Source: Psychrobacter cryohalolentis K5
Lineage (GTDB): Bacteria; Pseudomonadota; Gammaproteobacteria; Pseudomonadales; Moraxellaceae
Reading direction: 5' to 3'
Length of the DNA stretch: 32,000 nucleotides
Assembly: GCF_000013905.1 (NCBI RefSeq)
Contig: NC_007969.1
Coordinates: forward strand, 1,650,001-1,682,000
This document shows, one piece after another, positions 1 through 32,000 of this stretch. Numbering within the stretch: the first letter of the stretch is position 1; each line of letters opens with the position of its first letter. Under the pieces are notes generated by a model. The model saw only the letters and a list, made by a program, of their open reading frames with translations, had not been told where the DNA came from and searched no databases. The position numbers and the translations under genes are program-made.

Positions 1-1584
1 GCGGTCGATGGCGCTGATTTAAATCCTGTCCTACAAGATTTCGGTCTGATTATTCATCCGCCCATGTTATATATGGGCTATGTGGGTATGGTAGTGCCTT
101 TTGCATTTTGTATGGCGGCATTGTGGGAAGGGCGTTTAGATGCTGCTTGGACACGCTGGTCACGTCCATGGGCGCTCGCGGCTTGGGGATTTTTGACCAT
201 TGGTATTGCACTGGGCTCGTGGTGGGCCTACTACGAGCTTGGCTGGGGCGGTTGGTGGTTTTGGGATCCGGTAGAGAACGCCTCGTTTATGCCTTGGCTT
301 GTCGGCTTAGCATTGCTGCATTCATTAGCAGTCACTGAAAAGCGCGGGGTGTTTAAAGCATGGACCATCATGCTGGCTATTTTCGCCTTTGCCTTAAGCT
401 TGCTTGGCACGTTCCTGGTACGCTCTGGAGTCCTTACCTCAGTGCATTCGTTTGCCGCTGATCCGACGCGTGGTTTGGTCATCTTAGCTATTCTTGGCAT
501 TATCATCGGTAGTGGTCTATTAATGTTTGCCGTTCGCGGTTGGCGTTTAACCGTTGAAAGTCAATATCAGCTGATTTCACGTGAGTCCTTTTTAGTGATC
601 AATAACGCCATCATTTTGATTGCAACCTTAGTGGTGCTGCTCGGCACCCTCTATCCTATTATCGCTGATGCCTTTGGTTTAGGACAAGTGTCCGTTGGCC
701 CTCCTTATTTTAATGCATTATTTGTACCTTTAACGTGGCTGTTATTAATAGCTATGGGTATGGGCTCAAATATTCGCTGGAAAAAAGACACCCGTCCACT
801 ACTGGGTATAGGCATGGTCATCGCCGTTAGTAGCTTAGTATTAGCCGCCATTATTACTTACTTTGTTAATCCATCGTCTATGCTTAATATTGGTGTGACT
901 TTAGCCGTTAGCTTTTGGGTACTGCTATGGATGGCAGTTGATTTTAAAGATAAAACTAAGAATGCGCCTAATTTTTTTAACGGTTTGCGGCAGTTGCGTC
1001 TGAGCTATTGGGGTCAACAGACTGCTCATATTGGCGTATTGGTTGCTGTCATTGGCATAGCCTTTACTAGTAGCTTGAGTATTGAGCGTGACGTAGCAAT
1101 GGGTATTGGCGATACAGTCAATGTTCAAGGTTACGATTTTGAAGTAACTGAATTTTTTGAAATAAAGGGTAGTAACTTTGATGCAACGCAGGCGCAAGTC
1201 GTGGTATCCAAAAACGGTCGTGAAGTGGCGAAACTGAATCCAGAAAAGCGTACTTATATCATTAGCACTATGCCGACCACTGAGGCGGCCATTGATGCTA
1301 GCCTAATGCGCGATGTTTATGTCGCACTGGGCGAACCTATTGCCGATGGTAGTAACCAATGGGCATTAAGGATTTATGTAAAACCATTAATTCGCTGGAT
1401 TTGGTTAGGGGCAATTATCATGGCTCTAGGTGGATTAATTAGCATGCTTGATAAACGATACCGCATCAAAAAAGTTAAAGCTCCATTGCTAGTTACTGGT
1501 GATCTGGCTACTGATGGAGTCAATGAGGTAGCTATTGAGCAGGCAATCTCAGCATCGACGATGTCGACACTAAAGGAGAAATAA
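1..1584 (+). CDS. ccmF: Cytochrome c-type biogenesis heme lyase CcmF, C-terminal part (5' end upstream of window)
   Basis: Frame 1 is open from nt 1 (AVDGADLNPVLQDFGLIIHPPMLYMGYVG...), so the listed ORF 64..1584 is only the part after the first in-window Met. Trp-rich heme-handling block WGGWWFWDPVENASFMPWL and many TM helices. Followed by ccmG-ccmH-ccmI in canonical order. Confidence 0.93.
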   Translation, partial: AVDGADLNPVLQDFGLIIHPPMLYMGYVGMVVPFAFCMAALWEGRLDAAWTRWSRPWALAAWGFLTIGIALGSWWAYYELGWGGWWFWDPVENASFMPWLVGLALLHSLAVTEKRGVFKAWTIMLAIFAFALSLLGTFLVRSGVLTSVHSFAADPTRGLVILAILGIIIGSGLLMFAVRGWRLTVESQYQLISRESFLVINNAIILIATLVVLLGTLYPIIADAFGLGQVSVGPPYFNALFVPLTWLLLIAMGMGSNIRWKKDTRPLLGIGMVIAVSSLVLAAIITYFVNPSSMLNIGVTLAVSFWVLLWMAVDFKDKTKNAPNFFNGLRQLRLSYWGQQTAHIGVLVAVIGIAFTSSLSIERDVAMGIGDTVNVQGYDFEVTEFFEIKGSNFDATQAQVVVSKNGREVAKLNPEKRTYIISTMPTTEAAIDASLMRDVYVALGEPIADGSNQWALRIYVKPLIRWIWLGAIIMALGGLISMLDKRYRIKKVKAPLLVTGDLATDGVNEVAIEQAISASTMSTLKEK

Positions 1585-2247
1585 ATGACTATGTCGAATA
1601 ATACTCCTGAGCAAAAAGATAGCCAAAACAGTAAGCAGCGTAACCCAAAGACAATGAAAAAAAAGCAGACGAAGCTATGGTTCTTAATTCCGCTTATCCT
1701 CTTTTTTGGTTTGGTAGTTATATTGTACATGCGCTTAGGTAAACCAACAGACATTGTGACCAATACCGCTCTTGAGCGTCCGGTTCCTACCTTTGAGCTG
1801 CCGTTATTAGCAGATACTACCCGTACTATCACCAATGATAATTTGCCAGATAAGCCGTTTTTACTTAATGTTTGGGGCTCATGGTGCCCAACTTGCGTTA
1901 TTGAGCATCCGTTTTTAATGCAACTAGAAGAGCGCGGCGTTGATATCGTTGGTGTGAATTATAAGGATGAGATTGGTAATGCGCTCAGTTACTTAAACCG
2001 AGGCGGTGATCCATTTTCTATGTCTATTCAGGATTCATTGGGTCAGTTTGCTCTAGACTTAGGCATAACTGGTGCGCCCGAAACCTTTGTTGTGGATGGA
2101 GATGGCATCATTCGTCAGCATATTGTTGGTGAGATTAATGAAGCCAATTGGCAACAGCGTGTTAAGCCGTGCCTGACAGTACTTAATAAGGCTAATAAGA
2201 ACAACGATAGTCCTGATCTCATTCAGGTTGAGGAGATGTGCAAATGA
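1585..2247 (+). CDS. ccmG: Thiol:disulfide interchange protein CcmG/DsbE (periplasmic thioredoxin of cytochrome c maturation)
   Basis: ATG 1585 lies 7 nt after AAGGAG (1572-1577) and abuts the ccmF stop. N-terminal TM anchor, then a thioredoxin fold with WGSWCPTC (CxxC) and a GAPETFVVD block. Confidence 0.93.
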   Translation: MTMSNNTPEQKDSQNSKQRNPKTMKKKQTKLWFLIPLILFFGLVVILYMRLGKPTDIVTNTALERPVPTFELPLLADTTRTITNDNLPDKPFLLNVWGSWCPTCVIEHPFLMQLEERGVDIVGVNYKDEIGNALSYLNRGGDPFSMSIQDSLGQFALDLGITGAPETFVVDGDGIIRQHIVGEINEANWQQRVKPCLTVLNKANKNNDSPDLIQVEEMCK

Positions 2248-2813
2248 ACGTTACTCGAATAAGAGCTCCTCAACTAAAACCCAATATAGTTTTAAAAATA
2301 GCAAGCTTAATACTAGCGTGTCTGCTTAACATGACGGCAAACGCAGCTATTGACGTATACGATTTTGACTCACCACAGCAAGAAGCTCAGTATCGTGGAT
2401 TAATAGAAGAGTTTCGCTGCCCAAAATGCCAAAATCAAAACCTTGCAGCCTCTGATGCACCGATTGCACAGGATCTAAAGCAAAAAGTCTATGATTTAAT
2501 TAAAGATAGACGTAGTGATGCTGAAATACGCGTCTATATGCAAGAGCGCTACGGTGACTTTATTAGCTACAAGCCGCCTATGCGACCATCAACATGGATC
2601 CTATGGTTTTTTCCACCACTATTATTGCTCGTCTTAATCATTGGTTGGTTTTGGCAAAGTAAGCGTCGCCAAGTTGTTGCCCGTGGTCAAAGCGGCGTCA
2701 CAGTGAACAGTACTGCTGCCTTGACCTCTACGGAAAAGGCTGAGCTTGATCGTCTATTATCGCAAGCTGAGAGTGTCGACCACGACATTACTAGCCTAGA
2801 GGACAAAAAATGA
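2244..2813 (+). CDS. ccmH: Cytochrome c-type biogenesis protein CcmH
   Basis: The ORF track starts at GTG 2238. ATG 2244 sits 8 nt after GAGGAG (2230-2235) and overlaps the ccmG stop (2245-2247). Signal peptide, RCPKCQNQNLAASDAPIA (CcmH RCxxC motif) and one C-terminal TM helix. Confidence 0.9.
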   Translation: MNVTRIRAPQLKPNIVLKIASLILACLLNMTANAAIDVYDFDSPQQEAQYRGLIEEFRCPKCQNQNLAASDAPIAQDLKQKVYDLIKDRRSDAEIRVYMQERYGDFISYKPPMRPSTWILWFFPPLLLLVLIIGWFWQSKRRQVVARGQSGVTVNSTAALTSTEKAELDRLLSQAESVDHDITSLEDKK

Positions 2814-4090
2814 CTCTATTTTCTACTTTTGGCTTATTTGTAACTCTAAGCTTGCTGATTGCTCTTATATTTGCGCTGATTGCTATTATGCCATGGCTAC
2901 GAGCACCGCGTTTGCAGTCCAAACCAATAGACAATCAACTGCTAGATATTAATGTTGCAGTATTTCGCGAACGTTTAGCTGAGCTACAAACAGATAAAGA
3001 CAGCGGTACTATTAATAATAGCCATTATCAAAATCAAAAGCTGGAACTGGAGCGTCAGCTATTAGATGCGCAGCGTCAGATAACACCTATGGTCACCCCT
3101 GATGTCAAAAGCCGTTTAATTGTCGCAGCTTGGATCCCAATATTGGCTGCAATGGCGTATTTACTAATAGGCAATCGTACGCCCGTGTTTGATTTGTGGA
3201 CAGCTGAGGACAAAGTAGGACAAGTGGCTGACGACCTATTGACAGCTAAAATTGACAAGCCGCCATCATGGGCGTTTGAAGATGGTCGTCAACTGATTAG
3301 CGCCATGCAAACCAATGTTCATCGTAATGCTGATGATCCTAATCGCTGGATGCGCCTATCCGAGCTTTTCTTATCTATGGAGGCAACTGATTCTGCGCTG
3401 GAAGCCTTATCTCGTGCCTATCGTTTAGCTCCTGAAAATGAAGAAATCGCCACCACTTATGCTCAGACTAGCTTTTTTGTTAATGAAGGTCAGTTAGACG
3501 CTAATATTCGCCGTGTATTACAAGCTATATTAGCTAAAAATCCGCAGCATGAACGGGCTCAGATGCTCATGGCAATGGGTGAGACTCGTAGTAGTAACTT
3601 TGCCCAAGCGCAAGGTTGGATTAAACGCTTACAAGGCAGCATTGTGGCCAAACCAGGTGATCATACTAAAGCTTTAGCAAGCTTAGATGAGTTGAGTAAC
3701 TACGTTAGCACGCAAGAAAAGCAAGCGCTAGAAGGTATTGACGTGACAGTGAAAATTAACGCTAATTTATTACCGTTAGTGAAAGCTGATGATGTGTTGT
3801 TTGTTGCGATACGTGACGTTAAAGGAGGTCCACCGTTTGCCGCCAAACGTTTACCCATTAGTGTTATTGAGCAAGGTGAGGCCAGTATCCGCTTAAGCAA
3901 TCTTGATGCGATGATGCCAGATCGCACGTTAAATTCAGCTCGTAGTGACAAAACTCAGTTAGCAGTCGTTGCTCGTATTAGTCATAGCGGTAATGCCATA
4001 GCAGAGTCAGGCGACTTATCGGGTAATCCGATAGTGATTAGTGCTGAACAGACTCAGGTTAATGTTGAAATCAATCAACAGATTCCCTAA
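2810..4090 (+). CDS. ccmI: Cytochrome c-type biogenesis protein CcmI/CycH (TPR-like periplasmic domain)
   Basis: ATGA start/stop overlap with ccmH at 2810-2813. N-terminal TM segments followed by a long helical repeat domain. Its position after a stand-alone ccmH matches Pseudomonas-type ccm operons. Confidence 0.8.
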   Translation: MTLFSTFGLFVTLSLLIALIFALIAIMPWLRAPRLQSKPIDNQLLDINVAVFRERLAELQTDKDSGTINNSHYQNQKLELERQLLDAQRQITPMVTPDVKSRLIVAAWIPILAAMAYLLIGNRTPVFDLWTAEDKVGQVADDLLTAKIDKPPSWAFEDGRQLISAMQTNVHRNADDPNRWMRLSELFLSMEATDSALEALSRAYRLAPENEEIATTYAQTSFFVNEGQLDANIRRVLQAILAKNPQHERAQMLMAMGETRSSNFAQAQGWIKRLQGSIVAKPGDHTKALASLDELSNYVSTQEKQALEGIDVTVKINANLLPLVKADDVLFVAIRDVKGGPPFAAKRLPISVIEQGEASIRLSNLDAMMPDRTLNSARSDKTQLAVVARISHSGNAIAESGDLSGNPIVISAEQTQVNVEINQQIP

Positions 4091-4231
4091 TAAAAAATTA
4101 TTACCGTAAGTTTCATAATACCAGAGCGGTAAGTGGAGCAGTTTTTAAAAGTGGCGCTATTAATAGTCGTATACTAAAAACATATACGTTTAACATTGTT
4201 CATTGTATAAACACAGATAAAGAAAACAACT

Positions 4232-4939
4232 ATGACTGAATCTACCGACAGATTAGATAGTACTAAATTGAATAGCGTTGAATCGGCTAGTACTAATATT
4301 GCTGACAATAAAGTACCTATAGCTGTGAGTAGTACTCATCAATCAATTGACTCTAAAACCATGAATCATACGCCTAAAGCTATGTACGTAACTTCAGGCA
4401 ACTCGATAACACCTAAAGGTAAGTTGAATAAAATGCCAAAAATGGTTGCCAATGGCAGTCGCGCTTTTATCTGGTATTTGTTGGCGATAATGGTATTAAT
4501 ACTTGATCAATGGACTAAGTGGTTGGCCCAAACCAAATTAGCGTTCAATGACCCCGTACCGGTCATTGAACCATTTCTCAACTGGACACTCGCTTATAAC
4601 TATGGGGCAGCATTTAGCTTTTTAGCCGACGCTGGCGGTTGGCAGAAATGGTTTTTCTCAGGCTTAGCTTTTATAATGGCTATCTTTTTAACGGTTTATT
4701 TAATCAAAGCGCCACGTGCAGCCAAGCTATTGTCCATGGGGTTAGCCTTAATGCTCGGTGGTGCGATTGGCAACTTAATCGATCGTTTAAGAATTGGTAA
4801 AGTGGTTGACTTTATCCATGTGCATTATGCTGATGTCTGGAATTATCCTATTTTCAATGTTGCAGATATAGGTGTCTGTGTCGGTGTCGCATTGATTATA
4901 ATTGACATGATATTTTTAGAAAGTAAGCGTAATAAATAA
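4232..4939 (+). CDS. lspA: Lipoprotein signal peptidase II (LspA) with a Ser/Thr-rich N-terminal extension; alternative start ATG 4433
   Basis: The C-terminal ~165 aa carry SPase II blocks (LDQWTKW, NYGAAFSF, GGAIGNLIDR, VVDFI, FNVADIGV). The first ~67 codons are low-complexity. An internal Met at 4433 (MPKMVANGSR...) would give a conventional length. Confidence 0.9.
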   Translation: MTESTDRLDSTKLNSVESASTNIADNKVPIAVSSTHQSIDSKTMNHTPKAMYVTSGNSITPKGKLNKMPKMVANGSRAFIWYLLAIMVLILDQWTKWLAQTKLAFNDPVPVIEPFLNWTLAYNYGAAFSFLADAGGWQKWFFSGLAFIMAIFLTVYLIKAPRAAKLLSMGLALMLGGAIGNLIDRLRIGKVVDFIHVHYADVWNYPIFNVADIGVCVGVALIIIDMIFLESKRNK

Positions 4940-5184
4940 GCACATTGATGCCGATTATCACAAACAAAATGAACTAGCGTCGTAGTCACTCTATACGGAA
5001 AAATACTTTTTATACTTGAGTATGTTTATAAAATGTGAACTGGAAGGTAATGTATGACTGGTATAGGTACTCACTCATTTTAGGTCTTAAAACCCAATAC
5101 TTAAAAGCTCTGCGTAGAGCCATTATTATAGAGACATTGAATAATCCATAAATTCTTTATTGATAATAACAAAAGGAAAATATA

Positions 5185-5547
5185 GTGTCACAGGCTCAGC
5201 CAACTATTGAAAAAATTCACAGCCTTAGAAAAAAACAAGAGACCGCGTTAAAAAGTCTTACCCTTATAGGCTACCTAGAAGGCACCTCTTTCTTATTATT
5301 GCTCTTCATCGCCATGCCACTAAAATATATGATGGACATTCCAGAAGGTGTGAAATATATCGGTATGGCGCACGGTGTACTATTCATTGTCTATATCGTA
5401 GTACTTGTAGGCACAGCTATCAAAGTAAAAATTCCTCGTTGGGCAATACCTGCGGGCGTACTCGGATCACTCTTACCATTTGGCCCGTTCATATTTGATC
5501 ATTTACTAAAAAAGAATCTACAAAAAAGCGTAAGTAAAGAAGCCTAG
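5185..5547 (+). CDS. Small 4-TM membrane protein, DUF3817/YdzA-like
   Basis: GTG 5185 is preceded by AAGGAAA. Blocks IGYLEGTSFLLLLFIAMPLKY and GMAHGVLFIVY resemble the DUF3817 family as I remember it. No search was run. Confidence 0.65.
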   Translation: MSQAQPTIEKIHSLRKKQETALKSLTLIGYLEGTSFLLLLFIAMPLKYMMDIPEGVKYIGMAHGVLFIVYIVVLVGTAIKVKIPRWAIPAGVLGSLLPFGPFIFDHLLKKNLQKSVSKEA

Positions 5548-5850
5548 AACAAGCTCTGCTACAAATGCTACAAACGTATATTATTACTCAAGATTATTTT
5601 TCCTAACTAAATTACAAGCCGCCATCACTCATCATGGCGACAAATGAATAACATTGAGCAGAAATTAATCACAATAAAACTTTGATTCAGACCCAATATG
5701 AATAGTCTCACACTCTAGTTACTTTTCGAACTTATCTTACATACTATCGACAAACCCGTCTTGTTTAAAAGCTAAACAGGTTTTGTCATCCGCGATGGCT
5801 TTCCTGTTATCGTAGGGTATATCCCAGCGGAACCATTTAAAAGGCATCAA

Positions 5851-5871
5851 AAACCGATTAATAGACCACCT
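5851..5871. repeat. Left copy of a 21-bp inverted repeat AAACCGATTAATAGACCACCT
   Basis: The reverse complement of 8481-8501 is AAACCTATTAATAGACCACTT, identical at 19/21 positions. It lies 51 bp upstream of the ATG of the decayed serine recombinase gene. Confidence 0.75.
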
Positions 5872-5917
5872 AAAATAGACTGGTGTAGTGGAACTACTTA
5901 TAACAGACTATTTTAGG
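5869..5917. promoter_or_regulatory. Extended dyad symmetry (10-bp perfect arms CCTAAAATAG / CTATTTTAGG, inner GTAG/CTAC) between the left repeat and the recombinase relic
   Basis: Arms at 5869-5878 and 5908-5917 are exact reverse complements. An inner 4-bp pair lies at 5885-5888/5894-5897. The element overlaps the last 3 nt of the 21-bp repeat and ends 5 nt before ATG 5923. Confidence 0.4.
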
Positions 5918-5922
5918 TGTTT

Positions 5923-6088
5923 ATGTTTATCAGAGCGTATCTTACTTAGAGCGTCAACCAAAGAGCAAAATGCCAAATGTGCCAAGAACAAGCTCATACA
6001 GTTTGCTACTGATCATGGCCTTAAAGCTGCTGTGTTCTATATAGAAAATGGATCAGGGGCGACACTAGTACTTACAAAACTAATATAG
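5923..6088 (+). pseudogene. Serine recombinase (resolvase/invertase) N-terminal relic, frameshifted and truncated
   Basis: ATG 5923 gives MFIRAYLT*. Removing one copy of the tandem CTTACTTA (5941-5948) restores MFIRAYLRASTKEQNAKCAKNKLIQFATDHGLKAAVFYIENGSGATL. This aligns with the N-terminus of the intact recombinase at 7738-8328 (MTVRIYVRASTKDQ...YVEHFSGTKL). The frame ends at 6088, and a weak remnant (DVILKYS) may continue to ~6140. Confidence 0.7.
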
Positions 6089-6120
6089 CTGATAACTATC
6101 ATAGCCAAAGAAGCGATGTG

Positions 6121-6144
6121 ATACTCAAATACTCAAATACTCAA
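6121..6144. repeat. Tandem repeat (ATACTCAA)x3, running into the palindrome CTCAAAAT-T-ATTTTGAG (6140-6156)
   Basis: Read directly from the sequence. It lies inside the decayed recombinase remnant. Confidence 0.6.
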
Positions 6145-6274
6145 AATTATTTTGAGCATCAGTATCCTTTGATACGGAATGTTTTAGGTATTCTGTTAGC
6201 CTAAATAGAGTCAAGAAAAATATCGATTACTTTTCAAGCTATGGTATATCAGCCGATTCTCTTATAGTCGAATC

Positions 6275-6291
6275 ATCATCGCAACGATGAT
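6275..6291 (-). terminator. Possible terminator hairpin ATCATCG-CAA-CGATGAT downstream of the 336-aa gene
   Basis: Perfect 7-bp stem with a 3-nt loop, ~85 nt past the stop at 6373 on the minus strand. Flanks are A/T-rich but there is no clean U-tract. Confidence 0.3.
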
Positions 6292-6372
6292 ATTTATAAT
6301 AGCTTAATTATCAAGGTAGACATCCTTGCATAGAGCGTGGTTTGCTTTACATATTTAAATTGAACAGCCCAA

Positions 6373-7383
6373 TTAAGGAGTATCTGGGCTATTAACAGGT
6401 TTGTAGGTTGTAAAATATCCAGTCCATACTTTGCCATAGGTAGTTTTAAATAAGACCTTTTCGGTAGGATATATAATGATCTCTTTATCTAATCTATGAT
6501 TGCATTCCTTGATGGCACATAATTTAACAAAGATGTATTTGTCATTAAAATACTCTATCTCGTAGTTCTTGGTTTTAAAATCGTTATATATTACTGCCTC
6601 TAAGGTTTTAGTGTTATATAAATCAGCAGGCAATATAAAGCTTGCACTAAATGCTTTGATTAACAGATAACAAATAAAGATGGCTATTGCTATGCCTGCT
6701 AATATTGACCAGTAAATAGGCTTTCTATATTTATCTACAAGGGTGCCCATACGGTCTTTAATATTATCCGAATTAATACCATCTTGAGCGTACTTCAATC
6801 CAATCAGCATAACAGCGTCAAGTACATAAAACATAAAGCCCGAAATAAAAAAACTTACAAGTAAAATGGTAACAATAGGGGATGTGGGGAACATACCTGC
6901 AAATAGCTCACTAATTAAATAAATAATAAGAACTAGCATTATAGGTATGACGATAAGCATCTTTTTTATGTGAAAATTTAAGTTTTTTCTAAGCTTTTTA
7001 ACAAATTCTTCATCTTCAAGCCCTTTGACTTTGTTTTCAAAAGCACTTTTTAACAAACCTATTACTGCCTTCCCCATAACAATTATCAGAACGATTAAAA
7101 ACAGTATAAGTATGCCGTCAACTGGTATTTGAGTGACAGAAAAAAACCTAATATAAGCAACATTTATACTTGATAATTCTAAGATCTGCCATAAAGCTCC
7201 TAAAAAAGATGGCAACAATAAAACAAGGCTTATGTTGTCCAGCACCCATTTAACCTGCTCCCTTAGTGTCTTCTTTGTGACCTCGGCTTTTTCATCAAGG
7301 CTATAAGTTTCTGGCACAAATAAGCCATTATCTTTTTTATGCCAGGCTGTGCCTTTAAACTCTTCTCTATTTGGGTCTGACAT
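6373..7383 (-). CDS. Orphan integral membrane protein (about 5 TM helices, soluble N- and C-terminal domains), function unknown
   Basis: 336-aa ORF, strongly AT-rich. Hydrophobic helices include ISLVLLLPSFLGALWQILEL, VDGILILFLIVLIIVMGKAVIGLL, MLIVIPIMLVLIIYLISELFAGMF, IVTILLVSFFISGFMFYVLDAVMLIGL and IYWSILAGIAIAIFICYLLIKAF. The ~85-aa C-terminal domain contains CAIKECNH. I recognise no family. Confidence 0.7.
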   Translation of the reverse strand: MSDPNREEFKGTAWHKKDNGLFVPETYSLDEKAEVTKKTLREQVKWVLDNISLVLLLPSFLGALWQILELSSINVAYIRFFSVTQIPVDGILILFLIVLIIVMGKAVIGLLKSAFENKVKGLEDEEFVKKLRKNLNFHIKKMLIVIPIMLVLIIYLISELFAGMFPTSPIVTILLVSFFISGFMFYVLDAVMLIGLKYAQDGINSDNIKDRMGTLVDKYRKPIYWSILAGIAIAIFICYLLIKAFSASFILPADLYNTKTLEAVIYNDFKTKNYEIEYFNDKYIFVKLCAIKECNHRLDKEIIIYPTEKVLFKTTYGKVWTGYFTTYKPVNSPDTP

Positions 7384-7737
7384 AGAGCACCTTAATCTCT
7401 TAAAATGAAGAAAATAAGGTTATAAGCGACCTTATGTTACTTCTCTCGTAGTAAGATTGATTCATACAAGAGGACTGGTAAAATGTTTACTATTCTAAAG
7501 TATTTCTGCCCAGTTTTTCTAGCTTTATCATTAGTGAGCTTAAAGCCTATGCGGCAAACATCCCAACCATAAGATACTGTGTTTTAACACGTCCACATAG
7601 TAAAAAAGTTGGTGTCTCTATAAATAAATATTTCTTACCTCGCGTGTAAAACCTTATATATCAGCTATTTATGAACGAAAATAAAATATAGCACTCATAA
7701 TAATAATGATGAGCTAATATTTAAAATACCTCAGCTA

Positions 7738-8328
7738 TTAGTCCTGCTTTAATACACGATAAACGGTAGCTACCCCAACACCAACCGCCTTAGCGATTTC
7801 CTCTTTTGTCATATTGGCTTGACTGTCTAATTCTCTAATACGATTGTGTTTCGTTGTATTAGGCTTCTTACCAGTGGGCTTATAGCCACTGTTAGCCAGT
7901 CCCTGCTTAATACGCTCTCTACGCTTGTCGTTATCAAGTTTTGCCATCGTTGCTAATAAGTCGATCAACATATGGTTAATCACTGTTAGGATATCACCTG
8001 TCATGCCACCACTCACCGTATACGTGGTTGGTAGATCAGCCACCACCAATCGTAAGCCTTTGTCTTTGATACGCTGCTTTAGAATTGCAAAATCATCTTG
8101 AGATAGCCGGCTTAATCTATCCACGCTTTCAACTAGTAGAATATCGTCTTTTTCAGCATCCTTTAGCAGCTTGGCTAAAGCTGGTCTATCGAGCTTCGTA
8201 CCACTGAAATGCTCAACATATTCAATATAGTTATCATCATAACTTGTACTGAAAGCTACTAACTCAGCTAATGCTCTGGTAGCGTCTTGATCCTTAGTGC
8301 TGGCTCTCACATAAATACGAACGGTCAT
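7738..8328 (-). CDS. Small serine recombinase (resolvase/invertase family)
   Basis: Catalytic N-terminus YVRASTKDQ, VESVDRLSR block and a C-terminal HTH EIAKAVGVGVATVYRVLK. The 196-aa length is typical of resolvase/Hin-type enzymes. GAGGTGG Shine-Dalgarno just upstream of the ATG. Confidence 0.9.
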   Translation of the reverse strand: MTVRIYVRASTKDQDATRALAELVAFSTSYDDNYIEYVEHFSGTKLDRPALAKLLKDAEKDDILLVESVDRLSRLSQDDFAILKQRIKDKGLRLVVADLPTTYTVSGGMTGDILTVINHMLIDLLATMAKLDNDKRRERIKQGLANSGYKPTGKKPNTTKHNRIRELDSQANMTKEEIAKAVGVGVATVYRVLKQD

Positions 8329-8351
8329 AACGCCACCTCTATTACTTAGAC

Positions 8352-8439
8352 TTAATAATTAATGTTCATTAATAATAGCAAGATATTACTATCATTTAAT
8401 AATACAAAAAAGTCTAATGATAGATAGATTATCATTTAA
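8352..8439 (-). promoter_or_regulatory. Candidate recombinase promoter plus a res-like repeat cluster
   Basis: Minus-strand TTGCTA (8381-8376), 18-nt spacer, TATTAA (8357-8352). Directly upstream are two direct copies of TATCATTTAA (8390-8399 and 8430-8439) and an inverted partner TAATGATA (8415-8422). Confidence 0.3.
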
Positions 8440-8480
8440 AGCTTTTATGCTTTAGGTATAGTGAAACGGTAGATTGTTTT

Positions 8481-8501
8481 AAGTGGTCTATTAATAGGTT
8501 T
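8481..8501. repeat. Right copy of the 21-bp inverted repeat (AAGTGGTCTATTAATAGGTTT)
   Basis: Matches 5851-5871 in inverted orientation at 19/21 positions. It lies 152 bp upstream of the intact recombinase start (8328, minus strand) and 431 bp upstream of the lipoprotein gene. It contains the 10-bp palindrome CTATTAATAG. Confidence 0.75.
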
Positions 8502-8932
8502 GAAGGGTGAAATATTTGGTTTTCTTGAGGTATACTTCTAATAATGAATATACAGATATTGATATTGATGACTATAAAGAGCAAGACATATAAGTTGAGA
8601 TAGAAAATATTGATCAGTACACGCTTCCTTATAAGTCTTACACTACTTTATACCAGTTTAGGATTTATCTATTGTCAAACTAAGAATTCTGTAAAACGGC
8701 ACAAATGAGAGGTCTAACGAACAGCATCAGCAATATTTAGCGCTGAAACGGCAAGAATCTAAAGTAGATGTAAGTGATGAACGTCCAAAACGCTGAGGTG
8801 GTTTGACTTCTTATTAGTATAAAGAATTAAAAATTAAGCGTAATATAGTTTGTGTCTAAATAATAAACAATAGGATGTAATGCAGAGATAAATCAGGTAA
8901 GAAGCACTATACAATATATGGGAGATAACTAG

Positions 8933-9907
8933 ATGAAAATATTAATAGTCATTGCTACTTTGTGTATAACTTCCTGTGCGAGCATAACCTCTTTTGAAAA
9001 TAAAAATTCGAGTCATGTTCACGGCTTGTCTTATTACATGCCTAAAAAAGATATTGTAGTTAAAGTTACTATAGAAGCTAGTAATATAACTAAGGTTGCG
9101 CTTGAAACGACACCATCATATCCTGATTTATCAAAAAGATATGTGCTAAACCACAATAAAAATATAATGGGTAAAAACCTTTCAGATATATCGATAACTG
9201 AAAGCGGATTATTAACCACTGTCACATCAAAGACTACTAGTAACGTTACAGATATATTCAGTAATCTAGCAACTAGTTATGGTAATTTTACCAAACCGCC
9301 TTTAGGGTCTGGTTTGTTTCCGCCGATCGGCTGTAATACTGATACAGAACATGTTTTTATATATAAATCGGAAGGTGAATATAACCCATGTGGTCTTTCA
9401 GTAACTATTAAAAAAGAAGGGCCGGAGAATAAAGGGGTAGAAAATACCGAGGAGGTGGAAGTATCTAGTTCTGGCATATTTTATCGACAAGACGAACCTT
9501 ATAGAGTAACGATAAATAGTGGTAGTACGATTGGGGATCTAAATTTTTCATCGATAGTATTTTCACCATCGTATTCCACAACATCATTTCTTCCAATATC
9601 TAAATCATTTTTTGCCAATAATAGCGCAGAATTTACTTTTGAAAAGGGTATTCCAACAAAATATAAGCAAGATGTAGATGGTGAAGCTTTAGCAGTAGCA
9701 AAAATTCCGTCTGCAATTATAACATCAGTATTTACTGCAGTTGGTTCAGTATATAGCAGATCTTCAACTACCAATCAGAACGAAATTTCCGCCTTAGAAC
9801 AGACGATTAAATTAGAACTCGTAAAACAGAAATATGCTGCTTGCTTAGAAGCAATTAAGAGTAAAGATACTAAGTTAGTGAGTGATTTAGGCTGTAATAG
9901 CAATTAA
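8933..9907 (+). CDS. Orphan lipoprotein, function unknown
   Basis: Signal peptide MKILIVIATLCITSC with a lipobox-like I-T-S-C, GGGAGA RBS upstream, Ser/Thr/Asn-rich mature part, AT-rich. I recognise no family. Confidence 0.7.
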   Translation: MKILIVIATLCITSCASITSFENKNSSHVHGLSYYMPKKDIVVKVTIEASNITKVALETTPSYPDLSKRYVLNHNKNIMGKNLSDISITESGLLTTVTSKTTSNVTDIFSNLATSYGNFTKPPLGSGLFPPIGCNTDTEHVFIYKSEGEYNPCGLSVTIKKEGPENKGVENTEEVEVSSSGIFYRQDEPYRVTINSGSTIGDLNFSSIVFSPSYSTTSFLPISKSFFANNSAEFTFEKGIPTKYKQDVDGEALAVAKIPSAIITSVFTAVGSVYSRSSTTNQNEISALEQTIKLELVKQKYAACLEAIKSKDTKLVSDLGCNSN

Positions 9908-10015
9908 AAATATACATATTTGGTTTAATATTATTAGTAATATGTTCTTCAAAATACGGAATATATTTCCACGAATAAATCTAGTACTCAAGATATGAAC
10001 CGCCCTGATTATATT

Positions 10016-10055
10016 AGAGGCTGATTGACGTGTGTCAAACAGCCTCTTTGCTTTA
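10016..10055 (+). terminator. Rho-independent terminator after the lipoprotein gene
   Basis: AGAGGCTGATTGAC-GTGT-GTCAAACAGCCTCT (10016-10047) forms a 14-bp stem with one mismatch, followed by TTGCTTTAT. Confidence 0.7.
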
Positions 10056-10063
10056 TAGATTAC

Positions 10064-11256
10064 TCAAAATTTCCCACCCACGCCTTTAAACTTCTCAACG
10101 AAAGCCGCAATTTTCTGCAAAACACTTTGCTTCTTGGTTAAGTACTGCGGATTCAGTGGACTCAGTTTGGGCAAAATAGCATTTAACTCTGTGCCGTTCT
10201 CACTGGCGTACTCACGCTTTAAAGAAGCGGTGATATAACGCTTAGCAGCATCTTCATTCAGGTTTTCAGCGGCAATCATGTCTTTCACTTCACGTTGCTG
10301 CTCTACCTGAGCATAGCTAAAGAAAGCATCGATAATGCTGGATTTATCAGGGATGCTATCTAAGTTGGTTTGATTGATGAAATCGACTACTAGGCTCTCT
10401 TTGGCACGGTTGCCAAGGCTTGCCCGAATCAAAGGACGTACTTCCTCAACTAGGGCAGACTTGTCCTTGGTGTTTTTATTATGCTCAAAAATTAATCCGA
10501 GTATGTAATCAAGATTAATTTCCTGTGATTTGAGCAGATCTATCTCGAAAACCACGTCGTCCCAATCAATCGAAGACTCTCCTTGCTGGTCAGCTGCTTT
10601 TTCACGACGTAACCAATCACGTAATCGTTATAGGTAGAACGGTAATCTTGTACGGTACGTTCAGCAGGCACTCTAATAGCTTGCATAGCGGCTAAGTCAT
10701 CATCGTTTAGGTAATGCTCATCTTTAAACGTCTCAACAGCGTCAGCATCGGTCACATCCAAGTCTTGCAGTGCTTTTAGGCTTGCAAACTCATCATAGTT
10801 TTGTAATATATTCTCGACACGTAAATACTCCCCGAATAACTTAGCAAAGTCCTTCTTATCAGACTCTTTCACAATCTCATCAGGGTTAGGGAAGCGTTGT
10901 TGCAGCTCTTTGACCACTTCCAAATAACCGCGTCGTGCTTTGCCTGTGGCGATATCAGTAAAACCTTCTAAGTATTCTTTATAGCTCTTCTCTAGCACCA
11001 CGTTTTTAGTGTTTCTATCACCAAACAAGGTGATGGCGTCAATGGTCGCTTTTTCTAAGTCTCGAAAGGTCACAATGTGGCCAAATGTCTTGGTAGCATC
11101 AAAACCCGTCAAGAACATGCCAACGACAACCAGTAAGTCCACTTCTTGATTAATGACGCGCCCTGCAAGGTCGCGGTAGTAATTTTGGAAGGATTTGCTG
11201 TCTACGCCATAGTTGGTTTTAAACATTGCGTTATAGTCCAATAATAGACTTTTCAT
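10064..11256 (-). pseudogene. hsdR: Decayed type I restriction enzyme R subunit (C-terminal ~400 codons only; frameshift and internal deletion)
   Basis: ORFs 10540-11256 and 10064-10555 are two pieces of one gene. The helicase block [14 protein letters not shown] is joined directly to [11 protein letters not shown], so the segment that normally holds helicase motif VI is missing. A frame change near 10620 restores ...[45 protein letters not shown]. The nuclease and most of the helicase N-terminus are absent. Confidence 0.8.
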
Positions 11257-11545
11257 AGCAAGTTAATCACTTTTCTGCAAAAAAGTATCTTTACATCAGT
11301 TTGCATATCTCGATGAGTATAATCAAAACTGTCTAAGTCAAAGATGGAATGACGCTTTGTATATCATAGAGTTCAAGCATTCTTATGATAGTATAATACC
11401 AAACAAAATTAATGATGCTGTTTTCAACATTATAAAGTGATGGCTACATCGTAAAGGTAGTCGGAATCATATCTGTATTGCATATGAAAATTAAACACAA
11501 TTCATCATACAAATTAAAAGTATCACAAATAGAGATTAAAGAAAC

Positions 11546-13135
11546 ATGGCTAAAACACCTGCGAACAAAAAAGATAAAACAGACAATGGCAATTTTGAAG
11601 AAGCCCTTTGGGATGCTGCCAACAAGCTACGAGGTAGCGTCGAATCATCAGAATATAAGCACATCGTCCTTAGCCTAATTTTCTTAAAATTCATCAGTGA
11701 TACTTTCGAGCAGCAGCGCCAAAAACTGATCGATACAGGCTATGAAAAGCATATCAACATGGTGCAAGCTTATACCAAAGATAACGTGTTCTACTTGCCA
11801 GAGGAGAGCCGTTGGAGTTTTATCCAGCAGAATGCTAAGCAAGAAGACATCGCGCTTAAAATCGACACGGCGCTCAGTACCATCGAAAAGACCAACCAAT
11901 CATTGAAAGGCGCATTGCCTGACAACTACTTCTCACGTCTAGGCTTAACGGCCAGTAAGCTTGCCGCCTTGATTGATGTGGTCAATAACATCGACACTAT
12001 CGGTAATCCAGAAGAAGACACGGTAGGGCGCGTGTACGAGTATTTCTTGGGTAAGTTTGCTGCAACTGAAGGTAAAGGCGGTGGTGAGTTCTATACGCCT
12101 AAGTCTGTGGTCAATCTGATTGCAGAAATGGTTGAGCCATATCAAGGCAAAATCTACGATCCGTGCTGCGGCTCGGGCGGTATGTTCGTCCAGTCCATCA
12201 AATTCATCGAGAGTCACCACGGCAATACCAAAGATGTGTCTATCTATGGGCAAGAGTACACCAGCACGACCTACAAGCTCGCTAAGATGAACCTTGCCAT
12301 TCGTGGTATCTCTAGCAACTTGGGTGATGTGGCTGCCGATACTTTCTTTAAAGATCAGCACGAAGACCTAAAAGCCGATTTCATCATGGCAAACCCACCT
12401 TTTAACCAAAAGGATTGGCGCGCCTCTGATGAGCTGGTCGATGACCCACGCTGGGCAGGGTATCCGACACCGCCTACGGGCAATGCCAACTATGCATGGA
12501 TATTGCACATGATATCCAAGCTCTCTGAGCATGGAACTGCTGGTTTTGTACTTGCCAATGGTTCGATGTCTACCACCACCAGTGGTGAGGGTGAGATACG
12601 CGAGCAAATCATCAAAAACGATCTGGTCGATTGTATGATTGCGCTACCGGGTCAGCTGTTTTATACCACGCAGATTCCGGTGTGTTTATGGTTTATCAGT
12701 AAAGACAAACAAGCTACGTCAGCTGATAGTAAGGCAAAGGGGTTGCGTAACCGTAGCGGTGAGACGCTGTTCATTGATGCCCGTAATATCGGTGCGATGA
12801 TTGACCGTACGCATAAAGAGTTTTCTACTGATGATATCGAAGCGATTGCCAAGACTTATCATGCATGGCGCGGTGAGAAAGAAGCGGGCGGCTATGAAGC
12901 CTACGCAGATGAAGCAGGCTATTGTAAATCCGCCAGTCTAGACGATATCAAAGCCAATGACTATGTGCTGACGCCTGGGCGTTATGTTGGGGCGGCAGCT
13001 ATCGAAGATGATGGCATTCCGTTTGAGACTAAGATGCTGGAGCTAAGCCAAACGCTATATGCACAGATGCAAGAGTCCGAAAAGCTAGATGCGACCATTC
13101 GTCAGAACTTGGAGGTATTGGGTTATGGCGAGTGA
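11546..13135 (+). CDS. hsdM: Type I restriction-modification system methyltransferase subunit HsdM (N6-adenine)
   Basis: HsdM-type N-terminal helical domain (EEALWDAANKLRGSVESSEYKHIVLSLIFLKFISD), AdoMet motif DPCCGSGGMF and catalytic NPPF (IMANPPFNQKDW). Confidence 0.95.
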   Translation: MAKTPANKKDKTDNGNFEEALWDAANKLRGSVESSEYKHIVLSLIFLKFISDTFEQQRQKLIDTGYEKHINMVQAYTKDNVFYLPEESRWSFIQQNAKQEDIALKIDTALSTIEKTNQSLKGALPDNYFSRLGLTASKLAALIDVVNNIDTIGNPEEDTVGRVYEYFLGKFAATEGKGGGEFYTPKSVVNLIAEMVEPYQGKIYDPCCGSGGMFVQSIKFIESHHGNTKDVSIYGQEYTSTTYKLAKMNLAIRGISSNLGDVAADTFFKDQHEDLKADFIMANPPFNQKDWRASDELVDDPRWAGYPTPPTGNANYAWILHMISKLSEHGTAGFVLANGSMSTTTSGEGEIREQIIKNDLVDCMIALPGQLFYTTQIPVCLWFISKDKQATSADSKAKGLRNRSGETLFIDARNIGAMIDRTHKEFSTDDIEAIAKTYHAWRGEKEAGGYEAYADEAGYCKSASLDDIKANDYVLTPGRYVGAAAIEDDGIPFETKMLELSQTLYAQMQESEKLDATIRQNLEVLGYGE

Positions 13136-14486
13136 TTGGGTAAAAACAACTCTTGGAGAAATAGTAAAGCTGGGCAATGGAATAATTCAGACAGGACCAT
13201 TTGGTAGCCAATTGCATGCCTCTGATTATGTTGATGAGGGGATTCCAGTAATTATGCCTCTTAATATTATCAATAATAAAATAGATTTATCTGGTATAGC
13301 TAGAATAACTAAAGAAGATGCAGAAAGACTATCAAAGCATTTAGTGAAAAAGAACGATATCGTATACAGTCGCCGAGGTGACGTAACTAGAAAAGCGTTG
13401 ATTACTGAACTTGAAGAAGGGATGTTTTGTGGTACTGGATGCTTACTTGTAAGACCTGGTAATAGCATAGATGCTCGTTTCTTGACCTATCACTTAAGTT
13501 CGCCTATAAATCAAGAATGGATAATCAGACACGCTGTTGGCGCTACTATGCCTAATCTTAATACAGGAATACTCAAGCGCGTTCCTTTGAACATACCAAG
13601 TTTGGATACTCAAAAAGCAATTGCCCATATTCTTGGTTCTTTAGACGACAAAATCGAGCTAAACCGCCAAATGAATGAAACGCTAGAAGCGATGGCACAG
13701 GCATTGTTTAAAAGTTGGTTTGTTGATTTTGATCCGTTGATTGATAATGCGCTGGCGGCTGGTAATGCTATTCCTGATGAATTTATCGAACGTGCTGAAC
13801 AGCGTAAGAAGATTGAGAAAAAAGACAATTCAGATATTCAGGACTTATTCCCTGATGCGTTTGAGTTTGCGGAAGAAATGGGTTGGATTCCGAAGGGGTG
13901 GGAAAATGGAATACTTGCTGATATTTGCTCGTACGGAAAAGGCAAAATAAATACATCAGAACTCACTTTAGAAAACTATGTTTCTACTGAAAATATGAAT
14001 AAAGAGAAGTCAGGAATTTCTCATGCAGCGAATATCGCGAGTACCAATCAAGTTCCAAAGTTTTCTGTAGGACAAACCTTAATCTCTAATATACGTCCAT
14101 ATTTCAAAAAAATATGGCTTGCTAGTTTCAGCGGTGGTCGGTCAAATGATGTCTTGAGCTTTCAAGCTCATAACTCTGTAGCTAATGAATATTTATTTAA
14201 TCTTCTTTATCAGGATTCCTTTTTTGACTATATGACTGCAACATCAAAAGGAACCAAGATGCCACGCGGTGATAAAGCAGCCATTATGAGCTGGTCAGTA
14301 GCAATACCTTCATCAAGATTAATGGAAGAGTTTTCGGAATTAGCAAAACCAATGTATCTCGCAAATAATCTTCGTTCATTACAGACTATTGAATTAGCCA
14401 AACTCCGCGATACCCTCTTGTCTAAGTTAATGTCAGGGGAGTTGTGTATCCCAGATGCTGCCAGACTTGTGGATGAAATAATATAG
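13125..14486 (+). CDS. hsdS: Type I restriction-modification specificity subunit HsdS (two target recognition domains)
   Basis: ATG 13125 lies 9 nt after GGAGG (13111-13115) and overlaps the hsdM stop (13133-13135). Central conserved helix LDDKIELNRQMNETLEAMAQALFKSWFVDF and distal helix ELAKLRDTLLSKLMSGEL flank two variable TRDs. The track's upstream start at 13089 is unlikely. Confidence 0.92.
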   Translation: MASDWVKTTLGEIVKLGNGIIQTGPFGSQLHASDYVDEGIPVIMPLNIINNKIDLSGIARITKEDAERLSKHLVKKNDIVYSRRGDVTRKALITELEEGMFCGTGCLLVRPGNSIDARFLTYHLSSPINQEWIIRHAVGATMPNLNTGILKRVPLNIPSLDTQKAIAHILGSLDDKIELNRQMNETLEAMAQALFKSWFVDFDPLIDNALAAGNAIPDEFIERAEQRKKIEKKDNSDIQDLFPDAFEFAEEMGWIPKGWENGILADICSYGKGKINTSELTLENYVSTENMNKEKSGISHAANIASTNQVPKFSVGQTLISNIRPYFKKIWLASFSGGRSNDVLSFQAHNSVANEYLFNLLYQDSFFDYMTATSKGTKMPRGDKAAIMSWSVAIPSSRLMEEFSELAKPMYLANNLRSLQTIELAKLRDTLLSKLMSGELCIPDAARLVDEII

Positions 14487-14538
14487 CTTTTGACAGTAAA
14501 TATTTCTCTCAAAAATATAGTAATTAATGGAGTTTAGC

Positions 14539-15408
14539 ATGAAAAAGCTTTTACTTAGTTTGGCGCTCAGCCTAAGCGTTCTATCTGCGACTCCTGCAAT
14601 AGCTGCCGCTCCCGCTTTTTCTGTCAGCCAAATGGCTCAGGTAAAAATCAAAGACTTAAGCTTTAAAGAAGTCATGCGTCAGTTTTATAGTGGTCAGATG
14701 AGACCTACCTCCGTCAATGATGAATATATTGAATCGATGCCAAATATCGGTTTAGGTCAAGTTGACAGCAATGGAGCAAGAATAGTTGCTTTAATGCATC
14801 CTATGGGACTTTATGATAACGCAAAAGGTGAACCACGTTATTTAGTGACCATTGAAAAGGTTATCGTTTATGATGAATCATCTGAATACTGTGAATCTTG
14901 CGGCTCAAAGGCAGATTTATATAGTTTTAAAAGACTAAATAATGGACAGTTTCAATTGATAAGCAGAACACCGGAGAGCGTAGCTTTTTATGACAGATGG
15001 GGCACAATGAACCTTCAGGACAATGACATTCAAAAAACTATACAGCTGTTAGGGACAAACTTAGTAGGCAGTGTTTTTAAGAGCGGTTATATGACTCTTG
15101 GCGAAACGAACAGTTGGTGGACAGTACTACACCTGCCTGAGAATGATTTTATTAATGTTTATGCTTTGGGTGATGCTGGTTCAGATAATGACGGTCAAGA
15201 CGATGAAGATTCCCCTTTATATTATAATTATGAAGGGATCGTTAAAGTAATGCCTGAAAACGCTGCTTATTATCCCATTATATTGACTTATAAAGGCATA
15301 CCTCCTGATGATCCTGAGCGTCCTAACTTCGTTAATAAAAGCTTCGTTATGAAGTTCAATCCAGTAAAAAAAGTTTATGAGACGACATCCAGCTTTGCAG
15401 CTTTGTAG
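14539..15408 (+). CDS. Secreted (Sec signal peptide) protein of unknown function embedded between hsdS and hsdR
   Basis: ATG 14539 lies 6 nt after GGAG. MKKLLLSLALSLSVLSATPAIA/AAP is a textbook signal peptide with an AxA site. The mature part has CESC and an acidic GSDNDGQDDEDS stretch. Gaps of 52 nt and 71 nt to the neighbouring hsd genes show no hairpin. Confidence 0.75.
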   Translation: MKKLLLSLALSLSVLSATPAIAAAPAFSVSQMAQVKIKDLSFKEVMRQFYSGQMRPTSVNDEYIESMPNIGLGQVDSNGARIVALMHPMGLYDNAKGEPRYLVTIEKVIVYDESSEYCESCGSKADLYSFKRLNNGQFQLISRTPESVAFYDRWGTMNLQDNDIQKTIQLLGTNLVGSVFKSGYMTLGETNSWWTVLHLPENDFINVYALGDAGSDNDGQDDEDSPLYYNYEGIVKVMPENAAYYPIILTYKGIPPDDPERPNFVNKSFVMKFNPVKKVYETTSSFAAL

Positions 15409-15479
15409 GGTTCACATTGCCGTAAGCGATTACTAATGTTATTGAAAGATGCTCTATTTATCTAAAAAAGGACTTATAG

Positions 15480-18400
15480 TTGAAATTCACCGAAGACAGG
15501 CTTGAACAAGCCATTATCGAGCTACTATCTGCTGAGGGCTATCCACATACGCTAGGTGAAGCACTCGACCGTAATCTTGACGATGTGCTGATTAAGTCTG
15601 ATCTTCGACAGTTTCTAGCGACCCGTTATAAAGATGACTTGATTACAGAGTATGAGATTGATTCTATCATTCATAAGCTTGAATACCTTCCTGCCTCCGA
15701 CCTTTACGATACCAACAAAGCCATTATGAAGTTTGTCGCTGATGGGTTTTTCTTGAAGCGTGAGGACTATACCCAAAAAGACTTATACATCCAGCTCATT
15801 GATTATGAAGCACTCGATAACAATCGCTACCGCATCGTCAATCAAATGGAGATACAAGGCTTTGAGTGGCGTATTCCTGATGGCATTCTTTATATCAATG
15901 GCCTACCACTGGTGGTGTTTGAGTTTAAGAGCAGCATCCGCGAAGATGCCACTATGTTTGATGCCTATACCCAGCTGACCACTCGCTATAAGCGCGATAT
16001 TCCAGAGCTGTTTAAATACAATGCCCTATGTATCATTAGCGATGGGGTCAACTCAAAGATGGGATCGTTCTTTGCGCCTTATGAGTTCTACTACTCTTGG
16101 CGCAAAGTGACAGGCGATGAGAAGTTAGAGAAAGACGGTATCCATTCCTTACTGACCATGATGAGCGGCTTATTTGATAAAGCTCGTTTGCTTGATGTTA
16201 TTCGCAATTTTATTTATGTACCTGATAAATCAAGCAAGGAAGAAAAAATCGTTTGTCGTTATCCGCAGTATTATGCTGCCACCAAGCTATACGACAATAT
16301 TAAGCAGCACATGAAGCAGCTCGATAGTCATGGCAACTTAATTGACGATAATGGCTTACGTGACGGTAAAGGTGGTACGTACTTTGGCGCCACTGGCTGT
16401 GGTAAGAGTTTTACCATGCTGTTTCTAGCACGTCTGCTGATGCGCGACGTTGAGCTTGGCAGTCCAACCATTATCTTAATCACTGATCGCACCGATTTAG
16501 ACGGTCAGCTGTCTGAAACCTTTACCAATGCTAAGACCTATATCGGCGATGACAATATCATCAGTGTCGAAAGTAGAGCGCATCTGCGCGAACAGTTAAA
16601 AGGTCGCAGAAGTGGCGGTGTGTTCTTGACCACCATTCATAAGTTTACCGAAGACTTAGCCCTACTGACCGAGCGTACCAACGTCATCTGTATCTCAGAT
16701 GAAGCGCACCGTAGCCAAATCAATCTACAGCAAAAAATTACCGTCACCGAAGACGGTGTCAAAAAGAGCTACGGCTTCGCTAAGTACCTACATGATTCAT
16801 TACCCAATGCTACTTACGTCGGCTTCACAGGTACACCAATTGATGCCACCCTTGATGTCTTCGGTCCAGTCATTGATAGCTATACCATGGTTGAGTCGGT
16901 ATTCGATGAAATCACGGTACGTATCGTCTATGAAGGCCGTGCTGCCAAAGTACTACTCGATAGTAAGCAGCTTGATGAAGTAGAGAAATACTATCAAGAA
17001 AGTGCTGACGCTGGCACCAATGAGTATCAGATAGAGAAAAGCAAAAAAGCCATGGCGAGTATGTCCACCATTCTTGGTGACCCTGATCGCATAAGAGCCA
17101 TTGCTGAAGACTTTGTTCAGCATTATGAGGCGCGAGTAGAAGAGGGTACGACGCAAAAAGGCAAGGCAATGTTTGTCTGTAGCAGCCGTGAAGCTGCCTA
17201 TCAGCTCTATAAAGACATCATAGCGCTGCGTCCTGAATGGAATGAAGTGCGAGCATGCGAGGAAGGCTCAACCTTGTCAGAGAGCGACAAGAAAAATGTC
17301 ATGCCCATGGAGCGCGTCAAGATGATCATAACTCGTAACAAAGATGATGAAAAAGGCATGTGGGACAATCTGGGTAACAAAGACTACCGCAAAGAGCTAG
17401 ATCGTCAGTTTAAAAATAGCAAGTCTAACTTTAAGATCGCCATCGTCGTTGATATGTGGCTCACAGGCTTTGATGTACCGTTTCTAGATACCATCTATAT
17501 AGATAAACCCCTACAAAAGCATAGCCTGATTCAGACCATCTCACGGGTCAATCGTAAGTTTGAAGGCAAAGAAAGCGGCTTGGTGGTTGATTATATCGGC
17601 ATCAAAAAGCAGATGAATCTGGCGCTCTCGTATTACACAGGCGGTCAGGTTCAAAACCTAGACGATATTCAAAAGTCAGTCGTGGTGGTCAAAGACCATT
17701 TGGATCTACTAGATACCGTCTATCATAAGTTTGACTCTAGTCTTTACTTTAACGGCACGCCATTAAAGCAGCTCAATTGCTTGAATGCAGCGGCTGACTT
17801 TGCGTTGCAATCTAAGAAGCTAGAAAAGCGTTTTATGGATTTGGCCAAGCGTTTGAAGTCTGCTTATGATATTTGCGTGGGCAGTGAAGCGCTCACCAAG
17901 ACTTATAAAGACAAGATTCATTACTACCTAGCCATTCGTACCATCATCTTTAAAATCACTACTGGCGGCGCACCTGACGTCGAGCAGATGAACCAAAAGG
18001 TACGTGACCTAGTGAAAGACGCACTGATGAGTGATGGCGTTGAAGAGATCTTTAAGCTGGGTGATAACACCGACGGTGAGATCGATATCTTCGATGAAGA
18101 CTACCTGGCCAAGCTTGAAGTGATTAAACAGCCGAATACCAAGCTAGAGCTACTACAACAACTACTGGCTAAAGCCATTGGTGAGCTGAAAAAGACCAAC
18201 AAGGTAAAGGGTGTTGATTTCAGTAAGAAAATGAATGCGCTCGTTGAGAAGTATAACGACCGTGACGAGCAAGACATACTACGCGCTGAAGTCATTGGTG
18301 ATTTCTCTGATGAGATCATCAAGCTATATAACGAGCTACGGGTTGAGATGGCATCGTTTGGTGAAATGGGTATCGACTTTGAAGAAAAAGCGTTTTACGA

Positions 18401-18662
18401 CATTCTGCTGTCACTGGCGCATAAATACGATTTTACTTATCCAGAAGATAAGCTGGTTGAGCTGTCCAAAGAGGTTAAAAAGCTCATCGATGATAAAGCT
18501 AAGTATATTGACTGGAATAAGCGCGATGATATCAAAGCGGAACTACAGTTTGATTTGATGATATTGCTTGATGAATGGGATTATCCACCTGTTGATTCAA
18601 AAGAGGTCTATAAAGAGATATTTGAGCAGGCTGAGAACTTTAAGAAGAATAGAGTGGTTTAG
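15480..18662 (+). CDS. hsdR: Type I restriction enzyme R subunit HsdR (SF2 helicase/nuclease)
   Basis: TTG start giving MKFTEDRLEQAIIELL (typical HsdR N-terminus). Walker A GATGCGKSF, DEAH box ISDEAHRSQ, motif III GFTGTPI, motif VI QTISRVNRKF, and a long helical C-terminal domain. Confidence 0.95.
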   Translation: MKFTEDRLEQAIIELLSAEGYPHTLGEALDRNLDDVLIKSDLRQFLATRYKDDLITEYEIDSIIHKLEYLPASDLYDTNKAIMKFVADGFFLKREDYTQKDLYIQLIDYEALDNNRYRIVNQMEIQGFEWRIPDGILYINGLPLVVFEFKSSIREDATMFDAYTQLTTRYKRDIPELFKYNALCIISDGVNSKMGSFFAPYEFYYSWRKVTGDEKLEKDGIHSLLTMMSGLFDKARLLDVIRNFIYVPDKSSKEEKIVCRYPQYYAATKLYDNIKQHMKQLDSHGNLIDDNGLRDGKGGTYFGATGCGKSFTMLFLARLLMRDVELGSPTIILITDRTDLDGQLSETFTNAKTYIGDDNIISVESRAHLREQLKGRRSGGVFLTTIHKFTEDLALLTERTNVICISDEAHRSQINLQQKITVTEDGVKKSYGFAKYLHDSLPNATYVGFTGTPIDATLDVFGPVIDSYTMVESVFDEITVRIVYEGRAAKVLLDSKQLDEVEKYYQESADAGTNEYQIEKSKKAMASMSTILGDPDRIRAIAEDFVQHYEARVEEGTTQKGKAMFVCSSREAAYQLYKDIIALRPEWNEVRACEEGSTLSESDKKNVMPMERVKMIITRNKDDEKGMWDNLGNKDYRKELDRQFKNSKSNFKIAIVVDMWLTGFDVPFLDTIYIDKPLQKHSLIQTISRVNRKFEGKESGLVVDYIGIKKQMNLALSYYTGGQVQNLDDIQKSVVVVKDHLDLLDTVYHKFDSSLYFNGTPLKQLNCLNAAADFALQSKKLEKRFMDLAKRLKSAYDICVGSEALTKTYKDKIHYYLAIRTIIFKITTGGAPDVEQMNQKVRDLVKDALMSDGVEEIFKLGDNTDGEIDIFDEDYLAKLEVIKQPNTKLELLQQLLAKAIGELKKTNKVKGVDFSKKMNALVEKYNDRDEQDILRAEVIGDFSDEIIKLYNELRVEMASFGEMGIDFEEKAFYDILLSLAHKYDFTYPEDKLVELSKEVKKLIDDKAKYIDWNKRDDIKAELQFDLMILLDEWDYPPVDSKEVYKEIFEQAENFKKNRVV

Positions 18663-18949
18663 TTATAATTATACGGTTTTTAACAATTGAAACTTATGTC
18701 GTTTTTATACTAATGTCTAGAGTGCTATTTCAAAGCTTGGTTATCAACAATCAAGCTAATGAAAACTAAAATGATAAATAAATTTTTGAACATGGAGAAT
18801 ATTAGGGTTGATTTTTTAAAGGTGTCTGCTGACACCGACTGTTAAAACCTTCAGGATATTAATGTTTTATTTGCTGCTAGAACTACTTTTATTATGTAAT
18901 CATTTGCATATAAGTTTAAATCAGGATGATTCTGATTAAGAGGGAAATT

Positions 18950-21577
18950 ATGCTTAAAAACGAATACTTACGCTTTATGAACACTATAAAACTAACTGCA
19001 GCGCCAAATGTATCAAAGATGGCTAATTTAATTCTCGCTAATTTTGATGAGTTGGCGTTATTGGGCACGCATCAAGGTCAGCGAGTAAGAAAAATAGTAG
19101 AGCTAACAGTTACAAGCTGGAATCAGTTATCCGATGAAATCTCACAATCACCAAAAGGTAGTTCTAAAGCTAATCCACTTATAAAGAGAATAGTTTCTGT
19201 AGAAGTGGGTCCATTTCGGGGTTTTGCTAAAGAAGAGGTATTGATTCTTGATAGCAATATAGTTCTTATATACGGTCCTAATGGGACTGGGAAAACGAGT
19301 TTCTGCGAAGCATTAGAATATGGGTTACTTGGAAGTGTTGCTGAGGCTGATAACAAGAGATTTAAAAATCAAGATAAATACTTTGAAAATGCCCATACAG
19401 AAAGCTTTACTCGTCCCATTCTTTTAGGTCGTAATGATCAAGACGAAGAAATAGAAATAGAATTTGACCAAGAGCTTTACCAGTTTTGTTTTATTGAAAG
19501 AAATCGTATTGATAGCTTCTCACGTATAGCAGCTCAGCTACCAGCTAAGCAAACAGAGCTTACCTCAACCTTATTTGGTCTTGATGCATTTAACGATTTT
19601 GTAAAAGGTTTTTCATTAGCAATTGATCAGAAATATATAGACTTGGTTGGGAAAAAAGCAGAGGAATTGAGAGTTAAAGAGCGAGAAACTGACATTCATG
19701 TTAGAAATAGACATCAGTATCTGGCTGATCTACAAAAAATAAAAGAAGATGAGAATAGCCTAGCTAGAACATATAAAGACGGTTATACCTTTTTGCAGAT
19801 GGATGATGAGCTTAATGGAAAACAGGGTAGTAGTGGGGAAATAAGTCGTATCGAAGCAGAGCTTCAAAAGCCTATAACATCTAAATCTAACCTGAACCTA
19901 GACTCTATGAATAGCGTTCGACGAGAAATTAGAAATGCTTACTCTAGAATTATGATAAATAATCAGGAGTTAATAGACAACTCAACACAAATTTCATATA
20001 AAAGGTTGTATGAATCAGTACGTGTATTGCAAGATGAAAGCGCTGATAAGTGTCCTGCTTGTGAGACTCCAATAAATTTATCGACTAGAAATCCCTTTGC
20101 TAATGCCATTCTAGAGCTAGAAAAATTAGAGCACCTTGCCAGAATTCAAGATGAAATACATCTTGAAAAAAAGACACTTAGCGATTCACTAGTAAAGTTA
20201 AATAGTATTATTACAGTTTGTGATAACTATTCCGATAATGATTTTTTAAAAGAATATTTAAAGGAAAATTCTTCAGAATTAGATATTGAATGGTTTCATA
20301 GCTTAGAAAATTCCAACTCTAGTGCTCATGCACCAATAGTCTTAATAGAAAGAATAATAAAGAATCAAATGTTAGAAGATTCAAAGATCACTCAGAAATT
20401 AGAAGAAAAACGAATAAATAACAACGGTTTAGAGAAAATAAGGGCTATATCCAATCAAATAATAAAACTTAAAGTGAATAAAGAAAATATTAATGAGCAA
20501 CTAAAAAAAGCTGATGATTTTATAGCTAAATTTGAAAAAGATAATGCTGAATTAATCGAAGATGTTAACTCAGAAAAAGAAGTGATAGCTAATAATATTC
20601 TGATTGCTGAATCTTACAACTTATTGATTATATCTCTAAATGATTATAAGAATAACTTACCTATTGATTTAGTTGCAGATTTGGGTGACATGACTACTAA
20701 ATTATATAATGCCTTTAATAGATACGATCAGCCTGAGGAGATGATCGGGAGGATAGATTTACCACTTGCACAAGATGAAAAATTATTAATATCTTTCCAA
20801 ACAACACCTGCTAAGAAACATGATGCATTACATGTACTAAGCGAAGGACATATTAGGTGTTTAGGTTTAGCCATCTTACTCGCAAAAAATATTAAAAATA
20901 ATTGCCCTTTGATTATATTTGATGATCCTGTAAATTCTATAGATGATGAACATCGGAAGGCTATTCGTGAGACATTATTTAAAGATAGTTTTTTCAAAGA
21001 TAAACAAGTTATTTTAGCGTGCCATGGCGAAGAGTTTTTCAAAGATATACATCAGACTATTGGAAAAAAAGCTGCAGAAGAAACTGAATCATATATTTTC
21101 TTACGTCAAAAAGGTGAAAATCATATACAAGTCACCTCTAAACATCGTCCTAAAAATTATATTCTAGCAGCATCGGAGTTATACTTTAATGGTGAGTATA
21201 AGGATGCCTTAATGTCATCGCGTCGTGCTTTGGAATACTTATGTGACAAAGCATGGTGGCACTACAGCAACAATTGTCATATAAGGGATCCGGCTATCAG
21301 TGTCGTTAGACGAAACCCTAAAGCACCTTGGGATTTAAACGCATTAGCTGCAAATATATGTTCTAAAATTAAAAAAGCTAAAGTAGATGTTCCAAATAAA
21401 GATGAAATAATTATAAGTCTCGACTTACTGCTTGGTCTGGGTAAGGATGAAGGTGGTTTACATTGGGCTTATCTAAACAAAGGTACTCATGAAGAAGAGG
21501 ATCGTGAAGAATTTGATCACATTACTGTAAAAGAAATAATTGAATCATTAGAAAGAATAGATTCCTCTTTACTGTAG
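18950..21577 (+). CDS. Rad50/SbcC-like ABC ATPase with a central CxxC zinc hook and a HEPN/DUF4145-like C-terminal domain (RloC-like restriction-linked protein)
   Basis: ATG 18950 follows AGAGGGA (ORF opens at 18926). Walker A GPNGTGKT (19274-19297), signature LSEGHIRCLGLA, Walker B LIIFDDP (20909-20929) and H-loop ILACHGEEF. CPAC at 20051-20062 sits at the midpoint of a ~515-aa coiled-coil-like insert. The ~140-aa helical tail carries SRRALEYL ... WAYLNKGTHEEE. Confidence 0.8.
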   Translation: MLKNEYLRFMNTIKLTAAPNVSKMANLILANFDELALLGTHQGQRVRKIVELTVTSWNQLSDEISQSPKGSSKANPLIKRIVSVEVGPFRGFAKEEVLILDSNIVLIYGPNGTGKTSFCEALEYGLLGSVAEADNKRFKNQDKYFENAHTESFTRPILLGRNDQDEEIEIEFDQELYQFCFIERNRIDSFSRIAAQLPAKQTELTSTLFGLDAFNDFVKGFSLAIDQKYIDLVGKKAEELRVKERETDIHVRNRHQYLADLQKIKEDENSLARTYKDGYTFLQMDDELNGKQGSSGEISRIEAELQKPITSKSNLNLDSMNSVRREIRNAYSRIMINNQELIDNSTQISYKRLYESVRVLQDESADKCPACETPINLSTRNPFANAILELEKLEHLARIQDEIHLEKKTLSDSLVKLNSIITVCDNYSDNDFLKEYLKENSSELDIEWFHSLENSNSSAHAPIVLIERIIKNQMLEDSKITQKLEEKRINNNGLEKIRAISNQIIKLKVNKENINEQLKKADDFIAKFEKDNAELIEDVNSEKEVIANNILIAESYNLLIISLNDYKNNLPIDLVADLGDMTTKLYNAFNRYDQPEEMIGRIDLPLAQDEKLLISFQTTPAKKHDALHVLSEGHIRCLGLAILLAKNIKNNCPLIIFDDPVNSIDDEHRKAIRETLFKDSFFKDKQVILACHGEEFFKDIHQTIGKKAAEETESYIFLRQKGENHIQVTSKHRPKNYILAASELYFNGEYKDALMSSRRALEYLCDKAWWHYSNNCHIRDPAISVVRRNPKAPWDLNALAANICSKIKKAKVDVPNKDEIIISLDLLLGLGKDEGGLHWAYLNKGTHEEEDREEFDHITVKEIIESLERIDSSLL

Positions 21578-21611
21578 TAATGATAGTATGTTGAAAGCTA
21601 AGTATATTCTT

Positions 21612-22735
21612 GAGATCATCCCAGATTCTGTGTAACTGCCGTTTAGATTAAATGCTTACTGATACGGTCATCAAACATAATCATAAAGCGATTAAGGGCA
21701 GACGTCCAGTTACGAATGGGCATCGACCACTTTTTAGATGCCTGCTGGGTTGCTAAGTACACCACTTTAAATGCCGCCTGATCAGATAGGAACACCTTAC
21801 GCTTATTCACCGCCGTTCGAATCACACTGTTTAGAGACTCTATCGCATTGGTGGTATAAATCGCTTTTCTGATGTCTTTAGGGTAACCAAAGAACACTTT
21901 TAAGCCTTCCCAGTTATTGCGCCAAGACTTGACCACATGTGGGTACTTATCGCCCCATGTTGCGTCGAAGGATTCAAGATTGGCCTCTGCTATCTCATGC
22001 GTATCAGCGCCATAGATGGCCTTTAAGTCAGCGGCTACGGCCTTCTTATCCGTCCAAGGCACAAACTTCATTGAATAGCGCACCATGTGCACGATACACA
22101 GCTGAACCTGAGCATTGGGGTAAACGGTATTGATGGCATCAGGAAAGCCCTTTAAACCGTCGACACAGGCGATTAGGATGTCTTGTACCCCGCGGTTTTG
22201 CAATCCAGTGAGAACCCCTAGCCAGAACTTAGCGCCCTCATTCTCTGATAGCCACATACCAAGCAGCTCTTTTTTACCGTTAAGAGCGACACCTAACGCT
22301 AAGTAAATGGCTTTGTTGATGATCTGCTTATCTTGACGGACTTTAACGACAATGCAGTCTAGGTAGACAATAGGATAAACACTGCTCAGCGGCCTATTCT
22401 GCCAAGCGGTGATGTCCTCTAAGATTTTGTCAGTGACTCTTGAAACCAAGCTGCTTGAGATATCTACATCGTAAAGCTCTTTAATGGTTTCGACGATTTC
22501 ATAGGTTTGTCTGCTTTTTCATGCTTAGGGTAGCCAAGATGTTCTTCCATCTCAGCTTCTAGGGCAGTGTCGATGAAGGATTGCATGAGCTGCTTCTGAA
22601 AGTCTTTGATGTCATCGAAGCTATTCATGCTACCAGCCATTTGCTCGGCCAGTTTTTTAAGGTCAGATTGAGTAGTCATTGCTTATTCTCCGGTTAGTGA
22701 ATTATAAGCAGTTACACACTTTTTAGAAAAGGCTC
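21612..22735 (-). mobile_element. IS256-family insertion sequence remnant (internally deleted)
   Basis: Terminal inverted repeats GAGATCATCCCAGATTCTGTGTAACTGC (21612-21639) and GCAGTTACACACTTTTTAGAAAAGGCTC (22708-22735) share the outermost GAG and an exact 11-bp TGTGTAACTGC block at their inner ends. Length is ~1.12 kb against ~1.3 kb for intact family members, as I recall. I found no clear target duplication. Confidence 0.7.
21643..22679 (-). pseudogene. IS256-family (Mutator-type) transposase, internal deletion plus frameshift
   Basis: The N-terminal piece ...LEAEMEEHLGYPKHEKA (22464-22679) joins out of frame near 22500-22510 to ...TYEIVETIKELYDVDISSSLVSRVTDKILEDITAWQNRPL... (21643-22512). 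Family members normally have about 50-70 more residues between these blocks (from memory of the consensus). Confidence 0.8.
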
Positions 22736-22781
22736 TTTTAGGTCTTTGTTAGTATCTTAAATATATTTATTCTAAACCTAT

Positions 22782-23231
22782 TTAGTCTTTATTTCTCATT
22801 TCTCTAATAATATGAGGTGCTATAATTCTTTCAGTGCGAACTGATGTCTTACTATTAACCTCTTTAATAATTGCTATTAAAGTCATTGTATTTTCAGAAA
22901 GTCTATCTTCGAGATTAGCGATCTTCTCTTTTAACCTAGCATTCTGTGAAACAAAAGCCTCTCGAGTTCTCCCATTAATATACTGCTGCTTCTCTTTATT
23001 CTTTAAATTTAAAGGACTTAATTGCTTGTCTATATAGTATGAAATTAGATTGTGACGTTCAAGCGATGTACTTTTGCTTAAAGTGCTTAAACCGCCTCTT
23101 ATTATACCTTTGCATACTAATCTCTGATGTAACGCCGAAGGGGAGATAGGCGAATTTTCGAAGCCTTCTTCTAACATGGTAAGTAATTCCTTCTCAATAG
23201 CATCATCTAATGCTCTACCACGTAATGTCAT
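22782..23231 (-). CDS. Small helical protein ending the recombinase operon (GinD-like position)
   Basis: 149 aa. Its ATG overlaps the stop of the 781-aa gene (ATGA at 23228-23231). The N-terminal region looks like a small DNA-binding module, followed by a coiled-coil-like stretch (KEKIANLEDRLSENTMTLIAIIKE). Confidence 0.7.
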   Translation of the reverse strand: MTLRGRALDDAIEKELLTMLEEGFENSPISPSALHQRLVCKGIIRGGLSTLSKSTSLERHNLISYYIDKQLSPLNLKNKEKQQYINGRTREAFVSQNARLKEKIANLEDRLSENTMTLIAIIKEVNSKTSVRTERIIAPHIIREMRNKD

Positions 23232-25573
23232 TTGCTTAACTCCTTCTGAGCAAGATGTTCAAACGCAAATAGATCGGCTAAAGTGCTAATATGCCTAGAT
23301 TCAATTTTGTTATTGGTTCCAGCATAGATATTAATTGTATTTTTATTTGAAAGAGATTTTTTAGTAACTTTTTCAAGATGTATAACGTGATCTAACTGGT
23401 TACTTACTTTTTTAAGAACCCCTTTACGCTCATGGTTTAATAAAACTATCTCTTCTGCTTCAATTAAAAGTCGCTCTAATTTGTTTTTTAAAGCAATTAT
23501 CTTATATATTTCATCAGCTCGCCCAGTGAGTGTGAAGTGGCTACAAGACTCTCCGCTTTGGCATTTCACTCCATATGGACAGCTCCATAAACCAACATCA
23601 TAAGTGCAAGATCCAAGTTTTAATGGATGTAAATTAGTATGTCTAAAAATCATTTCTTCTGCTGCAGAACTCCCTTCATCATTTTCAATATCATCAAACG
23701 CAGCTTTTAAATCTTCAAAAAGATCTTCTTGAAATGACATCTTAATAAAATTAGATTTTTCATACTTATTATCGAATGTGTGTAAATTAGCTTTAAGATT
23801 TAATTCAGTGTCTAAGTTCTGTGATAAATGAATAGAGCCTATTCTTTTAATTACTTCAATTGGTGTCAGCTCAGACAACTCATCATTTATTGTTCTATCT
23901 TCTTGAATAGTATAGGGTAAGACAGAAGCACCAGTTTTAAGGTGTTCAATAGCTAAATGCTTGTAGTGCTGATTTTGAGTAATATCTATACGGCCCATCA
24001 ACATAGCTTGTAAATGGTCGGCTATCTCAGCTATAGCAAGAAAGGTATTAATATTGTGCCTAGGAATATGACTTGTCAATCTTGTATAATCACTATTAGA
24101 TTCCTTTAAGTCGTATTTCTGGAAAATAGATACAGATTTACTAGCACCTAAAAAATCATTTATTATTTTATTGTCAAATGGTATAGGAGTCGATTTATAT
24201 ACTAATGTTCTACGAATATTGGTAGACCCGCGAGCATGAATAAACAGTAAATCTTCGTAAGGGATTTTATTATTTTTCTGATTAGTATTCCATACAACAG
24301 TACATAGATTAGTAGTCTGATTTTGATCGTCAATAAAGCTTTGAGCGACGAATTCGTTAAGATTTGCTTTCGAAAAAAACTCTTGTCTATCTTTTTTTAT
24401 AGAAATTAACCTAGCATTCCTTAACGTCTTACGTACCTTATCACGACGCCCCCCTCGGCCTCTATTATCTGATTTTGTGCCAATTATAAATCTATCTATA
24501 TCGTCTAATTCCACAAAATCAGAATTTATTAGCTCAATTTCTTTAGGTAAATAACTGGAAAATTTATTAACTCTTAAGTAAATCAGATGTTCACGTAATG
24601 GTTGTGTCAAATCTTTAACAGTATCAAAAATAGTTTCGACCAAAGGTACTGAAGAAGGCTCCAACCAGTGAATTCTTTCGCCAGCACCTTTAGCACCAAT
24701 ATATTTAATTCCTAGGAAGTAGGGGCGTAACCCTTTATTTATTAATCTGTTTTTGGTATCTAAGTCTTCAATCTCTCTTCTAATAAGGCTGTCTTTTCTT
24801 AAATTGATAGCTTCAATGGATCTAAAGCCTGTAATGATGAGTAGGATAACTAAGTTTAATAAAATTCTTTCACCACGGTCCTCACATTTATGAATCAGAT
24901 TAACTATGTTCAGAAACGTATCAATAGTAATTAATTTCTGCTTATCTTCAATATTTTTATCATCAATAAAATCTTGTTCTTTAAGGTTCTGTAGCTCCTT
25001 TGCTTTTCTTGTGTAATTAGAATTATTTGAATATGTTGTACTATTTTGGAAATTCAATGGGGTTAGACAAAAGGCATAACGATTTATTAGGTTTTGTAAA
25101 CTGACACATCTGCCTAAGGTGTCAGCTACATTAGAATCGTTATTTTTAGATGAGATGGTATACAAGTCCATCGCATGATGGATAACCTCTGTATTTAAGT
25201 AAATCGGATGCTTTCTATCTGTTAATTCTAGCAATGAGTTATACCAACGTTTTAATATTATTAGATTAGCAACTGCCACAGTCGTAGATATAGATTGCTT
25301 CTTGCGATAAATAGCAACAATGATTGATTTCATAAAATCTTTATATTCTTTACTATTAATAATTATTTTAGATTTAATGCCTTTCATTCGATCACTAATG
25401 TTGTCAAAAGTTAAAATTCCTTTGCCACTTCCTTTTAACCACCCTGTACCATATGTTCCTATATTCCAGGCATCGTTGTCCCAATTATGATGGAAATCTT
25501 TAGAGAGGTTTGATTCAAAAAAAGTTTTCTGCTCACTAATAAAAGAAGCGTAGTTCTGAAAAATATTATCCAT
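23228..25573 (-). CDS. Tyrosine recombinase, third of a trio (GinC-like), with a C-terminal Cys4 cluster
   Basis: 781 aa. GFRSIEAINLRKDSL (Arg I), SHIPRHNINTFLAIAE (H-x-x-R) and MLMGRIDITQNQHYKH (catalytic Tyr region). Cys cluster CTYDVGLWSCPYGVKCQSGESC (23543-23608). ATG lies 5 nt after the upstream stop. Confidence 0.8.
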   Translation of the reverse strand: MDNIFQNYASFISEQKTFFESNLSKDFHHNWDNDAWNIGTYGTGWLKGSGKGILTFDNISDRMKGIKSKIIINSKEYKDFMKSIIVAIYRKKQSISTTVAVANLIILKRWYNSLLELTDRKHPIYLNTEVIHHAMDLYTISSKNNDSNVADTLGRCVSLQNLINRYAFCLTPLNFQNSTTYSNNSNYTRKAKELQNLKEQDFIDDKNIEDKQKLITIDTFLNIVNLIHKCEDRGERILLNLVILLIITGFRSIEAINLRKDSLIRREIEDLDTKNRLINKGLRPYFLGIKYIGAKGAGERIHWLEPSSVPLVETIFDTVKDLTQPLREHLIYLRVNKFSSYLPKEIELINSDFVELDDIDRFIIGTKSDNRGRGGRRDKVRKTLRNARLISIKKDRQEFFSKANLNEFVAQSFIDDQNQTTNLCTVVWNTNQKNNKIPYEDLLFIHARGSTNIRRTLVYKSTPIPFDNKIINDFLGASKSVSIFQKYDLKESNSDYTRLTSHIPRHNINTFLAIAEIADHLQAMLMGRIDITQNQHYKHLAIEHLKTGASVLPYTIQEDRTINDELSELTPIEVIKRIGSIHLSQNLDTELNLKANLHTFDNKYEKSNFIKMSFQEDLFEDLKAAFDDIENDEGSSAAEEMIFRHTNLHPLKLGSCTYDVGLWSCPYGVKCQSGESCSHFTLTGRADEIYKIIALKNKLERLLIEAEEIVLLNHERKGVLKKVSNQLDHVIHLEKVTKKSLSNKNTINIYAGTNNKIESRHISTLADLFAFEHLAQKELSK

Positions 25574-25578
25574 TTATA

Positions 25579-27159
25579 TCACTCCACATTAGTTAACGTA
25601 ATAGCATTTGGATTTATTGCAATGCTTTTACATCGTGCGATAACTGATTTAATTTCTTGGCTAGTTGCTTCATATACTTGAATTAACGGATTTTTAGAGT
25701 TACCGACTGAGTCAGATAACTCTATTAAGTCAAGATGCTCTCTTTCTACACTTTGCAATACTGAATTATGATTACCTTCTTTGAAGGGGTTAAAATATAA
25801 ACACCCGTAACATGATCGAACTTCAGAGAAGGGGCATTCATCATATGAACGATTACAACCGCCTAGTTCTGAGTAAAGGGTATTGTGCACAATCCCACTA
25901 ACCTGATTACCTTGCCATTCAGATTTTGAGACAATGGCACCAGTTAATAGCATTGAGATCATATTTTGCCATACAGGGTTATTCCCTAAAGATTTTTCTC
26001 GAACTAAAGCTAGTTCTGGTGTTGCCAAAATATAATGCTTAGCGGCCACTAAAGAGTTGTGTCCCATTATATGAGCAACTTCTTCTGCACTTGCTCCTGT
26101 CATTGCCAAAGAGTGTCCTACATTGTGACGGAAATCAGAAGAGGTGTAATGAGGCTGTACCATATTATTACTTTCAATAGCTTTACGAGTTTCCAGAGGT
26201 GCGAACCTCACCATTTGTCTGTTAATAGCTTCATTAACAAATATAATGGCATTGCTACCAATATTGAACAACTGGTCTCCTTTATTTCTCTGAGTCCTAA
26301 GTTCATATTCCAACATAATTCTGGCTAACTCAGGTGGAATGGCAATTAGGATCTTATCAAGTATGAGTTTTTGCTGTTTTGCATAAGGTATCGCTATGCT
26401 GTAACGCATTAGGTTGCTTCTTTTTGATTTGGAGTCTAAATTAATGTCTCCGACGGCTAGTCTAGCTAACTGTACAGGTCGGATACCACAAACATAACAT
26501 AGGCCTAATACAGCACTGTCTTGTAATTCACCAATTGGCACTTTATCTGAGCTATTACTTGTAATACGAAAAGATAATTCATGTATGCCTTTAATTATAA
26601 GGTTTTTATCATGATCTTTTAGAACTGCATCAATATTTTGATAATTACTCCATGAGTTATTAATTGGTCTCGGTATAAACTCTAGATCTTCTAGATTATC
26701 AATATCGAACTCCGGAAAATCAATTCTACAAAGAGTTTTAATAAAGAATAAGAAAAAGTAAAACTCTCTACTGTTAGTAGTTCTCTTCATAAAATCCATA
26801 GATTTTGAATAGGATATGGAGCTTGACTTTATGTTAAACGAGAAAAATAAGGTTAAAATATTATTAAGATGACTCAGGCCTATTGGTGAGTTCTTACTTA
26901 CGAAACAAGCTAGTATATATTTTTTTAGCAAAACCTCATGTTTACCACCTATGAACTGAACCGAGGCTTTTTGACCAGAAAAAGTAAACGTCCATTTATC
27001 TTTTTTTGTATTTATATATTTATCATCAAACTCAGATGCCGTTTTAAATAATAGGGCAGTGGGTATATTTAATTTTTTAATAACTGTAATTTGCTGAGGT
27101 GTAAATGTATTTCTAGGGTCAAATTTAATATTAGTGTAAACAGTCCTATTAATAGTCAT
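25579..27159 (-). CDS. Tyrosine recombinase, second of a trio (GinB-like), with a C-terminal Cys4 cluster
   Basis: GIRPVQLARLAVGDI (Arg I), DFRHNVGHSLAMTGASAEEVAHIMGHNSLVAAKHY (H-x-x-R, H, Y). Cys cluster CNRSYDECPFSEVRSCYGC (25801-25857). Preferred start is ATG 27159, 8 nt after GAGGA, overlapping the upstream gene by 11 nt. The track's TTG 27192 is less likely. Confidence 0.8.
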   Translation of the reverse strand: MTINRTVYTNIKFDPRNTFTPQQITVIKKLNIPTALLFKTASEFDDKYINTKKDKWTFTFSGQKASVQFIGGKHEVLLKKYILACFVSKNSPIGLSHLNNILTLFFSFNIKSSSISYSKSMDFMKRTTNSREFYFFLFFIKTLCRIDFPEFDIDNLEDLEFIPRPINNSWSNYQNIDAVLKDHDKNLIIKGIHELSFRITSNSSDKVPIGELQDSAVLGLCYVCGIRPVQLARLAVGDINLDSKSKRSNLMRYSIAIPYAKQQKLILDKILIAIPPELARIMLEYELRTQRNKGDQLFNIGSNAIIFVNEAINRQMVRFAPLETRKAIESNNMVQPHYTSSDFRHNVGHSLAMTGASAEEVAHIMGHNSLVAAKHYILATPELALVREKSLGNNPVWQNMISMLLTGAIVSKSEWQGNQVSGIVHNTLYSELGGCNRSYDECPFSEVRSCYGCLYFNPFKEGNHNSVLQSVEREHLDLIELSDSVGNSKNPLIQVYEATSQEIKSVIARCKSIAINPNAITLTNVE

Positions 27160-28537
27160 TTGACGTATCCTCAAAATAAAAATCTGATTCAATTGTGTTG
27201 TTTAATGTATGGATTCTTCTTAAGTTTTCCTTATTAGCATTTTCGGAAATAAATCGTTTTGCATATAAATCTGGCATTATGCTATTAGCATGCCAACCGG
27301 CAAGCATTCGAAGCTCATCCTTAGCATCTTCCATAATTCCATTGTTAGTAAAATCAATATTGGATCGCCCTGAAAGCCTTATAATCTCATTATATTTTTT
27401 GTTGTAAGTATTTTTTAGCATTGAGTAAGCCCATGTGTGTCGAGCCGTATGAGGGGTAATCTTTTTCATACAACCTAAATATTGAGAGTCTGTGAATTGT
27501 GGAAAGTGAGTAGTAAGGGCCTCATCAATTTTTTTGAATATTAGATAAATAGCATCATATGATAAAGGCTTATAAGGCTGTCTAAGTGTCGTGAAAATAA
27601 GCTGATTATTTTCTTTAGAGTTAGGTCTTACTTTACTAATATATTGTAGTAAACATTGATAATCTGTCTTATCTATAGCTATAGACCTGATGGAGTCCTT
27701 AGTTTTAATTGAAGGTTTACGGTATCTATTATCTTTTGAATTATCAGACATCGTAGTGATAATTAAGTAAAAGCTGCTACCGTCTTTACTGGTCTTGATA
27801 GAGGAGTTCTCGAGGAGCATTAGTTCAGATACACGTAAGCCGTAATTTAATAAAATACGTACAATAACAAAGTTACGTATTTGATTTTCAAGAATTCTGA
27901 AGGGGTTTAATGGATTAATTTTTTTAGATGAACTAGGCATTATTATTTTATACAACATATTTACCATCTCATCTGTAAGGCTATCGAACCCTTGATGGCT
28001 ATTGACCTCAGTCGTAATTCTACTTTTTGAAATCTTCTTATAATTATCAGTATTAGACTTTAAGGAAACTAGAAGTCTATTTTGATGCCTTAATATTTCT
28101 TTAGGGCTTTCTTTGTAATGATAGGAATTAACGTATTTAATAGATATATACTTAATAAAGCGTGCAAATGCACGGACACGCTCTGCGTTGGTAAAAATAT
28201 TTGAAACAGAGCTATGTTCTAGCGAAATTAGATTTGGTGAGTAAATGTGGCCGCCATTAAGATAATGGAAAAAGTCGTCAAGCTCATTGATTGCAATTGA
28301 GGGGTCGTGATTTGACTGATTGAAGCTATAGCAGAATGTACTATCAAACTTTTGATGCCAAAAATTATAAAAGAATTTGATTGCTCGCAAAGTAGATTCT
28401 TGGGTAGATACTGATCTCAGATTAAGCCTGTCTATTGAATACATCAAAGGGTAGAACAGAGGCATTTTTGTCTGTTCATCGAATAAGATTAATACATTAT
28501 TGTCGTTGCCTACGGCAATCCTAAATAGTTCAAACAT
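27149..28537 (-). CDS. Tyrosine recombinase, first of a trio (GinA-like)
   Basis: 462 aa. GLRVSELMLLENSSI (Arg I), ITPHTARHTWAYSML (H-x-x-R) and LAGWHANSIMPDLYAKRF (H ... catalytic Y). It is the first gene of a four-gene co-directional operon. Confidence 0.82.
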   Translation of the reverse strand: MFELFRIAVGNDNNVLILFDEQTKMPLFYPLMYSIDRLNLRSVSTQESTLRAIKFFYNFWHQKFDSTFCYSFNQSNHDPSIAINELDDFFHYLNGGHIYSPNLISLEHSSVSNIFTNAERVRAFARFIKYISIKYVNSYHYKESPKEILRHQNRLLVSLKSNTDNYKKISKSRITTEVNSHQGFDSLTDEMVNMLYKIIMPSSSKKINPLNPFRILENQIRNFVIVRILLNYGLRVSELMLLENSSIKTSKDGSSFYLIITTMSDNSKDNRYRKPSIKTKDSIRSIAIDKTDYQCLLQYISKVRPNSKENNQLIFTTLRQPYKPLSYDAIYLIFKKIDEALTTHFPQFTDSQYLGCMKKITPHTARHTWAYSMLKNTYNKKYNEIIRLSGRSNIDFTNNGIMEDAKDELRMLAGWHANSIMPDLYAKRFISENANKENLRRIHTLNNTIESDFYFEDTSNDY

Positions 28538-28819
28538 ACCATTAACCGTATAAGCTAAATAATTATGAATAATTTAACTTATAAACATTGCGCGATTACT
28601 GGAGAACTGTTCTTTTATTTAGATCCCTTGATAAATAAGGCTGTTTGACATATTGATGAACTTATTAACTGATAGACCTAGTTTAACATAATATACATTA
28701 TGCGAAAACAAACCAACGGTTTTATAATTTGGGCACATCATATTTTGTATAATGCTATTTGCTAATCATCCCATTGATTTCTATCAGCAGTTATTTGATG
28801 TCGATATATTGGTTTCTAA

Positions 28820-29293
28820 TTAAGGACAGTTTTTAAGCAAATGCGCTCGTAAAGATGTTCCATCCTCATCTAAGATTACATCCGCCACTTGGCACGCAGA
28901 ATTATCACAGGACAATTCATAATAAACATCATGGCCATGCGCTAAGCTGACTTGGACCAAGCCTCTGGTTGTCACTGAAAATTGCTTGTCTTGTGCATAA
29001 TCAGGATCTTGAGAATTCCACAAGACATCATAACCCACATGACAGGATGTTTGCGCTTTAGCAAAGTAATCTTGCTCACGCTGCATGGCAGCCTTCAGAT
29101 CCGGATTGGCATATTGTTGTAATACCACTGGGTTATCCATTCCTTCATTATTCACATCCTGCTGGTACATCTTAGCGACAGTATCAATTTTCATGGCAAA
29201 AGCTGTCTGTAACGGCTGCGTTAGATTAGCAGTAGCCGTGATAGCAGAAAATCCTATTGCGAGCATCATTATAGAAAATATCATTTTTTGCAT
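28820..29293 (-). CDS. Secreted periplasmic protein, function unknown (possibly DUF3828-like)
   Basis: Preferred start ATG 29293 follows GGAGGG (the track starts at 29335). Signal peptide MQKMIFSIMMLAIGFSAITATA. Four Cys in the mature part and a DVLWNSQDPDY block. Confidence 0.7.
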   Translation of the reverse strand: MQKMIFSIMMLAIGFSAITATANLTQPLQTAFAMKIDTVAKMYQQDVNNEGMDNPVVLQQYANPDLKAAMQREQDYFAKAQTSCHVGYDVLWNSQDPDYAQDKQFSVTTRGLVQVSLAHGHDVYYELSCDNSACQVADVILDEDGTSLRAHLLKNCP

Positions 29294-29516
29294 GGCACCC
29301 TCCATGAAATATGACGTTTTAAGTGTTATATTCATTAAATCATATATAAACTACTACTTTACTGCTTAATTGTGTCTATCGAGTTTATTAAAAATACTGT
29401 TTACACAGCACCATTATAAACTTTGATGCGTTATTAGTACTATTGACTGGTAAATATACATTGGATCTAATATGTGTTTTGGAATGACTTAAATAAGCTA
29501 CGATAAGGATATTGTT

Positions 29517-30191
29517 ATGATGCCATCTACTCGTTCTAATATTTTTCAGTCTTATCTTTATAAGCTATCAACCGCGGCGGGTTTTGGTTTAGTGCTAGCA
29601 AGCACAGGGTGCCAATCTTCTGCTGAATCCAACGCCAGCACTCCAAATCAATCAACTGGCAACCCATCTGTACCTATAGTCTCAGATATGAGCCAGCAAA
29701 CGCTCAAACAGCAAGCACTGCGTATCCAGCGCGCTCTTGCCAATAATGATTTTTCTAGAATCACAGATGATATTCACCCAACTCGTGGCGTACGTTTTTC
29801 GATGTATGCTTACGTAAGGACTGATACGGATAAAGTCTTTAGCCGCGAGCAGTATGCTCAGTATCTACAACAATCGAAAATTCGTTTTACTTGGGGCGAA
29901 AAAGACGGTACTGGCGAGGCATTGGTAGTACCACTACCAGAATATCTAAGAACTTGGATTGATGCTAAAAAATATAATAATGCGCGTATAACTATCAACG
30001 AGTTTGAATCTCGAGGCAATATGATTGATAACGTCAATGAGGCTTATCCAAAATCGGATGTGGTAGATTTTCATTATAAAGGGACAGCTGAATATGATGG
30101 TATGGATTGGCGTGGTATGCGCTTAGTGTTTGATGACTATCAAGGGAAACGCTACTTGATTGGTATCGTCAGCGATAGATGGACGGTGTAA
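29517..30191 (+). CDS. Probable lipoprotein/secreted protein, function unknown
   Basis: AAGGA RBS. Hydrophobic N-terminus ending LVLASTGC (non-canonical lipobox), then a Ser/Asn-rich linker. Followed by a good terminator. Confidence 0.7.
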   Translation: MMPSTRSNIFQSYLYKLSTAAGFGLVLASTGCQSSAESNASTPNQSTGNPSVPIVSDMSQQTLKQQALRIQRALANNDFSRITDDIHPTRGVRFSMYAYVRTDTDKVFSREQYAQYLQQSKIRFTWGEKDGTGEALVVPLPEYLRTWIDAKKYNNARITINEFESRGNMIDNVNEAYPKSDVVDFHYKGTAEYDGMDWRGMRLVFDDYQGKRYLIGIVSDRWTV

Positions 30192-30237
30192 TAAAAAGAT
30201 TAAGCGTTTGATTCATTAGAAGTATTTTATGATATTA

Positions 30238-30275
30238 GGGCAATGCATCGTTTATGATGCACCGCCCTTTTTGTT
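30238..30275 (+). terminator. Rho-independent terminator
   Basis: GGGCAATGCATC-GTTTAT-GATGCACCGCCC (30238-30267) forms a stem with a 2x2 internal mismatch, followed by TTTTTGTTTG. Confidence 0.75.
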
Positions 30276-30317
30276 TGCTTCAACTATTATATATTTACTT
30301 TTTGATATACATAAATC

Positions 30318-31073
30318 TTACGGTCTTGGCTCAAGTGGCGTTTGCCGAAAAAACTTCACCATTATCTCGTAAATATCAGGATAAGCATCAATCAGCTTTT
30401 GCGGCGTTTCAAAGAACACTTCGCTGAGCACCGCAAAAAATTCCGCAGGATTGGTCGCGCCATAGCGATCGAGACCTGATTTATGATGACTTTGAAAATT
30501 TTCAAAGTCGCGGCTCATAATTTCAGTCCAGCGCGCAGGATCCATATCCGGTTGTAGCGGCGGAAAGCCATTAGCGCGACCATTTAGCATATCAAGTTTA
30601 TGCACAAACTCATGAATGACGACATTATGACCATCGCGCTCGCCTGAGTGTTTGGCGTCCTTCCATGACAGAATAACAGGACCACGCAGCCACGCTTCGC
30701 CGCTACGGTGCTGACTGCCCTCATGGACGATACCCAATTCATCTACGGTGGTGGTTTCGCTTTTGTAAGAACCCGGATAAATAATAATGGCCGACCAGCC
30801 AGCGTACCATTCAAGGCTTAGCTTTAAAATAGGCAGACAAGCTTGCAAGGCGATAGATTGCTTGACCGCATCGGTAATCTCGAAACCCTGCGCGCCAGTA
30901 ATCGACTTATCCGCTAAAAACAACGTCGCCAGCTCAAACAAGCGTGTTAGCTCATCTTCGTTCAACCTATCAAGTATCACAATCCGCTTGGCCGCTTGCA
31001 TCCAGTCAGCATGGGTAAACTCGCTGTTGTCCAATATGCGCTGCTCGCGCCAGTCTTTTATCATGCTAAACAT
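30318..31073 (-). CDS. mtfA: MtfA (Mlc titration factor A / zinc peptidase M90 family)
   Basis: HEFVHKLD (HExxH), GEAWLRGPVILSWKD and NPAEFFAVLSEVFFETP align well with my memory of E. coli MtfA (IIHEVAHKLD, DPAECFAVLSEYFF). Confidence 0.88.
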   Translation of the reverse strand: MFSMIKDWREQRILDNSEFTHADWMQAAKRIVILDRLNEDELTRLFELATLFLADKSITGAQGFEITDAVKQSIALQACLPILKLSLEWYAGWSAIIIYPGSYKSETTTVDELGIVHEGSQHRSGEAWLRGPVILSWKDAKHSGERDGHNVVIHEFVHKLDMLNGRANGFPPLQPDMDPARWTEIMSRDFENFQSHHKSGLDRYGATNPAEFFAVLSEVFFETPQKLIDAYPDIYEIMVKFFRQTPLEPRP

Positions 31074-31170
31074 ATTGAAGTTCCTTTAATTTTGTCGTTA
31101 GAATGTGCTTTTTATTGTTGGCGTTATGTGTTTTTAAGGGGTTAAGTGATGCTGACAATAAGCCTATTTA

Positions 31171-32000
31171 TCAAGATTCTAATGACAGCATATTCATAAT
31201 CAATTTAATCAAGGTTTCTTTTTGGTTGGGGTCAGACTCGGCAACCAACAAGGTTAATGCGGCAAGCCCGGTGTTATTAATAACCATGTCACCTTTATCA
31301 TTGAGCAGTCGATTATTCCGATGCAGAAAATCTACAAACAAAAAAGCGCCGCTGCGTTTATTACCATCGGTAAAAGGATGGTTTTTGACCATAAAGTACA
31401 GTAAATGCGCCGCTTTACTCTCGATGGTCGGGTATGCAGGCTCGCCAAACACCGTCTGCTCTAAATTACCCAGTACACTGTCCAAACCATCACCACGAGG
31501 TTTGGCGAATAATTCAGTCGCCTCGCCCCTTGCTATCAGCTGCGCTTTCAAATCCGTCAGCGCTGCCATTGCCTCAGTCGGACTGGGTAAGATGCCGCCC
31601 TCTTGCCCTGCGGGATTATCAAGCAAACCTTCATCATAGCGCTGTAACCATAAGAATGTCTGTGTATAACGACTGATAATTTCAACCAAACCGCGTCCTT
31701 CATCGGTTTTAAGCTCGGGACTTTGCGCAGTCTTTTTGATTAAATTTAATGCTTGTTGTAGCTCGCTTGAGTTTTTATCAAAGCGCTCTTGGTTGAGCGT
31801 ATAGCCTTGGACCAAGTATTCACGTAAGCGCTGGGTTGCCCATATACGGAACTGAGTACCTTTTTTGGAATTAACCCGATAACCCACAGAAATAATAGCA
31901 TCTAGATTGTAAAAGCGAATGTTACGTCGAACCTGTCGATTTCCCTCTTGACGAACTACCGAGGATTGCTCGGTAGTTGCTTCTAGGTCTAACTCACCTT
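31171..32000 (-). CDS. RhuM-family N-terminal region fused to a Fic/Doc domain (5' end beyond window)
   Basis: The frame stays open upstream of the listed GTG 31887 to the window end (...EGNRQVRRNIRFYNLDAIISVGYRVNSKKGTQFRIWATQRL, a RhuM-type block). The C-terminal domain carries HPFTDGNKRSGAF, the Doc-type variant of the Fic motif. Confidence 0.85.
   Translation of the reverse strand, partial: GELDLEATTEQSSVVRQEGNRQVRRNIRFYNLDAIISVGYRVNSKKGTQFRIWATQRLREYLVQGYTLNQERFDKNSSELQQALNLIKKTAQSPELKTDEGRGLVEIISRYTQTFLWLQRYDEGLLDNPAGQEGGILPSPTEAMAALTDLKAQLIARGEATELFAKPRGDGLDSVLGNLEQTVFGEPAYPTIESKAAHLLYFMVKNHPFTDGNKRSGAFLFVDFLHRNNRLLNDKGDMVINNTGLAALTLLVAESDPNQKETLIKLIMNMLSLES

Follow-up and report, generated by a model that had tools for sequence, protein, structure and literature searches.

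In the 32,000-nucleotide window of the Psychrobacter cryohalolentis K5 chromosome analysed here, a four-gene gin operon directly adjoins the chromosomal dif site, a point absent from an earlier note on this DNA. The right-hand part of the island at this position, covering at least 12554-28680, is likely to be a GInt-family integrative element, belonging to a clade that attaches at the XerD-binding arm of an Xer site, be it chromosomal dif or a dif-like site on a plasmid. This part holds a terminal region, ginABCD, an IS256 relic, the gene for an SMC-type ATPase and a type I R-M operon (Table 1), and the element probably reaches left to about 8.8-11.5 kb.

Table 1. Features of the island and its borders, in window coordinates.
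Feature	Position	Strand	Description and evidence
Serine-invertase module	5851..8535	.	Bracketed by inverted repeats 5851-5875 and 8477-8501
Left limit of strain-variable DNA	5909..5910	.	L001, L003, L004, L006-L008 diverge after ...TATAACAGAC
Serine-recombinase relic, frameshifted	5922 to about 6090		Inside invertase module
336-aa ORF	6373-7383		Inside invertase module
Intact 196-aa resolvase/invertase (serine recombinase)	7738-8328		PF00239 and HTH_7
Candidate tandem junction (weak)	8777..8809	-	AAGTCAAAC, 18 nt, then GTTCAT
324-aa ORF, unknown function	8933..9907	+	No match in Pfam, NCBIfam or PADLOC
EcoR124-type hsdR relic	10064..11256	-	C-terminal fragments, two ORFs; PF12008 and PF22679 partial
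Type I R-M operon, complete	11546..18662	+	Pfam and PADLOC matches
hsdM	11546-13135	+	MTase_I E 5e-190
hsdS	13089-14486	+	Specificity_I E 7e-122
Unknown ORF of R-M operon	14527-15408	+	
hsdR	15480-18662	+	REase_I 1238 bits
SMC-type ATPase, LmuB/Mad3-like	18926..21577	+	PADLOC LmuB E 1e-20, mad3 E 1e-18
IS256-family (Transposase_mut) relic	21612..22736	-	PF00872 E 7e-79, profile positions 137-377 only
ginD	22782-23231	-	149-aa small accessory protein; conserved fourth gene
ginC	23228-25573	-	781-aa recombinase-fold protein; residues and Foldseek
ginB	25579-27159	-	526-aa tyrosine recombinase, Cys-rich C-terminal extension; PF00589 E 2e-10
ginA	27149-28537	-	462-aa tyrosine recombinase; PF00589 E 3e-11
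ginA-proximal terminal region	28538..28680	-	Layout kept in alignment of relatives
Chromosomal dif	28681..28708	-	Minus strand = TTTTCGCATAA-TGTATA-TTATGTTAAAC; XerD arm abuts element

The dif core is identical to that of E. coli K-12 dif, and among 80 Psychrobacter species loci, 75 keep the site next to mtfA and the 157-aa and 224-aa genes; GC skew around it is positive in the left flank and slightly negative in the right. Between dif and ginA, the terminal region includes a 15-nt variable spacer, followed by ATAAGTTCAT (28656-28665) and by TTATGTTTA...TTCATAA, the last immediately upstream of ginA. Psychrobacter islands with a P4-type integrase also end in dif, 16 nt and ATAAGTTCAT, and the motif is therefore not exclusive to gin operons.

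The minus-strand operon described previously (28537-22782; 462, 526, 781 and 149 aa) was confirmed by ORF analysis, together with its junctions, namely an 11-nt overlap, a 5-nt gap and a 4-nt ATGA overlap. The length of GinB is 526 aa from the ATG, or 537 aa if an upstream TTG is used. The recombinase signatures claimed for all three large proteins were likewise upheld, since clade alignments showed the pattern R...xxR...H/W/R...Y in each. The invariant residues are R235, H363xxR366, W415 and Y425 in GinA, R227, (S)xxR344-H345, H367 and Y376 in GinB, and, across 15 homologues, R251, H502xxR505, R528 and Y537 in GinC. GinB also gave a partial match to NF041502. GinC gave no match in Pfam (including PF00589) or NCBIfam; the best 38 Foldseek matches of its AlphaFold model in the PDB were all tyrosine recombinases (Cre, XerH and XerD; prob 0.99, E 2e-3), and its residues 504-539 aligned weakly to box II of GinB in hhalign. 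The model is poor (pLDDT <50) precisely at residues 505-572, and the catalytic assignment of GinC is therefore made from motifs only. Published descriptions give GinC as lacking the catalytic motif, whereas R, HxxR, R and Y are all present in the protein encoded here. GinD gave no family match in Pfam, NCBIfam or PADLOC, and the fourth gene encodes 143-164 aa in all relatives. All four ORFs are full length compared with their homologues and the ginA-proximal terminal region is conserved; the operon and its dif-proximal end are intact in this genome.

The assignment to the GInts, which are the Tn6571 family by another name (2017, PMC5385486), was borne out by the operon architecture and by published typing of a relative. 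Two Pfam-detectable tyrosine recombinases, a large recombinase-fold third protein and a small fourth are encoded at the island end, and an E. coli relative with 44% identity and the same layout (hotspot 20, hipA-ydeT, CBASS_III) was typed as 'GInt' in a BLAST comparison with the Bardaji proteins (Hochhauser et al. 2023, PMC10121019). The reference GinABCD proteins, and IntA/Tfp/IntB/Srap of SEs, which are strand-biased circularizing integrative elements, were compared here by published description only. Further likenesses to GInts are the translational coupling of the four genes, variable cargo starting directly after the fourth, site-specific insertion with short imperfect direct repeats (here seen in the E. 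coli and plasmid relatives) and the lack of conjugation genes. The differences lie in the target, which is here the XerD arm of dif or of a plasmid Xer site, whereas published GInts target an ABC-transporter gene, ssb, the RNR alpha gene, an HU gene or an O-acyl transferase gene; in the GinC of this clade, with all catalytic-type residues kept; in the frequent occurrence of the clade on plasmids (117 PLSDB records), where GInts were not known according to a 2024 preprint; and in the distal terminus, which is missing in this window.

It is distinctly unlikely that the module is instead an SE (intA-tfp-intB-srap), which would move by copy-out and leave no empty site. PF00589 clearly matches the second protein, which keeps R, R, H and Y, whereas Tfp, the second SE protein, has no catalytic motif; the E. 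coli relative was GInt-typed by BLAST; and the known SE targets (bcp, the yaaA promoter, yjjNt and insJ) have no dif-like structure. Of 5426 complete E. coli genomes, 267 (4.9%) hold related modules, which fits the published Escherichia figure for GInts (7.5% of replicons) and not the far lower one for SEs (0.3%), and this prevalence was counted for the GInt typing; the presence of the clade in Pectobacterium likewise matches the GInt figures and not those for SEs. Some traits are shared with SEs (2023, PMC10214605): a core of four genes located at one end, two or three proteins of recombinase fold, a small auxiliary protein (the coiled-coil-like fourth protein being common to SEs and GInts), target specificity, gammaproteobacterial hosts and inverted motifs at the termini, which are here TAAGTTCAT and RTGAAC, set ~16-18 nt inside their respective ends. 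In addition, the large third protein keeps the full R/HxxR/R/Y of SE IntB, which GinC is described as lacking, and the PGAP labels of the four genes ('integrase, integrase, hypothetical, hypothetical') are compatible with either gene order.

Relatives of the GInt module were examined in Psychrobacter, Acinetobacter, E. coli, Pectobacterium and Aeromonas and on Klebsiella, Vibrio and Aliivibrio plasmids (GinC identity 31-54%). Every one begins beside an Xer site, the plasmid members adjoining dif-like sites, and the XerD arm lies 126-149 nt from ginA in most of them and 304 nt in Aliivibrio. A distance of 126-149 nt between dif and the ATG of ginA, as well as the layout, is shared by the window, two other Psychrobacter loci (L041, L115), Acinetobacter (L119), Pectobacterium (L127), Aeromonas (L126) and L107-L114 from E. 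coli and other enterics, which show three different left flanks. The insertion point in E. coli is exact: the empty site of K-12 reads dif and then CATGTCTGAG, while the occupied site of L112 reads dif, 11,527 bp ending in CATAAGTTAAAT, and then CATGTCTGAG, placing the element exactly after dif. The far end of the E. coli element carries an XerD-arm-like repeat. The distal consensus of the relatives is RTGAAC-N17-CATAAGTTAAAT, found also in a Klebsiella plasmid; it is followed by the proximal end of the next element in Psychrobacter L050, and four E. coli loci (L108-L110 and L114) carry a decayed second GInt in tandem.

A position exactly at dif also recalls the IMEX (CTX-phi, VGJ-phi, TLC-phi and the gonococcal genetic island), which reside there, form tandem arrays and depend on a sequence resembling an Xer-binding arm, and a genuine IMEX-like inovirus is inserted at this same dif, with an XerC-side duplication, in L025. 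That the island was integrated in this way by host XerCD, with the gin genes as passengers, is nevertheless scarcely credible. IMEX encode no recombinase and host XerCD crosses over inside the dif core, whereas this clade has three recombinases of its own and inserts outside the 28-bp core, not within the central region, so that dif stays intact. Moreover, the window has one dif only, the far end of the relatives is an XerD-arm-like half-site and not a second dif, the gin operon is a constant feature among the dif-adjacent elements of the clade, and GInt recombination in Pseudomonas needs all four gin genes (Bardaji 2017, PMC5385486).

Comparison with other strains placed the inserted DNA at about 5910-28680, slightly inside the 5548-28819 given before; the match to these strains breaks off at 5908-5939 (left) and 28641-28682 (right). 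The proposal of a single 23-kb GInt unit was not supported. No distal terminus of the clade type or flanking direct repeat was found anywhere in 5548-28537, which leaves the moving unit undefined, and the leftmost 2.6 kb is a separate serine-invertase module, unrelated to the GInt. The inverted repeats bracketing this module are 25-61 nt long, the right one extending to 8535 by comparison with other strains; repeat I1 is 25 nt with 92% complementarity, and the left site is palindromic on its own (I3). Window positions 8475-8535, when inverted, match the left flank found in other strains, and in L004 the resolvase is inverted and adjoins the flank. A pattern scan for the attL layout gave two matches, against 0.38 expected per window: the true attL and, on the same strand, the candidate junction at 8777-8809, which is the sole other such site and had no support from comparison with other strains.

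It is unlikely that a single intact GInt fills all of 5548-28819, with a cargo of 17 kb and imperfect repeats hidden at its two ends. In favour of this reading, dif and a conserved flank form the two borders of the variable DNA, the left-flank motif AGTCTGTT resembles AGACTGTT, which directly follows dif in island-free Psychrobacter species, and sister strain L001 carries, downstream of this flank, another gin-like operon that points the same way. Against it, the left junction consists of half of a palindromic serine-recombinase site and not of an XerD-arm-like repeat, the invertase module occurs alone beside the flank in L004 and L010, the interval has no clade-type terminus, and the relics (hsdR fragments, IS) point to a composite history.

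The accessory content listed earlier stood as regards the IS relic, ATPase, type I R-M, hsdR relic and serine recombinases; calling the 336-aa and 324-aa ORFs 'envelope proteins' was unsupported, neither having a family match. 'Stacked defence cargo' was an overstatement: apart from a single complete type I R-M system and a single orphan ATPase resembling LmuB/Mad3, the cargo is made up of relics or unknowns. The ATPase matches SMC_N, AAA_13, AAA_21 and AAA_23 in Pfam and has no partner gene. The transposase of the IS256 relic is split into 71-aa and 268-aa ORFs, and an IS copy in L003 shares 86-93% identity with the relic. Base composition is patchy as noted, with a low GC of 0.33 in both the gin operon and the ATPase gene (flanks 0.42, whole insert 0.37), but hsdR has 0.44, and the ~50% attributed to it is really reached in hsdM (0.47; maximum 0.49 in 1-kb windows).

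The R-M operon and the ATPase travel with the gin operon. A single metagenomic contig (L146), seen in two samples and possibly chimeric, carries window 12554-28704 (16 kb) at 99.994% identity, IS256 relic included, beside the dif of another host, where the XerC arm differs and the flank has 57% GC; diverged R-M copies are linked to gin remnants or homologues in L099 and L167. In L099, the 324-aa ORF is absent and hsdM is joined to the resolvase region. R-M and ATPase are present without the gin operon in L147, and metagenome relatives matching only ~11500-18700 mark the R-M operon as a discrete cassette.

The identical copy at a different dif (L146), the four full-length gin ORFs with their conserved terminal region, and a clade-wide dif spacing that random plasticity cannot produce make it very improbable that the locus has no functional element and reflects terminus-region plasticity (deletions, inversions, IS activity) with a stranded inactive recombinase operon. 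Such plasticity would accord with the hypervariability of the locus among strains and species, with the distal end not found in the window, and with the fixation of the island in this lineage, seen in two complete genomes and many samples; such fixation fits immobility and recent spread equally well.

Several tandem tyrosine recombinases are also present in Tn554 (TnpA, TnpB, TnpC) and RIT elements, Tn554 sharing in addition a small third protein and strong target specificity. However, Tn554 has two recombinases against three here, RIT elements lack a small fourth gene and have long inverted repeats and three recombinases of ordinary size, and neither is known to target dif. For the GInt clade, it could be that the far end at the junction of the circular form (...CATAAGTTAAAT in relatives) mimics the XerD arm, and that the Gin proteins, presumed catalysts by analogy with Bardaji 2017, act on this junction and on TTATGTTAAAT at dif's outer edge to recombine the two. 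The element would land directly after an intact dif, with ginA ~146 nt off, and would leave an imperfect 10-nt direct repeat at its far end; we infer both this crossover position and the present-day mobility of the element. Newcomers would enter between dif and older residents, giving arrays whose dif-distal members decay. A GInt with defence cargo is itself already known (the E. coli relative with CBASS). The Xer-site target recurs in the relatives, which come from at least seven genera and also from plasmids, and the targeting of dif by this clade appears to be undescribed in the literature.

The four genes of the gin operon were found to run co-directionally on the minus strand; ginA and ginB overlap by 11 nt, ginB and ginC are 5 nt apart, and ginC and ginD overlap at an ATGA. 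The ORF coordinates and overlaps bore out the tight arrangement described in the earlier note. The operon sits 146 nt inside the right end of the island. Searches of Pfam, NCBIfam and PADLOC gave no matches for GinC or GinD, PDB sequence searches with GinA, GinB and GinC returned no match, and a profile-profile comparison of GinC with GinA or GinB was not significant. Homologue alignment identified invariant residues in GinA (R235, H363xxR366, W415 and Y425), GinB (R227, xxR344, H367 and Y376) and GinC (R251, H502xxR505, R528 and Y537). The top PDB fold matches of the GinC AlphaFold model (mean pLDDT 66.6, and poor across the box II region) were all tyrosine recombinases (Cre, XerH and XerD), with modest scores. 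Given these residues and fold matches, the recombinase signature that had been noticed in each of the three large proteins holds at motif level.

Features of the insert, from the gin operon toward lower coordinates
Feature	Coordinates	Strand	Size	Remarks
ginA	27149-28537	-	462 aa	Pfam Phage_integrase (PF00589) match
ginB	25579-27159	-	526 aa	Pfam Phage_integrase (PF00589) match
ginC	23228-25573	-	781 aa	recombinase fold from AlphaFold/PDB fold search
ginD	22782-23231	-	149 aa	small fourth gene
IS256-family relic	21612-22736			next to the gin operon
SMC-type ATPase			883 aa	LmuB- and Mad3-like matches; no partner gene
Type I R-M operon	11546-18662			complete
Second hsdR, EcoR124-type				C-terminal fragments only
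ORF, function unknown			324 aa	between hsdR fragments and serine recombinase
Serine recombinase			196 aa	intact
ORF, function unknown			336 aa	beyond the 196-aa serine recombinase
Serine-recombinase N-terminus				frameshifted; lowest-coordinate feature of the insert

At the right junction, the sequence common to all strains terminates in TTTTCGCATAATGTATATTATGTTAAAC (28681-28708, minus strand), which is the dif consensus; GCATAATGTATATTATGTTAA is identical to the dif of E. coli K-12, which was found adjoining hipA in NC_000913.3. The site occurs once in the window, is kept at the same position in 75 of the 80 Psychrobacter species loci, and coincides with a switch in the sign of the flank GC skew. 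The ginA start codon lies 146 nt past the conserved dif core and 144 nt past the last base of the XerD arm.

Homologues of GinC, annotated 'hypothetical protein' and 38-54% identical, were found in E. coli, Klebsiella, Pectobacterium, Aeromonas, Acinetobacter and Psychrobacter. In every context examined for these homologues dif lies 126-149 nt upstream of ginA, and the XerC arm is host-specific each time. The proximal layout was constant in alignment, consisting of dif, 15-16 variable nt, ATAAsTTCAT, TTATGTTTA...CTTCATA and ginA, and an identical E. coli element sits after dif with three different left flanks. The plasmid-borne relatives are more distant (31-46% identity; 117 PLSDB records) and adjoin dif-like plasmid sites, namely AGTACGCATAA-CAAAGA-TTATGTTAAAT on a Klebsiella plasmid, AGTTCGCATTA-TCATTA-TTATGTTAAAT on a V. 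harveyi plasmid, where ginA is 146 nt away, and, on an A. wodanis plasmid, a XerD arm followed by 16 nt and then TAAGTTCAT. The same insertion position was seen in seven genera; of 5426 complete E. coli genomes, 267 (~5%) contained related modules, and the hosts of the clade also include Acinetobacter, Aeromonas, Pectobacterium, Psychrobacter and Vibrio. Adjacency to dif is a property of the clade rather than a coincidence, and these sequence comparisons lend good support to the proposal that the clade would target dif via the XerD arm.

The point of insertion was located by comparing an empty and an occupied site. In E. coli K-12 dif is followed directly by CATGTCTGAG, while in the E. coli locus L112 dif is followed by an 11,527 bp element ending ...GTGAACTAGCTTTGCGTTCAACATAAGTTAAAT and then by CATGTCTGAG. 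This comparison places the insertion point directly past the last base of the XerD arm, with dif left whole. The earlier note had proposed looking for an empty site in related genomes; an exact one was thus obtained from E. coli K-12, but none was fully empty within the species, where the right junction is defined at dif. The end of the L112 element is a XerD-arm-like repeat (TAAGTTAAAT versus TTATGTTAAAT), and imperfect direct repeats, with TTATGTTAAAT at attL and TAAGTTAAAT at attR, were found in the relatives from E. coli, the Klebsiella plasmid and the Psychrobacter locus L050. A distal consensus, RTGAAC-N17-CATAAGTTAAAT, is common to the non-coding ends of the relatives, including the Klebsiella plasmid element and L050. 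The latter locus also holds a 4.3-kb element (15009-19269) with GInt-type proximal and distal ends and no recombinase gene, directly after which the next proximal end begins; this element may be non-autonomous and mobilised in trans. Several E. coli genomes likewise carry a second, truncated GInt directly after the first. From such tandem elements, arrays would be expected to grow outwards from dif, with decay of the outer members.

The assignment of the recombination module, with its R-M and ATPase cargo, to the GInts (Bardaji 2017, PMC5385486) is supported and rests on architecture, a typed E. coli relative and prevalence. Three tyrosine-recombinase-like genes and a small fourth are co-directional and tightly coupled at one end of the island, and their order (two Pfam-positive recombinases, then a large protein with a recombinase fold, then a small one) fits the GInt description, as does site-specific integration, for which the exact empty site of the clade is known from E. 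coli K-12. The flanking imperfect direct repeats were found in relatives and not in the window. A discrepancy is that GinC is described as being without a catalytic motif whereas the GinC of the clade keeps the full set. GInts are further described as having a 3' end that is AT-rich, short and of low conservation, and as excising in circular form by a reaction for which all four genes are needed. By BLAST against the Bardaji proteins (E < 1e-5), Hochhauser et al. (2023; PMC10121019) assigned to the GInts a CBASS-III island of 12.5 kb at hotspot 20, the hipA-ydeT locus that is occupied in 62 of 783 genomes, and that island is the E. coli relative found here (44% identical). An unlikely alternative is that the module is a strand-biased circularizing integrative element (SE; PMC10214605): the third SE protein, IntB, is large and has a catalytic set, as does GinC, so that half of the SE pattern fits; the second SE protein, Tfp, lacks RHRY, however, whereas the second protein here keeps R227, R344, H367 and Y376 and matches PF00589. 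In Escherichia, GInts have been reported from 7.5% of replicons and SEs from 0.3%. Given the typed E. coli relative and the frequency of the modules in E. coli, a GInt is favoured over an SE, and the host range and prevalence of the clade agree with the published GInt figures. An IMEX has no recombinase of its own, whereas this element encodes three, and IMEX integration by XerCD falls within the dif core and leaves dif or pseudo-dif on both sides, whereas here a single dif is present and the insertion lies outside the 28-bp core. RIT elements encode RitA, RitB and RitC of ordinary size without a fourth gene and carry long terminal inverted repeats, whereas the three proteins here measure 462, 526 and 781 aa, a small fourth gene is conserved, and no such repeats surround the gin operon. 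GInts are a known kind of island, and defence cargo on GInts has already been published.

Other elements were also observed at dif. In the comparison locus L025 (10474-16860) a filamentous prophage with Phage_CRI, Zot and Coat_B genes lies between a 157-aa gene and a GInt at the same dif as in the window, and it has a copy of the dif XerC arm plus central region (window 28694-28729) on either side, an IMEX-like duplication. A P4-type integrase (421-426 aa; Arm-DNA-bind_3, Phage_int_M and PF00589) follows dif in 49 of the 80 Psychrobacter species loci (L018, L023, L028 and 46 others), mostly ~1.05-1.25 kb past dif and in a few cases farther, with varied cargo; at 10 of these loci a second type of gin operon begins only ~120 nt downstream. 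Many of the P4-type islands have the common end of dif, 16 nt and ATAAGTTCAT. An ISNCY element resembling ISKpn21 lies directly against the XerC arm of the dif or dif-like site beside a GInt in L108, L110 (~5391-6900) and L138 (7397-8924), which are two E. coli chromosomes and one Klebsiella plasmid, and this suggests that the ISKpn21-like IS also targets Xer sites.

The extent of the insert was examined by comparison with conspecific strains (flanks ~97% identical), whose match to the window ends at 5908-5939 (left) and 28641-28682 (right). Between these limits the DNA varies by strain and comprises other gin-like operons, P4-type integrase islands, an inovirus and ordinary-looking genes. The sister strain L001 (10840-20363) carries, downstream of the same DUF3817 flank and in the same orientation, a four-gene recombinase operon of quite another kind (411, 959, 702 and 168 aa) with thymidylate synthase and resolvase genes as cargo. 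No simple empty site was found among the conspecific strains, exact look-ups of the flanking proteins gave the hypervariable locus only, and an ancestral adjacency of the two flanks, with DUF3817 within 8 kb of dif, was seen in none of the 80 Psychrobacter species loci. No tRNA or Rfam matches were obtained. The gin operon and the ATPase have a GC content of 0.33, compared with 0.44-0.47 in hsdR/hsdM and 0.42 in both flanks.

Within the interval, no recognisable equivalent of the distal terminus of the clade (RTGAAC-N17-CATAAGTTAAAT type) was found. Under several relaxations the distal motif gave 36 matches in the window versus ~58 in shuffles, none of them above chance, and flanking imperfect direct repeats of 10-17 nt were not found in the window. 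The sole blastn-short match of the ginA-proximal end in the window (10033-10045; 13 nt inverted, E 0.08) was rejected as a terminus because it forms an arm of a terminator-like hairpin. This hairpin (10018-10046; GAGGCTGATTGAC-GTGT-GTCAAACAGCCTC) lies between the 324-aa ORF and the hsdR relic, and the 13 nt of its one arm correspond to 28638-28650 of the proximal end; it is probably a terminator that matches the proximal end by chance. The only other match to the attL layout in the window (AAGTCAAAC, 18 nt and GTTCAT at 8777-8809, same strand; ~0.4 expected by chance) is a weak candidate for an inner junction.

On the left, the junction corresponds to one half of a palindromic site and is no attR. 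Inverted repeats of 25 nt (92% complementary; ~61 nt against the flank of other strains) at 5851-5875 and 8477-8535 enclose the serine-recombinase relic, the 336-aa ORF and the intact 196-aa resolvase/invertase gene, and 5851-8535 is a serine-invertase-type module, the left site of which is palindromic (5867-5887/5899-5919). In the comparison locus L004 this module is present alone, with the resolvase flipped, directly beside the DUF3817 flank. An AG(A/T)CTGTT motif is repeated in the left flank of the window (5860-5909) and directly after dif in island-free Psychrobacter (L029, L042, L074 and L081); the motif may mark a recombinase site or belong natively to the flank of dif. The earlier note had taken the whole interval as one GInt with stacked defence cargo. 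That reading has support as regards the recombination module with its R-M and ATPase cargo, but not as regards the full interval, where no distal terminus was recognised and the separate invertase module is present; the cargo comprises the complete type I R-M operon and the unpartnered ATPase, a modest defence load. A MADS reading of the R-M and ATPase genes was rejected because the mad2, mad3 and mad5 matches were far weaker than those to type I R-M models.

The linkage of the cargo to the gin operon was studied in other contexts. The sewage-metagenome contig L146 (ERZ22665961) matches window 12554-28704 at 99.994% identity, from the R-M genes and the ATPase through the IS relic to the gin operon and its proximal end, then breaks inside the XerC arm of dif and runs on into 57%-GC DNA with a chemoreceptor gene. 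This contig represents either a different host or an assembly chimera, and is the sole hint of recent movement. In locus L099 a related proximal end is followed by a deletion into hsdR and then by hsdS, hsdM and a resolvase, and locus L167 combines a diverged R-M with a large gene and a ginD homologue, arranged in the same way. The metagenomic contig L147 (9509-12575) shares this R-M and ATPase at 99.6% identity, but its match stops 143 nt inside the IS256 relic, after which GntR and MadL/MadM genes follow; the gin operon is thus not always present where the cargo block occurs. A metagenome scan with HsdM for the left end of the element in other contexts recovered only the R-M cassette itself.

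What this analysis adds to the earlier account is the apparent targeting of dif, at its XerD arm, by the clade. The GInt and SE papers name other targets and leave dif unmentioned as a target, and no paper with both 'GInt' and 'dif site' was found in the openly accessible literature; nor did we find a description of an entire GInt clade that borders the XerD arm of dif precisely on its outer side and also sits at plasmid dif-like sites. Since subscription journals lay outside this coverage, an earlier description of dif targeting may exist. One tentative and rather doubtful interpretation is that the XerD-binding arm serves as a near-universal attachment site for the clade and is mimicked at the distal end, with dif-bound host XerD perhaps being recruited into the synapse. 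If this were true, one element family could enter multimer-resolution sites of plasmids as well as chromosomes in many genera, and the terminus would be a self-renewing landing pad for defence islands. The question is also raised of whether, at the terminus, XerD and FtsK are partners or competitors of the Gin recombinases. Targeting of dif would account for the E. coli defence hotspot hipA-ydeT, would let defence and other cargo shuttle from plasmid to chromosome and between genera, and would offer a tractable example of mobile DNA whose target is essential and universally conserved and yet stays intact.

Follow-up and report, generated by a model that had tools for sequence, protein, structure and literature searches.

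The 21-nt inverted repeats that bracket a 2.65-kb segment of Psychrobacter cryohalolentis K5 DNA are, by sequence comparison, the best-conserved part of a longer module, IR_RES, present here as two inverted copies; the module forms the upstream region of one type of small serine recombinase gene. The pair is probably left over, in fixed form, from plasmid-derived recombination cassettes, rather than part of a working switch. The first-pass annotation had favored present-day inversion or deletion by the recombinase encoded inside the segment; its alternative, in which each of two recombinase cassettes brought its own site, proved to be the correct account of the origin of the repeats. The whole stretch analyzed (32,000 nucleotides) is referred to as the window, and the two recombinase types as left and right, according to their positions in it. 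The features discussed are:

5805–5834, plus strand: candidate crossover site of the left module; flank half-site GGG-TA|TA-TCCC, then GGAACC; dyad centre 5819/5820
5818–5908, plus strand: left IR_RES module, full length at 91 nt (nhmmer profile, model positions 1–91, E = 3e-19)
5851–5875, plus strand: left 25-nt core, the 21-mer of the first-pass annotation plus 4 nt (module positions 34–58)
5867–5919, plus strand: internal inverted repeat with 21-nt arms (86% complementary), the 3′ arm lying over the left gene's ribosome-binding site, AGGTG
5923–6088, plus strand: frameshifted, shortened remnant of a left-type serine recombinase gene (pP62BP1 ORF19 type, 210 aa)
6121–6145, plus strand: 3.1 copies of the 8-bp unit ATACTCAA (= AATACTCA), a repeat predicted as parS in pP62BP1
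6160–6248, minus strand: third, degenerate IR_RES-like copy, with TATACC at 6248–6243 and core-like CTAACAGAATACCTAAAA, oriented as the right copy
6373–7383, minus strand: cargo gene for a predicted membrane protein of 336 aa, no family match
7738–8328, minus strand: intact right-type small serine recombinase, 196 aa, with a catalytic Resolvase domain and a C-terminal HTH_7
8329–8474, minus strand: conserved res-like upstream region of the right-type gene, ~145 nt, with repeated TAAAYGATA / TATCATTAG half-sites
8446–8471, minus strand: candidate crossover site of the right-type enzyme, TACCGTTTCAC-TA|TA-CCTAAAGCATA, centre 8458/8459
8475–8534, minus strand: right IR_RES fragment, model positions 1–60 only (nhmmer, E = 5e-7)
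8477–8501, minus strand: right 25-nt core (degenerate 21-mer search and repeat finder)
8518–8547, minus strand: candidate crossover site of the right IR_RES fragment, TA|TA at 8532/8533; arm degenerate, AAAACC for GGAACC

As first described, AAACCGATTAATAGACCACCT (5851–5871) and the reverse complement of 8481–8501, AAACCTATTAATAGACCACTT, are identical at 19 of 21 positions, and the gaps of 51 nt to the ATG at 5923 and 152 nt to the start at 8328 are correct. The repeat finder extends the pair to 25 nt (5851–5875 and 8477–8501, 23/25 or 92% identical) and ranks it as the top inverted repeat of the region. Allowing up to three mismatches, a degenerate search of the 32 kb for the 21-mer yields these two sites and no others, with 0.00 expected from 100 dinucleotide shuffles; for the two 200-nt upstream windows alone, a cruder mononucleotide shuffle gives a z of ~5, and the observed score is reached in one or more of the 500 shuffles. 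Homology extends beyond the 21-mer: the two copies are in register, each lying 33 nt from an outer TATA(C/T)C and an AACCA block, and this stretch is identical at 15 of 33 positions. Among 22 distinct modules, the conservation of the 25-nt core block is 0.90, a value partly built in at the core, TATA[CT]C and A[CT]AGAC, the three places demanded by the seed of the module alignment. The palindrome CTATTAATAG, earlier described as a core within the site, is perfect only in the right copy. The family has CTATTAACAG as its consensus at this place, CTATTAATAG is absent from all 22 distinct full modules, and the palindrome was thus rejected as a functional core.

The ~91-nt module, with the 25-nt repeat as its best-kept core (positions 34–58), corresponds to the 83-bp inverted repeats IRL_RES and IRR_RES that surround a serine recombinase gene of the Psychrobacter plasmid pP62BP1 (Lasek et al. 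2012, PMC3346939). Similar sequences in several Psychrobacter chromosomes and plasmids were reported in the same paper, which assigned neither a function nor a crossover point to them (PMC3346939). Our profile matches both pP62BP1 copies (locus L096, 1484–1574 and 2301–2219) with E-values of 3.5e-25 and 1.4e-18. Besides this homology, the window copies share the arrangement of IR_RES, as an inverted pair brackets the recombinase genes and the left copy lies just before a start codon. The left module is the upstream region of the decayed left-type gene and ends 14 nt before its ATG; in left-type genes generally, the module spans TATACC to ~14 nt short of the ATG. The right fragment is joined outside the intact enzyme's own upstream region, 146 nt from that gene, and is present in the same shortened form in locus L085. 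The third copy is below the profile threshold in the window; its counterpart at the syntenic place in relatives gives a significant match (E = 2e-6, model positions 42–91).

The core motif recurs less than 400 nt upstream of right-type genes in 34 of 80 related loci (36 of 80 by profile), with constant orientation and ~231 nt from the ATG in nearly all. The 21-mer is thus, as had been argued, a conserved recombinase-associated element and not a by-product of recent duplication, and the search for it beside homologous recombinase genes, suggested at that stage, returned it upstream of them at a fixed distance. In 13 of the 80 loci, the right-type gene is itself bracketed by inverted IR_RES copies, several without a left-type remnant. 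For this reason the right-type enzyme could act on IR_RES, and the earlier inversion model would then gain in plausibility.

The identification of the intact 196-aa recombinase was upheld. It has the layout of small serine recombinases (180–210 aa, an N-terminal catalytic domain with the serine and a C-terminal HTH), matching PF00239 at residues 5–146 (E = 2.9e-22) and PF02796 (HTH_7) at residues 153–194 (E = 2.1e-7), and R8-A-S10 and D70-R71-L-S-R74 can be read from its sequence. The best match of solved structure is Sin/Bin3 (E = 1.7e-9), while similarity to gamma-delta resolvase is marginal (E = 4.6e-4). Every match to the NCBIfam recombinase subfamilies falls far under its cut-off, including the Mpi invertase model (33 bits against 272). 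An IS607-type transposase was considered and rejected, with the order catalytic domain then HTH and an IS607 model score of 34.6 bits against a cut-off of 110.

The left gene is, as noted before, genuinely decayed. A CTTA tandem duplication lies at 5941–5948, and removal of one unit restores the reading frame (MFIRAYLRASTKEQ…); as it stands, the frame stops at 6088 after 53 codons. Left-type genes are intact in plasmid relatives (L013 and L096, the latter being pP62BP1), where the enzyme was placed in the SR_Res_par group, similar to RP4 ParA (PMC3346939). The N-terminal identity between the two window genes, first estimated by hand at 35–40%, was counted as 20/53 (38%), and full-length representatives of the two types are also 38% identical.

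The likely crossover point lies outside the 21-mer. In the 80 related loci and several plasmids, 37 distinct, unrelated flanks abut the module at one identical nucleotide, …GGG|TATACC, and cassettes occur in both orientations on the same flanks; for these two reasons, crossover is likely to take place at a TA|TA dyad ~33 nt beyond the 21-mer. The flank consensus mirrors the module start: position −1 of the flank is G in 28 of the 37, and mirror symmetry is highest at the offset with its axis in TA|TA (0.37, against 0.20–0.28 at other offsets). The outer end of the module would then supply one of the two arms of a crossover site with dyad symmetry, GGTTCC…TAGGG-TA|TA-CCCYAAGGGAACC, and the module would behave as a res-type site. 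Both outer cores of the window differ from the consensus, the left one being TATATC in place of TATACC. The flank half-sites are weakly conserved, a pattern that also fits a mobile cassette inserting into degenerate targets. The earlier view of the 21-mer as a protein-binding or crossover site thus holds as to its conservation, but crossover within it is improbable, as the homology breakpoints lie ~33 nt farther out. Most likely, the interior of IR_RES, including the 21-mer, acts as accessory recombinase-binding and promoter/operator sequence. The enzyme acting on IR_RES, the role of the 21-mer and the exact position of cleavage are put forward here as proposals.

The right-type enzyme has an upstream region of its own, conserved in all 68 distinct upstream sequences compared. 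This region appears res-like in its repeated half-sites, conserved blocks and comparative breakpoints at a distal TATACC, where 19 left classes and 20 right classes of sequence are joined, with 13 four-gamete quartets. Position 8461 of the window marks the end of 11 of the 20 best-ranked plasmid megablast matches. A profile of the region has one match in the window (8474–8330, E = 1e-39), and this search found no second copy there that could serve as an inversion partner.

Comparison with related genomes gives a mixed answer to the question of inversion: bracketed segments have been inverted during evolution, but the lineage of the window shows a single orientation. In the window and in L011, L014, L024, L044, L047, L072 and L078–L089, the DUF3817 flank meets the module that lies downstream of the right-type gene; in L015, L020, L025/L094, L026, L048, L049 and L069, it meets the one upstream of that gene. 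Three more flanks are found on modules at either side of the cassette. The plasmid of WY6 and pPspP11G5a encode the same recombinase protein, with the recombinase-Fic segment inverted and the inverted homology beginning at TATACC; an IS3 element breaks the far end of this pair, the best obtained. No pair with both flanks identical and the cassette inverted was found among the genomes compared, and the inversions are therefore read one joint at a time and from this one plasmid pair. We infer from these joints that flank exchange and cassette inversion have occurred in the genus Psychrobacter.

Both orientations are known only between distantly related replicons. Where the enzyme is identical or 99% identical, a single orientation with the same gene order is seen in all 19 distinct places among the matches listed (10 + 9 places, on 24 + 22 contigs, two complete genomes included). 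Active switching at the window locus thus appears unlikely, although inversion at low frequency would escape a comparison of contigs. The predicted inverted joint, …ATCGTAGGG|TATACCTCAAG…, has no match in metagenome contigs, a weak negative, as no more than three contigs with this flank came up under a looser pattern, none with the module of the window.

The account that we favor would run as follows. The left module still stands 5′ of its own gene, now a frameshifted remnant of 53 codons, and the right 60-nt fragment adjoins what would be a separate, complete res-like region of the right-type enzyme. Site-specific recombination at TA|TA joints may have repeatedly swapped flanks and inverted cassettes in the genus, and the arrangement in the window would by now be frozen. 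It is very unlikely that the 196-aa enzyme flips the 2.65-kb segment today, altering what precedes the lipoprotein gene, as first proposed. Such a switch would fit the inverted repeats around an intact recombinase gene, the inverted IR_RES pairs around right-type genes in the 13 related loci and the occurrence of both orientations among relatives. Staphylococcal Bin, in addition, inverts segments between inverted resL and resR, and this flipping is documented experimentally, as cited in a passage of PMC3276174. However, every contig examined for the cassette type, from varied samples, shows one orientation, and, as weaker evidence, the joint expected from recombination is absent from the metagenome scan. 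The right module lacks positions 61–91, its arm is degenerate, and the left core is off consensus. The module belongs to the dead left-type gene, and the one conserved site that the 196-aa enzyme can call its own is single-copy in the window, which also speaks against such a switch. Deletion of the segment, the other outcome proposed, is not an expected product of inverted sites.

Two further readings bear on the modules themselves. The modules could be terminal inverted repeats, each an arm of one symmetric attachment site, of a small element that is moved by its own serine recombinase and inserts into degenerate TTAGGG-TA-CCCTAA-like targets, since minimal units of module, recombinase gene and inverted module (0.8–1.2 kb) lie at several unrelated flanks in either orientation, with the module-side arm strongly and the flank-side arm weakly conserved, as in attL/attR. 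We consider this unlikely: a given flank has many different partners on the other side of the cassette, more than one insertion event could create, a good mirrored GGTTCC arm is present in many flanks, as in complete sites, no empty target site was found in the loci compared, and the domain order is that of resolvases, unlike IS607 transposases. A purely regulatory module, consisting of promoter/operator and leader, with flank variety due to unrelated processes such as IS activity or homologous recombination, fails to explain why 37 flanks all stop at one nucleotide, why the joints are mirror-symmetric and why inverted copies lie past the stop codon, and is quite improbable. It would account for the fixed distance and orientation to the start codon, for the perfect TATAAT read 16 nt after the core (C/T)AGAC(C/T) in intact left-type genes, and for the promoter-like TAGACT-16-TATAGT of the pP62BP1 right repeat; however, neither window copy is picked up by the promoter scan, and the region has no more promoter-like matches than its shuffles.

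Four known systems come close to the arrangement in the window. In pP62BP1, as in the window, repeats of one sequence family form an inverted pair around a small serine recombinase gene, with one copy before its start. The plasmid pair, however, encloses a single intact left-type gene (~0.8 kb), whereas in the window that gene is a remnant, the right copy is a 60-nt fragment, and an intact recombinase of the second subfamily and cargo lie inside. The resL-resR arrangement of Bin/Sin, on staphylococcal beta-lactamase plasmids and Tn552, likewise has two inverted res-type sites of related systems with the recombinase gene inside, and is the product of transposon insertion into a res site. Flipping is known experimentally for Bin but none is seen in the window, and the sequence relationship is distant. 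IR_RES appears to share with the res of Tn3/gamma-delta and with RP4 ParA a position directly 5′ of the recombinase gene with a gene-distal crossover subsite, a palindromic A+T-rich core dinucleotide, repeated half-sites and probably an internal promoter. Classical res sites are direct repeats, and recombination between them leads to deletion; in the window the good copies are inverted, and only the degenerate copy at 6160–6248 is in direct orientation with the right one. Two direct-repeat sites on the replicon, as for res, were not found: the modules are inverted and the right-type site is single-copy. The Hin, Gin, Cin and Pin switches use two inverted crossover sites of ~26 bp, whereas the inverted candidate sites here sit inside modules of 60–91 nt, and both orientations in one population, as for DNA invertases, were not seen in the 19 listed places (46 contigs). 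The pdif sites of Acinetobacter, 28-bp XerC/XerD sites acted on by the host tyrosine recombinases, similarly bound variable cargo shuffled among Moraxellaceae plasmids, but the sites described here travel with their own serine recombinase genes. A pattern search for XerC/XerD (pdif) sites found none at or near 5851–5875 or 8477–8501, the sole exact match being at 28683–28701.

The whole 5.8–8.5 kb block, in which two recombinase genes converge and which also holds parS-like repeats and a cargo slot of variable content, is probably plasmid-derived. Its origin is deduced from the right-type recombinase, which is common on Psychrobacter and Acinetobacter plasmids, from the AATACTCA repeats and from a drop in G+C to 0.32–0.36, compared to 0.42–0.47 in the ccm genes. 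Repeats of the AATACTCA type were predicted as parS in pP62BP1 (PMC3346939); ~18 overlapping register matches are present in L011 and ~11 copies in the WY6 plasmid. The slot of the 336-aa gene holds a Fic gene in L011/L094 and is empty in L012; defence-system models match neither the cargo nor the lipoprotein. The block adjoins ccm-lspA-DUF3817 genes, which are plasmid-borne in other strains. Rfam gives one sub-threshold match, outside the feature, and the window has no tRNA that could provide an attachment site. A search for small circular cassette contigs via the frequent homolog P0035 returned only fragmented Rep3-plasmid and IS contexts.

By itself, the window locus is an ordinary relic. 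IR_RES has been known since 2012; what the comparison adds is a testable proposal that places the crossover in a TA|TA core with dyad symmetry, located where the module ends on its outer side. More tentatively, IR_RES and the paired serine recombinases could constitute a genus-wide module-exchange system, a serine counterpart of the Acinetobacter XerCD pdif, with the window as a chromosomal docking site. If so, recombination at TA|TA would move cargo between replicons, and large blocks, for example the metal-ATPase/ccm/lspA/DUF3817 cluster, between plasmids and chromosomes. Such exchange would link the plasmids and chromosomes of cold-adapted Psychrobacter and would reshuffle cargo that includes genes for Fic toxins, membrane proteins, metal resistance and cytochrome maturation. 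Confirmation of this proposal would account for the housekeeping-like ccm and lspA genes on several Psychrobacter plasmids and would place a serine-recombinase route beside the Xer-site module shuffling of related bacteria.

The inverted repeats lie where the first-pass annotation had placed them, at 5851-5871 and 8481-8501, with identity at 19 of 21 positions, and its figures of 51 and 152 nt for the gaps between the two 21-mers and the recombinase start codons hold. With a repeat finder, the match lengthens to 25 nt (5851-5875 / 8477-8501, 92% identity), which is the top-ranked inverted repeat within 4900-10200. A degenerate search of the 32-kb window, allowing up to three mismatches, returned these two sites alone, and none was found in 100 dinucleotide shuffles. 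Over the cassette region, the window is identical to NCBI CP022043.2, a 3.07-Mb replicon.

The cassette is bordered on the left by ccmF, dsbE, ccmH, ccmI, lspA and a DUF3817 gene, a block that is chromosomal in the window (64-5547) and has a metal P-type ATPase upstream. The G+C content drops from 0.42-0.47 to 0.32-0.36 from ∼5.55 kb. On the right are a lipoprotein gene and fragmented and complete type I restriction systems, followed by an SMC-like ATPase, an IS fragment and three tyrosine recombinase genes. Parts of the region are matched by 48 plasmids of Psychrobacter, Acinetobacter and Moraxella. The intact recombinase gene and its upstream region are as follows.

7738-8328, minus strand: right-type recombinase, 196 aa (Resolvase catalytic domain, then HTH_7 at the C-terminus)
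8330-8474, minus strand: right-type upstream region, upstream of the intact gene

Relatives of the 196-aa enzyme number in the thousands. Identity is 90% or higher for each of the best 120, and every organism named among them is Psychrobacter, except for one Acinetobacter johnsonii plasmid; of the named entries, two are on plasmids. The best match among solved structures is Sin/Bin3, which is distant. The left gene, described previously as a decayed copy, is a genuine remnant: dropping one CTTA unit of a tandem duplication (5941-5948) restores MFIRAYLRASTKEQ…, and this frame stops at 6088 after 53 codons. It corresponds to the N-terminus of a gene of the type of ORF19 of plasmid pP62BP1 (left-type). 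ORF19-type and right-type enzymes are 38% identical, and our own count on the alignment of the two N-termini gives the same value, matching the earlier estimate.

We gathered 80 genomic loci encoding enzymes 87-94% identical to the intact recombinase. The 21-mer core motif, which the first-pass annotation had proposed to look for beside homologous recombinases, is present in the 400 nt preceding the gene in 34 of these loci. Its orientation never varies, and its distance to the ATG is nearly always ∼231 nt (one copy is at 266 and one at 168). Alignment defines a module of ∼91 nt with the consensus TATACC-CCAAGGGAACCAG-…-AAACCTATTAACAGACTACTTAAAA-CAGACTG…GGAACCATCTATAACAGAC. Its conserved blocks (TATACC, 0.98; GGRAACCA, 0.88; the 21-mer, 0.90; and the 3′ GGAACCA…ACAGAC, 0.94) are separated by a variable stretch (0.70), with block conservation partly built in, as the pattern used to collect modules required some of it. 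The module profile matches the window at 5818-5908 over its full length (E = 3e-19) and at 8534-8475 over its first 60 positions only (E = 5e-7). The two window modules are in register: the outer TATA(C/T)C is common to them, as is an AACCA block, and each has the same 33-nt spacing to the 25-mer.

The same profile matches both arms of the IRL_RES/IRR_RES pair of pP62BP1, 83-bp inverted repeats around ORF19, which encodes a 210-aa serine recombinase (Lasek et al. 2012, PMC3346939). Similar sequences were noted in several Psychrobacter replicons, and no function was assigned to them (PMC3346939). The locus joins a known, functionally uncharacterised IR_RES family. At left-type genes, the module spans from TATACC to ∼14 nt before the ATG, and it is therefore the upstream region of the left-type gene. 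What precedes the right-type gene is a distinct region of ∼145 nt, rich in TAAAYGATA / TATCATTAG half-sites and conserved in all 68 distinct sequences examined; a profile search found no second copy of it in the window. It follows that the right 21-mer is part of a fragment of a left-type module, which lies just outside the enzyme's own site. This fragment ends straight after the 25-mer (…CTTAAAA|CAATCTACC…), a truncated form found in only one of the 80 loci (L085). The earlier reading of the 21-mers as conserved recombinase-associated sites, each carried in by its own gene, is borne out. The left module also contains a 21-nt inverted repeat (5867-5887 / 5899-5919, 86%), a possible RNA hairpin or protein-binding dyad. 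Its first arm overlaps the end of the 25-mer, and the dead gene's ribosome-binding site falls in the second.

To locate past recombination, all module copies were set in one orientation and the sequences outside them were listed. Thirty-seven unrelated flanks stop at the same nucleotide, immediately before TATACC. The flank ends are biased in composition, with G at -1 in 28 of 37 and a consensus TTT(T/A)A(G/A)(G/A)G, and many have GGTTCC-like hexamers at -13 to -8. The mirror match between flank and module is highest when the dyad axis is placed in the middle of TATA (0.37, versus 0.20-0.28 at other offsets). The shared flank end, the base bias and the mirror match together point to a ∼30-bp dyad, GGTTCC…TAGGG-TA|TA-CCCYAAGGGAACC, with a palindromic central AT. 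This is the geometry that a crossover site of a serine recombinase should have, as in the layout of site I of Tn3 and γδ. The right-type region has a separate TATACC joint at 8455-8460, where 19 left-hand and 20 right-hand sequence classes meet, including 13 four-gamete quartets; 11 of the 20 best-ranked plasmid alignments by megablast end at window position 8461. Judged from these comparative joints, crossovers at both the modules and the right-type site probably fall at TA|TA cores and not within the 21-mer, so that the crossover position proposed previously is probably wrong. In the window, the candidate centres are at 5819/5820, 8458/8459 and 8532/8533.

The distance from the proposed crossover inward to the 21-mer is 33 nt. 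As read from the alignment, copies associated with right-type genes have the 21-mer as the left half of a near-palindrome of 31 bp, ATTAACAG-N15-CTGTTAAT. The sequences of intact left-type genes have a perfect TATAAT 16 nt after the (C/T)AGAC(C/T) of the 21-mer, and a promoter scan flagged TAGACT-16-TATAGT in the right repeat of pP62BP1. The most economical reading, by analogy to classical res sites, is that the 21-mer would be an accessory recombinase-binding site overlapping the gene promoter.

Among the 80 loci, the module is directly upstream of the right-type gene in 36, an inverted copy is downstream in 29, and both are present in 13. A near-complete convergent left-type gene is found in two, and 22 have only partial or frameshifted left-type matches, mostly convergent with the right-type gene. 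The conserved layout thus comprises a convergent pair of recombinase genes, with a module on the outer side of each and a variable cargo slot between them. The slot holds a 336-aa membrane protein in the window and a Fic protein in pPspP11G5a (L011) and the WY6 plasmid (L094), and is empty in L012. The convergent left-type gene is nearly full length yet frameshifted in L078-L089, L014, L018, L024 and L086, with the break at codons ∼91-94 for one group and at codons ∼66-70 for another, and is intact only in L092 and L093; the two positions could reflect recurrent decay or two old lesions that were inherited.

The first-pass annotation suggested that the segment between the repeats may invert, or be resolved or deleted. 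Both orientations do exist among relatives. The DUF3817 flank (…CCTGTTATCGTAGGG|) occurs in two joinings: in the window and ∼20 loci, it meets the module downstream of the right-type gene, whereas in L015, L020, L025/L094, L026, L048, L049 and L069 it meets the module directly upstream of that gene, with the cassette reversed. For three more flanks, the adjoining module precedes a right-type gene in one locus and follows it in another. Two complete plasmids, pPspP11G5a and one from strain WY6, encode the same recombinase protein (WP_011959997.1), and their recombinase-Fic segments beside ccm-lspA-DUF3817 are oppositely oriented, the inverted homology starting at TATACC. An IS3 element breaks the far end in the WY6 plasmid, so the inversion is not cleanly visible at both joints. 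The ccm-lspA-DUF3817 block is also found on at least four Psychrobacter plasmids (L011, L012, L013, L094, L095), and on each it stops at the same nucleotide beside a recombinase module.

At the window locus itself, there is no sign of switching. Gene order and orientation are shared by all 10 places listed for the identical enzyme (24 contigs read) and all nine listed for a 99%-identical enzyme (22 contigs read), in two complete genomes and marine, sewage and other metagenomes. The metagenome collection did not contain the predicted inverted joint, …ATCGTAGGG|TATACCTCAAG…; as it yielded just three contigs with the window's flank, this adds little. The repeats themselves argue against an active switch, as the left one has TATATC for a core, AAAACC replaces GGAACC in the right arm, and the right module lacks positions 61-91. 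Thus, inversion of the segment has counterparts among relatives, but the claim of present-day switching at this cassette is probably wrong.

The window repeats are closest by sequence to the pP62BP1 pair, while the locus is closest by mechanism to staphylococcal Bin/Sin, where two res sites of related small serine recombinases are inverted and the intervening segment flips (PMC3276174). Classical resolution systems share the layout of a site upstream of the gene, but need direct repeats, which the window lacks. Hin-type switches need both orientations in the population, whereas this cassette shows one. IS607 transposases and XerCD pdif modules were considered and rejected, since the system fails their defining features.

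Several other features were noted in the window.

6121-6145: 8-bp tandem repeat ATACTCAA (= AATACTCA), 3.1 copies
10064-11256 (minus strand) and 11546-18662 (plus strand): fragmented and complete type I systems
18926-21577, plus strand: 883-aa SMC/AAA ATPase, matching Lamassu LmuB models (E = 1.4e-20)
28680-28707, minus strand: canonical dif-like XerC/XerD site, TTTCGCATAA-TGTATA-TTATGTTAAAC
31171-31887, minus strand: 238-aa protein of candidate defence family PDC-S23 (E = 4e-99), matching from profile position 95 on

The tandem repeat, proposed as the parS of pP62BP1 (PMC3346939), differs in copy number among otherwise similar loci, with ∼18 overlapping register hits in pPspP11G5a (L011 3823-3967) and ∼11 copies in the WY6 plasmid (L094 ∼7370-7460); on P. 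cryohalolentis K5 plasmid 1, it is also found where a broken recombinase gene ends. An EcoR124-type hsdR is left as fragments in a pair of neighbouring ORFs, in place of which L006 and L105 have a longer single ORF; the pair lies beside a complete hsdM-hsdS-hsdR, with a 293-aa secreted-looking protein with no annotation match between hsdS and hsdR. The SMC/AAA ATPase has no obvious partner gene beside it, and the next ORF (21643-22449, minus strand) is presumably, by eye, an IS256-type (mutator-family) transposase fragment. The dif-like site could be the chromosomal terminus site beside a recombinase-trio element, or a plasmid-type dif; the trio, a run of adjacent tyrosine recombinase genes (462, 537 and 781 aa; 23228-28537), is ∼140 nt away. 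A looser XerC/XerD match with one mismatch (ATAAGCGACCTTATGTTAC, 7422-7440, plus strand) lies between the cargo and recombinase genes; since chance alone would give ∼4 of these in the window, it probably has no meaning. The true start of the gene at 31171-31887 may lie further upstream, or its N-terminal part may be missing.

What makes this system worth following is the way in which one TA|TA core joins many flanks, combined with both cassette orientations and a ccm-lspA block common to plasmids and chromosomes.

Follow-up and report, generated by a model that had tools for sequence, protein, structure and literature searches.

The closest described relatives of the gene considered here are the nucleases RloC and PrrC. 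RloC (Davidov & Kaufmann 2008; AAA_13 / COG4694 / PADLOC PDC-S06), a zinc-responsive anticodon nuclease that excises the wobble nucleotide and is regulated by its zinc hook and a DNA-dependent ATPase, is defined by an Arg-x3-Glu ... His triad in which Ser (or Thr) often precedes the His, with 36-52 residues between Glu and His, and tRNA cleavage and toxicity of GkaRloC depend on every one of R692, E696 and H737 (PMC2610378). Mutation of the hook and inducers of DNA breaks each activate RloC. RloC has been placed among the HEPN proteins (PMC3710099), and its gene lies near a type I restriction-modification (R-M) system in 8 of 72 cases (PMC2610378). It is one of few defence proteins thought to couple the sensing of DNA ends or damage, via a Rad50-type zinc hook, to translation shut-off. 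PrrC, the tRNA-Lys anticodon nuclease of the EcoprrI type Ic R-M locus, is smaller (~400 aa), has no coiled coil or hook and is always embedded in an R-M locus (hsdS/hsdR). Here we describe a gene of Psychrobacter cryohalolentis K5 whose product is, judging from profile comparison, a remote homologue of RloC with the same architecture in the same order. The product is probably a stand-alone nuclease of RloC type, serving abortive infection or a stress response, from a sister family of RloC that had not been named before.

The gene and its setting

The window, that is the whole stretch of DNA analyzed, is 32,000 nt long and contains the gene directly downstream of a type I R-M cassette:

11546-18662, + strand: type I R-M cassette, adjoining the RloC-like gene and co-oriented with it (Pfam and called genes)
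11546-13135, + strand: hsdM (Pfam)
13089-14486, + strand: hsdS (Pfam)
14527-15408, + strand: unassigned 293-aa open reading frame within the cassette (called genes)
15480-18662, + strand: hsdR (Pfam)
18663-18949, + strand: spacer of 287 nt from the hsdR stop to the start of the RloC-like gene (sequence)
18950-21577, + strand: gene for the RloC-like ABC ATPase / zinc-hook / HEPN-like protein, 875 aa, stop codon included (open reading frame calling, homologue alignment)

The longest open reading frame of this gene runs from 18926 to 21577 (883 aa), with an in-frame ATG at 18926 that adds 8 aa. The second methionine, at nt 18950, is the start in all homologues, none of which uses the ATG at 18926; GAGGG is found at 18940-18944, 5 nt before ATG 18950, and a database protein of 875 aa is 100% identical to the product. 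Residues are therefore numbered below on the 875-aa protein, as in the conservation analysis (C368 etc.), except where the 883-aa frame of the first motif listing is named. The first-pass annotation of this DNA had correctly described a 287-bp upstream region after hsdR. Sigma-70-like sites occur at 18640-18669 (10/12 matches) and 18744-18772, as consensus matches only and in a number not above shuffled expectation, and no terminator was predicted after hsdR.

That annotation had also set the gene apart by its GC content. The GC of the RloC-like gene (0.30-0.36) does lie below that of hsdR (0.43-0.46), but it equals that of the remaining island (0.31-0.35), and the outlier is the R-M cassette, not the RloC-like gene. 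A separate origin of the gene, argued from its low GC, was rejected because of this agreement with the surrounding island. Pfam searches of the called genes revealed no phosphoesterase gene near it in the window, and a PADLOC scan of its neighbors in the window returned no match, hence no LmuA or LmuC. A 781-aa open reading frame flanked by integrases showed no similarity to the gene found between two integrases on the Shewanella ANA-3 plasmid.

Predicted architecture and relation to RloC

The protein can be divided into the following parts:

18950-19186, + strand: family-specific N-terminal helical domain, aa 1-79, four helices (alignment, model, global hhalign)
19187-19651, + strand: ABC ATPase head, N-terminal half, aa 80-234 (motif, model, Rad50 matches)
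19274-19297, + strand: Walker A, G109-PNGTGK-T116 (motif; aa 117-124 in the 883-aa frame)
19652-20029, + strand: ascending coiled-coil arm, aa 235-360 (AlphaFold2 helices, Foldseek)
20051-20062, + strand: CPAC zinc-hook motif, C368-P-A-C371, at the coiled-coil apex (conservation, model)
20105-20674, + strand: descending coiled-coil arm, aa 386-575 (helices 386-425, 462-531 and 533-575 in the model)
20747-21142, + strand: ABC head, C-terminal half, aa 600-731 (motifs, profile matches)
20837-20851, + strand: signature LSEGH (motif; LSEGHIRC from aa 638 in the 883-aa frame)
20909-20929, + strand: Walker B, LIIFDDP (motif)
21023-21025, + strand: H-loop H692, in ILACHGEEF (motif)
21143-21574, + strand: all-helical HEPN-like putative nuclease tail, aa 732-875 (conservation, model)
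21221-21223, + strand: tail residue R758, in SRRALEYL (conservation)
21233-21235, + strand: tail residue E762 (conservation)
21473-21490, + strand: LNKGTH motif of the tail, with N843 at 21476-21478 and H847 at 21488-21490

The motifs read in the first-pass annotation (Walker A, signature, LIIFDDP, ILACHGEEF, CPAC, SRRALEYL and LNKGTH) are all present where it had placed them. An AlphaFold2 model of the whole protein (pLDDT 80.8) predicts an antiparallel coiled coil of ~340 aa with CPAC at its midpoint, in which long helices (235-345 and 386-575) flank a low-confidence apex (351-384) that holds the motif; low pLDDT is expected there in a monomer model, as the hook forms only in the dimer. The helices of the ascending arm span residues 235-275, 281-289, 297-305, 317-345 and 350-360, and the Foldseek matches for the arm are Rad50, SMC and LmuB chains, coiled coils included. 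For the whole protein, comparison with solved structures ranks Rad50, SMC and Lamassu LmuB highest, the fold being closest to Rad50, and Rad50 heads are also the best matches of the ABC head among solved-structure sequences. The earlier suggestion of a Rad50/SbcC-like coiled coil with an apical hook agrees with the arrangement of the modeled arms around the apex and with the alignment of the CxxC to the RloC hook. No Pfam family matches the N-terminal domain (aa 1-79), which carries the alignment invariants F9, K23, A25, R45 and W57.

Residues of the hook and tail are kept throughout the family. C368, P369, C371, T373, R758, E762, W839, N843 and H847 are 100% conserved in 72 full-length species representatives, and among tails drawn from 50%-identity clusters R758, E762 and N843 occur in 119/119 and H847 in 118/119. 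These positions include residues of the CPAC, SRRALE and LNKGTH motifs that the first-pass annotation had singled out. G845 is a further tail invariant, T846-H847 is kept in at least 118 of the 119 tails, and separate invariants (D780, I783, S784, P790 and P793) lie between the two motif helices. The ABC motifs GPNGTGKT, LSEGHIRC, LIIFDDPVNSIDDEH and CHGEEF show little or no variation, and the hook motif of the family extends to C-P-A-C-x-T-P-L ... N-P-F. The tail is restricted to the C-terminus of proteins of ~855-920 aa and is found solely in this architecture (282 clusters). A near-absolute Arg/Glu/Asn/His quartet across tails less than 33% identical is typical of an active site.

As a reference for genuine RloC we used the Shewanella ANA-3 plasmid protein (entry 60, Table S1 of PMC2610378), which was found by walking the plasmid. 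Pfam AAA_13 covers this protein end to end (1-713/713, 595 bits), as does PADLOC PDC-S06 (884 bits), whereas in the RloC-like protein both are partial: AAA_13 spans aa 655-753 (model 522-626/713, 43.5 bits), running 22 aa into the tail, and the PDC-S06 models span aa 624-731 and 629-720, inside the C-terminal head half, with no full-length PDC-S06 match. BLASTP against RloC recovers only the Walker B/H-loop stretch, at 26% identity. Profile-profile alignment reaches further. Local hhalign of the RloC-like family against the RloC profile gives a probability of 96.4% (E 1.3e-9) from residue 464, in the descending arm; global hhalign gives 98.8% (E 1.2e-15) and begins at residue 80 of the RloC-like protein against residue 1 of RloC; and a less diverse profile pair still gives E 3.7e-5. 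Walker A, the CPAC/CPFC hook, the LSEG signature, Walker B, the H-loop and the RRaLE/RRIiEN helix are in register. The landmarks are nearly collinear with those of GkaRloC (K44, C291, D572 and R692 against K115, C368, D658 and R758; GkaRloC positions from PMC2610378), offset by the N-terminal extension. The first-pass reading of the protein as RloC-like but divergent is borne out by these alignments, as is its extra N-terminal region, put there at ~85 aa. The profile searches it had proposed yielded homology to RloC at the level of profile pairs, with the single-family models partial and no Pfam family for the tail.

The second half of the tail calls for more caution. Invariants of the RloC profile (R651, R652, E655, W688, N690, G692, S693 and H694) have counterparts in R758, E762, W839, N843, G845, T846 and H847, of which R758, E762 and H847 correspond to the essential GkaRloC residues R692, E696 and H737, but the His motif of the tail is not in register with RloC in the significant alignments, and homology of this second half therefore rests on motif resemblance alone. 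When the tail by itself is compared with the RloC tail, hhalign gives no significant match (E 0.27 and 0.019), again with the His motif out of register. In the tail model (pLDDT 82.6, six helices) the best Foldseek neighbors are all HEPN (Csm6, TM0613, SSO HEPN, TT1696 and AbiV), at TM 0.45-0.53 and E 0.8 or worse; PADLOC on 10 diverse tails returned only Csm6/CARF-HEPN models, at E ~0.02, and the profile search of PDB sequences gave chance matches to LRRC8 only. A resemblance to DUF4145 had been proposed, and no Pfam match of the tail to that or any other family was found. The first-pass annotation had further treated the tail motif as a departure from RloC, noting an absent arginine. In L842-N843-K-G-T-H847 there is indeed no Arg 4-6 residues before the His, and the HEPN Rx4-6H pattern does not occur in the RloC-like family; the RloC family examined likewise has no such Arg. 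Since genuine RloC carries Ile where Leu stands here, the "missing arginine" is the usual condition in RloC, and the real difference lies in the Glu-His spacing, which is 84 residues (E762 to H847) against 38 in ANA-3 RloC and outside the range that defines RloC.

These features bear on the substrate. With the same architecture and regulation, the enlarged HEPN-like tail might cleave mRNA, rRNA or other RNA as a general RNase rather than work as a wobble-nucleotide-excising anticodon nuclease. The additional ~40 residues and the loop invariants could form a different substrate surface, the similarity of the tail alone to RloC falls short of significance, and specificity for tRNA is lacking in many HEPN RNases, RnlA/LsoA and Csm6 among them (PMC3710099). 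However, the tail motifs are of the RloC/PrrC type (R-x3-E and N-x-G-[ST]-H), not the Rx4-6H of general HEPN RNases, and the closest demonstrable relatives are anticodon nucleases; we consider a general RNase unlikely.

Distribution and neighboring genes

The family is large: databases contain over 1,100 members of ~875 aa, spread across many phyla and all named only "AAA family ATPase", and it is carried on 29 plasmids, 19 of them conjugative. No model of the 2023 PADLOC release covers it end to end, and we found no earlier description of this specific family in the literature searched. Automatic and source annotations (the GO term "double-strand break repair"; the names DndD, RecF and SbcC) suggest an ATPase with a housekeeping role in DNA repair, paralogous to SbcC, Rad50 or RecN. 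The affinity to Rad50 heads in structure and sequence points the same way, as does an SbcD gene that overlaps the RloC-like stop by 4 nt in three of the 80 homologous loci (L013, L025 and L030). Such a role is nevertheless highly improbable: distribution is patchy, with 152 relatives matched among 185,579 species genomes; the genes sit on conjugative plasmids and in islands that also hold integrases, IS elements, R-M and BREX; an Mre11/SbcD partner is lacking at 77 of the 80 loci; and the Rad50/SbcC proteins of repair have no extra C-terminal domain of nuclease-type invariant residues (PMC2610378).

Neighbors of the family include type I R-M, BREX (BrxL), RhuM, SbcD, nSTAND3, PDC candidate systems and integrases. 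Type I genes occur within 10 kb in 10/80 loci, with hsdS directly upstream in 7, and in L027 the RloC-like gene stands between hsdS and hsdR. The R-M linkage supposed in the first-pass annotation thus exists, here by direct adjacency, but is facultative across the family. All-against-all clustering of neighbors in the 80 loci identified no conserved partner gene beyond clade-specific ones, and at most loci, plasmid copies included, the RloC-like gene is alone among unrelated genes.

The protein could also serve as a DNA sensor or scaffold akin to SMC/Rad50, its tail being non-catalytic, for example a docking or regulatory module, and its effector being supplied by clade-variable neighbors (R-M, SbcD, nSTAND3 or RhuM) after the logic of Lamassu LmuB. 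LmuB is its best PADLOC match and among its top structural matches; downstream genes peculiar to single clades overlap the stop codon or adjoin it, as with SbcD and with an nSTAND3 gene that starts 2 nt after it in L075, L076, L079 and L080; hsdS precedes the gene in several loci, and the tail is without the HEPN arginine. Against this, no partner is family-wide and the gene mostly occurs alone, genuine RloC matches the same LmuB model, and the conserved quartet has the character of an active site. The first-pass annotation had entertained a sensor whose effector is elsewhere; with no conserved partner and a tail confined to this architecture, we regard that arrangement as quite improbable.

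Proposed mechanism and comparison with known systems

For the stand-alone RloC-type nuclease that we favor, zinc binding, DNA sensing, RNase activity, a tRNA substrate and a defence phenotype, such as the back-up role suggested in the first-pass annotation, are inferred, and the mechanism is drawn by analogy with GkaRloC and AbaRloC (PMC2610378, PMC3458546, PMC3874168). The protein would dimerize through its ABC heads, and Zn2+ coordinated by two CPAC hooks, with four cysteines in all, would tie the coiled-coil arms together while the C-terminal HEPN-like RNase domains stay silent. The heads may then bind DNA that is damaged or foreign, or free DNA ends, arising for example from a failing restriction or BREX system or from phage attack. 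DNA binding and ATP hydrolysis would rearrange the arms and hook and release the tail domains, whose R758, E762, N843 and H847 would cleave RNA metal-independently, most likely in tRNA anticodon loops, so that translation stops and the phage is aborted. No new principle is involved: the mechanism is probably the one already known for RloC. The N-terminal domain and the ~40-residue enlargement of the tail might alter trigger or substrate. More tentatively, then, the family may be a distinct, widespread and unnamed sister of RloC in which the Rad50-like zinc-hook ATPase governs an enlarged HEPN-type nuclease by way of an added N-terminal sensor domain, and whose trigger or RNA substrate differs from RloC's; a possible trigger would be a direct read-out of the state of adjacent R-M/BREX complexes or of SbcCD-processed DNA ends. 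If true, this would be a new single-gene abortive-infection system and not another RloC.

Among other ABC-HEPN fusions, the APECO1_4465 and ERFG_01251 groups of Anantharaman et al. 2013, compared by description only, likewise have a HEPN-type domain following an ABC ATPase and are found in mobile or defence settings; ERFG_01251 is described with the classical Rx4-6H, which the RloC-like tail does not have (PMC3710099). Lamassu LmuB resembles the protein as an SMC-like ABC ATPase of a defence system, with a PADLOC match of 1.4e-20 over aa 102-707. As genuine RloC matches the same model, this reflects a generic likeness among coiled-coil ABC proteins; membership in Lamassu was rejected on that ground and because the LmuA effector and the usual LmuC of a Lamassu operon are absent, and the RloC-like protein has an effector-like domain in cis. 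With Rad50/SbcC it shares the ABC head, the antiparallel coiled coil and the apical CxxC zinc hook. The Rad50 hook described by Hopfner et al. in 2002 reportedly reads CPVC, a similar CP-x-C form. It differs from Rad50/SbcC in its much shorter coiled coil, its extra N- and C-terminal domains, the lack of an obligate Mre11/SbcD and the patchy, mobile-element-associated distribution of its family.

In PrrC, too, the nuclease domain lies C-terminal to the ABC ATPase and bears an Arg-x3-Glu ... His triad; some loci have the RloC-like gene right after hsdS, and its position in L027 is exactly that of prrC. The protein described here is instead 875 aa long with a ~340-aa coiled-coil insert, its gene follows hsdR after a 287-nt gap, and the PADLOC PrrC model finds no match in it as against 1.6e-13 in genuine RloC.

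The likeness to RloC is broadest. Both are single polypeptides with a split ABC head, a CxxC-hook coiled coil and a C-terminal helical domain, and both carry R-x3-E on the first long tail helix and a later [IL]-N-x-G-[ST]-H (YWINDGSH in RloC, AYLNKGTH here). Both are encoded by stand-alone genes with type I/III R-M linkage at ~10% of loci and RhuM, integrase or transposase neighbors (PMC2610378 Table S1; PMC3710099). The RloC-like family differs in its conserved extra N-terminal domain of ~79 aa, its C-P-A-C-x-T-P-L hook against C-x-F-C, its tail larger by ~40 residues with an invariant loop of its own, and its partial AAA_13/PDC-S06 matches. A large, broad, plasmid-borne RloC-like family, with hook and catalytic-type residues kept and a different domain content, is invisible to current annotation; JGI calls RloC a "wobble nucleotide-excising tRNase" and these proteins DndD, RecF or SbcC. 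Recognizing the family would correct such labels, "AAA family ATPase" included, and give catalogues of defence islands a further single-gene candidate. Compared with RloC, it also offers natural variation for dissecting nuclease control, in the N-terminal add-on, the enlarged nuclease domain and the clades in operons with hsdS, BrxL-SbcD or nSTAND3.

Gene start, family size and domain architecture

The gene lies in an ORF at 18926-21577 (plus strand) of the window. Since the second methionine (nt 18950) is the start in all homologues, and since GAGGG stands 5 nt upstream of it, the product is 875 aa long, and residues are numbered on that protein. A database search uncovered more than 1,100 relatives. 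Among the matches listed, nearly all are 866-904 aa long at 99% query coverage and derive from Gamma-, Beta- and Deltaproteobacteria, Firmicutes, Verrucomicrobia, Melainabacteria, Spirochaetota and other phyla; where the source gives names, they are “AAA family ATPase”, DndD, RecF or SbcC. At four genomic loci (L041, L054, L059 and L062) the homologue appears broken into two neighboring ORFs or interrupted, and at L062 the match stretches over 3.7 kb for 800 aa, which suggests that frameshifts or insertions occasionally inactivate the gene.

The architecture is conserved throughout the family, as seen in alignments of 30 sequences and of 72 species representatives:

N-terminal ~79 aa: conserved, helical segment
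G109-PNGTGK-T116: Walker A
C368-P-A-C371-x-T373: hook, invariant in 72 of 72 sequences
L630-SEGHIRC: ABC signature
F657-DDPVN-x-IDDEHR: Walker B and D-loop
H692: H-loop
R758, E762, W839, N843, H847: tail invariants

Every motif reported in the first-pass annotation is present in the window ORF where it had been placed. In an AlphaFold2 model built on the family alignment (pLDDT 80.8), the N-terminal domain has four helices, the ABC head is split and the tail has six helices. Long helices span 235-345 and 386-575, and the apex between them (351-384) is of low confidence. The CPAC hook sits in this apex, in agreement with its earlier placement in the middle of a coiled coil. A Foldseek search of the PDB with the whole model returned Rad50 as the top match (7zr1, E 1.5e-9), followed by coiled-coil SMC heads and Lamassu LmuB, and the best solved relatives by sequence are likewise Rad50 heads. 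Motifs, conservation, model and structural matches thus bear out the original observation.

Genomic island and neighborhoods of the family

Core genes end near 4.9 kb of the window, and everything beyond them looks like a genomic island. In order, it holds a resolvase, remnants of a second hsdR, an intact type I cassette, the gene, a truncated IS256-family transposase and a minus-strand block:

64-4939: core genes ccmF, ccmG-like, ccmH, ccmI and lspA
6373-29335: island of lower GC with resolvase, restriction-modification (R-M), IS and recombinase genes
7738-8328: resolvase
10064-11256, minus: neighboring short ORFs of 163 and 238 aa that match C-terminal HsdR domains only (EcoR124_C, T1R_D3-like)
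14527-15408, plus: 293-aa ORF between hsdS and hsdR
21643-22449, minus: IS256/Mutator-family transposase, profile positions 137-377 of 379, N-terminal third missing
22782-28537, minus: four co-oriented genes, namely a 149-aa ORF, a 781-aa ORF and tyrosine recombinases of 537 and 462 aa that overlap each other

The two short ORFs, just upstream of the intact hsdM and divergent from it, look like what is left of a second type I restriction subunit that has degraded. The 293-aa ORF, embedded in the type I R-M operon, has no match in Pfam, NCBIfam or PADLOC. A rearranged island boundary is marked by the truncated transposase, which lies 66 nt past the stop codon of the ATPase gene. The minus-strand block that follows may be a mobile-element module; beyond a sub-threshold Cas5fv_helical match, its 149-aa and 781-aa ORFs have no family match. 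Kinship with the integrase-756 aa-integrase block of the Shewanella ANA-3 plasmid was considered and rejected, as there is no similarity despite a like arrangement. The window contains no tRNA gene. The GC content of the gene had been described as much lower than that of hsdR, and it is indeed below that of the R-M cassette (0.30-0.36 against 0.43-0.49), but the gene matches the island and the cassette is the outlier. The public annotation calls hsdS at 389 aa on a matching metagenome contig (L081, 4176-5345), whereas in the window (13089-14486) the ORF in that frame runs uninterrupted for 465 aa.

The family has no obligate partner: clustering of neighbors across 80 genomic loci found no neighbor family common to more than 8 loci. 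A census of immediate neighbors by Pfam and PADLOC yielded a defense-island mix, with type I specificity subunits at 6 loci, ResIII helicases at 5, integrases at 4, and BrxL, Eco57I-type methylases, HepT and nSTAND3 at 2 loci each, together with RhuM and PDC candidate systems. The link to R-M proposed earlier is facultative: the gene adjoins R-M in the window, and 10 of the 80 loci have type I R-M genes at a distance of 10 kb or less, about the same fraction as the 8 of 72 published for RloC (PMC2610378). At 7 of those 10, hsdS immediately precedes the gene in the same orientation, at most 68 nt away, and one locus (L027) has the order hsdM-hsdS-gene-hsdR, which is the prrC arrangement.

Operonic partners are clade-specific. 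In three unrelated bacteria (loci L013, at 7906-13869, and L025 and L030 at corresponding positions) an SbcD gene overlaps the stop codon of the homologue by 4 nt; at L013 and L025 the BREX gene brxL immediately precedes the homologue, and at L013 and L030 the gene after the SbcD-type phosphoesterase belongs to the cluster of a 1229-aa ORF of L013, making a BREX-linked RloC-like/SbcCD module possible. On the most divergent branch (~33% identity; L075, L076, L079 and L080) the same gene always lies 2 nt after the homologue's stop codon, encoding at L076 and L079 a 754-aa nSTAND3 NTPase that also matches the PADLOC candidate PDC-S73, and at L075 and L080 truncated copies, which suggests a two-gene variant. 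Of the 29 plasmids that carry the family, 19 are conjugative, and no phage record carries it; on two annotated plasmids the homologue stands alone amid unrelated genes. Such solitary loci count against a reading in which neighboring genes supply the effectors and the tail is non-catalytic, and both the distribution of the family and its genomic context, in defense islands and on mobile elements, count against a housekeeping role in repair.

The C-terminal tail and a putative RloC-type switch

Across a set of tails taken from 50%-identity clusters, in which some pairs are less than 33% identical, R758, E762 and N843 are each kept in 119 of 119 sequences and H847 in 118 of 119, and the absolute conservation of this putative active-site quartet is a further argument against a non-catalytic tail. 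The tail alone matches no Pfam family, not even DUF4145, to which a resemblance had been suggested, and it has no significant sequence match in the PDB. With the tail model (pLDDT 82.6), Foldseek found nothing below E 0.8; all matches with a probability above 0.2 are HEPN proteins (Csm6, TM0613, SSO HEPN, TT1696, AbiV and AF_0298; TM 0.44-0.53, E 0.8 or worse), and the two weak HMM matches of the tails (E ~0.02) are to Csm6/CARF-HEPN models. When the tail profile was searched against 1.84 billion representative proteins it gave 282 clusters; among those listed, the tail was found at the C-terminus of 853-920-aa proteins or in gene fragments, and in no other architecture.

The best-supported reading of the window protein is an RloC-type switch, with steps taken from work on the studied proteins GkaRloC and AbaRloC (PMC2610378, PMC3458546, PMC3874168). 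The ABC heads would dimerize, and Zn-linked hooks would hold the arms such that the tail nuclease stays silent. Release of the nuclease could then follow from ATP hydrolysis combined with DNA ends or damage, and the R/E/N/H site would cut RNA, probably tRNA anticodon loops, such that infection is aborted. That the tail acts on a different RNA substrate is plausible given its enlarged size.

Relationship to RloC and PrrC

The definition of RloC rests on ABC motifs, an insert with a coiled coil and CxxC, and the triad Arg-X3-Glu-X36-52-His at the C-terminus, in which Ser often precedes the His; the key residues of GkaRloC are K44, C291, D572, R692, E696 and H737 (PMC2610378, PMC3458546). Our reference was a bona fide RloC from a Shewanella ANA-3 plasmid (entry 60 of Table S1 in PMC2610378). 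Its match to Pfam AAA_13 covers the full model (1-713/713, 595 bits), and in PADLOC it matches PDC-S06 (884 bits) and PrrC (1.6e-13); its relatives are named “wobble nucleotide-excising tRNase” by JGI. The window protein matches AAA_13 over aa 655-753 only (43.5 bits) and the PDC-S06 models over aa 624-731 only, has no PrrC match in PADLOC, and aligns to the reference by BLASTP solely in the Walker B/H-loop stretch.

Remote homology is nonetheless evident between profiles. Modest profiles of the two families gave a probability of 71% (E 3.7e-5); diverse ones (90 sequences of the window family, 119 of RloC) gave 96.4% locally (E 1.3e-9, residues 464-811 against RloC 372-693) and 98.8% globally (E 1.2e-15, residues 80-859 against RloC 1-746). 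The diverse-profile alignments bring Walker A, CPAC/CPFC, LSEG, Walker B, the H-loop and the first tail helix (S-RRaLE-nL against M-RRIiE-NY) into register, and landmark spacings, corrected for the N-terminal extension, are near those of GkaRloC. With the tail alone, hhalign against the RloC tail fell below significance, with the His motifs out of register, as they also are in the diverse-profile alignments. RloC has W688, N690, G692, S693 and H694 as invariants (YWINDGSH), and the window family has W839, Y841, N843, G845, T846 and H847 (AYLNKGTH). The window family has Leu, and genuine RloC has Ile, where the HEPN Rx4-6H arginine would be, so the missing arginine is common to both. The tail motif, once called non-canonical, is thus of the RloC type. 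The interpretation as a divergent RloC-like protein was essentially right.

Three differences separate the window family from RloC: an extra N-terminal domain, which confirms the additional region noted at first (~79 aa, with the global alignment starting at residue 80 against RloC 1); a C-P-A-C-x-T-P-L hook rather than C-x-F-C; and a Glu-His distance of 84 residues rather than 36-52. Assignment to RloC proper was rejected because this spacing, a published defining feature, and the family models both fail to fit. The best description of the window family is that of a sister family to RloC in the RloC/PrrC ABC-HEPN group, and it may already have representatives among the “RloC orthologues” of 849-895 aa that Table S1 of PMC2610378 marks “poor ACNase triad?”.
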